Assembly (NCBI GenBank): GCA_026770705.1
Contig: JANJGN010000009.1
Location: 163,618,001-163,682,000 of the forward strand
Source: Isurus oxyrinchus
Lineage: Eukaryota
DNA: 64,000 nucleotides
Direction of reading: 5' to 3'
Below are positions 1 through 64,000 of the stretch, in pieces. The position numbers were made by a program, and so were the translations under genes. Below the pieces are notes generated by a model. It had not been told where the DNA came from and did no database searches. It was given only the letters and a program-made list of their open reading frames with translations. Numbering within the stretch: the first letter of the stretch is position 1; each line of letters begins with the position of its first letter.

Positions 1-764
1 TTTATTCTCTTACCTATGAGCAGGAAACATGAATTTTAGTCAGGGTTTGTTGTCCTGAATTTTGCAGTTACTTTGGAGTTCTGAGATTGGTACATCTAGA
101 AAAACTTGAAGTGAACTCATTAGCTTCATGATAAGCTCACCGTATGGACTGGTTCTCTGACTGCTCAGAGGCCTGATTTGATGGTTCTTCAAGGGTTTAC
201 CAATGTCTGACTAAAGTATATATTATTGATCCAGCTCTACCCCCCACCCCCTTAAACCAGCTTATATTTCACCTCTTTTCTATTTTTACTTAATTCTGTT
301 GAAGATACATACGGACTCAAAACGTTAACTGTGTTCCTCTCTGCAGATGCTGCCAGACCTGCTGAGTTTTTCCAGGTATTTTTATTTTTGTTTTGGATTT
401 CCAGCATCCGCAGTTTTTTGATTTTATATATTATTCCATCCAAAGTAAAAGAAGCTATTTAATAAGAATTTCTGTTCGGTGCTCTTGCATTGATATCAAT
501 GTGGTTTACATTTGTAGAAGGAAAACAGAAATTACAAAATAACTTTGTAGAACAGAAAATTTAAATTTTCTGTCTAATTTCTTGCTTCTTGGAGATTTTC
601 TTTACATCTGTTGAAATACCTACAGTCATTTCTGTTAAACAGCTGTGAAAATCACCTTAATGTGAACATTAGATTTAGATCTTTCATTCTCTATTTTTGT
701 TTCAGTGAGAATAAGCGAAAATCTTTGTTCCTCATTAATACTGGGAATACATATTATTCAACAT

Positions 765-1440
765 TTTTATTCATTCATGGGATGTGGGCATCGCTGGCTG
801 GGCCAGCATTTATTGTCCATCCGTAATTGCCCTTGAGAAGGTGGTGGTGAGCTGTCTTCTTGAACCACTGCAGTAGCGTGGGTACACCCACAGGAGAGAG
901 GTTCCAGGATTTTGACCCAGCGACAGTGAAGGAATAGTGATATATTCCAAGTCAGGATGGTGAGTGACTTGGAGGGAAGCTTCCAGGTGTTGCTGTTCCT
1001 ATGTATCTGCTGCCCTTGTCATTCAATATGGTGATGGTCAAGGGTTTGGAAGGTGCTGTCTAAGGAACCTTGGTGAGTTCCTGCAGTACATCTTGTAGAT
1101 GGTACTCTGCATTGCCGATGGAGGAAATGGATGTTTTTGGATGAGGTGCTAATCAAGCGGAGCTGCTTTGTCCTGGATGGTATTGAGCTTCTTGAGTGTT
1201 GTTGGAGCTGCCCTCATCCAGGTAAGTGGAGTGTATTCCATCACACTCCTGACCTGTAACTTGTAGATGGTGGACAGGCTTTGGGGGAGTCAGGTGAGTT
1301 ACTCACTGCAGGATTCCCTGTCTTTGATCTGCTCTTATAGCCACAGTATTTATATGGTAAGTCCAGATCAGTTTCTAGTAACCCCCCAGACTGGTAGTGG
1401 GGGATTCAGCGATGGTAATGCTATTAAAAGTCAAGGGCTG
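765..1440 (-). mobile_element. CR1-like LINE 3' fragment
   Basis: Reverse complement of the family seen at 7680-8433 (shared tggtggacaggctttgggggagtcaggtgagttactc), with the characteristic cccatgaatgaataaa tail. Confidence 0.75.
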
Positions 1441-1595
1441 TTATTAGGGATGGGCAATAAATGATGGCCTAAACAGTGACACCCACATCCCATGAATGAA
1501 TTAAAGAGAAATAATGTCCAGTATGACTTTGACTGAAGTGGAAGATTTCCTGATGTTGCAGCTGAAGCAGCTTTAGTTATTAAGATAAACTAAAA

Positions 1596-2312
1596 GGGCA
1601 GGATTTTCCTGTGGGCTTCAGCATCCCAATGTCGGGATCAAATGGAGCTCCCAAGCTGGCACTCATCCCGAGTGAGATGGAGGTGCAATCTTCCCAGAGG
1701 CAGCCTGCTGATTTGCTGCCTCTGTGTTTGCTGTTCTATTAAGGGTGGTCGGCGTCTCCTGGTTCTCCAGGCTCAGTCAAAGGGCTGCCAGTTCTAGAGC
1801 CTCAGTAACTCTACTGGGAGAGGGAGGTGCTACTGAGGCATTTCGGGCCCGTGAGGGTATCTCAATGTGGAGGCACCCTCGCAGGTGAAAATTTAAAGGA
1901 TGATTTCAAAGGGACTAAGCTGGTGGGCTCCTTGGAGAGGAGGGGAGACCCTTCTGGTGGAAGTGTCTGGGCCGCGGGTGCAGTCTTTCCTTGGGCCTCC
2001 AGCTCGGATGAATCCCCATCTTGTCAGCCGGGAGGCTGCCTCATCGAGTTGGGGTCACCTGCGCATGGTGAGGGTCCGCTCCGTTACCGACAAAATGCTG
2101 GTAGTGCCACAAAATCACCCGTAATTGGGGCCTTAACTATGTAATTGCCTCCCTGCCTCGGCTCTGTGGGCAGCTGTCCCTTGTCTCAGTCTGTCCCTGG
2201 GGAAACTTCCTGGCAGCAGGAATGCATCGCGTGTTGCCCTGATGGGCCATTCCCTATTTTCCTGGCTCCTCGGCCTCCAAGACTATCATAACAAGGCTGG
2301 AAAATTCAGTCC
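1596..2312. mobile_element. Harbinger-type non-autonomous TIR element
   Basis: GGGCAGGATTTTCC...GGAAAATTCAGTCC termini with AAA on both flanks. Same TIR family as 31883-34912. Confidence 0.65.
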
Positions 2313-2584
2313 AAAGGGTTGGGCCAATTTAGTTCAGGGCGGTTTAGAGTAAGAGGTAATGTGATAGAGCTGTATAGAATAATGAAAGGCTGGATTCTGT
2401 GCTTATTGATAGAATTATTTCTGTTTGATACGCTAGATGTTGGACGATAATTCTTTTCCTAGAGAGTAGTGTGTCTATGGTGTGGTGGATGCTGACTCTC
2501 TGAATGCTATTAAGAAGGAGCTGGATTCTTAGCTGGGGTAGATTTTGCATCACAAAGAAACTAAGTAGGGTTAACAGTTAACAC

Positions 2585-2910
2585 ACACAGTCAGTTTGAA
2601 CACTGAGGTTCTGCAAAGGGGTTTCAACGAGCTGAATTCTAGGTTAAGGAGTAAAAAATCCAACACGATCGGAATTCGGAATTTCTCCCATTTTCACAAA
2701 CTGGACCAGTCAGGAATGGCAAGATTAGAATTGTCAATGTCTGTCTGGAAAGATGATGTAGCAAGCAGGGTTTCAAATTCTTGGGACAGTAGAACCACTT
2801 TCAAAGCTAGGGATGGCTGTGAAATGTAATGGCTTTCATGTAAACCAGAGAAACGCCCACATCCTTGTGAAAAGTGTGAAAGGGCAATGGGGGAAGATTT
2901 AAGCTGGTTA
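2585..2910 (+). mobile_element. Old CR1 ORF1 (SGNH esterase) remnant
   Basis: EVLQRGFNELNSRLRSK... and a downstream gatggctttcatgtaaac-like (DGLHLN-like) segment, similar to 11530-11830. Confidence 0.5.
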
Positions 2911-3041
2911 GGGTGATGTGTGAAAAGGAAAATTCACAATATTAGTCAAAAAATGAGAGAAAAAGAACAGCAGTCTAAATGAGCAGATGTGAAAGATAAC
3001 TCAGATAAAGTGTCAATTGTGGTTTATATATTGTATTCACA

Positions 3042-3437
3042 CTTCTGAGTCTAAAATTCAAACCACATATAATCTAGTGAATCACACATTCTTCAGTGAA
3101 GTACTGAGGGAGTGCTAAACGATCAGGGGTACAGTCATTCAAATGGGAAGTTGAACCGAGGCCCTGTCTGCCCTCTCAGGCGGATGTAGAGGATCCCATG
3201 ACACTATTTGAAGAAGAGGAGGGGAATTCTCTTGGTATCCTGGCCAATATTGCCACCATTATAACTAATAACAAATAATCTGCTCATCACCAAATTGTTG
3301 AGAGTGTGTGTGTAAATTGGCTGCTGCATTTGTACATTGCAATAGAGACTATGTTGCAAAAGTAAATCATCAATTGTTTTGTGCTTTTGGACATCCTTAG
3401 GTCATGAAAGGTGCTATATAAATGCAAGTTCTTTTTC
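3042..3437 (+). mobile_element. Deu-domain-type SINE (SacSINE1/AmnSINE-like); related copies at ~5945-6310 (-), ~24385-24815 (+), ~54305-54735 (+)
   Basis: Shared blocks gtactgagggagtgct, aaccgaggccctgtctgccctctcagg.ggatgta, aaattggctgc and gaaaggtgctatataaatgcaagt. The family name is from recall. Confidence 0.6.
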
Positions 3438-3449
3438 ATTCGTTTTCAA

Positions 3450-4260
3450 TCTTGTAGTTGGTACATGCTGCTACCACCGTGCAAGGTAGTGGTGGGTGGT
3501 GGGGTGGGGGAGAATATTTAAGGTGGTGGATGGGGTGCCTAGCAAGGGGATTGCTTTGTCTTGGATGGTGTTGAGCTTCTTGAGTGTGAGCTGCACTCAT
3601 TCAGGCAAGCGGAGGATATTCCACCACACTCCTGACTTGTGCCTTGCAGATGACGGACACATTTTGAGGAGAAAGGAGGTGAGTTACTCACCGTCGAAAT
3701 CCCAGCCTTTGATCAGCTCATGTAGCCACAGTTTTTATATGGCTGGTCCAGTCAAGCTTCTGGTCAATATTAACCTTCAGATATTGATGGTTGGGGATTC
3801 AATGGTGGAATTGATGTTGATTATCAGGAGGAAATTGCTTGATTCTCTTGTTGGGGATGGACATTGCCTGGTACTTATGTAGTTGGAATGTTATTTTCCA
3901 CTATCAGCCAAACCTAAATATTGTCCAGGTCTTGCTGCATGTAGGCAAAGACTGCTTCAGCATCTGTGGAGTCGCGATTGGTACTGAAAATTGTACAATA
4001 GTCAGTGAACATCCCCACTTCTGACCTTATGCTGGAGTGAAAGTCATTGATGAAGCAGCTGAAGATGGTTGGGCCTAGGACTTTACCCTGAGGATCTCCT
4101 GCAGTGATATCCTGGAACTGAGATGATTGGCCTCCAACAACCACAACCATCTTCCTTTGTGCTGGGTATGAATCCAGCCCGCAGAGAGTTTTCCCCCTGA
4201 TTCCCAATGAATCCAGTTTTACTCGGGGTCCTTGATGCCACACCCGGTCGAAAGCTGCCA
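3450..4260 (-). mobile_element. CR1-like LINE RT fragment
   Basis: AAFDRVWHQG...QGKVLGPTIFSCFIND...MFTDYC (decayed FADD)...MQQDLDNI. Confidence 0.85.
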
Positions 4261-5175
4261 GCAACAACTTGATTTTATGTAGCATCTTTAACGTGGTTAA
4301 GAGGGTCCATGGCACATCACAGGAGCATTGTCAAATAACATTTGACACTGGGACACATAAGGAGATATCAGGACACATGACCAAAGGCTTCGCCAATGAG
4401 GTAGGTTTTAAGGAGCATTTTAAAGGAGGAGAGAGAGGTAGATGGGCAGAGAAGTTCAGGGAGGGAATTCAAGAGCTTAGGGTCTCTGCAGTTAAAAGTT
4501 CAGCAACCAATTCTGCAGTGATTACAATTGGAGATGTGCAAGAGGACAGACTTAAAGGAGCTGGAGGGCTGGAGGAGAATGCAGAGATAGGGGGAGATGG
4601 AGTCATGTAGGATTTTAAAGCAAAGATGAGAATGTTAAAATTGATGTGTTGTTTAAATGGGAGCCAATATAAATCAACGAGCACAGGGGTAAATGGGACT
4701 TTGTGCACATTACGATAAGGTCAGCCGCGATTCGGATGACCTCAAGTTTACGGAGATTGAACATGGGAGGGTGAGCAGGAGGGCATTAGAATAGTCGTGT
4801 AGAGATTGAAAAAGGCATAGATGAGGGTTTTAGCAGCAGATGAGCTGAGACAGGGGCAGAGTGGGGTGATGTTACGGAGGTGGAAAAAGGTGATCTTAGT
4901 GATAGCATGGGTATATAGTCAGAAGCTCATCTTGGGTTGAAGTATGACACTAAGTTTGTGAACTGCCTGGTTTAGCCTGAGACAGATGCTAGGGAGTGAG
5001 ATGGAGTCAGTGTCTAGGGAATGGAATATGTGGCAGGGACAAACAGCAATAGCTTTGGCTGTCTCGATATTTAGCTGGAGGAAATTTCTGTTCAGGTCGT
5101 ACTGGGACATGCAGCCTGACAGTTTAGAGACAGTGGAGGGATTGAGAGAGCTGGTGGTGAGGTAGAGATATGGGT
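4261..5175 (-). mobile_element. L2 LINE 3' fragment
   Basis: NRNFLQLNIETAKAI and TPVLVDLYWLPFKQHINFNILI match the L2 ORF2 C-terminal motif (HITPVL..LHWLPV..RI.FKIL). Confidence 0.75.
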
Positions 5176-6311
5176 CAGGTGGAACAATACCACTGGCATT
5201 TCTCATACAAGATTTGGAAAATAACTAATAGGAGATAAAATATGCATGTCTGTTTGCACTCCTTGTTAATTGATAGCCATTTAAAAAAATCCTGGGTTAT
5301 ATTCAGCCTCACATCTGTCTCACTCCTATTAAGCCCCTGATCATAAGCATGCTGATTATTGCACTGCCACTGCAAGCTTTTAAGCATAAATGAAGTGGTT
5401 GAAGGACTTCCTGGCACCGAGGAGCAGAGAACAGTACATGAGCTTTGACTTCTACAGAGATACACCAGTGAAATGTTATCAAAACTCCAAGGACCTAACT
5501 CTCCCTTTCCAGTATAAATTGCATAGCACAGAGCACGCCTCTGAGACATGTTTAAATATAAACAGACAGCCATACATTGTGGTGTCGTCATGTGCTCATT
5601 AGTCATTCAATACAACCAGAGGAACAGAAAAAAATCTTACAACTGCGATTTTGAAACAGGTTTTCTCTTGACTCAACCCTTTCAGCTTCTATTTTTAAAC
5701 CTCTTACCACTTCTGAATGGGAAGTTGGTGGTTCAACCACGTGGTCCAATTTACTACATCACCGTAATGCTGAACTATTCACGTTCCTTTCCCCAAAGCC
5801 ACCTGTAATCCTTTTATAGGCATTAAAGTCAGCGCAGTAATTTAATAACAGATATTTTAAAAGACAGTTGTTCATCAAATATCTCTTTTTTTTTAGCAAC
5901 ATAATGCAAAACTAATCATGGGGCTGGTATTACATTTTAAACAAAACAAATAGCTTTCACCACCCCAGGAGGTCCCAAAGTGCTTTACAGCCAGTGAAGT
6001 AATGGAGGAAACTTAGCAGCCAATTTGCACATAGCAAGCTCCCATCAAAAGCTATGAAATAAATGACCAGATCGTCTTCATTTTTAGATATTGGTTTCGG
6101 GAGAACTCCTTTGAAAAGTGTGGTGCGATTTCTTTTCCTCTCCACCTTAGAAGGCAGGCAGCAGGGCTTCATCTCATCAAAAGATGGCACCTACGGACAG
6201 TGCAGCATGCCCTCAATACTGCCAGCCTGGACTGCGCACTCAAGTTACTGGATTGTGACTTGAATTCACAAACGTTTTGACTCAGAGGTGAGAGTGTTAC
6301 ATACTGAGCCA

Positions 6312-6567
6312 AGACTGAGATGCGGAGAAACTTCTTTAGCCAGAGAGTGGTGAATCTATGGAATTCATTGCCACAGAAGGCTGTGGAGGCCAGGTCATTG
6401 AGTGTATTTAAGATGGAGGTAGATAGGTTCTTGATTGGTAAGGGGATCAAAGGTTACAGGGAGAAGGGGGGAGAATGGGGCTGAGAAACTTATCAGCCAT
6501 GATTGAATGGCGGAGTAGGCTCGATGGGTCGAATGGCCTAATTTCTGCTCCTTTGTCTTATTGTCTT
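6312..6567 (+). mobile_element. CR1 LINE 3' end; similar older pieces at ~21830-22090 and ~23430-23850
   Basis: RRNFFSQRVVNLWNSLPQKAVEA.SLSVFK.E.DRFL followed by the gatggg.cgaatggcct..ttctgctcct tail. Confidence 0.85.
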
Positions 6568-7679
6568 CCGGACCGACATATTGACGAAATCATTCTCAAT
6601 AACTTGTCCTGTACATGTCATTCCTATGACCTGTCAACGGCCTATTAAGGTCATTAAAAAACTGATTGAGGTTATTAATGAACCTGCCCGTCCATGAAAC
6701 CTCGGGCGGGATGATGTTTCATGAGGGATTTAAAAATCTAAGAATATTTCAAAATAAAAGTTATGGACATGTCCCAACTCATGTGATGGTGTCACATGGG
6801 GGGACATTGTAGTGAAATTTATTTCTCAGCTTTGTTTAAAGTTTAACATCTGAGCCGATCTCCCTGAGGCAGCACTTTTCCTCAGGGAGATCTGTGCACT
6901 CCTTCGCGCACTCCTGGCTGAGGGAATCCCCACCGCACCCCCCCTCACCCCGCCACACAGCGCATAGGGAGCGCATTGCACTTCCTGGCGGACATCACGC
7001 TGGGCGGGCCTTAATTGGCCCATCCACGTAAAATGGCAGCGAGCCCCGACCAGGGGTGCCAATCAGGAACCTGCCCACCTGTGCCCGCTCCCCCACATCC
7101 ACCTGGCAGGAGGAAAATGTTGCCCCTAGGAATTTTTAGTTTGCATCAAACAGAAAGCATGTAAATATTCAACCCGACAAAAAACTTATTTTATTCATTC
7201 TTGGGTTGTGGGGGCCATTGGCAAGACCCTGTTGTCCATCCCTAACTGTCCTTGAGAAGATGGTGGTGAGTTGCCTTCTTGAGCCGCTGCTGTCCTTGTT
7301 AGGGTGTTAGGTGTTGGGGAGAGAGGTCAGATTACTGACCCAGTGAAAATGAAGGAACAGCATTATGGTTTCTGGTCAGGATACTGAGTAACTTGGAGAG
7401 GAACTTGCACATGGTGGTGTTCCCACACATCTGTTATCTTTATTCTACTAGATGGTAGAATTCAAGTGTTTGGAAGATGCTGTCGAAGGAGCCTTGGTGA
7501 ATTGCTATTACCTCAGACTACTTTTAAAGCATTTAAATTAGACAAAGGCTAGCTCCATTTACAATGTAATAAACTCACATTCAGCTAATACTCAGGCCTA
7601 TAACAAAAACCTATTTTTGGTGTTAATGATTTGGACACTCTGCAAGTTCTCACTTTATTTGTTTGAAGATACAACTATC

Positions 7680-8433
7680 AAGTGGCACTCACTTAGCAAT
7701 AACCAGGTGATTGACGCTTAGTTTGGGTTCCGCCAGGATCATTCAGCTCTGACCTCAAATATGGACAAAAGAGATGAACTCCAGAGGTAAAGCGAGTGTG
7801 ACTGCCCTTGTCATCAAGGCAGCATTTGACCAATCATGGCATCATGAAGCCCCAGCAAAACTGAAGTCATTGGGGATCAGGAGTAAAACTCTCCAATGGT
7901 TGGAGTCATACCGAGCACAAAGGAAGATGTTTGTGGTTGTTGGAGGTCAATCATCTCAGTTCCAGAGCATCACTGCTGGAGTTTCTCAGGATAGTGTCCT
8001 AGGCCCAACCACCTTTAGCTGCTTCACAATGACCTACCTTCTGCAATAAGGTCAGATGTGGGGATGTTCGCTGATGATTGCACATTCAGCACCATTCACG
8101 ACATCTCAGGTACTGAAGCAGTCCATGTCCAAATGCAGCAAGACCTGGACAATATCCAGGCTTGGGCTAACAAGTGAAAAGTAACATTCGCACCACACAA
8201 GTGCCAGGCAATGGCCATCCCCAACAAGAGAGAACCTTACCATTGCCCCTTGACATTTAATAGCATTACCATCGCTGAATCCCCCACTATCAGTCTGGGG
8301 GTTACTAGAAACTGAACTGGACTAGCCATATAAATACTGTGGCTGTAAGAGCAGATCAAAGACAGGGAATCCTGCAGCGAGTAACTCACCTGACTCCCCC
8401 AAAGCCTGTCCACCATCTACAAGGCACAAGTCA
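7680..8433 (+). mobile_element. CR1-like LINE RT fragment ending abruptly at minisatellite array 1; a 3' piece of the same family lies on - at ~7190-7505
   Basis: KAAFDQSWH...QDSVLGPTTFSCF...MFADDC...MQQDLDNIQAW. Confidence 0.85.
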
Positions 8434-9229
8434 AGGAGGCTGAGGTGGAGGTGGTGACTGAGGAGGTTGAGGTGGAGGCAGTGACTGAGGAGGCTGAGGT
8501 GGATGTGGTGACTGAGGAGGCTGAGGTGGAGACAGTGGCTGAGGAGGCTGAGGTGGAGGCAGTGACTGAGGAGGCTGAGGTGGAGACAGTGGCTGAGGAG
8601 GCTGAGGTGGAGGTGGTGACTGAGGAGGCTGAGGAGGAGGTGGTGACTGAGGAGGCTGAGGTGGAAGCAGTGACTGAGGAGGTTGAGGTGGAGGCAGCGA
8701 CTGAGGAGGCTGAGGTGGAGGCAGTGACTGAGGAGGCTGAGGTGGAGGCAGTGACTGAGGAGGTTGAGGTGGAGATGGTGACTGAGGAGGCTGTGGAGGA
8801 GGTGGTGACTGAGGAGGCTGAGGTGGAGGCAGTGACTGAGGAGGTTGAGGTGGAGGCAGTGGCTGAGGAGGTTCAGGTGGAGGCAGTGACTGAGGAGGTT
8901 GAGGTGGAGGCAGTGGCTGAGGAGGTTCAGGTGGAGGCAGTGACTGAGGAGGCTCAGGTGGAGGCAGTGACTGAGGAGGCTGAGGAGGAGGTGGTGACTG
9001 AGGAGGCTGAGGAGGAGGTGGTGACTGAGGAGGCTGAGGTGGAGGTGGTGACTGAGGAGGCTGAGGAGGAGGCAGTGACTGAGGAGGCTCAGGTGGAGGC
9101 AGTGACTGAGGAGGCTCAGGTGGAGGCAGTGACTGAGGAGGCTGAGGAGGAGGCAGTGACTGAGGAGGCTCAGGTGGAGGCAGTGACTGAGGAGACTGAG
9201 GTGGAGGTGGTGACTGAGGAGGCTGAGTT
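8433..9229. repeat. 27-bp G-rich minisatellite array 1 (GAGGCAGTGACTGAGGAGGCTGAGGTG, ~29 units)
   Basis: Direct reading of the tandem units. Followed by GA-rich low-complexity sequence to ~9420. Confidence 0.95.
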
Positions 9230-9859
9230 GGAGAGTAAGAGAGAATGGGAGAGGTGATGAGAGAGAGTGGGAGAGAGAGAGAGAAAGAGAGACCAAGATG
9301 GAAAGGTGGGAGAGCGATAGAGGGCGGGAAACTGGAGACAGAGAGAGAGACAGTGGGAAAGGGGGAGAAAGAGAGTGGGAACACGGTGGGCAGAGAGAGA
9401 GAGAGTGGGAAAGGGTCAGGGTGGGAAGGCCAGGCAGGGGGATCAGGTCAGGGACACAGGCCCACGCAAGCACATTCCAGGCAGGCCTGAGGGGGAGGGG
9501 ATGTGTCCAGCCTGGTATGAGGATTGGGTGGTCCTGACTCCCTCCAGGGGAAGGGGCTGTAGAAGAGAATTGAAAGTGAGAGGGGGGTGAGCCGCAGACT
9601 GCTCCGTTGGTCTCAGCAGCACTTTCACCCCACTCCTCCAGTGAGGGGACTCGCACGTTTTATGGCAGAGGCAGCAACAGCCTCAGAGAAGGCGGCAACT
9701 GAGGAGGACACGGCAATGGCTGAAGTGGTGGCACAGAAATGGAGGTGGAGGCTGCGGGTCGGGCAATATGGCAGAGGAGGAGTTGGCAAGGGCAGCGGAA
9801 GCAGAGGTGGTGATGGAGTTGGCAACAGCAGTGGAGTTGGCTGAGGAAGAGGCAAGAGT

Positions 9860-10395
9860 GGAGGAGGCTGAGGTGGAGGAAGTAGCTGAGGAGGCTGAGG
9901 TGGAGGCAGTGACTGAGGAGGCTGAGGTGGAGGCAGTGGCTGAGGAGTTTGAGGTGGAGGCAATGGCTGAGGAGGCTGAGTTGGAGTCAGTGACTGAGGA
10001 GGTTGAGGTGGAGGTGGTGACTGAGGAGGTTGAGCTGGAGTCATTGGCTGAGGAGGCTGAGGTGGAGGTGGTGACTGAGGAGGTTGAGGTGGAGGCGGTG
10101 ACTGAGGAGGTTGAGGTGGAGTCAGTGGCTGAGGAGGCTGAGGTGGAGGTGGTGACTGAGGAGGTTGAGGTGGCGTCAGTGACTGAGGAGGTTGAGGTGG
10201 AGGCAGTGACTGAGGAGGTTGAGGTGGAGGCAGTGACTGAGGAGGTTGAGGTGGAGGCAGTGACTGAGGAGGTTGAGGTGGAGGCAGTGACTGAGGAGGT
10301 TGAGGAGGAGGCAGTGACTGAGGAGGCTGAGGTGGAGGCAGTGACTGAGGAGGCTGAGGTGGAGGCAGTGACTGAGGAGGCTGAGGTGGAGGTGG
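9860..10395. repeat. 27-bp minisatellite array 2 (~19-20 units)
   Basis: Same unit. Its 3' flank (10395-11187) is near-identical to 36890-37682. Confidence 0.95.
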
Positions 10396-11184
10396 TTGCC
10401 GAGGCGATGGAGGTAGTGAATGTCGGGGTGGAGGAGGAGACATCAGCAGCGACAGCAGCAGAGACAGTGACTGAGGCTGAGGAGGGGGAGGCAGCGGCTG
10501 TGACAGTGACAGAGGGAGAAGCAGCGAAGGCGGCAGCAGCAAAGGCTGAGGCCACAGTGAGGGAGGCTGTGGAGAGGGAGGTGGAGGTGGGGCAGAGGCA
10601 GCGAGGAGACGGTACGAGACCAGGAGCAGCAACAAAACCTGCCTTGTGGTTTGTGAGGCTCAGGGCAATGGCGACTATGAGTTGATATCTTCCATGTGCC
10701 ATGTGTGTGTCTCCGAGTCAGCGCACCGGACCACACTGCTTCTGCCCGATTAGGGCGCTTCAGTGGAGTCCGACACCAGTCCAGTGCCACCCAGCTCCCA
10801 TTCCCGAGGACAGGTGATGGAACCTGCCCAGTGCCAGGATGAGCTGCTTGGTAAGATCGGGAGGTGGGAAGTAGAGAAGGCAGCCGACCAGGAAAAGCTG
10901 GAGGATATCTCCAGGATTACTGACTGTCTCCAAGAAGAAACTCTTGTAGCCTTCAGGCAGGGTATATATATGTTTATATAGCTGCAATTTAAAGTTACCT
11001 GCCACATCCCTTTTAACACTTTCTAATGCAGCATCGCTCTGATCAGAATCAGATTTATTGGGGTTGTGCAAATGTCTCCCCAGCCTCTGATATAACATTA
11101 AAAAGCTGCTTTTTCCTTTCCAGTTGCAGTAAGAGGACTGTCCCAGCCTCTCAATGTGACAGGGCAGCCCAGGACTATGTCTCT

Positions 11185-14100
11185 CAGGAGCCTCAGCCTT
11201 TACAATTGTTCTACAGGTCTGAACTTTTCTCAGCTTGTTTGGACAAGAACAGCGGGTGAGCAGGGGGGATGAGCGAACTGACCATGGTACCATGGCACAG
11301 GAAGTCATCCAAGTGGGGGGAGCAAACAGGAATGTAGCGGTAGTGAGGGATAGTATAGTCAGAGGGATTGACACCGTTCTCTGCAGCAAACAGTGTGAGT
11401 CCACACGACCATGTTGCCTGCCCGGTGCCAGGGTGTGGGATGTCGGCTCAGGGCTAGGGAGGAACTTGCATTGGGAGGGGTAGCACCCAGTCATCGTGGT
11501 CCATGTAAGCACCAACGCTATAGGCAGCACAGAGAAGGAGATTCTGCACAATCAGTGTGAGGAACGAGGCACCAGATTAAGAAGCAGAACCACAAAGGTC
11601 ATAACCGATGGATTATTACCTGAGCCATGTGCAAATTGCCACAGGACAAATCAGACTCAGGAGGTGAATGTGCCTCAAAGGCTGGTGTGGAAGAAGTGGG
11701 TTCTGGTTTGTAGGGCACAACAACCAGTACTGGGGAAAGTGGGATCTGTACCATTGGGATGGTCTACACCTGAACCGTGCTGGGACCAGTGTTCTTGCAA
11801 GCCACATAACTAGGGAAATAGAGAGGGTTTTAAACTAAATAGTGGACAACAGATCATATTCGGGATAATGTTGTAATTCAAGGAGCAGAAACAAGTCAAA
11901 AGATAAAGGTATTATTAGGAAAAATGAAAAACAGACACTGACAAAGGGGGATAGAGAGAACAAATCTAACAGTAAATCAACAGATGAAACTACAAGTTAT
12001 AAAAAGCATAAAAGGATAAATCTAAAAGCTCTGTATCTGAATGCACGTAGCATTCAAAACAAAACAGATGAACTGAGAGCGCACATAGAAATCAATAATT
12101 ACAATTTGATAGCCATTACGGAGACATGGCTGCAGGAGGACATGGATTGGGATGTGAATATTGAAGTGTACAGGGTACTTAGGAAAGACAGGAAGCGAGG
12201 AAAAGGTGTAGCGGTGGCTCTGTTAGTGAATGATGGTATTAGTACAAGAGAGGAAGAAATAATTGGAGCTTGTCAGAAAGTCATGGTGATAATCATGAGG
12301 GACTTTAATTTACACATAGACTGGAAAAGTCAGATGGCCAAAGATAGCCTTGCTGAGGAGTACATCGAATGTTTTCAAGATAGTTTCTGAGAACGGCATG
12401 TTCTGGATTCAACCAGACAGCAGGCTATACTAGACCTGCTATTGTGCAATGAGATGGGAGGAATTAACGATCTCACCATGAAGATACCCCTAGGAAATAG
12501 TGACCATAATAGGATGAATTTTACATTCAGTTTGAGGGAGAGAGGAGTGGGTCTGAGTCTAAGGCGGGGATTTTTGGGCCCTGCTGCTGGTGGGACTCGC
12601 TGTGGGGGAGGCAGTTCCCCAGCCAGAAGCCCCACTGACTTGCGACAGGACAGGAAGGGCCGGCGAGCGGGTGTGGAAAATCCCACTGTAAGTTTTTAAA
12701 CTTTAATAAGGGCAATTATAAGGACATGAAAGCTGGGATGGCTAAAGTGAATTGGCAAAATAGGTTAAGGGACAGGTCAATCGAGATGCAATGGCTCATA
12801 TTTGAGGGGATATTTCAGAATGCACATTCCAACGAGTAAGAAAAAGTCTAAGTGACGGACACACCATCCGTGGTTAACTTGAATGTTTAAACATAGTATC
12901 AAAATCAAAGGAAAAGCTTATAATTCTGCAAAGAGAGGTGGCAGGTCAGAAGATTGGACAGAATAAAAGGAACAGCAAAGAATGACTAAAAGACTAATAA
13001 GAAGGGAAAATTTAGTTTATGAGAGAAAGGTAGCCAGGAATATAACAACAGATAGGAAGAGTTTTTATAAGTACGTAAAAAAGAAAAGAGTGAACAAAGT
13101 GTGTGCTGGTCCTATAGAAGGTGAGCCTGGAGAATTGATAATGGAAAACAAGGAGATGGCAGATGAATTGAACAGGCATTTTGCACTAGTCATATTGAAA
13201 ATGTTAGAAGCTATTATTAAAGAAATTATAGCAGGACACTTGGATAAGGTCATGGTCATCAGGCAGAATCAACATGGTTTTGTGAAAGGGAAATCTGTTC
13301 AACCAGTTTTTTGGAGTTCTTTGAGGAAGTAACATGTGCGGTGGAGAAAGGGGATCTGGTGGATGTACTGTACTGAGGTTTCTAGAAGGCGTTTCATAAG
13401 TTATTGTGGAAAATAAAAGCTCATGGTATAGGGGGTCACATACTGGTATGGATAGAAAATTGTCTGGCTAACAAGAAACAGAGAGTAGGCATGAATGAGT
13501 CTTTTTTAGTTTGGCAAGATATAAGAGTGTTGTGGCACAGGGATCATTGCTGGGACCTCAACAGTTTGCACTTAATATCAACGACTTGGATGAAGGGTTT
13601 GAAGGGATGGTTTCTGAATTTGCTGATGACACAAAGATAGGTAGAAAGTAAGTTGTGAGGGGGACATAAGGAGGCTACAAAAAGATATAGATAGGTTTAG
13701 ACAGTGGGCACTGATCTGGAAAATGGAGTATAATGTGGGAAAATGTAAAATTGTCCATTTTGGCAGGAAGAGTAAAAGAGAAGCATGTTATCTTAATGGT
13801 GAGAGATTGCAGAGCTCTGAGGTGCAGAGGGATCTGGCTGTCCTTGTGCATGAATCACAAAAGGTTAGTATGGAGATACCGCAAGTAATTAGGAAAGCTG
13901 ATAGAATGATTTCATTTATTGTAAGGGAGATTGAATTCAAAAGTAGGGAAGTTATTCTTCATCTGCATAGGGCACGAGTGAGACTACATTTGGAGGACTC
14001 TGTACAGTATTGGTCACAATATTTAAGGAAGGATGAAATGCATTGGAAGAAGCTCAGAGAAAGTTTACCAGGCTAATACCAGGAATGGGTGGATTGTCTA

Positions 14101-14365
14101 ATGAGGAAAAGTTGGACAGACTAGGCTTCTATCTGCTGGAGTTTAGAAGAGTAAGAGGCGAATTGATTGAAACATATAAGTTCCTGAGGAGACTTGACAG
14201 GGTGAGTGCAGAGAGGATGTTTCCTCTTGTGGGAAAATGAGGGGTCACCAATTTAGAACAGAGATTAGGTGATTTTTTTGAACTCAGAGGCTCGTGAGTC
14301 TTTGGAAATCTCTTCCTGAAAAGGTGGTGAAGGGGAGGCTTCGATTATTTTTAAGGTAGAGGTGG
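11185..14365 (+). mobile_element. Decayed CR1-clade LINE (ORF1 SGNH esterase, ORF2 APE endonuclease and RT, 3' tail), 5' end deleted
   Basis: ORF1 motifs VVRDSIVRG, CCLPGAR, VVHVSTN and DGLHLN. ORF2 motifs YLNARSI, IAITETWL, NQHGFVKG, FADDTK and QRKFTRLIPG. Many stops, frameshifts and deletions. Confidence 0.9.
12563..12688. mobile_element. 126-bp Harbinger/Tourist-type MITE inserted in the CR1 (also at 41486-41611)
   Basis: Imperfect TIRs (GGCGGGGATTTT...AAAATCCCACTG) flanked by TAA on both sides, interrupting the CR1 sequence. Confidence 0.65.
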
Positions 14366-14508
14366 AGTGCTACAAATCAGCAGTAACTTGTGGCAATTCA
14401 CGATTCATTGGCTTTTTTCTTCATCGTCAAAAGTTGCTGATGATTTTCACATTAAAAGAGGTGTTTGTTGTTCATACCCCATTATATTTTCAGTAAGTTC
14501 TAGCCCAT

Positions 14509-15110
14509 TGTTATAGAGTTGATTTTCCAGGCAACTTTTCTGGGTGGAAACATTGAACTTTATTTACAAGACAGCTGCAGCAGCTACATGTGTGTATCTA
14601 ACTCTATAACTAAAGGACAACTCCCCGTGGAGGTTCCCCATGCTGCAAATTGGTTGGTTTACACAGATCATGTTCTCTTACAACAAAGGATTATTCTTAA
14701 TGTTACAGTCCTACCTTGATCAAAACTATAATTATTACATTCCTCACCCTTTACCTTTTCTGTACATTTGTATTTACAAGGATGTTGATCTCATGACATT
14801 AAAATACTTCCACAGGTCATGAAATTATAAGCTTGGTCTTTCAAGTGGTTCCCTGTGGAACGTTTTAGTTTCATGACCTCAGATTCTCTGACAGGAACCA
14901 CAGTCTCTGCAATAACATGAGGTACCTCCTTAGGCACAGGCAGATCAGTGTCGTCCACTCCGACAGAGACATCGGGCATGACTATCCTTGGCTGTACAAT
15001 GTTAACAGGAACCACAGGTTCAACAATGGCTACAGGTGGAAAATTATTTTGTGGGGTATCTCCATTCTTTTTAAATCAATCAGGAGCTTACCGGTGATCT
15101 ACAAAGATTA
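14509..15110 (-). mobile_element. Gypsy-type LTR retrotransposon 3' remnant (pol tail, PPT, 231-bp LTR at 14509-14739)
   Basis: On the minus strand, a ...VMKLKRST pol-tail-like ORF is followed by purine tract AAAGGTAAAGGGTGAGGAA directly abutting TGTAAT...TATAACA, with an internal AATAAA. Confidence 0.7.
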
Positions 15111-15413
15111 GTAAATAAAACCAAAATATTAAGAAATCTCTGTATTCAATTTGACAACTAAATTTCAGAAATGAAAAAAATACCTCTGTTCCTGTGGGGT
15201 TTGTGGAAATTGGGACGGGGTTCCTGTTCTAACTCACCTCACAATTCATTATAAATACTAGTTCAGCTCATCATTATCCACATGTTCTAACTTTTTAACA
15301 TTCTTGTTTTCAGGATTTTATATCCTTTCAATGAAAATTAGTTTAGTTCTTTTGTTAAATATAACTGACAGAAATTCAAGTTCTCAGGGGTCAGATTTCA
15401 TCAGATGCCTTAA

Positions 15414-15456
15414 TGTGGTTTCATGACCTGGCTTCCTGCTATCTTCTTCCTCATTT
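15414..15456 (+). promoter_or_regulatory. Putative proximal promoter module of copy 1: RUNX plus ETS/PU.1 motifs
   Basis: TGTGGTTT (15414), CTTCCTG (15432) and CTTCCTCATTT (15446-15456, reverse AAATGAGGAAG) lie 100-145 nt upstream of the ATG. Motif match only. Confidence 0.45.
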
Positions 15457-15556
15457 AAATTCCTTGTATCATTTATATTAGACACATATTTCGATGTGAG
15501 AAACAAGAGCTGAGTGTCTGGAAACAAGTTCTGCCCTGATCTTTGTGAACAAAACG

Positions 15557-15593
15557 ATGTGGATTTTGATTCTCCTCATTAGTTCTCTGCCCG
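15557..15593 (+). CDS. Copy 1 exon 1, signal peptide (MWILILLISSLP)
   Basis: ATG, hydrophobic leader and phase-1 donor G|GTGAGT. This is the usual split-leader layout of IgSF genes. Confidence 0.85.
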
Positions 15594-18500
15594 GTGAGTG
15601 ACAGCCAGAGCTGGATGTTCCGATATTCTGAGTTGGTTTAACTCTCGTGCGCTGGTTATACAGGAGATGTTTAAATATTTGGAGACATGCAAAGGCACAA
15701 GAGAGGTCTTGGGCACAGTGGGTAGTGTCTCTGTACCTGAGCCAGAAGCTCTGTGTTTGAGTCCCACTTCTGTTCTTGTTGAGAATGGAAGGCGCGTTCT
15801 AACCAGGACCAACAGATTGATTATCAACCTGAAAATCTACCAACAGACCGAAGGCTGGTGGTAAGAGGGTTTGAGATCCGAGTCCAACATGATTGATGTG
15901 GAGTGGTGCCGCTCATTCTGTTGTCTCCGGAGGTTAGTGACCTGTTCCAGGGAAAACAAGCTTTGGAAAGCAAAAGTAAACATGTGCTTTGACTGCCGCA
16001 TCCGTCTCTAGATGTGGGAAGTCTCCTAAGTCTAAAGGCACAAAATAGTCAGCAAAACCAAATGAGTAATAATTGTGAAGTATTTTATTACCCTGTGAAT
16101 TAACTATCACAACATGGGAATAGTTAACAAATAAACTGAACTGCATTATTAATTATGAATGATAAATAAAGGAGAATTAAATTTTCAGAAAGCTATGCAA
16201 GCAACATTTTGAAAATGAAAACCTTTTTTAATTGGTAATTTTCAATATAATCTGATGTCCAGTATAGACTGAAGACTGCAGCGGTAATAATCCCACAAAT
16301 AAAACATGTCCCAAGTTGGCGAATATTTCTGTTTTTGAAAGTACAGTTGATGAAATATTGTGTTATGAGGCTCTCTCAGTGACACTGTTCCTCACTGGTA
16401 GATGGTTGGTCTACATCACTCTTCTCATAAGTAGCCTTTTCTTGTTCATTCTTTAACTTTAAGAAACTAGATTTTGCTCATCACTCAGTATTGCCACCTC
16501 TCCATCATTTCGATGAATCTATTTTATAACACACAATGTTAAACTCCCAGCCCCATCTGCTCTTAACCACCTCCCCAAAATAGTTTGTGCCTCTAGCTGA
16601 TCAATTTTATGCAGAATACTTGATGTACTTATGGACAGGAAACTGAATCATGTTTCTGTCTGTTTGGCAATCTTCTTCTTTTCAATCCTTCCTCTTTCTG
16701 ATCTGATCTCTTTCCCATTCCCTTTACATCTGTAACTTTCCCTGTATCTTTTTCCTTTCCTTCATTTCTCTCTAGCCATTTAATTATTTTCAATCTCTCT
16801 TTTGTTATTTTAGTGCAAACTCTTTCCCCACAGCATGAGTTTCTCTCCCAGCAAGGCCATTGGTCTCATGAACGTTCAAGTCAAGGCATCCAAATCCCTA
16901 CCTCAGGAATCCATCCATACTGTAAGGCCACCTATCACACAACCTCGCAAACTTTCAAGACCTTCAAATCCTACCTTTGGACATCCCTAACTCATTCAAG
17001 ATCTGAACAACCCCTCCTGCAAGGACACAACCCTACCCCGCACCCCACCCACCTCAGATCAGAGCAGGGAACTGTCGGCTCCTGTGACCACCTCCACACT
17101 GCTCCCCAGCCGACTGCAAATCAGGCCTGTCAATCAGACTGGTTTCTGGCTGTGGAACCTCCTGATGATGTCATACGCAGTCTAGGGTGAAACCCCAAAA
17201 TATGAGGCAGAACCCCAATTTCCAGGTTCCCTCACTCTACTAGCCCCTGCCAATATGTCAAGAAAATGTCCCAATTATCTCACGAGTATATCATTGTCTG
17301 AGACGTGCTTTGGAACCACAGTGAGGCTCTGATAAGTGTCTATATGAATGATTACTCTCATCACAAACTGGATGGAATTTAACTCATTAAAATGCATCTG
17401 TTTGAATTAAGCAGTTATTTCCTGTTCAATTCCTGAAATGTTGTCTCCTCAGTTTCAGGTGCATTGTGGGCAAAAGACAGAGTAACAGGAGTTGTGGGAA
17501 GAGCGATCACAATAGAATGTCACTATGATGCACAGTGGTACAAGTCACATATAAAATATTGGTGTCGCGGCTGGACTCGCCAGTGTAATGTTGTAGCATC
17601 GACAAATTGGCGAAATGGAAGAATATCGGTCACAGATAACAAGTCACAAGGATTATTTATTGTTACTATGGAGGATCTTCACTCAGGAGATACAGGATGG
17701 TACAGCTGTGCTATTGAAGTAACTGGCCACGATCCAATGTTTAATGTAAAGCTACAAATATCTTACGGTACATTTCTTACTGATTTTCTTTATTACTCTC
17801 GACTGAAATGTCTGCTCAATGTTTTATCTGGGAGGAAACATGACAGCTCCGATATCCCGAGGCTCCACAGCAATGCAGAGACTTAAAGGTAAAGGGCAGT
17901 GGTCGGGAAATCCGACTCATGTTACCCAAACCCAATTCATGGCCTGTCCAACATGTCAGAGTTGAACTTTACAAGTGAACTAAACGGAAATTGAGAAGTT
18001 GTTTTGATGGTAAAAGAAGCCTCTTTATTAATTGTTGAGACATTGGGCTGGATATTCAGCCTCAAAGCGGGTAGGGGCAATTCGGAAAATTCCCCGCTCG
18101 GCCTTGGAAGAAAGTGCCCACAAAGGTGGGATTTCCATTGCTGGGAGCTGTGCCCGGGCTGCAGTCTGGCCAGCCACACCAGGAAGAAATGCAGAGGCAG
18201 CCACAGGGGCTGCCGGCTGCGGAGACGGGCTGTTTAAAAGGCCCCTCCTTAATGCCCTTGGACTTTGTAACAGCTAAACTCAAAACACAAAGGCCCTTCA
18301 CCCCTCACCCCTCACAGCCCACAAAGGGGGTGGATGTGAGGGGAAAATTTGTCATGAGGGGGCTTGGAGGTGGGTGGAAGTGTACAGCTTGAAGTCAGGA
18401 GCATGAGGGGGTATAAGGCGTGGGTATAGGGATAGAGGGGGAACGAAGGGCCAAGCGGGTTGGATGGGGGTGTGACTTGACATAGCGGGCATGAGATGCA

Positions 18501-21500
18501 CCTTTTGAACTTAGCTGTTAAAAGATCCCCTCATGCAGACCAGTGTTTACAGCTCCTCTGAGGATCTTTGGACTACGACTCAATCAAAACCTGGCCCGAG
18601 TCCATGAAAATTGCAGAGGAGTGGGACGTCACTTTGGTCTGAAGGCTGCACAAAGCACAGGGTAGAGGCCCTGGACTAAGACACCTGCCTTTATCTTGTA
18701 CAGAAAGTGTTCACATGTGAGTGACATGAACATTGCTCATCAAAACAAGGAGCGATAGGCAGGGAGACATTCTTTGGAGTTTATTGACAATAATGAACAG
18801 TATGTACAAGTGATTAACACCCGTGCCCAGGACGTGAAACTACTTCTCCTCAACCACGCGGTGTCTGGCAGCACTGTTGAGACCTTCTGTGCTCAGTGGG
18901 TGACCACGGGGGTTGGGGTCCTTTATCCAGCCTCTTAATCACATTTTGGTTTGATGTTGTAAGTGTCCTTTAAATCATGTCTTTGGTTTTGCAGTGACCC
19001 TAACTTAGGGGCTGCGTTTTATATTATCCCTCATTTTGTTAATTTAGTTTATTGGGTTGGCTTTAAAAGAGCTACATCTTCTCAACTTTCCTAATCCTCC
19101 CGCTACATCTTGGTGCTCCGCAGACATCCACAGTGGAGGTAAAGACAGTCTGCTGACTGCTATGCTCTGTCTGTGATAACTTTGGCGGGCATCCTCTGGA
19201 GGCCTGAGGCCTGTAGGGCCCCGGCTTCCTTTCGAGGTCCTACTGTGTGGCATTAGCACCCTCCTTGTCCTGTGGACTGGGAGCTGTCCAGGTCACAGTA
19301 AGAGGGGAGTTACCAGGATGAATGGCCCCGGAGGGTACACATGTTGATCCTTCTCGCTATGGGTACCCAATGGCCATTGGCTGAATCCTTGAGGAGCAGG
19401 TGTAGCTGGAGTGAGATCGAGCTGCCTGCACCCCTCTCGCATACACACTGTCAGGGGCCAACTATACATCAGCAATGGAGTTCAGCCCTGCAGCAGTGTA
19501 GGAACGATGCCCTGGACCAACGTCTCCATGGCAGCTGCCATCCTACCAGTGTTGACCTCGGTGCAGTGACATGCCGGCGCTATCACCTCAGAGTGCAGGC
19601 GGACGGACTCCTCCATTGTGCCTTGCAATCTGAGGGGTGCAGCAGATATCCCTTCCTGATGTTCCCGCGTTGGCCTTTCCAGCTCCAGCAACTGTGACAT
19701 GACCAAATCCAGAAACGCGTCACCTGACTCGAACTCAGCAAATTTATGGCCTCCAGCTGCCCACTGAGTGCCGGACACCTGGGAAGCCCCTGCCGCTGCC
19801 AGCTGTGGATCAGGCAGTGCAATTTGCTCACCAGCTGTGACCCTGAGTCTACTCTAAAGCTAGATCTCACCGAGGGGTGTGCCTCTGCACTGGTGGAGGG
19901 TGTGGGTGAGGGGAGTGACGGTACATCAAGGAGGGTCCCTCCAGGTTCCTCTTCAGAGATTTCTTTGGGGATTACTTGGTGTCCCTGGTTCTCCATCGGC
20001 TGTTTCCCAGATGTGCGTGTGGAAGCAAGTGGAAATATTTTGTGCATGGCAGTGGCCTGTGAAACAGGACACATCACTCACAGCATGGTTGTCTGATGGA
20101 TGTTGCACTGCTGGACCCTCACTTGGCTGAGCACCGCAGACCTCACCGTCAGAACAGGATTGGTCCAGGCCGTTGCCGGCCAGCTGGATGGCTCTGTTTA
20201 CAAAGTACTAGTACTGTTCGGGAACATGATGTTCATATTTTCATACATGTCGCTGAATTTGTCAGTCACATTTATGCCTCTATTATCAACCAAAGAGCGG
20301 GATTGTCCCCGATTTGCACTAAGTGCGTTAGTGGGCGGGGGAATCGATGTTTTACACACCGGCCACAATGGGGGGTTTTCAGGCCGCATCGTCCCAAACC
20401 CAACGCATTAGTTATGCATTCCCGGGAAACATACCATTTCCATGGTGAGTGGGATCTCATTCACCCCAAACACCATCATTTCACTGCTTCATCAGGCCCA
20501 GCACCATATGTAAAGTCCAGCCTCGTGCACACATCTCAGTGTTTCCAACCCAGGACCACTGCAGGGAAGATATCCCCAAGAGGCAAAAAGACTGTAGCTC
20601 CCAGGTTTAGTGAGCTGTCACTGCAACACATTGTGTACACTGTGGGGGCCCTGCTGTGATGTCCTCTACTCCCACTCTGGCTGCAGTATGGACAGCGCTG
20701 TGACCAACCAGGCCTGGGAGGCGGGGGCAGCAGTGGTATACCCACTGAATGTTATTAAGTTAACCCTCACTGTCAGATAATGTAAACAGTATGAAAAGTG
20801 TGGATGAGAAACCCTTAGAAACTTCCTTGCTGGATGGAAACAAATGCTGGAGAGAATGGAAATTTCTAAATGAAATGAGTGGATGCCTGATTGTTTTAGA
20901 GAATGAAATGCAGGTACAACAAATTTTTTAGGGATCTGAGGAGAGGGCTATCTTGCAATATGATGAAGTATAGAATATTGAGATTCTTAATTCAATTTGT
21001 TTCACACTTTTTGGTCACCATATTAACTGAAAATTTTATTTAAATGAGAGAAGGTCATCATCTAATCGTTTATTAATTGTGTTTAATTGTATGCAGTGGT
21101 GGCATTAATTGGTGATTCACTTGTGCACCTATAAACAGATGCAGACTGAAACTGCGGGTGGTGGATTTGATTAGATTCACACAGTAAACAGCACTTTAAA
21201 ACAGTTCCACAAGTCTTAACCTATCTAACCTCAGAGCTAATCTTTCTCTTTTCCGTTCAGCAACTAACACTGTAGATTTAAAAAGCTATAGAAGTGCAAT
21301 AATTTTACCACACAGTGCTTTCACATTGGGGTGTCCACTGACAGAAACTGGGTCTTCAGGTCTGGGCCTTGTTCACACTGTCTCCTGGGAATTCTGACCA
21401 GCTACCCTGCTGTCTTCAGGGAGATCTGGCCAACCATCCTGCTGTGTTCTGGGAGATCTAAGCAGCTACCCCCTCACATAGGCTTCAGTATTCCCTTAAA

Positions 21501-24500
21501 TGTGTTTCTTCTCTTTCATCTCTCTTTGTAGTACCCAGTCTGTTCAGAAATGCTTTTATCCCAGGATTGATTAAATCAATCTTTACTTTAATTCTTAGAC
21601 TTGTAAAAACAAACGTACCCTATCTTTATGTCACTTCATGACACCTTTTTACAACCTGCATATATCCCCCTTTGAACTAAAACAAATTAATTCAAACTAT
21701 TCCTGTTATTGCTTCATGTACAAATCTGTTGAAGTTCTTTTTTGTTCATTAACATATCAAAACCACTTCTTACTGTTGACTTTTGACCCTATCCACTGAT
21801 GAGGCAGTCCACGTCATGGAACCATAACCTTAAATCTGGAGATAGGCTCGTCAGGGATGTCAGGAAGCACTTCTTCACGCAAAGTATAGTGGAAATCAGG
21901 AACACTCTCCTCAAAAAAGCTCTTTAGTTCAATTGAAAATTTCAAAACTGATTGACAGATTTTATCTGGTAGCAATATTCGGGTTATGGGACCCAGGTAG
22001 GTAAATGGACAGAAGATACTGGTCAGTTGGGATTTAATTGAATTGTGGAACAGGCTGAAGGGGCTGCATGTCCGAATCCCTTTTCCATGTTCTGGAGCCC
22101 CAGTTAATTTTTCAGTGGTCTGGGCCTTGTGAGTAACAATGTGCTGTGAAACAAGCTCACAAACAGTTAGCATTTCAAAGAGACACTTTCCAATCACCAG
22201 GCAAACTGTGACCTGTGTTGTTTCAGAGTACAGTTTGTGACAGTGAAAGCAGTGAAGGCCTGCCAAACCTCACTAAAAATGTTGGTGAAAGTGTCACTTT
22301 TCTCTGGCTAATCCCTTGACCAAAGAGGGAATTTTAATTTCCCTCCCCCATCCTGCATCGGGTTGAAGCATGATGGGATTTGCTGGATCCAGAACCTTCT
22401 CCAGCACAGCTTGTGATCCAGGAGACACACGAAAGCTTCACCCCCACCCCCAGGCAAATGTTTTATACAATTTCTCCCTCCCCATGATTGGCCAATCCTG
22501 CCCCAAGCAGCAAAGTCACCCTGACTCCCTCCTCGCTGCTGTGCTCCGAGGACAAATTCCCACCAATTTCTCCCATGTCCAGTTCCCAAACCCAAATTTA
22601 ACATCCACCCCATAGAGTGGTAGATGTGTTGGTGAGATTCCAACATGGCAGAGCCTGGCTGAGATGAAGTGCAAAGTTTGAAGACTATTTGATTATTAAA
22701 TGTTCAGTATCTGAATGTTTCTTTCTTTCCAACAGAACCCGTGTCTGTTCCTGTGCTTAGATTTTCATCACCGCTAAATGTCTCATGTTCTGGGGGTTCA
22801 GTGTCCGTCTCCTGTGAGTCTGTCCAGGGATCCCTTCCCATTCAGTACACATGGTATGAGAAGACCCTGCCTGAAGATTCAAAGATCTCTGACACCAATA
22901 AACTGGATCTACATTGTCAATCCTTCAAACAGCAACATCATCAATATTACTGCACAGCCTCAAATAATCAGGGAGAAAAATCCAGTGACACTGTCACTGT
23001 TAACTTAACACTCATGAATGTAACAACGAAAAGCTGCAGTTATGTGATACAAATTGGAAACATTGGTAAGTGTTACTTTCTACAAACAATGTGGCGAATG
23101 AATGTCTTAAATTCATGTCTATCGAAACTGGTCACTGTTTCAGTTCCTTCAGTCAATCTGAGAAATTGCAACTGGCCAAATTCACTCTCTCTGGTTCCTC
23201 AAACATTCTGAACAAGGTCACTAAGTTGCATTTTTCATGAAAAATGGACAGGATCAGAAAATATCCCCAAAACATGCAAAAATATTGCAGAATCTCCAAC
23301 AAACCCATCGAATCAAAATAGCATTTGATTGACAGAGCTTTCATAAAGCAATTTGTCTATTTCCAGCAGATGGTATTGTGAAATGCAACCTCCAACTGTT
23401 GTGTCCTAGTTTGGGAAGGATATCACTGATAGAATAGAGAAGAATTGAATTAAAATGAACCCTTGGATGAGAGGTTTTAGTCATGAGGAAAGTATCATCA
23501 CAACTGAGGTGAATGACCAGCTGGAGGACGTGGAAATTGTTAGAAATTTGGATAAGGTAACTCTAACTATTTCCACTAGTCAGTGAGTCAGCAACAAGAG
23601 AGCATTAACTTTAAAATTATCACTAAAAGGACAAAGGGAGAAATTTGGAGAATTTTATTGATGCAAACTGTTTTTAGGACATGGAATGCCCAACTGAAAT
23701 AAGTTTACAAACAAATTTAATAATAGATTTTAAAAGGGAAACAAATGTATGAGGGTGTGGGAAAAGGACAATGAAATGGAATTAAATGAGGAGATCATTC
23801 AGAGAACCAGCATTGGAGCGATGGGCTGAATTCCCTCCCCTGTGTTGTAAAAATTCCATCATTCCGGTCAATATCTCAAATTATCCTGTATAAAAAATTT
23901 GTTCCCTCCCCATAAAACAATGACCCTGGTTCTGACATAAGGAGGGCTTTAGCCTATTTGAATGTAGCGGTTCAATTTTCTGCAGAGTGGGTGCAGCATG
24001 TTCACCGAGAAACACCAACATGGGCACAAAACAAAGAGAATCACATTTTCACCTGAGCAGCAGGAGACAGGAATTTACATATGCAAATATATTGACTCTG
24101 GTCATGTGGTCTCTTGCCTCAGTTGTCAGGGAAGAAGGGTGGAATTTTACACCCCCATTGCGCCAGGGACTGGGCTGTAAAATGCAGCCAGCCATTCTAA
24201 ACTCCATGCACTCCAGCAGGACCATAAAATCCCACTGTCACAAGGCTCTGAGCAAAGGCTGTCAGCAGCAGGTAGAAATTACCCCTGTAAACTGTGTTTG
24301 TACTGGAGTTGTCAGCAGGGACTCAGTTCCACTCTGACCTTTGATGCCAGTCTTTTGTAGTTACAAGTTCCCCTTAAGAATTAAAATTCAGGCTGATACC
24401 ACTGTCCAGCACTGAGGTAGTGCTATACTGGTGGTGGTGCTGCTGTGTAGATGAGGTGTTAAACTGAGGATCCACATCCCCCTTAGGTAGATGTAAACAT

Positions 24501-26942
24501 TTCCAGGGTATTATTCACAGAATAGGGAAGTTCTCCTGGTGTCCTTGAAGCCTTTATTCCTCAACCAATACACACAAATTGGGAGCAGGAGCAGGCCACT
24601 TGGTCTTTTGAGCCTGTTAATGTCACTACAAAACAGATCATCTAGTGAATGTTTTACTGATGTTTGTGGGGCTTTATTGTGTAGGAATGAACTTCCACGT
24701 TTCCCAACATTAAAACTTTGGCTTTACTTCAAAAAAGTACTTCATAGGCTCTGAAGCACTTTGGAATATCCCAAGGTTGTGAAAGGTGATGAATCAGCAC
24801 AACTTGTTTCTTACTTTTTGAAACAAACCATTTATTAAAATACATCTGAACCAATTATCTGAGTGCAAACTGCAGGGGGGGGAGGGGGAGGGAGGAGCCA
24901 GTCCCAGCAGCAAGGTGGTCATTATAATTAAATGGTCCGAAAATCACTGGCAGGTTTGAGACATTCATGGTCAGTGGGTGAAGATTCTCATCTTTACTGC
25001 AAGCTCAGAAAACTGCCCCCAAAGTGCAGAAAGTGACCATTGCCAGTATTAGGATGTGACTGTTTAATGTGTTCACATGAAATTCATGTCAAGAATGTGT
25101 ATCTCTGGATTGCAGTCCACCAACTTGAGCCCTTACCAGGCCCACTTCTAACTCTGTCCCACCAACTCTCAGATATAGGAAAGAATGTGGAATTACCAGT
25201 AAAGATAGATCACCATCAGGTATCAGCAACCTCTCCACTTGTGACCAGAGAGGGGTAAATTACACAGAAATCAATTCTACCTGCCAGGCTTTTCCTCAAT
25301 TAATGAGGTTCCATTTGACAATGATGCTCTCTCAGTTGACTACAAGTGAAAATGAGGTGAATCTGAATGTTATTCCCTTGTGTCAACAGGACCTGAGTAT
25401 TGTTGTGAAGCTTGTACAAGAGTATCACCAACTACATATTTGACAAGTACAGATATAATTTCCACTACCAATCGAGCCACAACTTCAGATCCCGAAAATG
25501 CTGAAAGGTACAATGTTCTCATGGATTGGCATTGCTTCCATATGTGAGAGATACAATTGGCCAAAGGAGTGAAAGTTGTTCATTAATTGTAAAGTAGCTC
25601 ATCAGAATGGAAATGGTGGCTGGGTTTATATCATGCTGTTGTGTTAGCTTCTTAATGAGGCTGCATTTTTCTGTTGGAAAATACAAGCAAGGAGTGAGCT
25701 TTTCCATTGTGTTGCCGCTCAGATGGTGTTTTTTGCCTTATTCACCTTGATTACTTCACCGCTAAGGTAACCTCACAGTGTGTGAGGAGTTGTACTTGTC
25801 AAACTTACCTTGCTGCTGTCTACACTGACAGAGTGGTTGTATTTGGGCTGATGAAAAGGAAGAATTAGCGTGATATATCTGCACATCCCTTGGTTTCACT
25901 AATGAGAGACATCTTGCAACTCTGGTCCCGTTTCCATATGATTAGCCTGAGCTGTCGACAATAAGTAGCAGAAATTGTAGTCCGATGTAAACACTCAGGA
26001 ACCGGGTCTTTGAAGTTACAATGGTGATAAAGAGAAAACGCCAACTAAATGTCAAACAGAAAGAGGGACAGTTGGAAATGGGCAGCAGGTATGTCCGCAG
26101 CTGTGGAGAAAATAAACACGTTCATGGTTTGGGTGCAGACACTTCTTCAGAATTCTAGTCCACACACGAAGCGAAGCAGGTCCACTCACCCCACAGATCC
26201 CAACTGAGCTGCTGAATGTTTCCAGAATCTTCTGTTTTCCATTCATATTTCTAGCACATGCAGTGCACTTACTTTTATCCAGATTATTGTCAATGATTTA
26301 AAAAGTATTGAAAGTCTAGGGTCTGAATTTTCCGCTCGGCGGGGGTGGGGGTGGGGTAGAGCGGGAGCGAGCACGGGCAGCTGTGGACCCCATCGCCATC
26401 CACCATCGGGTTTTTGACGCCATTTTGCGCGGGCGGCCAATTTAGGCCATCCCAGCGTATTTCCCGGCTCCCGAGGATAGCGGCAGTGGGCGAGAAGCGG
26501 GGGGTGTGCACAGACAACCGGGTCCAATGGTGACCCAGCGGCCTGTTTAAATGAAGGCCTGGCAGCCTGTTCCAGCTGCTCACAATGGCCAGTGCAAAGA
26601 ATTTTCACTTACAATTCCGCTTAGCCTTACAGTTAGACATTATGGACATGCTAAAGAAATTTGCTTCGTTTGATTTTTATCTAATGATCATGAAGTTGAT
26701 AAGTAGAACTTTAGTTGATTCTTTCAGCTAAAGTCCCTTGTCTACTTTATGTTGCTGCAAAAAATTACAGTGTAAAGCGGAGAGTCATGTTTCAAAAATG
26801 AAACAGTCTCATTTCATTTAAATGGTTTGATATTTCTTCTCTTTTGCTCAGTTACATTATCTGGGATGTGATACGCTGGGTGCTCTTTACTCTCCTGGTG
26901 ATTTGTGCTGTTTCGGGCACATGGTGTACGAGAAAATCTAAG
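15557..26942 (+). CDS. Copy 1 spliced gene: CD300/pIgR-like (CMRF35-like/MDIR-like) two-Ig-domain type I receptor. Exons 15557-15593, 17453-17767, 22736-23065, 25390-25507, 26852-26942, plus uncertain cytoplasmic exon(s)
   Basis: Five GT-AG exons join in compatible phases (1,1,1,2,0) into 297 stop-free codons: MWILILLISSLPVSGALWAKDRV...CHY...KYWCRGWTRQC...DTGWYSC...ISYEPVSVPVL...YYCTASN...GNIGPEYCCEACTRVSPTT...ENAESYIIWDVIRWVLFTLLVICAVSGTWCTRKSK. Confidence 0.88.
17453..17767 (+). CDS. Copy 1 exon 2, V-type Ig domain of the CD300/pIgR/TREM class
   Basis: Acceptor ttgtctcctcag. Motifs ITIEC-H-Y, KYWC-x6-C (extra C-C' disulfide), RISVTD and DTGWYSC. Phase-1 donor G|GTACAT. Confidence 0.93.
18045..20745. 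mobile_element. Rearranged Harbinger-family fragments in intron 2; unit B copy at ~46963-49657
   Basis: 18630-20190 is clearly similar to 32720-34080 (e.g. MSQLLEL..Q/PAREHQEG..AA.LRLQG.MEES). 20570-20745 resembles the Myb first exon on the + strand. Confidence 0.7.
18855..19071 (+). mobile_element. 5'-truncated L1/Tx1-like retroelement (217 bp) with a 15-bp TSD; unit B copy at 47767-47983
   Basis: Flanked by CTAC(T/A)TCT(C/T)CTCAAC at 18840-18854 and 19072-19086. The related uninterrupted site is at ~32931-32946. The insert reads HAVSGSTVETF..W / GLGSFIQPLNHILV* plus a T-rich 3' UTR. Confidence 0.65.
22736..23065 (+). CDS. Copy 1 exon 3, C2/I-type Ig domain (FcRL/PECAM-like)
   Basis: Acceptor tttctttctttccaacag. 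Sequence EPVSVPVL...VSVSCES..GSLPIQYTWY...YYCTASN. Sequons NVS, NLT, NVT. Donor G|GTAAGT. Confidence 0.9.
25390..25507 (+). CDS. Copy 1 exon 4, Cys-containing Thr/Ser-rich stalk
   Basis: Acceptor ttattcccttgtgtcaacag. Reads GPEYCCEACTRVSPTTYLTSTDIISTTNRATTSDPENAE. Phase 1 in, phase 2 out (AG|GTACAA), matching the TM exon phase. Confidence 0.8.
26852..26942 (+). CDS. Copy 1 exon 5, transmembrane segment with Asp and Arg
   Basis: Acceptor tttcttctcttttgctcag. Reads SYIIWDVIRWVLFTLLVICAVSGTWCTRKSK, with a basic stop-transfer motif and donor AAG|GTGAGA. Confidence 0.88.
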
Positions 26943-26987
26943 GTGAGAGTTATGGACTGTATAAGAATCATTATGGGCAGTTTGCAA

Positions 26988-27912
26988 TGTTATGATGTGG
27001 CAGATGATGTGTGTCAGGCAGACCAAATCCACGAGTGAAACTTGGTCGAGCTGTCACAACGGTTTTGCAATTTATATTTATTATGAGATGCATGCACTGA
27101 ATTCAGACACCATAAGTCTACCAAACTTTTAGAGATTTAAAAAATATATCGTTAAATATATTTATTAGCAAAAGATAGATTTCAATTACATACATAAGTC
27201 TACTAATTTCTTCTATAATAACTCGTAAAATTCCTAATTAGCCTCACTCCCAGTTACACCTCCTTTAAGGCAACTGTACAAAGAATAGATATTAGGTTTC
27301 AAGCAGATCCAGCAAATTGACACAATGATCTAGACAGTGGAATTCCAAATGGCTTTCACCAGCTTCAGTTTCGTTAGACAGCAGGCTTATGCACAAATGC
27401 TGGAGGCTTCATTAAGGCTACTTCAAACACATCTGTTAGGTCTCATATGGACTTCTCCTGACACATAGCCTCATTCTCCTTTATATATGTTTCCCTCTAT
27501 TTAACATGTAAACCCTATTGTTTCAGATACCTTTGAAACTGTGTCTTCCTCACAATGTAAAAACTTTCATGTCGATACTATATATTGTCAGTAACCTTTG
27601 AGATAAAGAAACACATTCCTTCATCTTGCTTAGCTGCCTAATTGTAAAGAGACTAAAATACTTTTGAAATCCAAATCTCCCTTCATTTATCTAAAAAGGC
27701 AAATTCCCTTTACACTTTACTTGCTAAACCAGTATCCATGTTTACTCATTAGCATGTCAAATACCTAGCTTCTTTTGTTGAGTTATATCATGCCATCTAC
27801 CTGATTCCAAATGTAATTAAATCTCACACAGACAGACCCAAACACTTACCCCCATAAACCGACTCCACAATAAAGCAGAAAATATTATGAAAATTATTAT
27901 ACTTTCATGACA
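26988..27912 (-). mobile_element. Solo LTR (925 bp) in the intron after the TM exon; unit B copy at 56901-57825
   Basis: Termini TGTTATGA...TCATGACA, flanks GCAA/GTAA. Minus-strand TATATAAAG (~27480-27488) lies upstream of a minus-strand AATAAA (~27161-27166). Confidence 0.65.
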
Positions 27913-28015
27913 GTAAATTCTCCATCAATTATTTCAAAAACATTGATCACAGATATTGTCAAGAAAAACTTGCATTGATGTTAAGGTCCACAGATTGAAA
28001 CAAGGTGTTTTACAG

Positions 28016-28058
28016 ATTCTATGGGCAGAATCATCTGAGATTTGCACAAAATGCCGTA
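28016..28058 (+). CDS. Copy 1 candidate cytoplasmic exon (ILWAESSEICTKCR)
   Basis: Flanked by gtgttttacag and GTGAGT, open in phase 0, and lying in non-repeat sequence between TEs. Not otherwise validated. Confidence 0.35.
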
Positions 28059-28229
28059 GTGAGTGGGAAAAAGGACATCCCGGGTGTGAAAAAACAGCAC
28101 AGACCAAGACCCTGATTTCCCAGTTTTTACTGGTGTTCCATGTTAAAGTATATGAGCCCCACTCAGGCCCGTATTCTTATTTCCCATTTTTTACTGTTTG
28201 TCCCTTCTGGGATATTATCCGCCGGCTGC

Positions 28230-28960
28230 AATGGCAGATTTTCACACCTTATTATCCTATTCCTGGCACATCCCACCTCATTAATTATGCGTTCACTGGA
28301 AACACACCGGGTCGCTGGTGGGAAGGCCTCTGACGCGCCACCCCACCGTCACCTCAGGCCTTCATTTATCCAGACGCCCTATTTAAAGGCCGTTCCTGCA
28401 GAGAGATAGCTCTCTCTAAGGCATCAGAAACTGCTAGGAATTCATAGCTGCCAAAGGGAGGAAACATGTTGCATCCAAAATTGAGCACTGCCTCCCTCAG
28501 CCTACTGGGCACTGTGAGAGCTGCCGTGAAGTCCTCTACCCCAATTCTAGGCGAAGACCAACAAGCACAGCAACAAATCTAGCATGGGTGGTGGTGGCAG
28601 CAGTGGTCAGTGCCAATGCACTGCTAAAGAGGACAGCCACCCAGCGCTGAAAGAGGATGAATGGTCACCTTCTTTTTGCTAGGTTAAATCACTTTTCTCA
28701 TCACTCACAACTCAAAAACCCATCACACATTCACTGGGATCTCACTCAATACCAGTTCAAGGGACATCACCATTCTCCCTCTCACACACACCTTCCTCTG
28801 CCCTGCCGATCCTGTCTTCATCCATGGCACCACTTACCACCCACACGTGCCGGGTGCCCTCCTCATGTGGCCTGGCAGGCACCCTGCTTACGCTCTCTCC
28901 ATCTGTTTTCCTGCAGAACAAGCTGGATGATGTCAGGGATCTGACACTTACTGAGAATAT
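28230..28960 (+). mobile_element. Harbinger Myb/SANT-like gene fragment; unit B copy at ~58143-58873
   Basis: AWVVVAAVVSANALLKRTATQR*KRMN matches the Myb exon at 34392-34600. Confidence 0.65.
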
Positions 28961-30200
28961 AGGAGTCACGGACACTCCCTTGGAATCGCACGCAGACCCG
29001 TGGAAGCTCTTGCTGTTTGTTTAAATATTTCTTGCCATTCCATCTCATAATCATCTTTCTCCCTCTTTATTCATTTTTTGGTCATCCGCTGCTGGTTCCT
29101 AAAAAGTTCCTAATCCTCAAGCATACCATTAGTTTTCCCCCCTTTTTATACTTTAGTTGTTGATTGGATACTCTCCTTGACTGCCGTCGTTAACCATGGG
29201 TGGTTCATCCTTCTCATCAAGTCCTTCCTTTTGAGCGGGATAAATTTTTTCTGAGCGTTATGAAATATTTACTTAAATGTCTGCCACTGCTCACCCACTG
29301 ACCTTCCTGTTAGTCTATTCTCCCAGCCAACTCTTCCTTCATAACTCTGTAATTGGCCTTATTTAGGTTGAGGACACTGGTTTTAGAGACGAGCTGCTCA
29401 CCCTCAAACAGAATTTCAAATTCTACAATGTTGTGTGATCGCTATCCCCTAGAGGATCCCTAACTACACGATCTCTTATGAATCCTACCTCATTACGCAT
29501 TGCTAGATGCAAAATAGCCTGTTCCCAAGTAGGTTATGCAACATATTGCTGAAAGAAACTATCCTTGGTACACTCTACAAATTTGTCTTCCAAGTTAGCC
29601 CTGCCTATCTGATTTCTCCAGTCAATATGCAGATTAAAATAATCCATGACAATTGTAGAACCCTTCTTACATGCCTACATTATTTCCCAATTTATGCTTT
29701 GTCCTACAGTGAGCAAACTCTTTGGAGGCCCATAGATGAGTCCAACGCATGGCTCGTTCCCCTTACTAATTGTTATTTCTACCCAAACTGATTCCACATC
29801 ACGATCTATGCCAGCTATGTCACCACCGCACTGATACCTTCATTTATTAACAAAGCTACCCCACCTCCTTTTCCTTTTTGCCATTTTTTCCGGATTGTCG
29901 AATACCCTTGAATATTGAATTCCCAGTCTTGGTCACCCTGCAACCATGTCTCTGTCATGGCTATCAAGTCATATCCATATATTTCTATTTGTGCCGTCAA
30001 CTCATCTGCCTGCATTCAGATAACATGCCTTAAGCTTGGATTGTTTACCATTATTGCTCATTCTGGTTCTCATTTCTGCTGCACTCTTCTGCTCCTTGTC
30101 CTGCCCCTTCTCATCATACTTTGATTACCATTCGCCTCTTCACTACCCTGTACTTCTGCTCTCTCATTTCCTTTAGATGTTTTAAACTTCCCTTCAATTG
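28960..30200 (-). mobile_element. CR1 LINE fragment (endonuclease region); unit B copy at ~58873-60113
   Basis: ADELTAQIEIYGYDLIAMTETWLQGDQDWEFNIQGY...GKGGGVALLI. Confidence 0.85.
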
Positions 30201-30720
30201 TCCCTGTTACTATGATCCCATGTAACCCATCCATAATAGAAACATTCCATAGTTTAATCTAATCTTCCAAAATAATCGATACAAGAAAAGGAAGCGAGGA
30301 AATGAAGGCAGAATCTAACAGAGCACCAGGGATGATTGTTTTTCAACAAGAACACAAGGAGACGTAAAATTATACAGACTGCAACAGGAGACTGAGATAC
30401 AGACCCAAGAGAATTGTTACTGGAAGCAGCAATTGCACTGTATAAAATATATTTAATAAAGTAGCCACAGCAATCAATTTCTACCCAAAACGCCAGTTGC
30501 AGGGGAACATTAGTTACCCATGAGAAAATGGTGTTACATCTCTTCAAGAGGGGCACAACTGATAACTTTTCCCAGCACACATGCAATGGGTGAGGAGTGT
30601 GATGTTGCCACAGCTCCAGCTCATCACAAGCTTTGCCTCGATTTGTCGGCATAGCCAGAATTCTGTTCACATGTAAAATAATGCATCGTTCTCAGTCTCA
30701 ATTAATCTGGTGATTTTCAG

Positions 30721-30875
30721 TTCCAGACACTCAACGAATCAGATCCTCACAGCTTGACCTAAGAGGGAAAATGAAGATTCCGGGGTTACATCTACATTGA
30801 TGGAATTTTTCATCCTGACAAAATATTCATTATTCGTCGAGCTTTGAATTTCTTTTAATAATTCTACAGAATAAA
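30721..30875 (+). CDS. Copy 1 candidate terminal exon (FQTLNESDPHSLT* in phase 0, or IPDTQRIRSSQLDLRGKMKIPGLHLH* in phase 1) followed by AATAAA
   Basis: Acceptor tgattttcag in unique sequence, and AATAAA at 30870-30875. The reading frame depends on whether 28016-28058 is used. Confidence 0.35.
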
Positions 30876-31096
30876 AATCGATTTTCTCATCAAATAATTT
30901 TGACCATTAAATTAGTGGAGCAATCAAAAAGCAAAATGATGGCTGCGAACTTCAAATTGTATATCTACATCCTGACAATAATTTCTCTGTTTGCTGCCTT
31001 AGTGTCTACACAACTTTATTTCTTGTTTTAAGACTATCAAATTCTTTAAGAAATAAGCAACTTGAAAAGTTCATTTATTGGAAACCAATCGCTTCA

Positions 31097-34000
31097 TATT
31101 ATGATGCAGCTGAGCTAAATGCTGAGCGGTTCAAATCCAGGAGGGAAACTTGAACCAACTGTCATAACTAACTGTTGCAAATTGTATGATGAAGGTGCAG
31201 GCTTTAAATTCAGTAGTAATAAGACGACTGAGTCTCAACAGGTTTTTATAAAACTAAATTAAACATTTATTAATACAAGAAAGATTGTGAGCACATGCAT
31301 ATGTTGACAAAATTACTACTATAATGTCTACAAAAATCCCCTAATTAATCTGGCTCCAAGTTATACCTCCGTTAAGGCATCAGTAAAACACATGGATTTA
31401 AACAGACCCTGGGCAAAGCTCACTCTGGACAGTCACATTCAAATTGAGTTTCTTTCAGCTCTGGGTCTTTGCAGACAGCGGCTTGAGGCTTACGGACTGG
31501 AGGCTTTAGTTCTTAGAATCGCTCTCCTTTTTACCAACAGCCTTCTAATCCTTTTTACATATTTTTCTCTTTGAATGCAATTTTCATTCTACCACTATTT
31601 CATTTGAAATTTTAACACTTCAAATAATAAGACACTTTCATGCGACCCACTTTATTAGTAATCCTTGGGAAAAATAAACAAACACACAGTTTCTGAGCTT
31701 CACCTGGTTAGGTGTAATATTTCACACCATCTCTGAACCCAAGGTAGGGGAGTTAGTTTAAAGAAAAAATGCAAATTGCCCCCATATTTACCTAAGTAAC
31801 ATTTCAAACCTACTCCTTTTCTATACATCAAAGCCTCTAGACAAGCTGGCTTTAATCCAATTAGGACACACACACACACAGAGGGCAGGATTTTCCGAGC
31901 CCGCTGGCAGCAGGTGTAATAAGTGGCATGTGTGGATAATATGGTGTGAGCTGCTTCACAATGGCAGCATGAAGGCAGGTTGTGATCGTCCGCTCAGCCC
32001 ACCTACAGCGGGTCGTGCTTCCCGCTATCGGTCAGCGGGGAGCTAATTGTTATACATCAGCATGTAATTAAAAGGCCATCCTGCCAGGCTCTTGGAACCC
32101 GGCCGTATCCTCTGTCCACGTTAGCGGGAAAGCACGCCGACGTGATTCACAACAGCACACAGGCAATTTGTACCTGGTGGCCTTGACTCTGGGGGAAATG
32201 GGGTGAGTGAGCAGCAGCGTTCTCCACAGCTTGCCTGTTGTTTACAGGCTTCAGGGATGCCTGACCCCGGATGTGACTGCTGAGAGGGGGGTCTCCGGGG
32301 GGGGTAAGAGCTGGCCAGCCTTGAAATGCTGAGGGCAAGGTGTCTAGTGGCAAGTGCTGGCTGCCTTGGAGGTGGATACTGAGGGGGAGATGTCCAGGGT
32401 CATGTGATGACCAACCTCAGAGGCGAATGGTGTCGGTGGCTCCATGCTCAGGACCATCTCAGATGCAGCCATGAAACCTTAGACGCATCTGGTGCTGTGT
32501 CCTCCTTCAGCAACTCAGCCCTTTCAGGAGCTGGTGCGCAGTATTACTGGTCACAGATGCTGGTGTGATGGGGGTCAGTCCCACCTTAAAGATGCTGAGA
32601 GCTCACAGTGAGAATGAGAGAACTCTGTGGGGCCTGCCCACTCCATTCTGGCAGCAATGCCCAGCACCGCCGAGGTGTGGGCATCAGTAATGTGTCCAGG
32701 GAGTGTGAGGCTGGACCATCACTGTTATCTGAAGGTTGCACAGAGCACAGGGAAAAGGCCCTGGACTCATACACCTGCCCTTTATCTTGCACAGGAAGGT
32801 TTCACATCTGAGTGACAAGAACACTGCTCATCAGAACAAGGAGCCACAGGCAGGGTGACGTTCTTCGGAGTTTACCAACAATAGTGAACAATATGTACAT
32901 GTGACCAACACCCGTACCCAGGCTGTGCAACTACATTTCCCTAACTTTCCTAACTCTATCACTACATCTTGCTGCTCCCCGGACATCCACAGCAGAGGTG
33001 GAGCTAACCTGCTGCATGTGACGCCCTGTCTGTGATGACACTGGTGGGCGTCCTCTGGAGGGCTGAGACTTGGTGGGCCCCGGCCTGCTTTCGGGGTCCT
33101 GCTGTGTGGTAGTGGCCCCCTCCTCGGCCTGGGGGGCTGGAGCTGCTGAGATCCTAGGAAGAGGGGAGTCGGGTTGGCCAGTCACTCCCAGAACCTCCTG
33201 AGTCGATGGCCCCGGAGTGTGTACCTGCTGCTCCTCCTCCCTATCGGTGTCTGATGGCCCCTGGCTGACTCTGAGAGCGGAGGGTGTAGCTGGAGTGAGA
33301 TTGAGCTAATTGTAACCCCTCTCTCATATACACTGTTGGAGGGTAAATATAGCATCAGCGATGGAGTTCACCATGCACAGCAGCACAGGAGTGACGTCCT
33401 GGGCCAAGGTCTCCATGGCAGCTGCCATCCTGCCAGTGTTGACCTCGGTGTATTGCAGCGCCGGAGTTATCACCTCAACCTGAAGATAGACGGACCCCTC
33501 CATCATGCCTTGCAATCTGAGGAGTGCAGCGGGCATCCCTTCCTGATGTTCCCGAGCTTGCCTTTGCAATTCCAGTAACTGTGACATGACCGAGCCCAGA
33601 GGCTGTCATCTGACTCGGACTCAGCAACATTGTGGCCTCCAGCATCCTCTGAGGGGCAGGGGACCTGGGAAGTCCCTGCCTCCACCTGCTGTAGATCAAA
33701 CAGTGCGATGTGCTCCCAGATTGTGATCCTCAGGCTACTCTAAAGCTAGGTCCCACTGAGGTGTGTGTCTCTGCGCTGGCAGAGGCTGTGGGTGAGCTCT
33801 GTGACGGAACTTCAGGGAGAGTGCCTTCCGATTCCTCTTCAGAGGTTTCTTCAGGAGACCCTGGGTCATGGACTCTGTCGGCTGCTTCCCAGATGTGTCT
33901 GTGAAAGCAAGGGGAGATAATGAGTGCATGGCAGTGGCCTGTGATAAAGGACACATCACTCACAGCATGGTTATCTGATGGGTGTTGCACCGCTGGACCC

Positions 34001-34988
34001 TCACTTGATAGGGCAGTGCCAACCTTACCATCAGCACAGGACCGGCCCCGATCATTGCCGGTCAGCTGGATGGCTCTGCTTTCGAATTCTGTCAGAACTT
34101 TGATCTCCGGCATCCCTCCACCTGTCTCTGACCTTTCCCCCCTGTTGTGTGCCTGTTTGTCCTGTGTGGATATGGATGGGGACAGTGTGTCAGGATGCCT
34201 GCAGGGGACAGATGATAAGTATGCCTGGCCTGTGTGGGTGGGGAGTGGTCCCGTGGATAGGGTGAGAACAATGAAGGTGTATGTGAACAGGTGAATGGTG
34301 ACGTCCCATGCACTGGCAGTGAGTGAGGGCCCTGTAGATGTGTGATGGGTTTGTGAGTGTGTGAATTGGGTTTGTGAAAAGAGTGACTTACCCTGGAGGA
34401 ACGGAGGAGATCATTCATCCTTTTGCGGTACTGGGTGACTGTCCTCCTCTGCAGGACGTTCACACTGACCACCGCTGCCTCCACCTCCCAAGCCGGGTTG
34501 GGTACTTTGCTGCCCACCCTGCGGTCAGAGCGTGGGGTAGAGCACATGCCGGTGCCCCTCCACGGCATCCAGCAGTCGCTTGAGGGACCCATCAATGAAG
34601 CAGGGGTCTGCAGTCTTTTTTCCCTCTGCTGGCCATGTCTCCCAGGCAGGGGTGGTGAGCTGGTGGCGATGAGCGCTTTGATGGTAGCTGCCTTTTAAAG
34701 ATGGTGGCCAGCGTGATGTAACAGCGGGGTGATGGTGCGTGGGCGAATGAGAGCCCGCTTGCCATGGAAACGGTGTGTTTCACGGGGGTGAATAAATAAT
34801 GAGCCGGGTTCAGGATGATATGGTGTGAAAACCCGTCATCTTCGTCGGCAGGTAGGACTCCATTTTACCCACCCGCTACCGCACTTAGTGCAATTCTGGG
34901 AAAATTCTGCCCACAGATACAGACACCACTAAACTCTCATTTAAAATAATTTCCAATAACATTATAAACATTAATATAATGCTTCACA
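31097..34988 (-). mobile_element. Related solo LTR, split by a Harbinger insertion; unit B copy starts at 61010
   Basis: Colinear similarity to 26988-27912 (e.g. caaatcca..gag.gaaacttg; tttatta). CTTCA direct repeat at 31092-31096 and 34989-34993. Confidence 0.55.
31883..34912 (-). mobile_element. PIF/Harbinger-type DNA transposon (3.0 kb) with a decayed intron-containing Myb/SANT-like gene
   Basis: 14-bp TIRs GGGCAGGATTTTCC / GGAAAATTCTGCCC. Minus-strand exons read ...AWEVEAAVVSVNVLQRRTVTQYRKRMNDLLRSSR|gtaagt (exon ends 34392) and cag|DKQAHNRGERSETGGGMPEIKVLTEFE (from 34161). No intact transposase recognised. Confidence 0.8.
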
Positions 34989-35599
34989 CTTCAATAATAT
35001 GTGTAACATGGGATGGAACCTTTATAACTGTAGAATGGGAGACCCACAGGTATAATAAAGAAGGTGTTTTCCTTTTAGAAACCTGATATGATCTTAATGT
35101 TATTATGTTATGATTTTTATCCATATTTTAGCAAATACAATCTACACTTGTGAGGAATTCCCTGTTTCCTAATGACCACAAGCGCAGTTTCAAGCACGAA
35201 GCCTGATTCCCTGTTTGACCACCTCCTCTCTTGCCCCCTCCATTGCCTCTGTGCTGTCAGACTGCCTGTCCAGCTGTTTGTCCAACAGCCAGTCCCAAAT
35301 TACAACTGAACATTGTGAAGACTGAAGCCACTGTCTTTGTCCCCACTACAAACACTTTTCCTTATAGCCACTGATTGTATGCACCTCCCTGTCCAATTGA
35401 GTTTTCATCCAATGTTGTTCTTACCTACAAATTCGACTGCTCCAATACCATCCTAGTTGACCTTACATCTTCCACCCTGAACCAACTTAAGCTCATCAAA
35501 ACCTTTGCTGCCAGTTTTACGATGAGTAAGGCTCTATATCAATGCAAGTTATTGTTCTTGTGCTCCACACTTCCCAGTAGGAAATAACATGTTGGACCA

Positions 35600-36050
35600 G
35601 AAAGTGCAGGAGAGGTTTAGAGGAATGGTTCCAAGAAGAAGCAACTTCAGTTACGAAGATAGATTGGAGAGATTGGGACTGTTCTCCTTGGGAAGGAGAA
35701 GGCTAAGAGGAGATTTAATCGAGGTGTTCAGAATCATGAGGGGGCTGGATAGAGTAGAGAGGGAGAAACTGTTCCCACTCGTAAAAGGGTTGAGAACAAG
35801 AGGGCACAGATTTAATGAGATTTGCAAGAGAAGCAACTGTGATGTGAGAAATGAACATTTCCACATGAGTAGCTCGAGTTTGGAAAGCGCTGCCTAGAGT
35901 GTGGTGGATGCAAGTTTAATTGAGTCTTTCAATGCAGCATTAGATTATTATTTGAATAGAAACAATGTGCAAGGATACAGGGAAAAATCAGGAGAATGGC
36001 ACGAAGTCATATTGCTCATTTGGAGAGCCAGTGCAGACACGATCGGCCAG
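35600..36050 (+). mobile_element. CR1 LINE 3' fragment
   Basis: VQERFRGMVP...SYEDRLERLGLFSLGRRRLRGDLIEVFRIMRG...TRGH. Confidence 0.85.
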
Positions 36051-36444
36051 GTGGTCTCTACTGGATTCTACTGGACATCAGAAATCCAGTAGGGATTCCA
36101 GTTGCTTCAGCTAAATAGAGCTGGAACCACAGCACCTGTTCCCAATTGGACTAGGAGTCAGAGAGGGACAATGCAAGAACTGGGGCATAAACTCTCATTC
36201 AGTGGGTGGTGCAGTCTGAGGAGGACCTGAGAAGGCTTCGAGAGAAAGGTGGGAAAGTGGGAGAAAGGGAGACAGAGTCAGAAGCATCCGTTACATTTTC
36301 CCCAGAGTTGGTCACTCTGGCAGGATCAGCATCAGCCTCAGGGAAGGAGGCAACAGTGGAGGAGACGACAGTGGCGGAGGTGGAGGTGGCGATAGCAGCG
36401 GAACTGAAGGTTGCAGTGAAGTCAGCAACAACAGTGGAGAAGGA

Positions 36445-36892
36445 TGAGGTGGAGCTGGTGACTGAGGAGGCTGAGGTGGAGGCAGTGACTGAGGAGGCTG
36501 AGGTGGAGCTGGTGACTGAGGAGGCTGAGGTGGAGGCAGTGACTGAGGAGGCTGAGGTGGACGTGGTGACTGAGGAGGCTGAGGTGGAGGCAGTGACTGA
36601 GGAGGCTGAGGTGGACGTGGTGACTGAGGAGGCTGAGGTGGAGGCAGTGACTGAGGAGGCTGAGGAAGAGGCAGTGACTGAGGAGGCTCAGGTGGAGGTG
36701 GTGGCTGAGGAGACTGAGGTGGAGGTGATGACTGAGGAGGCTGAGGCGGAGGCAGTGACTGAGGAGGTTGAGGTAGAGGTGGTGACTGAGGAGGTTGAGG
36801 TGGAGGCAGTGACTGATGAGGTTGAGGTGGAGGCAGTGACTGAGGAGGTTGAGGTGGAGGCAGTGACTGAGGAGGCTGAGGTGGAGGTGGTT
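36445..36892. repeat. 27-bp minisatellite array 3 (~16-17 units)
   Basis: Same unit, with GAC/CTG variants. Confidence 0.95.
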
Positions 36893-37820
36893 GCCGAGGC
36901 GATGGAGGTAGTGAATGTGGGGGTGGAGGAGGAGACATCAGCAGCGACAGCAGCAGAGACAGTGACTGAGGCTGAGGAGGGGGAGGCAGCGGCTGTGACA
37001 GTGACAGAGGGAGAAGCAGCGAAGGCGGCAGCAGCAAAGGCTGAGGCCACAGTGAGGGAGGCTGTGGAGAGGGAGCTGGAGGTAGGGCAGAGGCAGCGAG
37101 GAGACGGTACGAGACCAGGAGCAGCAACAAAACCTGCCTTGTGGTTTGAGAGGCTCAGGGCAATGGCGACTGTGAGTTGATATCTTCCATGTGCCATGTG
37201 TGTGTCTCCGAGTCAGCGCACCGGACCACACTGCTTCTGCCCGATTAGGGCGCTTCAGTGGAGTCCGACACCAGTCCAGTGCCACCCAGCTCCCATTCCC
37301 GAGGACAGGTGATGGAACCTGCCCAGTGCCAGGATGAGCTGCTTGGTAAGATCGGGAGGTGGGAAGTAGAGAAGGCAGCCGACCAGGAAAAGCTGGAGGA
37401 TATCTCCAGGATTACTGACTGTCTCCAAGAAGAAACTCTTGTAGCCTTCAGGCAGGGTATATATATGTTTATATAGCTGCAATTTAAAGTTACCTGCCAC
37501 ATCCCTTTTAACACTTTCTAATGCAGCATCGCTCTGATCAGAATCAGATTTATTGGGGTTGTGCAAATGTCTCCCCAGCCTCTGATATAACAATAAAAAG
37601 CTGCTTTTTCCTTTCCAGTTGCAGTAAGAGGAATGTCCCAGCCTCTCAATGTGACAGGACAGCCCAGGACTATGTCTCTCAGTGCAACACCCAGGAACAC
37701 ACACAGTGCAGCCCCCACATTGATTGTTCCAGTTAGGGAGGGAAAAGCGTGCATGTGGAGTCAGTGTACAATTGGGAAGATATTGATTCTCACAACATTT
37801 CCACGGCTTTAAATCAAATT

Positions 37821-37925
37821 GAGTTCTGTTGAAGGGTCATGAGGACTCGAAACTTCAACTTTGCTCTTCTCCGCCGATGCTGACAGACCTGCTGAGTTTT
37901 TCCACTTATTTCTGTTTTTGTTTTA
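37821..37925 (+). mobile_element. Penelope-like terminal repeat with a degenerate minimal hammerhead ribozyme; related remnants at ~290-420 and ~26055-26265
   Basis: GAGTT-CTGTTGA-A-GGGTC(atgag)GACTC-GAAAC-TTC-AACTT gives stem I, core box, stem II, GAAAC and stem I'. It is followed by gatgctg.cagacctgctgagtttttcca. Confidence 0.5.
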
Positions 37926-38105
37926 TTCTGAGTGTTTTGCTTGGAGTCAATTACAAGCAGCGTAGACAATGTCTGTGTTTTAATTGTGTCTGGCTGTCCT
38001 CGTTTTTCACAATAAAATTTGCCAGGCTTTTACTCAACTTTTATTCTGAGTGTTTTTTCTGAGTTTATGGAGATATAACCTCATATTCTGCTGAAATGCA
38101 CTTTA

Positions 38106-38615
38106 NNNNNNNNNNNNNNNNNNNNNNNNNNNNNNNNNNNNNNNNNNNNNNNNNNNNNNNNNNNNNNNNNNNNNNNNNNNNNNNNNNNNNNNNNNNNNNN
38201 NNNNNNNNNNNNNNNNNNNNNNNNNNNNNNNNNNNNNNNNNNNNNNNNNNNNNNNNNNNNNNNNNNNNNNNNNNNNNNNNNNNNNNNNNNNNNNNNNNNN
38301 NNNNNNNNNNNNNNNNNNNNNNNNNNNNNNNNNNNNNNNNNNNNNNNNNNNNNNNNNNNNNNNNNNNNNNNNNNNNNNNNNNNNNNNNNNNNNNNNNNNN
38401 NNNNNNNNNNNNNNNNNNNNNNNNNNNNNNNNNNNNNNNNNNNNNNNNNNNNNNNNNNNNNNNNNNNNNNNNNNNNNNNNNNNNNNNNNNNNNNNNNNNN
38501 NNNNNNNNNNNNNNNNNNNNNNNNNNNNNNNNNNNNNNNNNNNNNNNNNNNNNNNNNNNNNNNNNNNNNNNNNNNNNNNNNNNNNNNNNNNNNNNNNNNN
38601 NNNNNNNNNNNNNNN
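38106..38615. other. Assembly gap (run of N)
   Basis: ~500 consecutive N. True gap size unknown. Confidence 0.99.
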
Positions 38616-39180
38616 CCCACACACACAAACAAACACAGTCAAACATATGCACACACACAAATATCCTCAATAACCCCACAAACACCGATACGCACAGACA
38701 GCAATATCGTCCATCACCCCACACACACACACAGAAACCTAAGCACACACAGTAATATCCTCAATCACCCCCACACACACACACACACATTCACACACAC
38801 ACACACACATACACACACACACACACAAACCTAAGCACACACAATAATATCCTCAATCACCCACACACACACACACACACATACACACACACATACACAC
38901 ACACACACACAAACATAAGCACACATAGTAATATCCTCAATCACCCCCACACACACACACACATTCACACACACACACAAACCTAAGCACACACAGTAAT
39001 ATCCTCAATCACCCCCACACACACACACATACACACACACACACACACAAACATAAGCACACACAGTAATATCCTCAATTACCACCCACCCCACACACAC
39101 ACACACACACACACACATACGCACACACAAACATAAGCACACACACTAATATCCTCAATCACATACACACACACACAAAC
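38616..39180. repeat. Composite (CA)n minisatellite: AAAC(C/A)TAAGCACACACAGTAATATCCTCAATCACCC + variable (CA)n
   Basis: About 7-8 units of ~60-80 bp abutting the gap. Confidence 0.9.
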
Positions 39181-39899
39181 ATGGGAATGCGTGATTCAGT
39201 TCATTGTTGACATTCTTGATCCTCATTTGGCCCTGCAATATATCAGTGCACCAGCAATAAACACCAACAGATAAACGGGAAAAGTAACCAGTTTGGACCA
39301 GTACTACTTACATCACCAGTATTTCTGGCTGTTCCTACTGGGCGACCGGTAATACCGCTGATATTGACAGTTTTACTGGTCCTACCTAGTTCAGAACTGG
39401 TCTTCATTTACCAGTTTGGAATTGGGATCGACTGGTGTCAGTATTACAGGGACTTCCTTCTGGGAATGACAATAAATGAATGTGCTTCTCAACTCACTGC
39501 ATTGTCAACCTGAGGTCCATTGCTTTAGACATGTAAGAGTGAAGACTTTACCCATGTGGAACAGATTGCCTTTAGAGGCCTGAGTTTCTTTCCGGTTTCA
39601 ATGGTTGAAAACTTTTTGTTGTGTACAGAATGGTGAGGGTGGATGTTCAATCCCAAATGAACGTAATTCAGTTTCAGCGCAATTCATTAACTCCACAAAT
39701 AATTTAACAATTGATGACCAACGTAAATAGAATTAAACTGAAAAAAATGTTTTCAAAGCTGTTGCACCTTGTCATGTAGATGGTGGCTTGAAACCACAAG
39801 AAAAATGTGCTGCTATTGTTAGGATTGAGGTGTGACAGAAAGCTGTGAATGTACAACAGGTGTTAGTCACAAAATGAAGGGTTGTGTTTGCAAATGGGA

Positions 39900-42800
39900 G
39901 AAGAAGAAGAATTGCATTGTTACAGGGCAAACACGTTGGCAGTAAGTGTTTGAAGGTTAAGCAGCTTCAGCTCAGAACAGACACTGAGACACACAAGGGA
40001 GAAGGAAAGTTACCTGGATTCTTTGTGCCAGGAGGCAATCACAGCTCTTAGGACAGGGTGAGTGTGACTGCGAGTGAGGCAGGTAAAGGGACCCAGAGGG
40101 CAGGAGCGCAGGAGCCTCAGCCTTTACAATTGTTCTACAGGTCTGAACTTTTCTCAGCTTGTTTGGACAAGAGCAGCGGGTGAGCAGGGGGGATGAGCGA
40201 ACTGACCATGGCACCATGGCACAGGAAGTCATCCAAGTGGGGGGAGCAAACAGGAATGTAGCGGTAGTGAGGGATAGTATAGTCAGAGGGATTGACACCG
40301 TTCTCTGCAGCAAACAGCGTGAGTCCACACGACCATGTTGCCTGCCCGGTGCCAGGGTGTGGGATGTCGGCTCGGGGCTGGGGAGGAACTTGCATTGGGA
40401 GGGGGAGCACCCAGTCATCGTGGTCCATGTAAGCACCAACGACATAGGCAGCACAGAGAAGGTGGTTCTGCACAATCAGTGTGAGGAATGAGGCATCAGA
40501 TTAAGAAGCAGAACCACAAAGGTCATAACCGATGGATTATTACCTGAGCCATGTGCAAATTGCCACAGGACAAATCAGACTCAGGAGGTGAATGTGGCTC
40601 AAAGGCTGGTGTGGAAGAAGTGGGTTCTGGTTTGTAGGGCACAAGAACCAGTACTGGGGAAAGTGGGATCTGTACCATTGGGATGGTCTACACCTGAACC
40701 GTGCTGGGACCAGTGTTCTTGCAAGCCACATAACTAGGGAGGTAGAGAGGGTTTTAAACTAAATAGTGGACAACAGATCATATTCGGGATAATGTTGTAA
40801 TTCAATGATCAGAGACAAGTCAAAAGATAAAGGTATTATTAGGAAAAATGAAAAACAGACACTGACAAGGGGGGATAGTGAGAACAAATCTAACAGTAAA
40901 TCAACAGATGAAACTAAAAGTTATAAAAGCATAAAAGGATAAAACTAAAAGCTCTGTATCTGAATGCACGTAGCATTCAAAACAAAACAGGTGAACTGAG
41001 AGCACACATAGAAATAAATAATTACAATTTGATAGCCATTACGGAGACTTGGCTGCAGGAGGACATGGATTGGGATGTGAATATTGAAGGGTACAGGGTA
41101 CTTAGGAAAGACAGGAAGCGAGGAAAAGGTGTAGCGGTGGCTCTGTTAGTGAATGATGGTATTAGTACAAGAGAGGAAGAAATAATTGGAGCTTGTCAGA
41201 AAGTCATGGTGATAATCATGGGAGACTTTAATTTACATATAGAATGGAAAAGTCAGATGGGCAAAGATAGCCTAACAGAGGATTACATTGAATGTTTTCA
41301 AGATAGTTTCTGAGAACGGCATGTTCTGGATTCAACCAGACAGCAGGCTATACTAGACCTGCTATTGTGCAATGAGATGGGAGGAATTAACAATCTCACC
41401 ATGAAGATGCCCCTAGGAAACAGTGACCATAATAGGATGAATTTTACATTCAGTTTGTAGGAGAGAGGAGTGGGTCTGCGTCTAAGGCGGGGATTTTTGG
41501 GCCCTGCTGCTGGTGGGACTCGCTGTGGGGGAGGCAGTTCCCCAGTCAGAAGCCCCACTGACTTGCGACAGGACAGGAAGGGCCGGCGAGCGGGTGTGGA
41601 AAATCCCACTGTAAGTTTTTAAACTTTAATAAGTGCAATTATAAGGACATGAAAGCTGGGATGGCTAAAGTGAATTGGCAAAATAGGTTAAGGGACAGGT
41701 CAATCGAGATGCAATGGCTCATATTTAAGGGGATATTTCAGAATGCACATTCCAACGAGTAAGAAAAAGTCTAAGTGACGGACACACCATCCGTGGTTAA
41801 CTTGAATGTTTAAACATAGTATCAACCTCGAAGGAAAAGTATATAATTCTGCAAAGACAGGTGGCAGGTCAGAAGATTGGACAGAATAAAAGGAACAGAA
41901 AAGAATGACTAACAGACTAATAAGAAGGGAAAATTTAGTCTATGAGAGAATATAACAGGAATATAACAACAGATAGGAAGAGTCTTTATAAGCACATAAA
42001 AAAGAAAAGAGTGAACAAAGTGTGTGCTGGTCCTATAGAAGGTGAGCCTGGAGAATTGATAATGGAAAACAAGGAGATGGCAGATGAATTGAACAGGCAT
42101 TTTGCACCAGTCATATTGAAAATGTTAGAAGCTATTATTAAAGAAATTATAGCAGGACACTTGGATAAGGTCATGGTCATCAGGCAGAATCAACATGGTT
42201 TTGTGAAAGGGAAATCTGTTCAACCAGTTTTTTGGAGTCCTTTGAGGAAGTAACATGTGCTGTGGATAAAGTGGAACTGGTGGATGTACTGTACTGAGGT
42301 TTCTAGAAGGCGTTTCATAAGTTATTGTGGAAAATAAAAGCTCACGGTATAGGGGGTCACATACTGGTATGGATAGAAAACTGTCTGGCTAACAAGAAAC
42401 AGAGTAGGCATGAATGAGTCTTTTTTAGTTTGGCAAGATATAAGAGTGTTGTGGCACAGGGATCAGTGCTGGGACCTCAACAGTTTGCACTTAATATCAA
42501 CGACTTGGATGAAGGGTTTGAAGGGATGGTTTCTGAATTTGCTGATGACACAAAGATAGGTAGAAAGTAAGTTGTGAGGGGGACATAAGGAGGCTACAAA
42601 AAGATATAGATAGGTTTAGACATTGGACAAAGATCTGGAAAATGGAGTATAATGTGGGAAAATGTAAAATTGTCCATTTTGGCAGGAAGAATAAAAGAGA
42701 AGCATGTTATCTTAATGGTGAGAGATTGCAGAGCTCTGAGGTGCAGAGGGATCTGGCTGTCCTAGTGCATGAATCACAAAAGGTTAGTATGGAGATACCG

Positions 42801-43285
42801 CAAGTAATTAGGAAAGCTGATAGAATGATTTCATTTATTGTGAAGGAGATTGAATTCAAAAGTAGGGAAGTTATTCTTCATCTGCATAGGGCACGAGTGA
42901 GACTACATTTGGAGGACTCTGTACAGTATTGGTCACAATATTTAAGGAAGGATGAAATGCATTGGAAGCAGTTCAGAGAAGGTTTACCAGGCTAATACCA
43001 GGAATGGGTGGATTGTCTAATGAGGAAAGGTTGGACAGACTAGGCTTCTATCTGCTGGAGTTTAGAAGAGTAAGAAGCGAATTGATTGAAACATATAAGT
43101 TCCTGAGGGGTCTTGACAGGGTGAGTGCAGAGAGGATGTTTCCTCTTGTGGGAAAATGAGGGGTCACCAATTTAGAACAGAGATTAGGTGATTTTTTTGA
43201 ACTCAGAGGCTCGTGAGTCTTTGGAAATCTCTTCCTGAAAAGGTGGTGAAGGGGAGGCTTCGAATATTTTTAAGGTAGAGGTGGA
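39900..43285 (+). mobile_element. Decayed CR1-clade LINE, copy in unit B, retaining more ORF1 5' sequence
   Basis: Homologous to 11185-14365. Upstream 39900-40108 has ORF1-like remnants (SKCLKVKQLQLR and ESYLDSL-type segments). Confidence 0.88.
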
Positions 43286-43427
43286 GTGGTACAAATCAGC
43301 AGTAATTTGTGGCAATTCACGATTCATTGGCTTTTTTCTTCATCGTCAAAAGTTGCTGATGATTTTCACATTAAAAGAGGTGTTTGTTGTTCATATCCCA
43401 TTATATTTTCAGTACGTTCTAGCCCAT

Positions 43428-44025
43428 TGTTATAGAGTTGATTTTCCAGGCAACTTTTCTGGGTGGAAACATTGAACTTTATTTACAAGACAGCAGCAGC
43501 AGCTACATGTGTGTATCTAACTCTATAACTAAAGGACAATTCCCGTGGAGGTTCCCCATGCTGCAAATTGGTTGGTTTACACAGATCATGTTCTCTTACA
43601 ACAAAGGATTATTCTTAATGTTACAGTCCTACATTGATCAAAACTATAATTATTACATTCCTCACCCTTTACCTTTTCTGTACATTTGTATTTACAAGGA
43701 TGTTGATCTCATAACATTAAAATACTTCCACAGGTCATGAAATTATAAGCTTGGTCTTTCAAATGGTTCCATGTGGAACGTTTTAGTTTCATGACCTCAG
43801 ATTCTCTGACAGGAACCACAGTCTCTGCAATAACATCAGGTACCTCATTAGACACAGGCAGATCAGTGTCGTCCACTCCGACAGAGACATCGGGCATGAC
43901 TATCCTTGGCTGTACAATTTTAACAGGAACAACAGGTTCAACAATGGCTACAGGTGGAAAATTATTTTGTGGGGTATCTCCATTCTTTTTAAATCAATCA
44001 GGAGCTTACCGGTGATCCACAAAGA
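43428..44025 (-). mobile_element. Gypsy-type 3' remnant, unit B copy
   Basis: Homolog of 14509-15110. Confidence 0.7.
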
Positions 44026-44330
44026 TTAGTAAATAAAACCAAAATATTAAGAAATCTCTGTATTCAATTTGACAACTAAATTTCAGAAATGAAAAAAATA
44101 CCTCTGTTCCTGTGGGGTTTGTGGAAATTGGGAGGGGGTTCCTGTTCTAACTCACCTCACAATTCAGTATAAATACTAGTTCAGCTCATCGTTATCCATA
44201 TGTTCTAACTTTTTAACATTCTTGTTTTCAGGATTTTATATCCTTTCAATGAAAATTAGTTTAGTTCTTTTGTTAAATATAACTGACAGAAGTTCAAGTT
44301 CTTGGGGTCAGATTTCATCAGCTGCCTTAA

Positions 44331-44373
44331 TGTGGTTTCATGACCTGGCTTCCTGCTATCTTCTTCCTCATTT
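44331..44373 (+). promoter_or_regulatory. Putative proximal promoter module of copy 2 (RUNX plus ETS/PU.1)
   Basis: Same motifs as copy 1, unchanged. Confidence 0.45.
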
Positions 44374-44473
44374 AAATTCCTTGTATCATTTATATTAGAC
44401 ACTTATTTCAATGTGAGAAACAAGAGCTGAGTGTCTGGAAACAAGTTCTGTCCTGATCTTTGTGAACAAAATG

Positions 44474-44510
44474 ATGTGGATTTTGATTCTCCTCATTAGT
44501 TCTCTGCCCG
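44474..44510 (+). CDS. Copy 2 exon 1, signal peptide
   Basis: (M)MWILILLISSLP, donor G|GTGAGT. Confidence 0.85.
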
Positions 44511-47500
44511 GTGAGTGACAGCCAGAGCTGGATGTTCCGATATTCTGAGTTGGTTTAACTCTCGTGCGCTGGTTATACAGCAGATGTTTAAATATTTGGA
44601 GACATGCAAAGGCACAAGAGAGGTCTTGGGCACAGTGGGTAGTGTCTCTGTATCTGAGCCAGAAGCTCTGTCTTTGAGCCCCACTCCTGTTCTTGTTGAG
44701 AATGGAAGGCGCGTTCTAACCAGGACCAACAGATTGATTATCAAACTGAAAATCTTCCAACAGACCGAAGGCTGGTGGTAAGAGGTTGAGAGATCCCAGT
44801 CCAACATGTTTGATGTGGAGTGGTGCCGCTCATTCTGTTGTCTCCGGAGGTTGTGACCTGTTCCAGGGAAAACAAGCTTTGGAATGCAAAAGTAAACATG
44901 TGCTTTGTCTGCCGCATCCGTCTCTAGATGTGGGAAGTCTCCTAAGTCTAAAGGCACAAAATAGTCAGCAAAACCAAATGAGTAATAATTGTGAAGTATT
45001 TTATTACCTTGTGAATTAACTATCACACCATGGGAATAGTTAACAAATAAACTGAACTGCATTATTAATTATGAATGATAAGTAAAGGAGAATTAAATTT
45101 TCAGAAAGCTATGCAAGCAACATTTTGAAAATGAAAACCTGTTTTAATTGATAATTTTCAATATAATCTGATGTCCAGTATACACTGAAGACTGCAGCGG
45201 TAATAATCCCACAAATAAAACATGTCCCAAGTTTGCAAATATTTCTGTTTTTTAAAGTACAGTTGATGAAATATTGTTTTATGAGGCTCTCTCAGTGACA
45301 CTGTTCCTCACTGGTAGATGGTTGGTCTACATCACTCTTCTCATAAGTAGCCTTTTCTTGTTCATTCTTTAACTTTAAGAAACTAGATTTTGCTCATCAC
45401 TCAGTATTGCCACCTCTCCATCATTTCGATGAATCTATTTTATAACACACAATGTTAAACTCCCAGACCCATCTGCTCTTAACCACCTCCCCAAAATATT
45501 TTGTGCCTCTAGCTGATCAATTTTATGCAGAATACTTGATGTACTTATGGACAGGAAACTGAATCATGTTTCTGTCTGTTTGGCAATCTTCTTCTTTTCA
45601 ATCCTTCCTCTTTCTGATCTGATCTCTTTCCCATTCCCTTTACATCTGTAACTTTCCCTGTATCTTTTTTCTTTTCTTCACTTCTCTCAAGCCATTTAAT
45701 TATTTTCAATCTCACTTTGGTTATTTTAGTGCAAACTCTTTCCCCACAGCATGAGTTTCTCTCCCAGCAAGGCCATTGGTCTCATGAATATTCAAGCAAA
45801 GGCATCCAAATCCCTACCTCAGGAATCCATCCATACTGTAAGGCCACCTATCACACAACCTCGCAAACCTTCAAGACCTTCAAATCCTACCTTTGGACAT
45901 CCCTAACTCATTCAAGATCTGAACAACCCCTCCTGCAAGGACACAAACCTCCTCTGCACCTCACCACCTCAGATCAGAGCAGGGAACTGTTGGCTCCTAT
46001 GACCCCCTTCACACTGCTCCCCAACTTACTGCAAATCAGGCCTGTCAATCAGACTGGTTTCTGGCTGTGGAACCTCCTGATGATGTCATACGCAGTCTAG
46101 GGTGAAACCCCAAAATATGGGAACCCCAAAACCCCAATTTCCAGGTTCCCTCACTCTACCAGCCCCTGCCAATATGTCAAGAAAATGTCCCAATTATCTC
46201 ATGAGCGTATCATTGTCTGAGACGTGCTTTGGAATACAGTGAGGCTCTGATAAGTGTCTATATGAATGATTACTCTCATCACAAACTTGATGGAATTTAA
46301 CTCATTAAAATGCATCTGTTTGAATTAAGCAGTTATTTCCAGTTCAATTCCTGAAATGTTGTCTCCTCAGTTTCAGGTGCATTGTGGGCAAAAGAGAGAG
46401 TAACAGGAGTTGTGGGAAGAGCGATCACAATAGAATGTCACTATGATGCGTGGTGGTACAAGTCACATATAAAATATTGGTGTCTTGGCTGGACTCGCCA
46501 GTGTAAAGTTGTAGCATCGACAAATTGGCGAAAGGGAAGAATATCGGTCACAGATAACAAGTCACAAGGATTATTTATTGTTACTATGGAGAATCTTGGC
46601 TCATGGGATACAGGATGGTACAGCTGTGGTATTGACAAAACAGGCCAAGATCCAATGTTTGCTGTCTGGCTACAAATATCTTACGGTACATTTCTTACTG
46701 ATTTTCTTTATTATTCTCGACTGAAATGTCTGATCAATGTTTTATCTGGGAGGAAACATGACAGCTCCGATATCCCGAGGCTCCACAACAATGCAGAGTC
46801 TTAAAGGTAAAGGGCAGTGGTCGGGAAATCCGACTCATGTTACCCAAACCCAATTCATGGCCTGTCCGACATGTCAGAGTTGAACTTTACAAGTGAACTA
46901 AACAGAAATTGAGAAGTTGTTTTGATGGTAAAAGAAGCCTCTTTATTAATTGTTGAGACATTGGGCTGGATATTCAGCCTCAAAGCGGGTAGGGGGAATT
47001 CGGAAAATTCCCCGCTCGGCCTTGGAAGAAAGTGCCCACAAAGGTGGGATTCCCATTGCTGGGAGCTGTGCCCGGGCTGCAGTCTGGCCAGCCACACCAG
47101 GAAGAAATGCAGAGGCAGCCACAGGGGCTGCCGGCTGCGGAGACGGGCTGTTTAAAAGGCCCCTCCTTAATGCCCTTGGACTTTGTAACAGCTAAAATCA
47201 AAACATAAAGGCCCTTCACCCCTCACCCCTCACAGCCCACAAAGAGGGTGGGTGTAAGGGGAAAATTTGTCATGAGGGGGCTTGGAGGTGGGTGGAAGTG
47301 TACAGCTTGAAGTCAGGAACATGAGGGGCTATAAGGCGTGGGTATAGGGATAGAGGGGGAACGAAGGGCCAAGCGGGTTGGATGTGACTTGACATAGCGG
47401 GCATGAGATGCACCTTTTGAACTTAGCTGTTAAAAGATCCCCTCATGAAGACCAGTGTTTACAGCTCCTCTGAGGGGCTTTGGACTACGACTCATTCAAA

Positions 47501-50500
47501 ACCTGGCCCGAGTCCATGAAAATTGCAGAGGAGTAGGACGTCACTTTGGTCTGAAGGCTGCACAAAGCACAGGGTAGAGGCCCTGGACTGAGACACCTGC
47601 CTTTATCTTGTATAGAAAGTGTTCACATGTGAGTGACATGAACATTGCTTATCAAAACAAGCAGCGATAGGCAGGGAGACATTCTTTGGAGTTTATTGAC
47701 AATAATGAACAGTATGTACAAGTGATTAACACCCATGCCCAGGACGTGAAACTACATCTCCTCAACCACGAGGTGTCTGGCGGCACCGGCGAGACCTTCC
47801 GTGCTCGGTCGGTGACCACGGGGGTTGGGGTCCTTTATCCAGCCTCTTAATCACATTTTGGTTTGATGTTGTAAGTTTCCTTTAAATCCTGTCTTTGGTT
47901 TTGCAGTGACCCTAACTTAGGGGCTGCGTTTTATATTATCCCTCATTTTGTTAATTTAGTTTATTGGGTTGGCTTTAAAAGAGCTACATCTTCTCAACTT
48001 TCCTAATCCTCCCGCTACATCTTGGTGCTCTGCAGACATCCACAGTGGAGGTAAAGACAGTCTGCTGACTGCTATGCTCTGTCTGTGATAACTTTGGCGG
48101 GCGTCCTCTGGAGGCCTGAGGCCCGGAGGGCCCCGGCTTCCTTTCGAGGTCCTACTGTGTGGCATTAGCACCCTCCTTGTCCTGTGGACTGGGAGCTGTC
48201 AAGGTCACAGTAAGAGGGGAGTTACCAGGATGAATGGCCCCGGAGGGTACACATGTTGATCCTTCTCGCTATGGGTACCCAATGGCCATTGGCTGAATCC
48301 TTGAGGAGCAGGTGTAGCTGGAGTGAGATCGAGCTGCCTGCACCCCTCTCGCATACACACTGTCAGGGGCCAACTATACATCAGCAATGGAGTTCAGCCC
48401 CGCAGCAGTGTAGGAACGATGCCCTGGACCAACGTCTCCATGGCAGCTGCCATCCTACCAGTGTTGACCTCGGTGCATTGACATGCCGGCGCTATCACCT
48501 CAGAGTGCAGGCGGACGGACTCCTCCATTGTGCCTTGCAATCTGAGGGGTGCAGCAGATATCCCTTCCTGATGTTCCCGCGTTGGCCTTTCCAGCTCCAG
48601 CAACTGTGACATGACCAAATCCAGAAACGCGTCACCTGACTCGACCTCAGCAAATTTATGGCCTCCAGCTGCCCACTGAGTGCCGGACACCTGGGAAGCC
48701 CCTGCCACTGCCAGCTGTGGATCAGGCAGTGCAATTTGCTCACCAGCTGTGACCCTGAGTCTACTCTAAAGCTAGATCTCACCGAGGGGTGTGCCTCTGC
48801 GCTGGTGGAGGGTGTGAGTGAGCGCTGTGATGGTACATCAAGGAGGGTCCCTCCAGGTTCCTCTTCAGAGATTTCTTTGGGGATTACTTGGTGTCCCTGG
48901 GTCTCCATCGGCTGTTACCCAGATGAGCGTGTGGAAGCAAGTGGAAATATTTTGTGCATGGCAGTGGCCTGTGAAACAGGACACATCACTCACAGCATGG
49001 TTGTCTGATGGATGTTGCACTGCTGGACCCTCACTTGGCTGAGCACCGCAGACCTCACCGTCAGCACAGGATTGGTCCAGGCCGTTGCCGTCCAGCTGGA
49101 TGGCTCTGTTTACAAAGTACTAGTACTGTTCAGGAACATGATGTTCATGTTTTCATACATGTCGCTGAATTTGTCAGTCACATTTACGCCTCTATTATCA
49201 ACCAAAGAGCGGGATTGTCCCCGATTTGCACTAAGTGCGTTAGTGGGCGGGGAAATCGATGTTTTACCCACCGGCCACAATGGGGGGTTTTCAGGCCGCA
49301 TCGTCCCAAACCCAATGCATTAGTTATGCATTCCCGGGAAACACACCATTTCCATGGTGAGTGGGATCTCATTCACCCCAAACACCATCACTTCACTGCT
49401 TCATCAGGCCCAGCACCGTATGTAAAGTCCAGCCTCGTGCACACATCTCAGTGTTTCCAACCCAGGACCACTGCAGGGAAGATATCCCCAAGAGGCAAAA
49501 GGACTGTAGCTCCCAGGTTTAGTGAGCTGTCACTGCAACACATTGTGTACACTGTGGGGGCCCTGCTGTGATGTCCTCTACTCCCACTCTGGCTGCAGTA
49601 TGGACAGCGCTGTGACCAACCAGGCCTGGGAGGCGGGGGCAGCAGTGGTATACCCACTGAATTTTATTAAGTTAACCCTCACTGTCAGATAATGTAGACA
49701 GTATGAAAAGTGTGGATGAGAAACCCTTAGAAACTGTCCTTGCTGGATGGAAACAAATACTGGAGAGATTGGAAATTTCTAAATGAAATGAGTGGATGCC
49801 TGATTGTTTTAGAGAATGAAATGCAGGTACAACAAATTTTTTAGGGATCTGAGGAGAGGGCTATCTTGCAATATGATGAAGTATAGAATATTGAGATTTT
49901 TAATTCAATTTGTTTCACACTTTTTGGTCACCATATTAACTGAAAATTTTATTTAAATGAGAGAAGGTCATCACCTAATCGTTTACTAATTGTGTTTAAT
50001 TGTATGCAGTGGTGGCATTAATTGGTGATTCACTTGTGCACCTATAAACAGATGCAGACTGAAACTGCGGGTGGTGGATTTGATTAGATTCACACAGTAA
50101 ACAGCACTTTAAAACAGTTCCACAAGTCTTAACCTATCTAACCTCAGAGCTAATCTTTCTATTTTCCGTTCAGCAACGAACACTGTAGATTTAAAAAGCT
50201 ATAGAAGTCCAATAATTTTACCACACAGTGCTTTCACATTGGGGTGTCCACTGACAGCAACTGGGTCTTCAGATCTGGGCCTTGTTCACACTGTCTCCTG
50301 GGAATTCTGACCAGCTACCCTGCTGTCTTCAGGGAGATCTGGCCAACCATCCTGCTGTGTTCTGGGAGATCTAAGCAGCTACCCCCTCACATAGGCTTCA
50401 GTATTCCCTTAAATGTGTTTCTTCTCTTTCATCTCTCTTTGTCGTACCCAGTCTGTTCAGAAATGCTTTTTTCCCAGGATTGATTAAATCAATCTTTACT

Positions 50501-53500
50501 TTAATTCTTAGACTTGTAAAAACAAACTTACCCTATCTTTATGTCACTTCATGACACCTTTTTACAACCTGCATATATCCCCCTTTGAACTAAAACAACT
50601 CAATTCAAACTATTCCTGTTATTGCTTCATGTACAAATCTGTTGAAGTTCTTTTTTGTTTATTAACATATCAAAACCACATCTTATTGTTGACTTTTGAC
50701 CCTATCCACTGATGAGGCAGTCCACGTCATGGAACCATAACCTTAAATCTGGAGATAGGCTCGTCAGGGATGTCAGGAAGCACTTCTTCACGCAAAGTAT
50801 AGTGGAAATCAGGAACACTCTCCTCAAAAAAGCTCTTTAGTTCAATTGAAAATTTCAAAACTGAATGACAGATTTTATCTGGTAGCAATATTCGGGTTAT
50901 GGGACCCAGGTAGGTAAATGGACAGAAGATACTGGTCAGTTGGGATTTAATTGAATTGTGGAACAGGCTGAAGGGGCTGCATGTCCGAATCCCTTTTCCA
51001 TGTTCTGGAGCCCCAGTTAATTTTTCAGTGGTCTGGTCCTTGTGAGTAACAATGTGCTGTGAAACAAGCTCACAAACAGTTAGCATTTCAAAGAGACACT
51101 TTCCAATCACCAGGCAAACTGTGACCTGTGTTGTTTCAGAGTACAGTTTGTGACAGTGAAAGCAGTGAAGGCAGCCAAACCTCACTAAAAATGTTGGTGA
51201 AAGTGTCACTTTTCTCTGGCTAATCCCTTGACCAAAGAGGGAATTTTAATTCCCCTCCCCCATCCTGCATCGTGTTGATGCATGATGGGATTTGCTGGAT
51301 CCAGAACCTTCTCCAGCACAGCTTGTGATCCAGGAGACACACGAAAGCTTCACCCCCACCCCCAGGCAAATGTTTTATACAATTTCTCCCTCCCCATGAT
51401 TGGCCAATCCTGCCCCAAGCAGCAAAGTCACCCTGACTCCCTCCTCGCTGCTGTGCTCCGAGGACACATTCCCACCAATTTCCAAACTTTTACCGTAACT
51501 TTCCTACTTGGAAACCAGCCAAACTTTCAATCAGTGTGCAAGAATTCTGGTGAGATTTTGCTGTTAAATTCGGTACAAACTCAACATTCCTGGTATTTCC
51601 AGCTTTCTCACCACCCCACACACAGTCCCCCCTCTCGTCTCCACGTACCAGGGTTGAAGTGTTCTATCGCAGCATGCAGAGAACCAGAGCCAATCACATT
51701 TACATTCTTATCCAAAGCTACAAAACATGTAACCGATATCTGACAACATTTTGCCCTCATTTTACCCTTTGCTTTTCTAAGATTCTCTCCAACTAATTCA
51801 CATTCAACTCACAAACAATGAAACAGCATTGGAGGCTCACTACCAGCTACAAAGAGATATTGTTCACCATGATATTCATGTTAACATACTCTCAGTATCA
51901 TAGCTGCTGTTCTGATCTGGAGACCTGATTTGTTCTGATATAATGGCTGAAAGGGTAACTCAGGCCTCTAAGAGAATGGAGAGATATGGGGATGGATTTT
52001 TAAAAAGTATGGGGTCAGGATTAGAGATGGGTGGGTATGAAATTTGACACCGCTGGTCTCCATGCCAATTTACCATTACAATCTCAAGCCCGAAACATTT
52101 AGAAAGCGGGTGGCTTGCAGTCAAGTGGTGGGCAGCTAACTTAGGAAATAACATTTACCAAAGGGGCCAATTAAAGACCCATTCCTGCACCCACTGGGAT
52201 TCCATTCAGCAATGCAAGCAGACCACATTGCCCCTTCAGGATCATGGCCCGGCAGCTGCCGGGTTTTGAAACATAAAAAAAACTTACCTGGACTTTCCCC
52301 TTGCTGTCTCCATGCTCAGGTCAGCAACTCCCACCTCACCTGGTGAGGCCCTCTAGCATCAGGAGCCCGCCCTCTGTCCCTGATTGGATGGTGAGCCCAG
52401 TTCCAGGCTTTTGATTGGCTAGAACATTGAAAATTGCAGTGGGCATGCCTAAAGAATGGTGAATGGTGTCAGGACCTGAAACTATCTCCCATGTCCAGTT
52501 CCCAAACCCAAATTTAACATCCACCCCATAGAGTGGTAGATGTGTTGGTGAGATTCCAACATGGCAGAGCCTGGCTGAGATGAAGTGCAAAGTTTGAAGA
52601 GTATTTGATTATTAAATGTTCAGTATCTGAATGTTTCTTTCTTTCCAACAGAACCCGTGTCTGTTCCTGTGCTTAGATTTTCATCACCGCTAAATGTCTC
52701 ATGTTCTGGGAGTTCAGTGTCCGTCTCCTGTGAGTCTGTCCAGGGATCCCTTCCCATTCCGTACACATGGTATGAAAAGACCCTGTCTGAAGATTCAAAG
52801 ATCTCTGACACCAATAAACTGGATCTACATTGTCAATCCTTCAAACAGCAACATCATCAATATTACTGCACAGCCTCAAATAATCAGGGAGTAAAATCCA
52901 GTGACACTGTCACTGTTAACTTAACACTCATGAATGTAACAACGAAAAGCTGCAGTTATGTGATACAAATTGGAAACATTGGTAAGTGTTACTTTCTACA
53001 AACAATGTGGCGAATGAATGTTTTAAATTCATGTCTATCCAAACTGGTCACTGGTTCAGTTCCTTCAGTTTATCTGAGAAATTGCAACTGGCCAAATTCA
53101 CTCTCTCTGGTTCCTCAAACATTCTGAACAAGGTCACTAAGTTGCATTTTTCATTAAAAATGGACAGGATCAGAAAATAACCCCAAAACATGCAAAAATA
53201 TTGCCGAATCTCCAATAAACCCATCGAATCAAAATAGCATTTGATTGACAGAGCTTTCATAAAGCAATTTGTCTATATCCAGCAGATGGAATTGTGAAAT
53301 GCAACCTCCAACTGTTGTGTCCTAGTTTGGGAAGGATATCACTGATAGAATAGAGAAGAATTGAATTAAAATGAACCCTTGGATGAGAGGTTTTAGTCAT
53401 GAGGAAAGTATCATCACAACTGAGGTGAATGACCAGCTGGAGGACGTGGAAATTGTTAGAAATTTGGATAAGGTAACTCTAACTATTTCCACTAGTCAGT

Positions 53501-56500
53501 GAGTCAGCAACAAGAGAGCATTAACTTTAAAATTATCACTAAAAGGACAAAGGGAGAAATTTGGAGAATTTTATTGATGCAAACTGTTTTTAGGACATGG
53601 AATGCCCAACTGAAATAAGTTTACAAACAAATTTAATAATAGATTTTAAAAGGGAAACAAATGTATGAGGGTGTGGGAAAAGGACAATGAAATGGAATTA
53701 AATGAGGAGATCATTCAGAGAACCAGCATTCGAGTGATGGGCTGAATTCCCTCCCCTGTGTTGTAAAAATTCCATCACTCCAGACAAAATCTCAACTTAT
53801 CCTGTCTAAAAAATTAACTATTCCCTCCCCATAAAACAATGACCCTGGTTCTGCCATAAGGAGGACTTTAGCCTTTTTGAATGTAACGGTTCAATTTTCT
53901 GCAGAGTGGGTGCAGCATGTTCACCGAGAAACACCAACATGGGCACAAAACAAAGAGAATCACATTTTCACCTGAGCAGCAGGAGACAGGAATTTACATA
54001 TGCAAATATATTGACTCTGGTCATGTGGTCTCTTGCCTCAGTTGTCAGGGAAGAAGGGTGGAATTTTACACCCCCATTGCGGCAGGGACTGGGCTGTAAA
54101 ATGCAGCCAGCCATTCTAAACTTCATGCACTCCAGCAGGACCATAAAATCCCACTGTCACAAGCCTCAGACCAAAGGCTGTCAGCAGCAGGTAGAAATTA
54201 CACCTGTAAACTGTGTTTGTACTGGAGTTGTCAGCAGGGACTCAGTTGCACTCTGACCTTTGATGCCAGTCTTTTGTAGTTACAAGTTCCCCTTAAGAGT
54301 TAAAATTTGGGCTGATACCATGATCCAGCACTGAGGTAGTGCTATACTGGTGGTGGTGCTGCTACGTAGATGAGGTATTAAACTGAGGATCCACATCCCC
54401 CTTAGGTAGATGTAAACAATTCCAGGGTATTATTCACAGAATAGGAAAGTTCTCCTGGTGTCCTTGAAGCCTTTATTCCTCAACCAATACACACAAATAG
54501 GGAGCAGGAGCAGGCTATTTGGTCTTTTGAGCCTGTTAATGTCACTGGAAAACAGATCATCTAGTGAATGTTTTACTGATGTTTGTGGGGCTTTGCTGTG
54601 TACGAATTAACTTCCACGTTTCTTGATATTAAAACTGTGGCTTTACTTCAGAAAAGTACTTCATAGGCTCTGAAGCACTTTGGGATATCCCAAGGTTGTG
54701 AAAGGTGATGAATCAACACACATTGTTTCTTACTTTTTGAAACAAACGATTTATTAAAATACATCTGAACCAATTATCTGAGTGCAAACGGCAGGGGGGA
54801 GGGGAGGGAGGAGCCAGTCCCAGCAGCAAGGTGGTCATTATAATTAAATGGACAGAAAATCACTGGCAGGTTTGAGACATTCATGGTCTGTTGGTGAAGA
54901 TTCTCATCTTTACTGCAAGCTCAGAAAACTGCCCCCAAAGGGCAGAAAGTGACCATTGCCAGTATTAGGATGTGACTGTTTAATGTGTTCACATGAAATT
55001 CATGTCAAGAAAGTGTATCTCTGGATTGCAGTCCACCAACTTGAGCCCTTATCAGGCCCACTAGTAACTCTGTCCCACCAACTCTCAGATATAGGAAAGA
55101 AAGTGAAATTACCAGTAAAGATAGACCACCAGGTATCAGCAACCTCTCCACTTGTGACCAGAGAGGGGTAAATTACACAGAAATCAATTCTACCAGCCAG
55201 GCTTTTCCTCAATTAATGAGGTTCCATTTGACAATGATGCTCTCTCAGTTGAATACAAGTGAAAATGAGGTGAATCTGAATGTTATTCCCTTGTGTCAAC
55301 AGGACGTGAGTATTGTTGTGAAGCTTGTACAAGAGTATCACCAACTACATATTTGACAAGTACAGATATAATTTCCACTACCAATCGAGCCACAACTTCA
55401 GATCCCGAAAATGCTGAAAGGTACAATGTTCTCATGGATTGGCATTGCTTCCATATGTGAGAGATACAATTGGCCAAAGGAGTGAAAGTTGTTCATTAAT
55501 TGTAAAGTAGCTCATCAGAATGGAAATGGTGGCTGGGTTTATATCATGCTGTTGTGTTAGCTTCTTAATGAGGCTGCATTTTTCTGTTGGAAAATACAAG
55601 CAAGGAGTGAGCTTTTCCATTGTGTTGCCGCTCAGATGGTGTTTTTTGCCTTATTCACCTTGATTACTTCACCGCTAAGGTAATCTCACAGTGTGTGAGG
55701 AGTTGTACTTGTCAAACTTACCTTGCTGCTGTCTACACTGACAGAGTACTTGTATTTGGGCTGATGAAAAGGAAGAATTAGCGTGATATATCTGCACATC
55801 CCTTGGTTTCACTAATGAGAGACATCTTGCAACTCTGGTCCCATTTCCATATTATTAGCCTAAGCTGTTGACAATAAGTAGCAGAAATTGTAGTCCGATG
55901 TAAACACTCAGGAATCAGGTCTTTGAAGTTACAATGGTGATAAAGAGAAAATGCCAACTAAATGTCAAACAGAAAGAGGGACAGTTGGAAATGGACAGCA
56001 GGTATGTCCGCAGCTGTGGAGAAAATAAACACGTTCATGGTTTGGGTGCAGACACTTCTTCAGAATTCTAGTCCACACACGAAGCGAAGCAGGTCCACTC
56101 ACCCCACAGATCCCAACTGAGGTGCTGAATGTTTCCAGAATCTTCTGTTTTCCATTCATATTTCTAGCACATGCAGTGCTCTTACTTTTATCCAGATTAT
56201 TGTCAATGATTTAAAAAGGATTGAAAGTCTATGGTCTGAATTTTCCGCTCGGCGGGGGTGGGGGTGGGGTAGAGCGGGAGCGAGCACGGGCAGCTGTGGA
56301 CCCCATCGCCATCCACCATCGGGTTTTTGACGCCATTTTGCGCGGGCGGCCAATTTAGGCCATCCCAGCGTATTTCCCGGCTCCCGAGGATAGCGGCAGT
56401 GGGCGAGAAGCGGGGAGTGGGCACAGACAACCGGGTCCAATGGTGACCCAGCGGCCTGTTTAAATGAAGGCCTGGCAGCCTGTTCCAGCTGCTCACAATG

Positions 56501-56855
56501 GCCAGTGCAAAGAATTTTCACTTACAATTTAGCTTAGTATTACAGTTAGACATTATGGACATGCTAAAGAAATTTGCTTCGTTTGATTTTTATCTAATGA
56601 TCATGAAGTTGATAAGTAAAACTTTAGCTGATTCTTTCAGCTAAAGTCCCTTGTCTACTTTATGTTGCTGCAAAAAATTACAGTGTAAAGCGGAGAGTCA
56701 TGTTTCAAAAATGAAACAGTCTCATTTCATTTAAATGGTTTGATATTTCTTCTCTTTTGCTCAGTTACATTATCTGGGATGTGATACGCTGGGTGCTCTT
56801 TACTCTCCTGGTAATTTGTGCTGTTTCGGGCACATGGTGTACGAGAAAATCTAAG
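44474..56855 (+). CDS. Copy 2 spliced gene: paralogous CD300/pIgR-like two-Ig-domain receptor. Exons 44474-44510, 46371-46685, 52652-52981, 55303-55420, 56765-56855
   Basis: Same exon lengths (37, 315, 330, 118, 91), splice sites and phases as copy 1, with no stops or frameshifts. There is an extra in-frame ATG at 44471. Confidence 0.88.
46371..46685 (+). CDS. Copy 2 exon 2, CD300/pIgR-type V domain
   Basis: VSGALWAKERV...CHYDAWWYKSHIKYWCLGWTRQC...DTGWYSCGIDKTGQDPMFAVWLQISY. All four Cys are retained. Confidence 0.93.
52652..52981 (+). CDS. Copy 2 exon 3, C2/I-type Ig domain
   Basis: 5 nt differences from copy 1 (4 aa). Splice sites intact. Confidence 0.9.
55303..55420 (+). CDS. Copy 2 exon 4, stalk
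   Basis: GREYCCEACTRVSPTT...ENAE, one difference from copy 1 (P>R). Confidence 0.8.
56765..56855 (+). CDS. Copy 2 exon 5, transmembrane segment
   Basis: Protein identical to copy 1, with one synonymous change (GTG>GTA). Confidence 0.88.
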
Positions 56856-57928
56856 GTGAGAGTTATGGACTGTATAAGAATCATTATGGGCAGTTTGCAA
56901 TGTTATGATGTGGCAGATGATGTGTGTCAGGCAGACCAAATCCACGAGTGAAACTTGGTCGAGCTGTCACAACGGTTTTGCAATTTATATTTATTATGAG
57001 ATGCATGCACTGAATTCAGACACCATAAGTCTACCAAACTTTTAGAGATTTAAAAAATATATCGTTAAATATATTTATTAGCAAAAGATAGATTTCAATT
57101 ACGTACATAAGTCTACTAATTTCTTCTATAATAACTCGTAAAATTCCTAATTAGCCTCACTCCCAGTTACACCTCCTTTAAGGCAACTGTACAAAGAATA
57201 GATATTAGGTTTCAAGCAGATCCAGCAAATTGACACAATGATCTAGACAGTGGAATTCCAAATGGCTTTCACCAGCTTCAGTTTCGTTAGACAGCAGGCT
57301 TATGCACAAATGCTGGAGGCTTCATTAAGGCTACTTCAAACACATCTGTTAGGTCTCATATGGACTTCTCCTGACACATAGCCTCATTCTCCTTTATATA
57401 TGTTTCCCTCTATTTAACATGTAAACCCTATTGTTTCAGATACCTTTGAAACTGTGTCTTCCTCACAATGTAAAAACTTTCATGTCGATACTATATATTG
57501 TCAGTAACCTTTGAGATAAAGAAACACATTCCTTCATCTTGCTTGGCTGCCTAATTGTAAAGAGACTAAAATACTTTTGAAATCCAAATCTCCCTTCATT
57601 TATCTAAAAAGGCAAATTCCCTTTACACTTTACTTGCTAAACCAGTATCCATGTTTACTCATTAGCATGTCAAATACCTAGCTTCTTTTGTTGAGTTATA
57701 TCATGCCATCTACCTGATTCCAAATGTAATTAAATCTCACACAGACAGACCCAAACACTTACCCCCATAAACCTACTCCACAATAAAGCAGAAAATATTA
57801 TGAAAATTATTATACTTTCATGACAGTAAATTCTCCATCAATTATTTCAAAAACATTGATCACAGATATTGTCAAGAAAAACTTGCATTGATGTTAAGGT
57901 CCACAGATTGAAACAAGGTGTTTTACAG

Positions 57929-57971
57929 ATTCTATGGGCAGAATCATCTGAGATTTGCACAAAATGCCGTA
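57929..57971 (+). CDS. Copy 2 candidate cytoplasmic exon
   Basis: Identical to 28016-28058 (offset 29913). Confidence 0.33.
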
Positions 57972-60633
57972 GTGAGTGGGAAAAAGGACATCCCGGGTGT
58001 GAAAAAACAGCACAGACCAAGACCCTGATTTCCCAGTTTTTACTGGTGTTCCATGTTAAAGTATATGAGCCCCACTCAGGCCCGTATTCTTATTTCCCAT
58101 TTTTTACTGTTTTTCCCTTCTGGGATATTATCCGCCGGCTGCAATGGCAGATTTTCACACCTTATTATCCTAATCCTGGCACGTCCCACCTCATTAATTA
58201 TGCGTTCACTGGAAACACACCAGGTCGCTGGTAGGAAGGCCACTGATGCGCCACCCCACCATCACCTCAGGCCTTCATTTATCCAGACGCCCTATTTAAA
58301 GGCCGTTCCTGCAGAGAGATAGCTCTCTCTAAGGCATCAAAAACTGCTAGGAATTCATAGCTGCCAAAGGGAGGAAACATGTTGCATCCAAAATTTAGCA
58401 CTGCCTCCCTCAGCCTACTGGGCACTGTGAGAGCTGCCGTGAAGTCCTCTACCCCAATTCTAGGCAAAGACCAACAAGCATGGCAACAAATCTAGCATGG
58501 GAGATGGTGGCAGCAGTGGTCAGTGCCAATGCACTGCTAAAGAGGACGGCCACCCAGCGCTGAAAGAGGATGAATGGTCACCTTTTTTCTGCTAGGTTAA
58601 ATCACTTTTCTCATCACTCACAACTCAAAAACCCATCACACATTCACTGGGATCTCACTCAATACCAGTTCAAGGGACATCACCATTCTCCCTCTCACAC
58701 ACACCTTCCTCTGCCCTGCCGTTCCTGTCCTCATCCATGGCACCACTTACCACCCACACGTGCCGGGTGCCCTTCTCATGTGGCCTGGCAGGCACCCTGC
58801 TTACGCTCTCTCCATCTGTATTCCTGCAGAACAAGCTGGATGATGTCAGGGATCTGACACTTACTGAGAATATAGGAGTCACAGACACTCCCTTGGAATC
58901 GTGCGCAGACCCGTGGAAGCTCTTGCTGTTTGTTTAAATATTTCTTGCCATTCCATCTCATAATCATCTTTCTCCCTCTTTATTCGTTTTTTGGTCATCC
59001 GCTGCTGGTTCCTAAAAAGTTCCTAATCCTCAAGCATACCATTAGTTTTCCCCCCTTTTTATACTTTAGTTGTTGATTGGATACTCTCTCTGACTGCCGT
59101 CGTTAACCATGGGTGGTTCACCCTTCTCATCGAGTCCTTCCTTTTGAGCGGGATAAATTTTTTCTGAGCGTTATGAAATATTTACTTAAATGTCTGCCAC
59201 TGCTCACCCACTGACCTTCCTGTTAGTCTATTCTCCCAGCCAACTCTTCCTTCATAACTCTGTAATTGGCCTTATTTAGGTTGAGGACACTGGTTTTAGA
59301 GACGAGCTGCTCACCCTCAAACAGAATTTCAAATTCTACAATGTTGTGTGATCGCTATCCCCTAGAGGATCCCTAACTACACGATCTCTTATGAATCCTA
59401 CCTCATTACGCATTGCTAGATGCAAAATAGCCTGTTCCCAAGAAGGTTATGCAACATATTGCTGAAAGAAACTATCCTTGGTACACTCTACAAATTTGTC
59501 TTCCAAGTTAGCCCTGCCTATCTGATTTCTCCAGTCAATATGCAGATTAAAATAATCCATGACAATTGTAGAACCCTTCTTACATGCCTACATTATTTCC
59601 CAATTTATGCTTTGTCCTACAGTGAGCAAACTCTTTGGAGGCCCATAGATGAGTCCAACGCATGGCTCGTTCCCCTTACTAATTGTTATTTCTACCCAAA
59701 CTGATTCCACATCACGATCTATGCCAGCTATATCACCACCGCACTGATACCTTCATTTATTAACAAAGCTACCCCACCTCCTTTTCCTTTTTGCCATTTT
59801 TTCCAGATTGCCGAATACCCTTGAATATTGAATTCCCAGTCTTGGTCACTCTGCAACCATGTCTCTGTCATGGCTATCAAGTCATATCCATATATTTCTA
59901 TTCGTGCCGTCAACTCATCTGCGTGCATTCAGATAACAAGCCTTAAGCTTGGATTGTTTACCATTATTGCCCATTCTGCTTCTCATTTTTGCTGCACTCT
60001 TCTGCTCCTTGTTCTGCCCCTTCTCATCATACTTTGATTACCATTCGGCTCTTCACTACCCAGCACCTCTGCTCTCTCATTTCCTTTAGATGTTTTAAAC
60101 TTCCCTTCAATTGTCCCTGTTACTATGATCCCATGTAACCCATCCATAATAGAAACATTCCATAGTTTAATCTAATCTTACAAAATAATCGATACAAGAA
60201 AAGGAAGCGAGGAAATGGAGGCAGAAACTAACAGAGCACCAGGGATGATTGTTTGTCAACAAGAACACAAGGAGACGTAAAATTATACAGACTGCAACAG
60301 GAGACTGAGATACAGATCCAAGAGAATTGTTACTGGAAGCAGCAATTGCACTGTATAAAATATATTTAATAAAGTAGCCACAGCAATCAATTTCTACCCA
60401 TAACGCCAGTTGCAGGGGAACATTAGTTACCCATGAGAAAATGGTGTTACATCTCTTCAAGAGGGGCACAACTGATAACTTTTCCCAGCACACATGCAAT
60501 GGGTGAGGAGTGTGATGTTGCCACAGCTCCAGCTCATCACAAGCTTTGCCTCGATTTGTTGGCATAGCCAGAATTCTGTTCACATGTAAAATAATGCATC
60601 GTTCTCAGTCTCAATTAATCTGGTGATTTTCAG

Positions 60634-60788
60634 TTCCAGACACTCAACGGATCAGATCCTCAGAGCTTGACCTAAGAGGGAAAATGAAGATTCCGGGGTT
60701 ACATCTACATTGATGGAATTTTTCATCCTGACAAAATATTCATTATTCGTCGAGCTTTGAATTTCTTTTAATAATTCTACAGAATAAA
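60634..60788 (+). CDS. Copy 2 candidate terminal exon plus AATAAA
   Basis: Homolog of 30721-30875. Confidence 0.33.
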
Positions 60789-61796
60789 AATCGATTTTCT
60801 CATCAAATAATTTTGACCATTACATTAGTGGAGCAATCAAAAAGCAAAATGATGGCTGCAAACTTCAAATTGTATATCTACATCCTGACAATAATTTCTC
60901 TGTTTGCTGCCTTAGTGTCTACACAACTTTATTTCTTGTTTTAAGACTATCAAATTCTTTAAGAAATAAGCAACTTGAAAGGTTCATTTATTGGAAACCA
61001 ATCACTTCATATTATGATGCAGCTGAGCTAAATGCTGAGCGGTTCAAATCCAGGAGGGAAACTTGAACCAACTGTCATAAGTAACTGTTGCAATTTGTAT
61101 GATTGAAGATGCAGGCTTTGAATTCAATAGTAATAAGACGACTGAGTCTCAACAGGTTTTTATAAAACTAAATTAAACATTTATTAATACAAGAAAGATT
61201 GTGAGCACATGCATATGTTGACAAAATTACTACTATAATGTCTACAAAAATCCCCTAATTAATCTGGCTCCAAGTTATACCTCCGTTAAGGCATCAGTAA
61301 AACACATGGATTTAAACAGACCCTGGGCAAAGCTCACTCTGGACAGTCACATTCAAATTGAGTTTCTTTCAGCTCTGGGTCTTTGCAGACAGCGGCTTGA
61401 GGCTTACGGACTGGAGGCTTTAGTTCTTAGAATCGCTCTCCTTTTTACCAACAGCCTTCTAATCCTTTTTACATATTTTTCTCTTTGAATGCAATTTTCA
61501 TTCTACCACTATTTCTTTTGAAATTTTAACTCGTGAAATAATAAGACACTTTCATACGACCCACTTTATTAGTAATCCTTGGGAAAAATAAACAAACACA
61601 CAGTTTCTGAGCTTCACCTGGTTAGGTGTAATATTTCACACCAACTCTGAACCCAAGGTAGGGGAGTTAGTTTAAAGAAAAAATGCAAATTGCCCCCATA
61701 TTTACCTAAGTAACATTTCAAACCTACTCCTTTTCTATACATCAAAGCCTCTAGACAAGCTGGCTTTAATCCAATTAGGACACACACACACACAGA

Positions 61797-64000
61797 GGGC
61801 AGGATTTTCCGAGCCCGCTGGCAGCAGGTGTAATAAGTGGCATGTGTGGATAATATGGTGTGAGCTGCTTCACAATGGCAGCATGAAGGCAGGTTGTGAT
61901 CGTCCGCTCAGCCCACCTACAGCGGGTCGTGCTTCCCGCTATCGGTCAGCGGGGAGCTAATTGTTATACATCAGCATGTAATTAAAAGGCCATCCTGCCA
62001 GGCTCTTGGAACCCGGCCGTATCCTCTGTCCACGTTAGCGGGAAAGCACGCCGACGTGATTCACAACAGCACACAGGCAATTTGTACCTGGTGGCCTTGA
62101 CTCTGGGGGAAATGGGGTGAGTGAGCAGCAGCGTTCTCCACAGCTTGCCTGTTGTTTACAGGCTTCAGGGATGCCTGACCCCGGATGTGACTGCTGAGAG
62201 GGGGGTCTCCGGGGGGGGTAAGTGCTGGCCAGCCTTGAAATGCTGAGGGCAAGGTGTCTAGTGGCAAGTGCTGGCTGCCTTGGAGGTGGATACTGAGGGG
62301 GAGATGTCCAGGGTCATGTGATGACCAACCTCAGAGGCGAATGGTGTCGGTGGCTCCATGCTCAGGACCATCTCAGATGCAGCCATTAAACTTAAGACAC
62401 ATCTGGTGCTGTGTCCTCCTTCAGCACCTCAGCCCATTCAGGAGCTGGTGCGCAGTATCACTGGTCACAGATGCTGGTGTGATGGGGGTCAGTCCCACCT
62501 TAAAGATGCTGAGAGCTCACAGAGAGAATGAGAGAACTCTGTGGGGCCTGCCCACTCCATTCTGGCAGCAATGCCCAGCTCCGCCGAGGTGCGGGCATCA
62601 GTAATGTGTCCAGGGAGTGTGAGGCTGGACCATCACTGTTATCTGAAGGTTGCACAGAGCACAGGGAAAAGGCCCTGGACTCATACACCTGCCCTTTATC
62701 TTGCACAGGAAGGTTTCACATCTGAGTGACAAGAACACTGCTCATCAGAACAAGGAGCCACAGGCAGGGTGACGTTCTTAGGAGTTTACTGACAATAGTG
62801 AACAATATGTACATGTGACCAACACCCGTACCCAGGCTGTGCAACTACATTTCCCTAACTTTCCTAACCCTGCCACTACATCTTGCTGCTCCCCGGACAT
62901 CCACAGCAGAGGTGGAGCTAACCTGCTGATTGTGACGCCCTGTCTGTGATGACACTGGTGGGCGTCCTCTGGAGGGCTGAGACTTGGTGGGCCCCGGCCT
63001 GCTTTCGGGGTCCTGCTGTGTGGTAGTGGCCCCCTCCTCGGCCTGGGGGGCTGGAGCTGCCGAGATCCTAGGAAGAGGGGAGTCGGGTTGGCCAGTCACT
63101 CCCAGAACCTCCTGAGTCGATGGCCCCGGAGTGTGTACCTGCTGCTCCTCCTCCCTATCGGTGTCTGAGTGCCCCAGGCTGACTCGGAGAGTGGAGGATG
63201 TAGCTGGAGTGAGATTGAGCTAATTGTAACCCCTCTCTCATACACACTGTTGGAGGCCAAATATAGCATCAGCGATGGAGTAAACCATGCACAGGAGTGA
63301 CGTCCTGGGCCAAGGTCTCCATGGCAGCTGCCATCCTGCCAGTGTTGACCTCAGTGTATTGCAGCACCGGAGTTATCACATCAGCCTGAAGATAGACAGA
63401 CCCCTCCATCATGCCTTGCAATCTGAGGAGTGCAGCGGGCATCCCTTCCTGATGTTCCCGAGCTTGCCTTTGCAATTCCAGTAACTGTGACATGACCGAG
63501 CCCAGAGGCTGTCATCTGACTCGGACTCAGCAACATTGTGGCCTCCAGCAGTCCTCTGAGGGGCAGGGGACCTGGGAAGTCCCTGCCTCCACCTGCTGTA
63601 GATCAAACAGTGCGATGTGCTCCCAGATTGTGATCCTCAGGCTACTCTAAAGCTAGGTCCCACTGAGGTGTGTGTCTCTGCGCTGGCAGAGGCTGTGGGT
63701 GAGCTCTGTGACAGAACTTCAGGGAGAGTGCCTTCCGATTCCTCTTCAGAGGTTTCTTCAGGAGACCCTGGGTCATGGACTCTGTCGGCTGCTTCCCAGA
63801 TGTGTCTGTGAAAGCAAGGGGAGATAATGAGTGCATGGCAGTGGCCTGTGATAAAGGACACATCACTCACAGCATGGTTATCTGATGGGTGTTGCACTGC
63901 TGGACCCTCACTTGATAGGGCAGTGCCAACCTTACCATCAGCACAGGACTGGCCCCGATCATTGCCGGTCAGCTGGATGGCTCTGCTTTCGAATTCTGTC
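61797..64000 (-). mobile_element. Harbinger-type element, unit B copy (truncated by the window end)
   Basis: Left TIR GGGCAGGATTTTCC at 61797. Homologous to 31883-34092. Confidence 0.8.

Follow-up and report, generated by a model that had tools for sequence, protein, structure and literature searches.

A tandem pair of intact genes predicted to encode activating-type MDIR receptors in the shark Isurus oxyrinchus

Two sets of exons for V-type and C2-type immunoglobulin (Ig) domains lie in a 64,000-nt stretch of the Isurus oxyrinchus genome (contig JANJGN010000009.1, positions 163,618,001 to 163,682,000; hereafter the window). This raises the question of whether they form two genuine genes and which kind of receptor such genes would encode. 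The reading preferred here, with a probability of roughly 0.75, is a tandem, intact pair of modular domain immune-type receptor (MDIR) genes that would encode 308-aa, adaptor-coupled receptors of the activating type and would stem from a recent duplication.

Homology searches were run exon by exon, and joined exons were used only for counting frame, stops and differences. Two stop-free, phase-compatible genes were found on the + strand, with start codons ~28.9 kb from each other (15557 and 44474), which bears out the two complete genes ~29 kb apart of the initial annotation and identifies them as a tandem duplication. That annotation gave each gene five exons and ended at donors 26942/26943 and 56855/56856, in phase 0 and without a stop. 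Six coding exons per gene were obtained instead (Table 1), which in both copies add up to 927 nt, contain no stop except the terminal one and encode 308 aa, with canonical AG/GT splice sites at all six exons of each. Because the sixth exon carries the stop, the feature ends near 60675 and not at 56855. Using Scyliorhinus canicula protein P0104 (XP_038676045.1) in tblastn, five of the six exons were mapped, exon 1 of gene 1 matching residues 4-16 at 92%. The tail exon was not detected by tblastn and was found by scanning acceptor-anchored short ORFs against homolog tails; an AATAAA follows the stop of gene 1 at 30870. A five-exon read-through after KSK (+31 aa, TGA at ~27035) was judged unlikely, since the donor is strong and the sixth exon conserved. 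A stalk exon extended to 25543 was rejected because an end at 25507 agrees with the homologs and with the reading frame of the TM exon.

Table 1. Coordinates of the genes, duplication units, minisatellite and gap in the window
Feature	Position	Strand	Remarks
Gene 1 exon 1, ATG and signal peptide (MWILILLISSLP + 1 nt)	15557..15593	+	donor G/GTGAGT, score 10.4, phase 1
Gene 1 exon 2, V-set Ig, two disulfides, CD300/pIgR type	17453..17767	+	phase 1 to 1; Pfam and PDB matches
Gene 1 exon 3, C2-set Ig (FCRL5 type) with conserved CSYVIQIGNI extension	22736..23065	+	phase 1 to 1; donor TTG/GTAAGT, score 9.1
Gene 1 exon 4, stalk (G)PEYCCEACTRVSPTT...DPENAE, 35% Ser/Thr	25390..25507	+	phase 1 to 2
Gene 1 exon 5, TM helix (S)YIIWDVIRWVLFTLLVICAVSGTWCTRKSK	26852..26942	+	phase 2 to 0; donor AAG/GTGAGA, score 10.7
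Gene 1 exon 6, coding part TLNESDPHSLT + TAA	30727..30762	+	best match: tails of charged-TM homologs
Gene 2 exon 1, leader	44474..44510	+	mapped from copy 1; identical to exon 1 of gene 1
Gene 2 exon 2, V	46371..46685	+	differs from gene 1 at 24 nt and 14 aa; Pfam V-set E 8.5e-9
Gene 2 exon 3, C2	52652..52981	+	five nt differences from gene 1
Gene 2 exon 4, stalk	55303..55420	+	mapped from copy 1
Gene 2 exon 5, TM	56765..56855	+	mapped from copy 1; donor AAG/GTGAGA at 56855/56856
Gene 2 exon 6, tail and stop	60640..60675	+	mapped from copy 1
Duplication unit, copy 1, part alignable inside the window	9950..34093	.	self-BLASTN, MAFFT
Duplication unit, copy 2, continues past the window end	36445..64000	.	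self-BLASTN, MAFFT
Assembly gap (N)	38106..38615	.	intergenic, in copy-2-only insert; CA-rich compound repeats 38645-39181 directly after
27-bp minisatellite, left duplication edge	8434..10439	.	counterpart 36437-36887 at copy 1/copy 2 junction

Sequencing runs were mapped over positions 17400-23399, their labels as RNA-like or DNA being guesses. In three small runs, both exons and the repeat-rich intron parts were covered and the unique intron parts were empty; the DNA run X12 covered every bin. RNA-like contigs of three runs start matching at 17452, which sets the V acceptor at 17452/17453. An acceptor at 17458/17459 was rejected on the same contig starts and on the homologs, which read LPVSGALWA, the true site lying six bases upstream. 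Record 1 of the X1 contigs (1117 nt) aligns to 17452-17766 and then directly to 22735-23066, the V-C2 joint at the predicted splice sites, and its next 30 letters past 23066 are those that open the stalk exon at 25390. For the C2 exon, donor 23065/23066 (score 9.1) is backed by homology and by this contig; 23019/23020 (phase 0, score 3.2) and 23038/23039 were rejected. A copy-1-type transcript is therefore spliced from V through C2 to the stalk, and the RNA check of the junctions proposed in the initial annotation gave an answer for these two joints, within the mapped interval. The contig has 7 mismatches to the window in 647 nt and could derive from a close relative or an allele. By length, the 375 nt that follow its C2 exon would correspond to the stalk, TM and last exons with an end ~18 nt beyond the AATAAA, as expected of a transcript that retains the TM exon and stops at this signal. 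For copy 2, we infer expression.

The genes lie in a tandem segmental duplication whose units are 97.8% identical (2.24% mismatch overall by MAFFT) and hold one intact gene each. Self-BLASTN aligned 9950-11187 with 36445-37682 (95.5%), 11185-22570 with 40109-51482 (97.3%) and 22569-34093 with 52485-64000 (97.9%). Compared with copy 1, copy 2 has an extra 2.4-kb insert at 37683-40108, which contains the N gap, and an extra 1,004-bp insert in intron 2 (about 51483-52484). From the stop of gene 1 to the gap it is 7.3 kb, and from the gap to the ATG of gene 2 it is 5.9 kb; no coding sequence or reading frame spans the gap. As the blocks flanking the 2.4-kb insert are contiguous in copy 1, order and orientation across the gap are supported. 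No third unit was found upstream (1-9950 compared with 26001-36445 gave no similarity), and no additional Ig or ITIM exons were found within the window at E 1e-3. In neighbouring ORFs, Pfam gave only a weak hint of a LINE endonuclease.

Identity this high, together with a gap near the start of copy 2, is what two haplotypes of one gene placed in tandem by the assembler would produce, false duplications often adjoining gaps. However, the junction between the copies (~36206-36445, minisatellite) lies in gap-free sequence, and homology to copy 1 restarts 1.66 kb ahead of the gap and carries on beyond it in the same order. The copies also differ far beyond ordinary alleles, in overall mismatch, in both inserts and by 7.6% in the V exon. 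In one sample (runs X1 and X3), two or more distinct sequences were present for the V exon and for the C2 exon, and the copy-2 letters at 17533, 17534, 22860 and 22870 were read in X3, X2 and X12. An assembly artefact is accordingly considered highly improbable, and the pair is treated as a true duplication, in agreement with the multigene, recently duplicated character first proposed.

Between the two V exons, the differences (24 in 315 nt, 7.6%) exceed the 2.24% background (P 3e-7), and 16 of the 24 are concentrated in one 78-nt patch. With dN 0.082 and dS 0.080, dN/dS is ~1, and positive selection on the V exon is not supported. The diversification claimed at the outset is thereby weakly supported, the excess of V-exon differences being real but the dN/dS ~1. 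The patch variants FNVKLQ and FAVWLQ are both present in genes of other species, and excess, patchy divergence with a dN/dS of ~1 probably reflects gene conversion. The pair would thus have been born by a recent duplication of ~27-30 kb with its edge in the minisatellite, and its V exons would later have been made unlike, mostly in the 78-nt patch and probably by conversion from other family members. In this way the pair may illustrate how the family grows, by duplication seeded at a minisatellite and then by patchy exchange of V exons.

The V exon encodes a V-set domain (Pfam PF07686, E 1e-9), and among solved structures its closest relatives are CD300f/CLM-1 (64.8 bits, E 8e-17) and domains D1/D5 of pIgR. 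A second disulfide of the YWC-x6-C kind is formed by Cys50 and Cys57 within YWCRGWTRQC. The C2 exon matched Pfam Ig_3/Ig_2 and, best of all, FCRL5 domains (per-domain E 4e-8), aligning end to end with domains 3-8, of which domain 4 scored highest (36.6 bits). Both domain assignments of the initial annotation, a CD300/pIgR-type V and an FcRL-like C2, are hereby confirmed. Among non-elasmobranch database entries, the closest matches were bony-fish 'pIgR-like' multi-V proteins (34-45% identity).

Such domains could also mark the genes as shark counterparts of pIgR, the Fc-alpha/mu receptor or FCRL, that is, as immunoglobulin receptors. The summed V score peaks at pIgR (1e-37 over several domains), FCRL5 is the best solved match of the C2 exon, and the reported absence of a recognised pIgR or FcR in sharks (PMC4016189, PMC5742104) was counted in favour. 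Single domains tell otherwise, as CD300f outscores every pIgR domain (64.8 vs 42.3 bits) and, in the alignment, pIgR D1 has a different CDR1-like loop. The protein carries a single V domain and not the two to five tandem V domains of pIgR, and the tail of ~16-19 aa is too short for transcytosis signals, pIgR having a long tail with sorting signals. A tree of V domains placed shark and batoid genes in separate clades, with lineage-specific expansions and without one-to-one orthology. Taken together, an immunoglobulin receptor in this sense is very unlikely. A related idea, that MDIR-type V-C2 receptors are cartilaginous-fish stand-ins for the pIgR/Fc-alpha-mu receptor/CD300 and FCRL lineages, or an ancestral-like chimeric form of them, and putatively bind shark immunoglobulin, is decidedly doubtful. 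If it were true, the published view that cartilaginous fish have nothing related to pIgR or FcRL would be overturned and sharks would gain their first Fc or poly-Ig receptor candidates.

Assignment to the MDIR family itself is favoured by direct comparison with skate sequences. The V and C2 exons share 62% (E 3e-45) and 60% (E 8e-40) identity with clearnose-skate MDIR2, and the TM exon shares 57% with skate MDIR5 and 87% with S. canicula P0104. With this catshark relative, and not the window's own protein, as query, a search recovered the UniRef entries named MDIR5 (E 5e-139) and MDIR2 (E 1e-71). The resemblance to skate MDIR suspected in the initial annotation is thus a clear homology to MDIR2 and MDIR5. 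An ectodomain homologous to MDIR, a modular build and multigene forms were all found, and spliced mRNA was seen at the V-C2 and C2-stalk joints in the X1 contig. Relatives combine the domains as V-C2, V-C2-C2 (P0073), V-C2-V-C2 (MDIR5), V-V (P0010) or V-mucin stalk (P0150), the window genes being of the V-C2 form. Among 76 relatives, 23 carry a [WY]xVxRW TM (21 of these without ITIM), 24 an uncharged TM with a 69-136 aa tail holding ITIM-like motifs, 3 an uncharged TM without ITIM, and 26 no TM, many of the latter being partial gene models. Charged-TM, ITIM-tailed and TM-less relatives were found among sharks, skates and rays. The 2006 paper of Cannon et al. reportedly described MDIR as a family of many genes, some with a charged TM, some with an ITIM and others motif-less. 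Automatic annotation has named the relatives inconsistently ('pIgR-like', 'Fc receptor-like 6', 'CXADR-like', 'CMRF35-like molecule 8'), which masks a single family.

On the strength of this homology, the window genes are taken to be members of the MDIR family and their kind of receptor to be known already from skates. The suggestion that this exact architecture might be uncharacterised did not hold, because skate MDIR2 has the same form, MDIR5 shares the TM type and likewise has a short tail, and the order leader-V-C2-stalk-TM is present in NCBI gene models of many elasmobranchs, e.g. XP_038676045.1.

The product would be a type I membrane glycoprotein of 308 aa with a signal peptide at its start, whose double-disulfide V domain would bind ligand and whose C2 domain would serve as a spacer. 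A short, Cys-bearing, Ser/Thr-rich stalk would be followed by a TM helix with the family-invariant Arg near its outer end and by a cytoplasmic tail of ~16-19 aa without signalling motif. EYCCEAC in the stalk exon and WDVIRW in the 91-nt TM exon were read as expected from the Cys stalk and Arg/Asp TM first described. The proposed activating type of TM is likewise strengthened, the Arg being retained in all 23 charged-TM relatives examined, which have short tails. This Arg would pair with an acidic residue in the TM of an adaptor dimer carrying ITAMs (DAP12, FcR-gamma or CD3-zeta kind), and by this pairing, ligand binding to the V domain would activate leukocytes; adaptor coupling, activation and ligand are all putative. 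The opposing signal would come from family members with an uncharged TM and an ITIM tail. Against the activating reading, the Arg might be neutralised inside the helix by the Asp located three positions ahead of it. FcR-gamma has been stated not to be found in cartilaginous fish (PMC4016189, PMC5742104), which counts against the adaptor proposal. A literature search on shark ITAM adaptors returned nothing useful.

Without the TM exon, a transcript might also yield a secreted product of the kind modelled for the great white shark. If this were the main product, the genes would encode a secreted decoy or opsonin-like protein resembling carp SITR and not a signalling receptor. In the skipped frame, exon 6 reads RHSTNQILTA and a stop, matching the C-terminus of Carcharodon carcharias model P0177 (RHSRNQILRA and a stop). 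Soluble CD300-like SITR is known in carp (PMC3031540), and the 26 of 76 relatives without TM point the same way, but for the many partial models among them. The TM exon is, however, intact in both copies, with strong splice sites and 87% identity to that of the catshark, and the length of the X1 contig agrees with its inclusion; a mainly secreted product is therefore regarded as unlikely. The nearest annotated relative, P0177, is modelled without TM, which counts against the receptor reading.

With the membrane receptor preferred, the locus provides a checked, transcript-supported gene model of a shark activating-type MDIR pair. It also demonstrates that pIgR/CD300-type V and FCRL-type C2 domains exist, in one protein, in cartilaginous fish. 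Such a similarity was reportedly noted as early as the 2006 skate MDIR paper (Cannon et al.). Two reviews of Fc-receptor evolution deny such relatives in cartilaginous fish (PMC4016189, PMC5742104).

Compared with known systems, the shark genes share with mammalian CD300 (CMRF35-like) proteins the extra Cys pair of the V domain, CD300f being the best single-domain solved match. CD300, too, comprises paired receptors, some with a charged TM and others with ITIMs; their stalk is mucin-like and their genes are clustered. FCRL proteins lack a V-type head and use ITIM- or ITAM-like tails of their own for signalling; the shark genes have an N-terminal V-set domain and a tail without tyrosine motif. 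CD300 proteins contain one V domain and no C2 (PMC3031540), whereas in the shark genes V is not the sole Ig domain, the C2 exon being spliced directly after it. The V-domain type is also that of pIgR and teleost pIgR-like proteins, but in pIgR there are 2-5 such domains and no C2, the TM is uncharged and the tail is long.

The closest sequence is Carcharodon P0177 ('Fc receptor-like protein 6'; V 85%, C2 84%, stalk 74%), which lacks the TM and has its last exon read in the TM-exon-skipped frame. S. canicula P0104 ('polymeric immunoglobulin receptor-like') has an identical architecture, the WDVIRW TM and a short tail. Both are automatic gene models with misleading names. Skate MDIR2 has the leader-V-C2-stalk-TM order in common with the shark genes, but its own TM is uncharged and its tail bears an ITIM, making it inhibitory. 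Skate MDIR5 consists of two V-C2 pairs where the shark genes have one, and its TM (YISWKVGRW) is followed by a short tail (KKRDESEPRHSAHELQ) resembling that of the shark genes. Relative to skate MDIR, the shark genes show Asp for Lys ahead of the Arg and have two additional stalk cysteines; the Cys pair after the C2 domain (CSxV...EYxC) is conserved.

Self-comparison of the window revealed a tandem segmental duplication, each unit of which carries one gene on the forward strand with six coding exons. Across 22,878 aligned bases, the full alignment of copy 1 and copy 2 gave a mismatch of 2.24%.

Coding exons of the two receptor genes and blocks of the duplication
Feature	Copy 1	Copy 2	Strand	Identity	Source
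Exon 1 (leader)	15557-15593	44474-44510	+		
Exon 2 (V)	17453-17767	46371-46685	+		
Exon 3 (C2)	22736-23065	52652-52981	+		
Exon 4 (stalk)	25390-25507	55303-55420	+		
Exon 5 (TM)	26852-26942	56765-56855	+		
Exon 6 (last)	30727-30762	60640-60675	+		
Duplication block	9950-11187	36445-37682		95.5%	self-comparison
Duplication block	11185-22570	40109-51482		97.3%	self-comparison
Duplication block	22569-34093	52485-64000 (window end)		97.9%	self-comparison

For similarity searches, exons were queried singly; they were joined solely in local scripts, to check the frame and count differences. Following local joining, both gene models comprised 927 nt with a single terminal stop, encoding 308 aa. All introns were GT-AG, with phases 1, 1, 1, 2 and 0 at the exon ends in both genes. 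The initial annotation, which proposed five-exon chimeric Ig receptors (V, C2, stalk and TM), was sound as an observation and correct for exons 1-5, but its model ended at the TM-exon donor AAG/GTGAGA, without a stop codon, and needs this one correction. The sixth exon, encoding TLNESDPHSLT and a stop, was found by comparing short ORFs anchored at splice acceptors with the tails of charged-TM homologs. In the frame obtained by skipping the TM exon, it reads RHSTNQILTA-stop in copy 1 and RHSTDQILRA-stop in copy 2; it is independently confirmed by the match of this frame to the C-terminus (RHSRNQILRA-stop) of P0177, a great white shark (Carcharodon carcharias) gene model named 'Fc receptor-like protein 6'. 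An AATAAA lies 108 nt past the stop. Skipping of the 91-nt TM exon ends the last-exon frame after 10 codons, an arrangement conserved in P0177, and may be a built-in membrane-bound/secreted switch, in which the skipped form would be secreted.

Reads of public runs, whose kinds (RNA-like or DNA) were guessed, were placed on 17400-23399. Three small RNA-like runs (X1, X2 and X3) covered only the V and C2 exons and repeat-rich intron parts; X12, a DNA run, covered every bin. In contig record 1 of X1 (1117 nt), letters 96-410 matched 17452-17766 and letters 411-742 matched 22735-23066, representing a V-to-C2 splice at 17767/22736 with a one-letter ambiguity, G being present on both sides. Although run kinds were guessed, spliced mRNA gives just such an exact GT-AG skip, here of 4,968 bases. 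The 30 letters past the C2 match were identical to the opening of the stalk exon (25390). Matches began at 17452 in contigs of all three small runs, placing the V acceptor at 17452/17453 with the extra G as the last base of exon 1; this acceptor restores the VS of LPVSGALWA, present in all homologs. Both the V-C2 and C2-stalk junctions were seen in the X1 contig; the leader-V joint is inferred. Judged by length alone, the contig's remaining 375 letters past the C2 exon would fit the stalk, the TM and a last exon ending ~18 nt past AATAAA. At 17445-17460 and 46363-46378, two acceptor AGs lie six bases apart (cag/tttcag/). The upstream AG was used in the RNA-like contigs; the downstream one, if used, would remove Val-Ser at the signal-peptide cleavage region.

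X1 carried copy-1 letters. X3 (same sample as X1), X2 and X12 carried copy-2 letters at 17533, 17534, 22860 and 22870, plus letters of neither copy. This mixture indicates that several family members or alleles are present and expressed, of which copy 2 may be one. In X3, one low-depth contig ran from the middle of the V exon (17530) to the C2 acceptor (22734) with five additional letters at the join; it probably arose by chimeric assembly of paralogs.

Within the window, the sequence upstream of 9950 did not resemble the end of the duplication unit, so copy 1 is the first unit on that side. The left edge lies inside a 27-bp minisatellite (8434-10439), and the same repeat occurs at the unit junction (36437-36887). 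Minisatellite arrays at 8434-10439 and 36206-37180 produce long spurious ORFs (324 aa, E/V/T-rich on the + strand; Pro-rich on the - strand) that match nothing in Pfam. An N run (38106-38615) falls within a 2.4-kb stretch, 37683-40108, present in copy 2 only. Since the copy 1 counterparts of its flanking blocks directly adjoin at 11185-11187, there is support for the order and orientation of the sequence on the two sides of the gap. Immediately after the gap come CA-rich compound repeats (38645-39181), a frequent reason for assembly breaks; being intergenic (gene 1 stop at 30762, gene 2 ATG at 44474), the gap leaves the reading frame unaffected. Intron 2 of copy 2 contains a 1,004-bp insert (~51483-52484) lacking in copy 1, and in intron 3 (24385-24984) the units differ by 6%, nearly 3x background. 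Intron 2 repeats of gene 1 (18600-22000) had very deep coverage in the DNA run and were covered in the RNA-like runs too, pointing to high-copy, transcribed elements. A 1.1-kb element is present as two 77%-identical copies per unit (19072-20199 and 32931-34082 in copy 1). Broken LINE-like ORFs (12100-14100 and 41029-42995; weak endonuclease-reverse-transcriptase hint, E 0.008) are common to both units and hence older than the duplication.

The V exons differed at 24 of 315 nt, an excess over the 2.24% background (binomial P 3e-7). Among 77 windows of 300 nt the V exon was the most divergent, with ordinary flanks on both sides. Sixteen of the differences fell within 78 nt (17674-17751), covering the E-F loop, the FG (CDR3-like) loop and the G strand. 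dN (0.082) and dS (0.080) were alike, the 19:5 split was the neutral expectation, and synonymous sites were raised too (5 in 66 sites, P 0.018). Both patch variants, FNVKLQ and FAVWLQ, occur in genes of other species. From just two sequences, the pattern is only suggestive of patchy gene conversion among family members, which accounts for it better than positively selected new point mutations would.

The V exon encodes a V-set domain. Its best single-domain match of solved structure was CD300f/CLM-1 (64.8 bits, E 8e-17), followed by pIgR domain 5 (42 bits) and domain 1 (36 bits), with TREM2, NKp44 and TIM proteins next. Besides the usual cysteine pair 35/98, it has an extra pair, 50/57, in YWCRGWTRQC. 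The C2 exon, with cysteine pair 135/178, aligned end-to-end with FCRL5 domains, best with domain 4 (E 4e-8). It (22736-23013) also scored over the Pfam threshold for PF17736, the 'C17orf99 Ig domain' (27.6-28 bits), and likewise for Ig_3 and Ig_2. The exon ends in a conserved CSYVIQIGNI stretch, whose cysteine, like that of the stalk EY-x-C motif, is conserved from skates to sharks. Ser/Thr make up 35% of the stalk. The TM exon reads YIIWDVIRWVLFTLLVICAVSGTWCTRKSK.

A V-exon search of 1.84 billion representatives yielded 2,113 matches, the top single-V matches being elasmobranch proteins. P0177 was the closest relative (identity V 85%, C2 84%, stalk 74%); the nearest non-elasmobranch matches were bony-fish 'pIgR-like' multi-V proteins (34-45%). 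In the V-domain tree, sharks were separated from batoids (both clades 99% SH-aLRT) and both window copies grouped with Carcharodon (96%), copy 2 being weakly nearer to Carcharodon than to copy 1 (81%). A [WY]xVxRW TM was present in 23 of 76 relatives, mostly with tails of ~18 aa; 24 had an uncharged TM and a 69-136 aa tail with ITIM-like motifs, 3 an uncharged TM without ITIM, and 26 no TM. In charged-TM relatives the Arg was invariant, and the position three before it varied (D, K, N, S, T, M). By analogy with the established behaviour of charged-TM receptors in the CD300, TREM, LILRA and Fc-alpha-receptor families, the TM Arg of the window receptors would pair with an Asp of an ITAM adaptor dimer, ligand binding by the V domain would activate the cell, and ITIM-bearing relatives would oppose this.

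A catshark protein, P0104 (Scyliorhinus canicula XP_038676045.1, 'polymeric immunoglobulin receptor-like'), has the same architecture and maps to the leader, V, C2, stalk and TM exons. Used as query, it recovered by name clearnose-skate 'Modular domain immune-type receptor 5' and '2'. Identity to MDIR2 was 62% for the V exon and 60% for the C2 exon, and to MDIR5 57% for the TM exon. Beyond the EY-x-C shared by skates and sharks, the stalk of the window genes differs in having two more cysteines (EYCCEAC). The genes belong to a known family, so their novelty is modest. Relatives of FcR-gamma, pIgR and FcRL were stated as not found in cartilaginous fish (PMC4016189, PMC5742104); judging from the domain matches of the window genes, the pIgR and FcRL part of this statement is too strong. 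Skate MDIR work, as far as its summary in PMC3031540 conveys, had already pointed to pIgR/FcRL-type relatives in cartilaginous fish.

Follow-up and report, generated by a model that had tools for sequence, protein, structure and literature searches.

CD300 proteins have a V domain only, and paired activating and inhibitory multigene families are typical of them; in families of the NITR and KIR type, both positive selection and gene conversion occur. The original description of the MDIR is said to be that of Cannon et al. in 2006, and hypermutation in sharks was reportedly treated by Lee in 2002 and by Malecek in 2005. In the part of PMC3031540 that deals with them, the MDIR are activating and inhibitory receptors encoded by multigene families of cartilaginous fish, with V domains which resemble those of CD300, TREM/TLT and pIgR, and the NITRs are also named there as multigene families. 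A statement in PMC8781386 puts tandem substitutions at "nearly 60%" of the AID-induced substitutions in sharks.

The window analysed here, that is to say the whole 64-kb stretch of Isurus oxyrinchus DNA, contains a tandem repeat of about 29 kb, whose two units A and B diverge by 2.2% (Table 1). By self-BLAST, three blocks of unit A (9950-11187, 11185-22570 and 22569-34093) have 95.5-97.9% identity to unit B. Each unit carries an intact gene made of a leader, a V exon, a C2 exon, a stalk and a charged transmembrane (TM) exon; all five exons are open in both copies and the AG/GT splice sites are kept. The leader start of gene A is common to three relatives (P0053, P0067 and P0001), and its TM exon was matched through tblastn with the relatives P0064 and P0072. 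A second 118-nt open AG..GT stretch at 23988-24105 was rejected as the stalk of gene A, as it is devoid of Ser/Thr richness. No further V exon was detected in the window by tblastn with the V exon of copy A and with six relatives. Copies A and B lie side by side, both intact, in a tandem array whose gene is a CD300/pIgR-like (MDIR-type) receptor of elasmobranchs.

Table 1. Features of the two repeat units and of their receptor genes (positions in the window)
Feature	Position	Strand	Remarks
Repeat unit A	9950..34093	+	left edge in minisatellite; right edge approximate
Repeat unit B	36445..64000	+	truncated by the end of the window
Assembly gap (N) in unit B	38106-38615		near the start of unit B
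Gene A leader exon	15557..15593	+	MWILILLISSLP, phase 1; ATG then GTGAGT donor
Gene A V exon	17453..17767	+	coding frame from 17455; AG/GT splice sites kept
Gene A C2 exon	22736..23065	+	Pfam Ig_3, Ig_2 and Ig_C17orf99 above cut-off; tblastn match with relatives
Gene A stalk exon	25390..25507	+	Ser/Thr-rich; chosen from two open AG..GT stretches of 118 nt
Gene A TM exon	26852..26942	+	YIIWDVIRWVLFTLLVICAVSGTWCTRKSK; Asp and Arg near its start
Gene B leader exon	44474..44510	+	identical to copy A leader (0/37)
Gene B V exon	46371..46685	+	exon under study
Tandem triplet change, codons 26/27 (Q>W)	46450..46452	+	CDR1-equivalent loop
Hypervariable 77-nt patch of V exon	46592..46668 (copy A 17674-17750)	+	16/24 differences; E-F loop to G strand
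Gene B C2 exon	52652..52981	+	5/330 differences vs copy A, 4 amino-acid-changing
Gene B stalk exon	55303..55420	+	1/118 differences vs copy A (P>R)
Gene B TM exon	56765..56855	+	1/91 differences vs copy A, silent

The V-set profile PF07686 is matched with 38.6 bits by copy A (E=1.3e-9) and with 36.0 bits by copy B, for a cut-off of 26, and the nearest solved structures are pIgR (1e-37), CLM-1 (8e-17) and TREM2 (3e-6), ahead of the antigen receptors (TCR or antibody, 2e-4 or weaker). The domain has the B-F cysteines, the second cysteine pair behind the core Trp (KYWC...C) and the D.G.Y.C motif of the pIgR/CD300 type, in agreement with the alignments to pIgR D1-D5 and to CLM-1, and the two pairs would form disulfides. 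The likeness to the MDIR of the clearnose skate, which is one of description, lies in the type of V domain, in the elasmobranch relatives and in the charged TM segment. In PMC3031540 the MDIR are defined by a multigene family in cartilaginous fish, a CD300/pIgR-like V domain and activating or inhibitory forms, and the present gene, with its many copies per genome and the Asp and Arg of its TM segment, agrees with this definition. Names were looked up for 20 of the 150 hits: all are sharks or rays, some of them automatically named "CMRF35-like molecule", and the name MDIR is absent from these 20. The family has many copies per genome (69-106 contigs per run on 1.2 kb).

With CD300/CMRF35-like molecules the gene shares a single V domain with the putative second disulfide (their best solved hits are at E=8e-17), but here a C2 domain is inserted between V and stalk. 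The D1 and D5 domains of pIgR are the best solved matches (whole chain E=1e-37, single domains 5e-8 to 8e-10), and the equivalents of CDR1, CDR2 and CDR3 can be mapped on them; pIgR, however, is built of between two and five V-like domains and lacks a C2. pIgR proper, which needs at least two V domains of its type, was therefore rejected as the identity of a gene with one V and one C2. Finally, the tandem arrangement, the conserved framework and the variable loops recall NITR, KIR and similar families, whereas the A/B pair has an omega of 1.0 and some of its changes lie in the E-F loop, at the pole opposite the CDR loops. The divergence pattern of the V exon is ordinary for such receptor families, which are of a kind described before.

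The sequence-only reading had proposed that the divergence between the two paralogs is concentrated in the V exon, that it is mostly non-synonymous, and that it reflects diversifying selection on the ligand-binding domain. The counts on which it was based were reproduced. The V exons differ at 24 of 315 nt, with no indel, and the introns on either side at 2 of 110 nt (upstream) and 4 of 120 nt (downstream); the counts for the other exons, given in Table 1, also agree. Seventeen codons are changed, 14 of them with a replacement (7 with at least two changed bases) and 3 purely silent, and the conserved residues C22, C85, KYWC and DTGWYSC are identical in A and B.

The concentration in the V exon holds. 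Outside this exon, 488 of 22,565 aligned bases differ between A and B (2.16%), and the divergence is overdispersed along the repeat (variance/mean 3.05), spanning 0.2% to 5.8% per 500 nt. Divergence is highest in the V exon, with 25 differences per 315 nt against 22 and 20 in two non-coding patches not far behind, which are found at 24579-24896 and at 17030-17346, the latter in the intron just upstream of the V exon. None of the 21,937 windows of 315 nt lying clear of the exon has at least 24 differences, the maximum being 22. The 3' part of the exon ranks top at all the window sizes tried (33, 77, 150 and 315 nt), and no other 77-nt window of the repeat equals its hypervariable patch, the next best having 11 differences to the 16 of the patch. 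The excess is confined to these 77 nt, which cover the E-F loop, the end of the F strand with the CDR3 equivalent and the G strand, and to the one triplet of the CDR1-equivalent loop.

As an argument for selection, on the other hand, the predominance of non-synonymous changes fails. NG86 counts for the V exon (S=66.2, N=245.8, Sd=5, Nd=19) give a pS of 0.076 and a pN of 0.077, that is to say a ratio of 1.02 (Fisher P=1), and the omega values calculated with Biopython are 1.18 (NG86), 0.92 (LWL85) and 0.98 (ML). The 77-nt patch has a pS of 0.196, a pN of 0.207 and a ratio of 1.06. With such ratios for the exon and for the patch, a codon-level sign of selection is absent: 14 replacement codons for 3 silent ones is what is expected under random change. 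The sequence-only reading had itself counted a dN/dS not above 1 as refuting it, and the A/B pair falls under that rule. The case is a cautionary one, as a striking count of replacement to silent codons becomes an omega of 1 after the sites are counted; tandem events moreover make per-nucleotide dN/dS unreliable.

At the replacement sites of the V exon the divergence is 0.077 (19 differences in 246 sites), against 0.0219 in non-coding DNA, which makes it 3.5 times as high; only 0.17% of the 246-nt windows elsewhere reach 19 differences, and none of the 63-nt windows elsewhere reaches 13. The silent sites of the patch are raised too (3 per 15.3 sites, binomial P=0.004, a level reached by 1.6% of the windows of the same size elsewhere), and the rate excess over non-coding DNA is therefore not specific to replacements. 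For diversifying selection, the pairwise comparison thus gives a replacement divergence above the non-coding one and a dN/dS which is not above 1. Such a replacement rate means that relaxed constraint alone is insufficient. As a full explanation, a copy B under relaxed constraint or turned pseudogene was rejected, since all the exons are open and the rate is above that of non-coding DNA.

The differences in the V exon form islands of 1-3 nt separated by identical stretches of at least 50 nt. Six tandem runs account for 15 of the 24 changed bases, and three of these runs span the borders of codons 26/27, 88/89 and 98/99. If every run is counted as a single event, the V exon has 15 events, which 1.8% of the other windows equal, and it is not first, the top window being in the upstream intron with 18 events. 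Tandem runs make up 6 of the 15 events in the V exon vs 37 of the 447 outside (Fisher P=0.0012), and adjacent changes are commoner than by chance, also after stratification by patch (P=0.00065). The accelerated divergence of the V exon is real and comes from clustered events, which would be tandem mutations or micro-conversions.

In an alignment of 48 V domains of the family, the 14 changed residues have an entropy of 2.23 bits vs 1.02 bits at the unchanged ones (P=1.5e-5), and 11 of the 14 fall in the top quartile of variable columns vs 16 of the 90 unchanged sites of the domain; C22 and C85, as well as C37 and C44 of the second pair, are invariant or nearly so. We placed the changed residues, and the equivalents of CDR1, CDR2 and CDR3, by alignment to human pIgR D1, from which the changed positions appear to be exposed. 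CDR2 is unchanged between A and B, and the changes at 74, 76 and 78 fall in the E-F loop. In the portion of PMC4786434 which describes it, this loop of pIgR faces the next domain, and the three changes found there speak against "ligand-binding" as the whole reading.

At 9 of the 24 sites, the letter of copy A is found in contigs of four sequencing runs from two other organisms, and at 5 of these 9 every covering contig has it. Three residues of copy B (G76, W78 and Q92) are absent from the 48 family domains. The changes which can be polarised would mostly have occurred on the lineage of copy B. Copy A also has derived-looking states, A86 being found in 1 of the 48 domains and V89 in none.

Our preferred reading, in which our confidence is evenly balanced with our doubt, is that clustered changes were kept by positive selection, diversifying or directional, on exposed positions of the V domain. 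The high replacement divergence relative to non-coding DNA leads us to take positive selection as the likeliest reason why the events were kept. The input was clustered and multi-nucleotide, and would have been made of tandem mutations or of minute conversion patches donated by other members of the family; this is probably why silent sites were struck as often, per site, as replacement sites. The output would then have been filtered, the framework residues being untouched and all the changes but one lying at family-variable positions. Close tandem paralogs in other species, whose V domains are far more diverged than their C2 domains (values below), speak for this reading too. Diversifying selection on the ligand-binding domain, as first proposed, is plausible: the raised replacement rate and the family-variable columns speak for it, and the pN/pS close to 1 and the changes in the E-F loop against it. 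The pair offers a case of recently duplicated CD300/pIgR-like genes diverging in a cartilaginous fish, through clustered tandem changes at hypervariable V positions, the rest being near-identical. If the whole array is alike, it would be a good system in which to see if innate receptor diversity at the base of the jawed vertebrates is fed by tandem mutation or micro-conversion.

Since non-coding patches are nearly as diverged as the V exon and also contain tandem runs, mutation or conversion alone may be the cause. A mosaic ancestry by gene conversion is an alternative that we consider credible though rather unlikely: the backbone would be homogenised among the members of the array, the short V patches would come from diverged members or be left over from them, their divergence would be older than the 2.2% of the backbone, and selection on the A/B pair would be unnecessary. 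The equal divergence of silent and replacement sites in the patch (0.196 and 0.207) is in its favour, and the wide range of divergence along the unit is that expected of conversion tracts. The family has many members, and the "CGIDK" of copy B recurs in paralogs of Mustelus. Close tandem paralogs elsewhere have near-identical C2 and far more diverged V domains (V/C2 at the protein level 0.83/0.96 in Mustelus, 0.75/0.96 in Hemiscyllium and 0.64/0.92 in Rhinoraja), yet when all 630 pairs of V-C2 units are taken together, the two domains have diverged to an equal degree (0.623 for V vs 0.620 for C2). This means that V is not intrinsically faster at depth, and it fits a concerted evolution of the backbone. 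Contigs of other genomes have a third state, CAT, at codon 38, with the third base of copy B, and the GCT of copy B at codon 97 is present in one loose contig end; these contigs share only single codon states with the patches of A and B. However, islands of 1-3 nt are finer than usual conversion tracts, the letter of copy B is in no contig of the four runs at 5 sites, and G76, W78, Q92 and the V89 of copy A are absent from the family domains. With derived-looking states in both copies, one tract into one copy is insufficient, and neither a donor nor a third V exon was found in the window.

It is improbable, in our judgement, that the V exon is simply a neutral local hot patch, struck by chance or through its sequence context by error-prone repair or another tandem-mutation process, purifying selection removing only the hits to the framework. 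Comparable patches with tandem runs do occur in non-coding DNA (16990-17330, 18800-18950 and 24380-24900, with 92.5-93.7% identity), adjacent pairs outside the V exon are about twice as many as locally expected (41 vs about 20), and the pN/pS of 1 is what such a process would leave. The patch of the upstream intron is transition-rich (16:4). As for a confinement of the tandem runs outside the exon to the hot patches, there is a weak trend (P=0.10), 12 of the 37 runs being isolated. But the changes strongly avoid conserved columns, and the V-exon patch is above every non-coding patch at each scale. AID hot-spot motifs are not enriched in the V exon (WRC/GYW at 2 of 10 changed vs 33 of 120 unchanged G:C bases, P=1), and its ratio of transitions to transversions is not shifted (10:14 vs 258:230 elsewhere, P=0.30). 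The CpG share of the V exon does not differ from that of the rest of the repeat.

No more probable is a technical origin, in which A and B would be two haplotypes of a single locus set in tandem beside the gap, with allelic differences, or the odd letters of copy B polishing errors from reads of other family members. The stretch of N lies near the start of unit B, a highly multi-copy family invites mis-mapping, several letters of copy B are seen in none of the four sequencing runs, and the highest share of sampled words in any run is 0.38. The changes, however, leave reading frame, splice sites and all the conserved residues intact, as random polishing errors would not, and a 100-nt contig of run X5 is exactly copy B over 46351-46449, including the letter of copy B at 46396. 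The pattern stands even if the copies are allelic.

Lastly, it appears very improbable to us that tandem multi-nucleotide substitutions came in a burst in the germ line, aimed at the V exon of a single copy of this receptor gene; if true, this would represent a hypermutation-like or error-prone-repair process seeding innate V-domain diversity. The share of changes in tandem runs does recall the somatic hypermutation of sharks, but here the sequence is germline, the gene does not rearrange, AID hot spots are not enriched, and the runs occur in non-coding DNA as well.

The window holds two units, A and B, of a tandem repeat of ~29 kb, which self-comparison resolves into three blocks of 95.5-97.9% identity. 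A single + strand gene lies in each unit. In both copies of this gene, copy A and copy B, every exon has an open reading frame and keeps its AG/GT splice sites. The exons were searched one by one; tblastn with six relatives as queries confirmed the exons for V, C2 and TM, and found no additional V or C2 exon within the window. In a MAFFT alignment the two main blocks of the units differ by 512 substitutions in 22,880 shared columns (2.24%).

Coordinates of the repeat units and of the exons of the gene that each contains
Feature	Unit A	Unit B	Strand	Remark
Repeat unit	~9950-34093	36445 to window end		self-comparison
N gap		38106-38615		510 bases, inside start of unit B
Leader exon	15557-15593	44474-44510	+
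V exon	17453-17767	46371-46685	+
C2 exon	22736-23065	52652-52981	+
Stalk exon	25390-25507	55303-55420	+
TM exon	26852-26942	56765-56855	+

The V exon matches the Pfam V-set model with 38.6 bits in copy A and 36.0 bits in copy B (cut-off 26); for the C2 exon the matching models are Ig_3, Ig_2 and Ig_C17orf99. The closest solved structures are those of pIgR (E=1e-37, over several domains) and of CLM-1/CD300 (8e-17), then TREM2 and NKp44, antigen receptors being much weaker matches than pIgR/CD300. A search of representatives returned 2,120 matches at E<=0.001, the best of them 56-68% identical in V; the 20 named relatives among these matches all come from sharks or rays and bear the automatic names "CMRF35-like molecule", "polymeric immunoglobulin receptor-like" or "uncharacterized". 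Automatic annotation of this elasmobranch family already exists. Its full-length members have in common with the gene here the leader, the V and C2 domains and the type of TM segment. The nearest described family, likened to ours by its published description, is the skate MDIR, multigene activating and inhibitory receptors with CD300/TREM/pIgR-like domains (PMC3031540). The TM exon places an Asp and an Arg close to the helix start, in a protein segment identical in both copies; such a charged segment would fit an adaptor-coupled activating receptor.

The sequence-only reading had counted mostly non-synonymous differences between the two V exons and had taken them as a sign of diversifying selection. 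The counts themselves are reproduced: 24/315 nt differ, with no indel, giving 14 replacement codons (7 with at least two changed bases) and 3 purely silent ones, against 0/37 in the leader, 5/330 in C2, 1/118 in the stalk, 1/91 in TM, and 2 in 110 nt and 4 in 120 nt of the flanking introns, while the cysteines, KYWC and DTGWYSC are identical in both copies. As evidence of selection they do not hold. By the Nei-Gojobori method (S=66.2, N=245.8, Sd=5, Nd=19) pS is 0.076 and pN 0.077 (ratio 1.02, Fisher P=1), and Biopython gives an omega of 1.18 (NG86), 0.92 (LWL85) or 0.98 (ML). Since replacement sites account for about three quarters of all sites, 19:5 is what is expected from unselected change. 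In C2, four of the five differences are replacements (G>S, Q>P, P>S, E>V), as is the only one in the stalk (P>R); hence the other exons, too, give no indication of purifying selection over so short a time.

That divergence is concentrated in the V exon was confirmed. Outside it 488 of 22,565 bases differ (2.16%), the non-coding level being 481/21,989 (2.19%), and none of the 21,937 exon-free windows of 315 nt reaches 24 differences (maximum 22). At all scales tried the top window falls in the 3' part of the V exon, with 10 differences against 8 for the next best window at 33 nt, 16 against 11 at 77 nt, 18 against 14 at 150 nt and 25 against 22 at 315 nt. A 77-nt patch running from the E-F loop to the G strand (17674-17750 in copy A) contains 16 of the 24 differences, ten of them in the densest segment, 17718-17750 (permutation P=0.003). 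The margin over other windows is not large, because divergence along the repeat is overdispersed (variance/mean 3.05; 0.2% to 5.8% per 500 nt), because the non-coding patches 16990-17330, 18800-18950 and 24380-24900 have 92.5-93.7% identity against 92.4% for the V exon, and because, when a tandem run is counted as a single event, the 15 events of the V exon are equalled in 1.8% of other windows and the top window becomes the intron immediately upstream. Tandem runs occur in the three non-coding patches too; the upstream-intron patch has mostly transitions (16:4), and there copy A letters are present in other genomes. Silent and replacement sites are both raised in the V exon, replacement sites more clearly: only 0.17% of non-coding windows of the same size equal its replacement-site divergence, and 4.9% its silent-site divergence. 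Codons 74-99 have pS 0.196 and pN 0.207; codons 1-73 (pS 0.042, pN 0.035) are indistinguishable from the background.

Tandem runs, three triplets and three doublets, account for 15 of the 24 changed bases. Counted by events, these runs make up 6/15 in the V exon versus 37/447 outside (Fisher P=0.0012), and adjacency exceeds chance when stratified by the patch (P=0.00065), and also when either the 5' part (P=0.0013) or the patch (P=0.047) is taken by itself. Elsewhere in the repeat there are 41 tandem pairs against ~20 expected locally, an excess of about twofold. Three runs span codon borders (26/27, 88/89, 98/99), and codons 26 and 98, two of the three that are purely silent, owe their change to the opening base of such a run; at codon 38 the change in the third base is silent in context. 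A hand count leaves one purely silent event, in codon 90. By events, replacement is thus at about three times the background and silent change at the background, a contrast that is not significant and rests on this single silent event. It follows that the verdict on selection depends on the mutational model, and that the A/B pair alone cannot settle it.

The positions of the changes were set against 48 V domains of the family (150 best representatives gave 298 local matches, of which 118 covered the domain, 51 at >=50% identity, 48 being non-duplicate). Mean entropy is 2.23 bits at the 14 changed positions versus 1.02 at the 90 unchanged ones (Mann-Whitney P=1.5e-5), and the top quartile takes in 11/14 and 16/90 of them, respectively. 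Only A86G touches a conserved column, and there copy B has the near-invariant Gly of the family. We mapped the changes by alignment to human pIgR D1, with the landmarks given in PMC4786434 (CDR1 Tyr24-Arg34; CDR2 centre Glu53; CDR3 Asn97 and Arg99-Leu101). Position 27 falls in CDR1; 86, 88, 89 and 92 in the end of the F strand and CDR3; 97 and 99 in the G strand; 74, 76 and 78 in the E-F loop, which in pIgR touches the next domain (PMC4786434); 38 at the end of the C strand, 45 in C', 54 before the D strand and 8 in the A strand. The earlier loop assignments are therefore correct, though no more than about a third of the changes lie in CDR-equivalent loops, and the CDR2 equivalent is identical in both copies. 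Copy B gains three Trp codons by two base changes each, Q27W, G78W and K99W (46450-46452, 46604-46606, 46666-68), and has 9 Trp in 104 residues; Trp occurs at these positions in 2/48, 0/48 and 1/48 family domains.

No public sequencing run contains more than 0.38 of the sampled words. Each of four runs from two organisms yielded 69-106 short contigs that align to 1.2 kb with an identity of 88-100%, which means that the family is large. In the best-supported contigs (83 more lie beyond them, and contigs cannot show the absence of a letter), the copy A letter occurs in other genomes at 9/24 sites, and all covering contigs have it at 46507, 46534, 46592, 46598 and 46648; copy B letters occur at 46486 (data sets X5 and X8) and, in part of data set X1, at 46451 and 46604, and third states at 46485 and 46666. 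The codon 97 of copy B is found at a loose end in X1, and one X5 contig matches copy B exactly across 46351-46449. G76 and W78 of copy B and V89 of copy A were found in 0/48 family domains, and the "CGIDK" of copy B is also found in Mustelus paralogs. Both lineages seem to have changed, copy B more so in the E-F region. Over 630 pairs of 36 V-C2 units identity is equal (V 0.623, C2 0.620), whereas in close tandem paralogs of other species V is far more diverged than C2: 0.83 against 0.96 in a Mustelus pair, 0.75 against 0.96 in Hemiscyllium and 0.64 against 0.92 in Rhinoraja. For A and B the values are 0.87 and 0.96. This fits either faster change of V after duplication or homogenisation of the backbone sparing V.

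Our preferred explanation, which we judge evenly poised between right and wrong, is that clustered multi-nucleotide changes, supplied by tandem mutation or by micro-conversion, would have been retained by positive selection at putatively exposed, family-hypervariable V positions. Micro-conversion among the many units is a serious rival to it. A single conversion tract was rejected, the changes forming fine islands of 1-3 nt and both copies having states that look derived. Only the tandem share suggests a hypermutation-like origin, "nearly 60%" of AID-induced substitutions in sharks being tandem (PMC8781386; cf. PMC5931798); the hot-spot motifs give it no support. An artefact, either a haplotig adjoining a gap, on which the N run in unit B bears, or polishing in a multi-copy family, is unlikely, fitting poorly with changes that spare the framework. 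A neutral hot patch fails, as it leaves the avoidance of conserved columns without explanation. Relaxed constraint alone was also rejected: the V exon changes faster than non-coding DNA, and no exon is disrupted. Hypervariable V domains are well known in tandem innate-receptor families, and what this gene pair adds is modest, namely the tandem-run signature and a caution about codon counts.

Some features of the repeat itself deserve mention. The units are near-identical at 27000-28000 (3 differences/1000 nt) and 33500-34000 (2/500 nt), versus 2.2% overall, which suggests recent homogenisation between them. A GC-rich minisatellite with self-matches offset by multiples of 27 nt occupies 8434-10440, where it contains the left edge of the tandem repeat, and 36437-36891. 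A row of + strand ORFs at 12106-14076, with a matching part in unit B, presumably resembles a fragmented LINE-type endonuclease/reverse transcriptase. Finally, a GC-rich element of ~1.1 kb, probably a dispersed repeat, occurs twice per unit at 77% identity (19072-20199, 32931-34082, 47984-49111 and 62845-63989).
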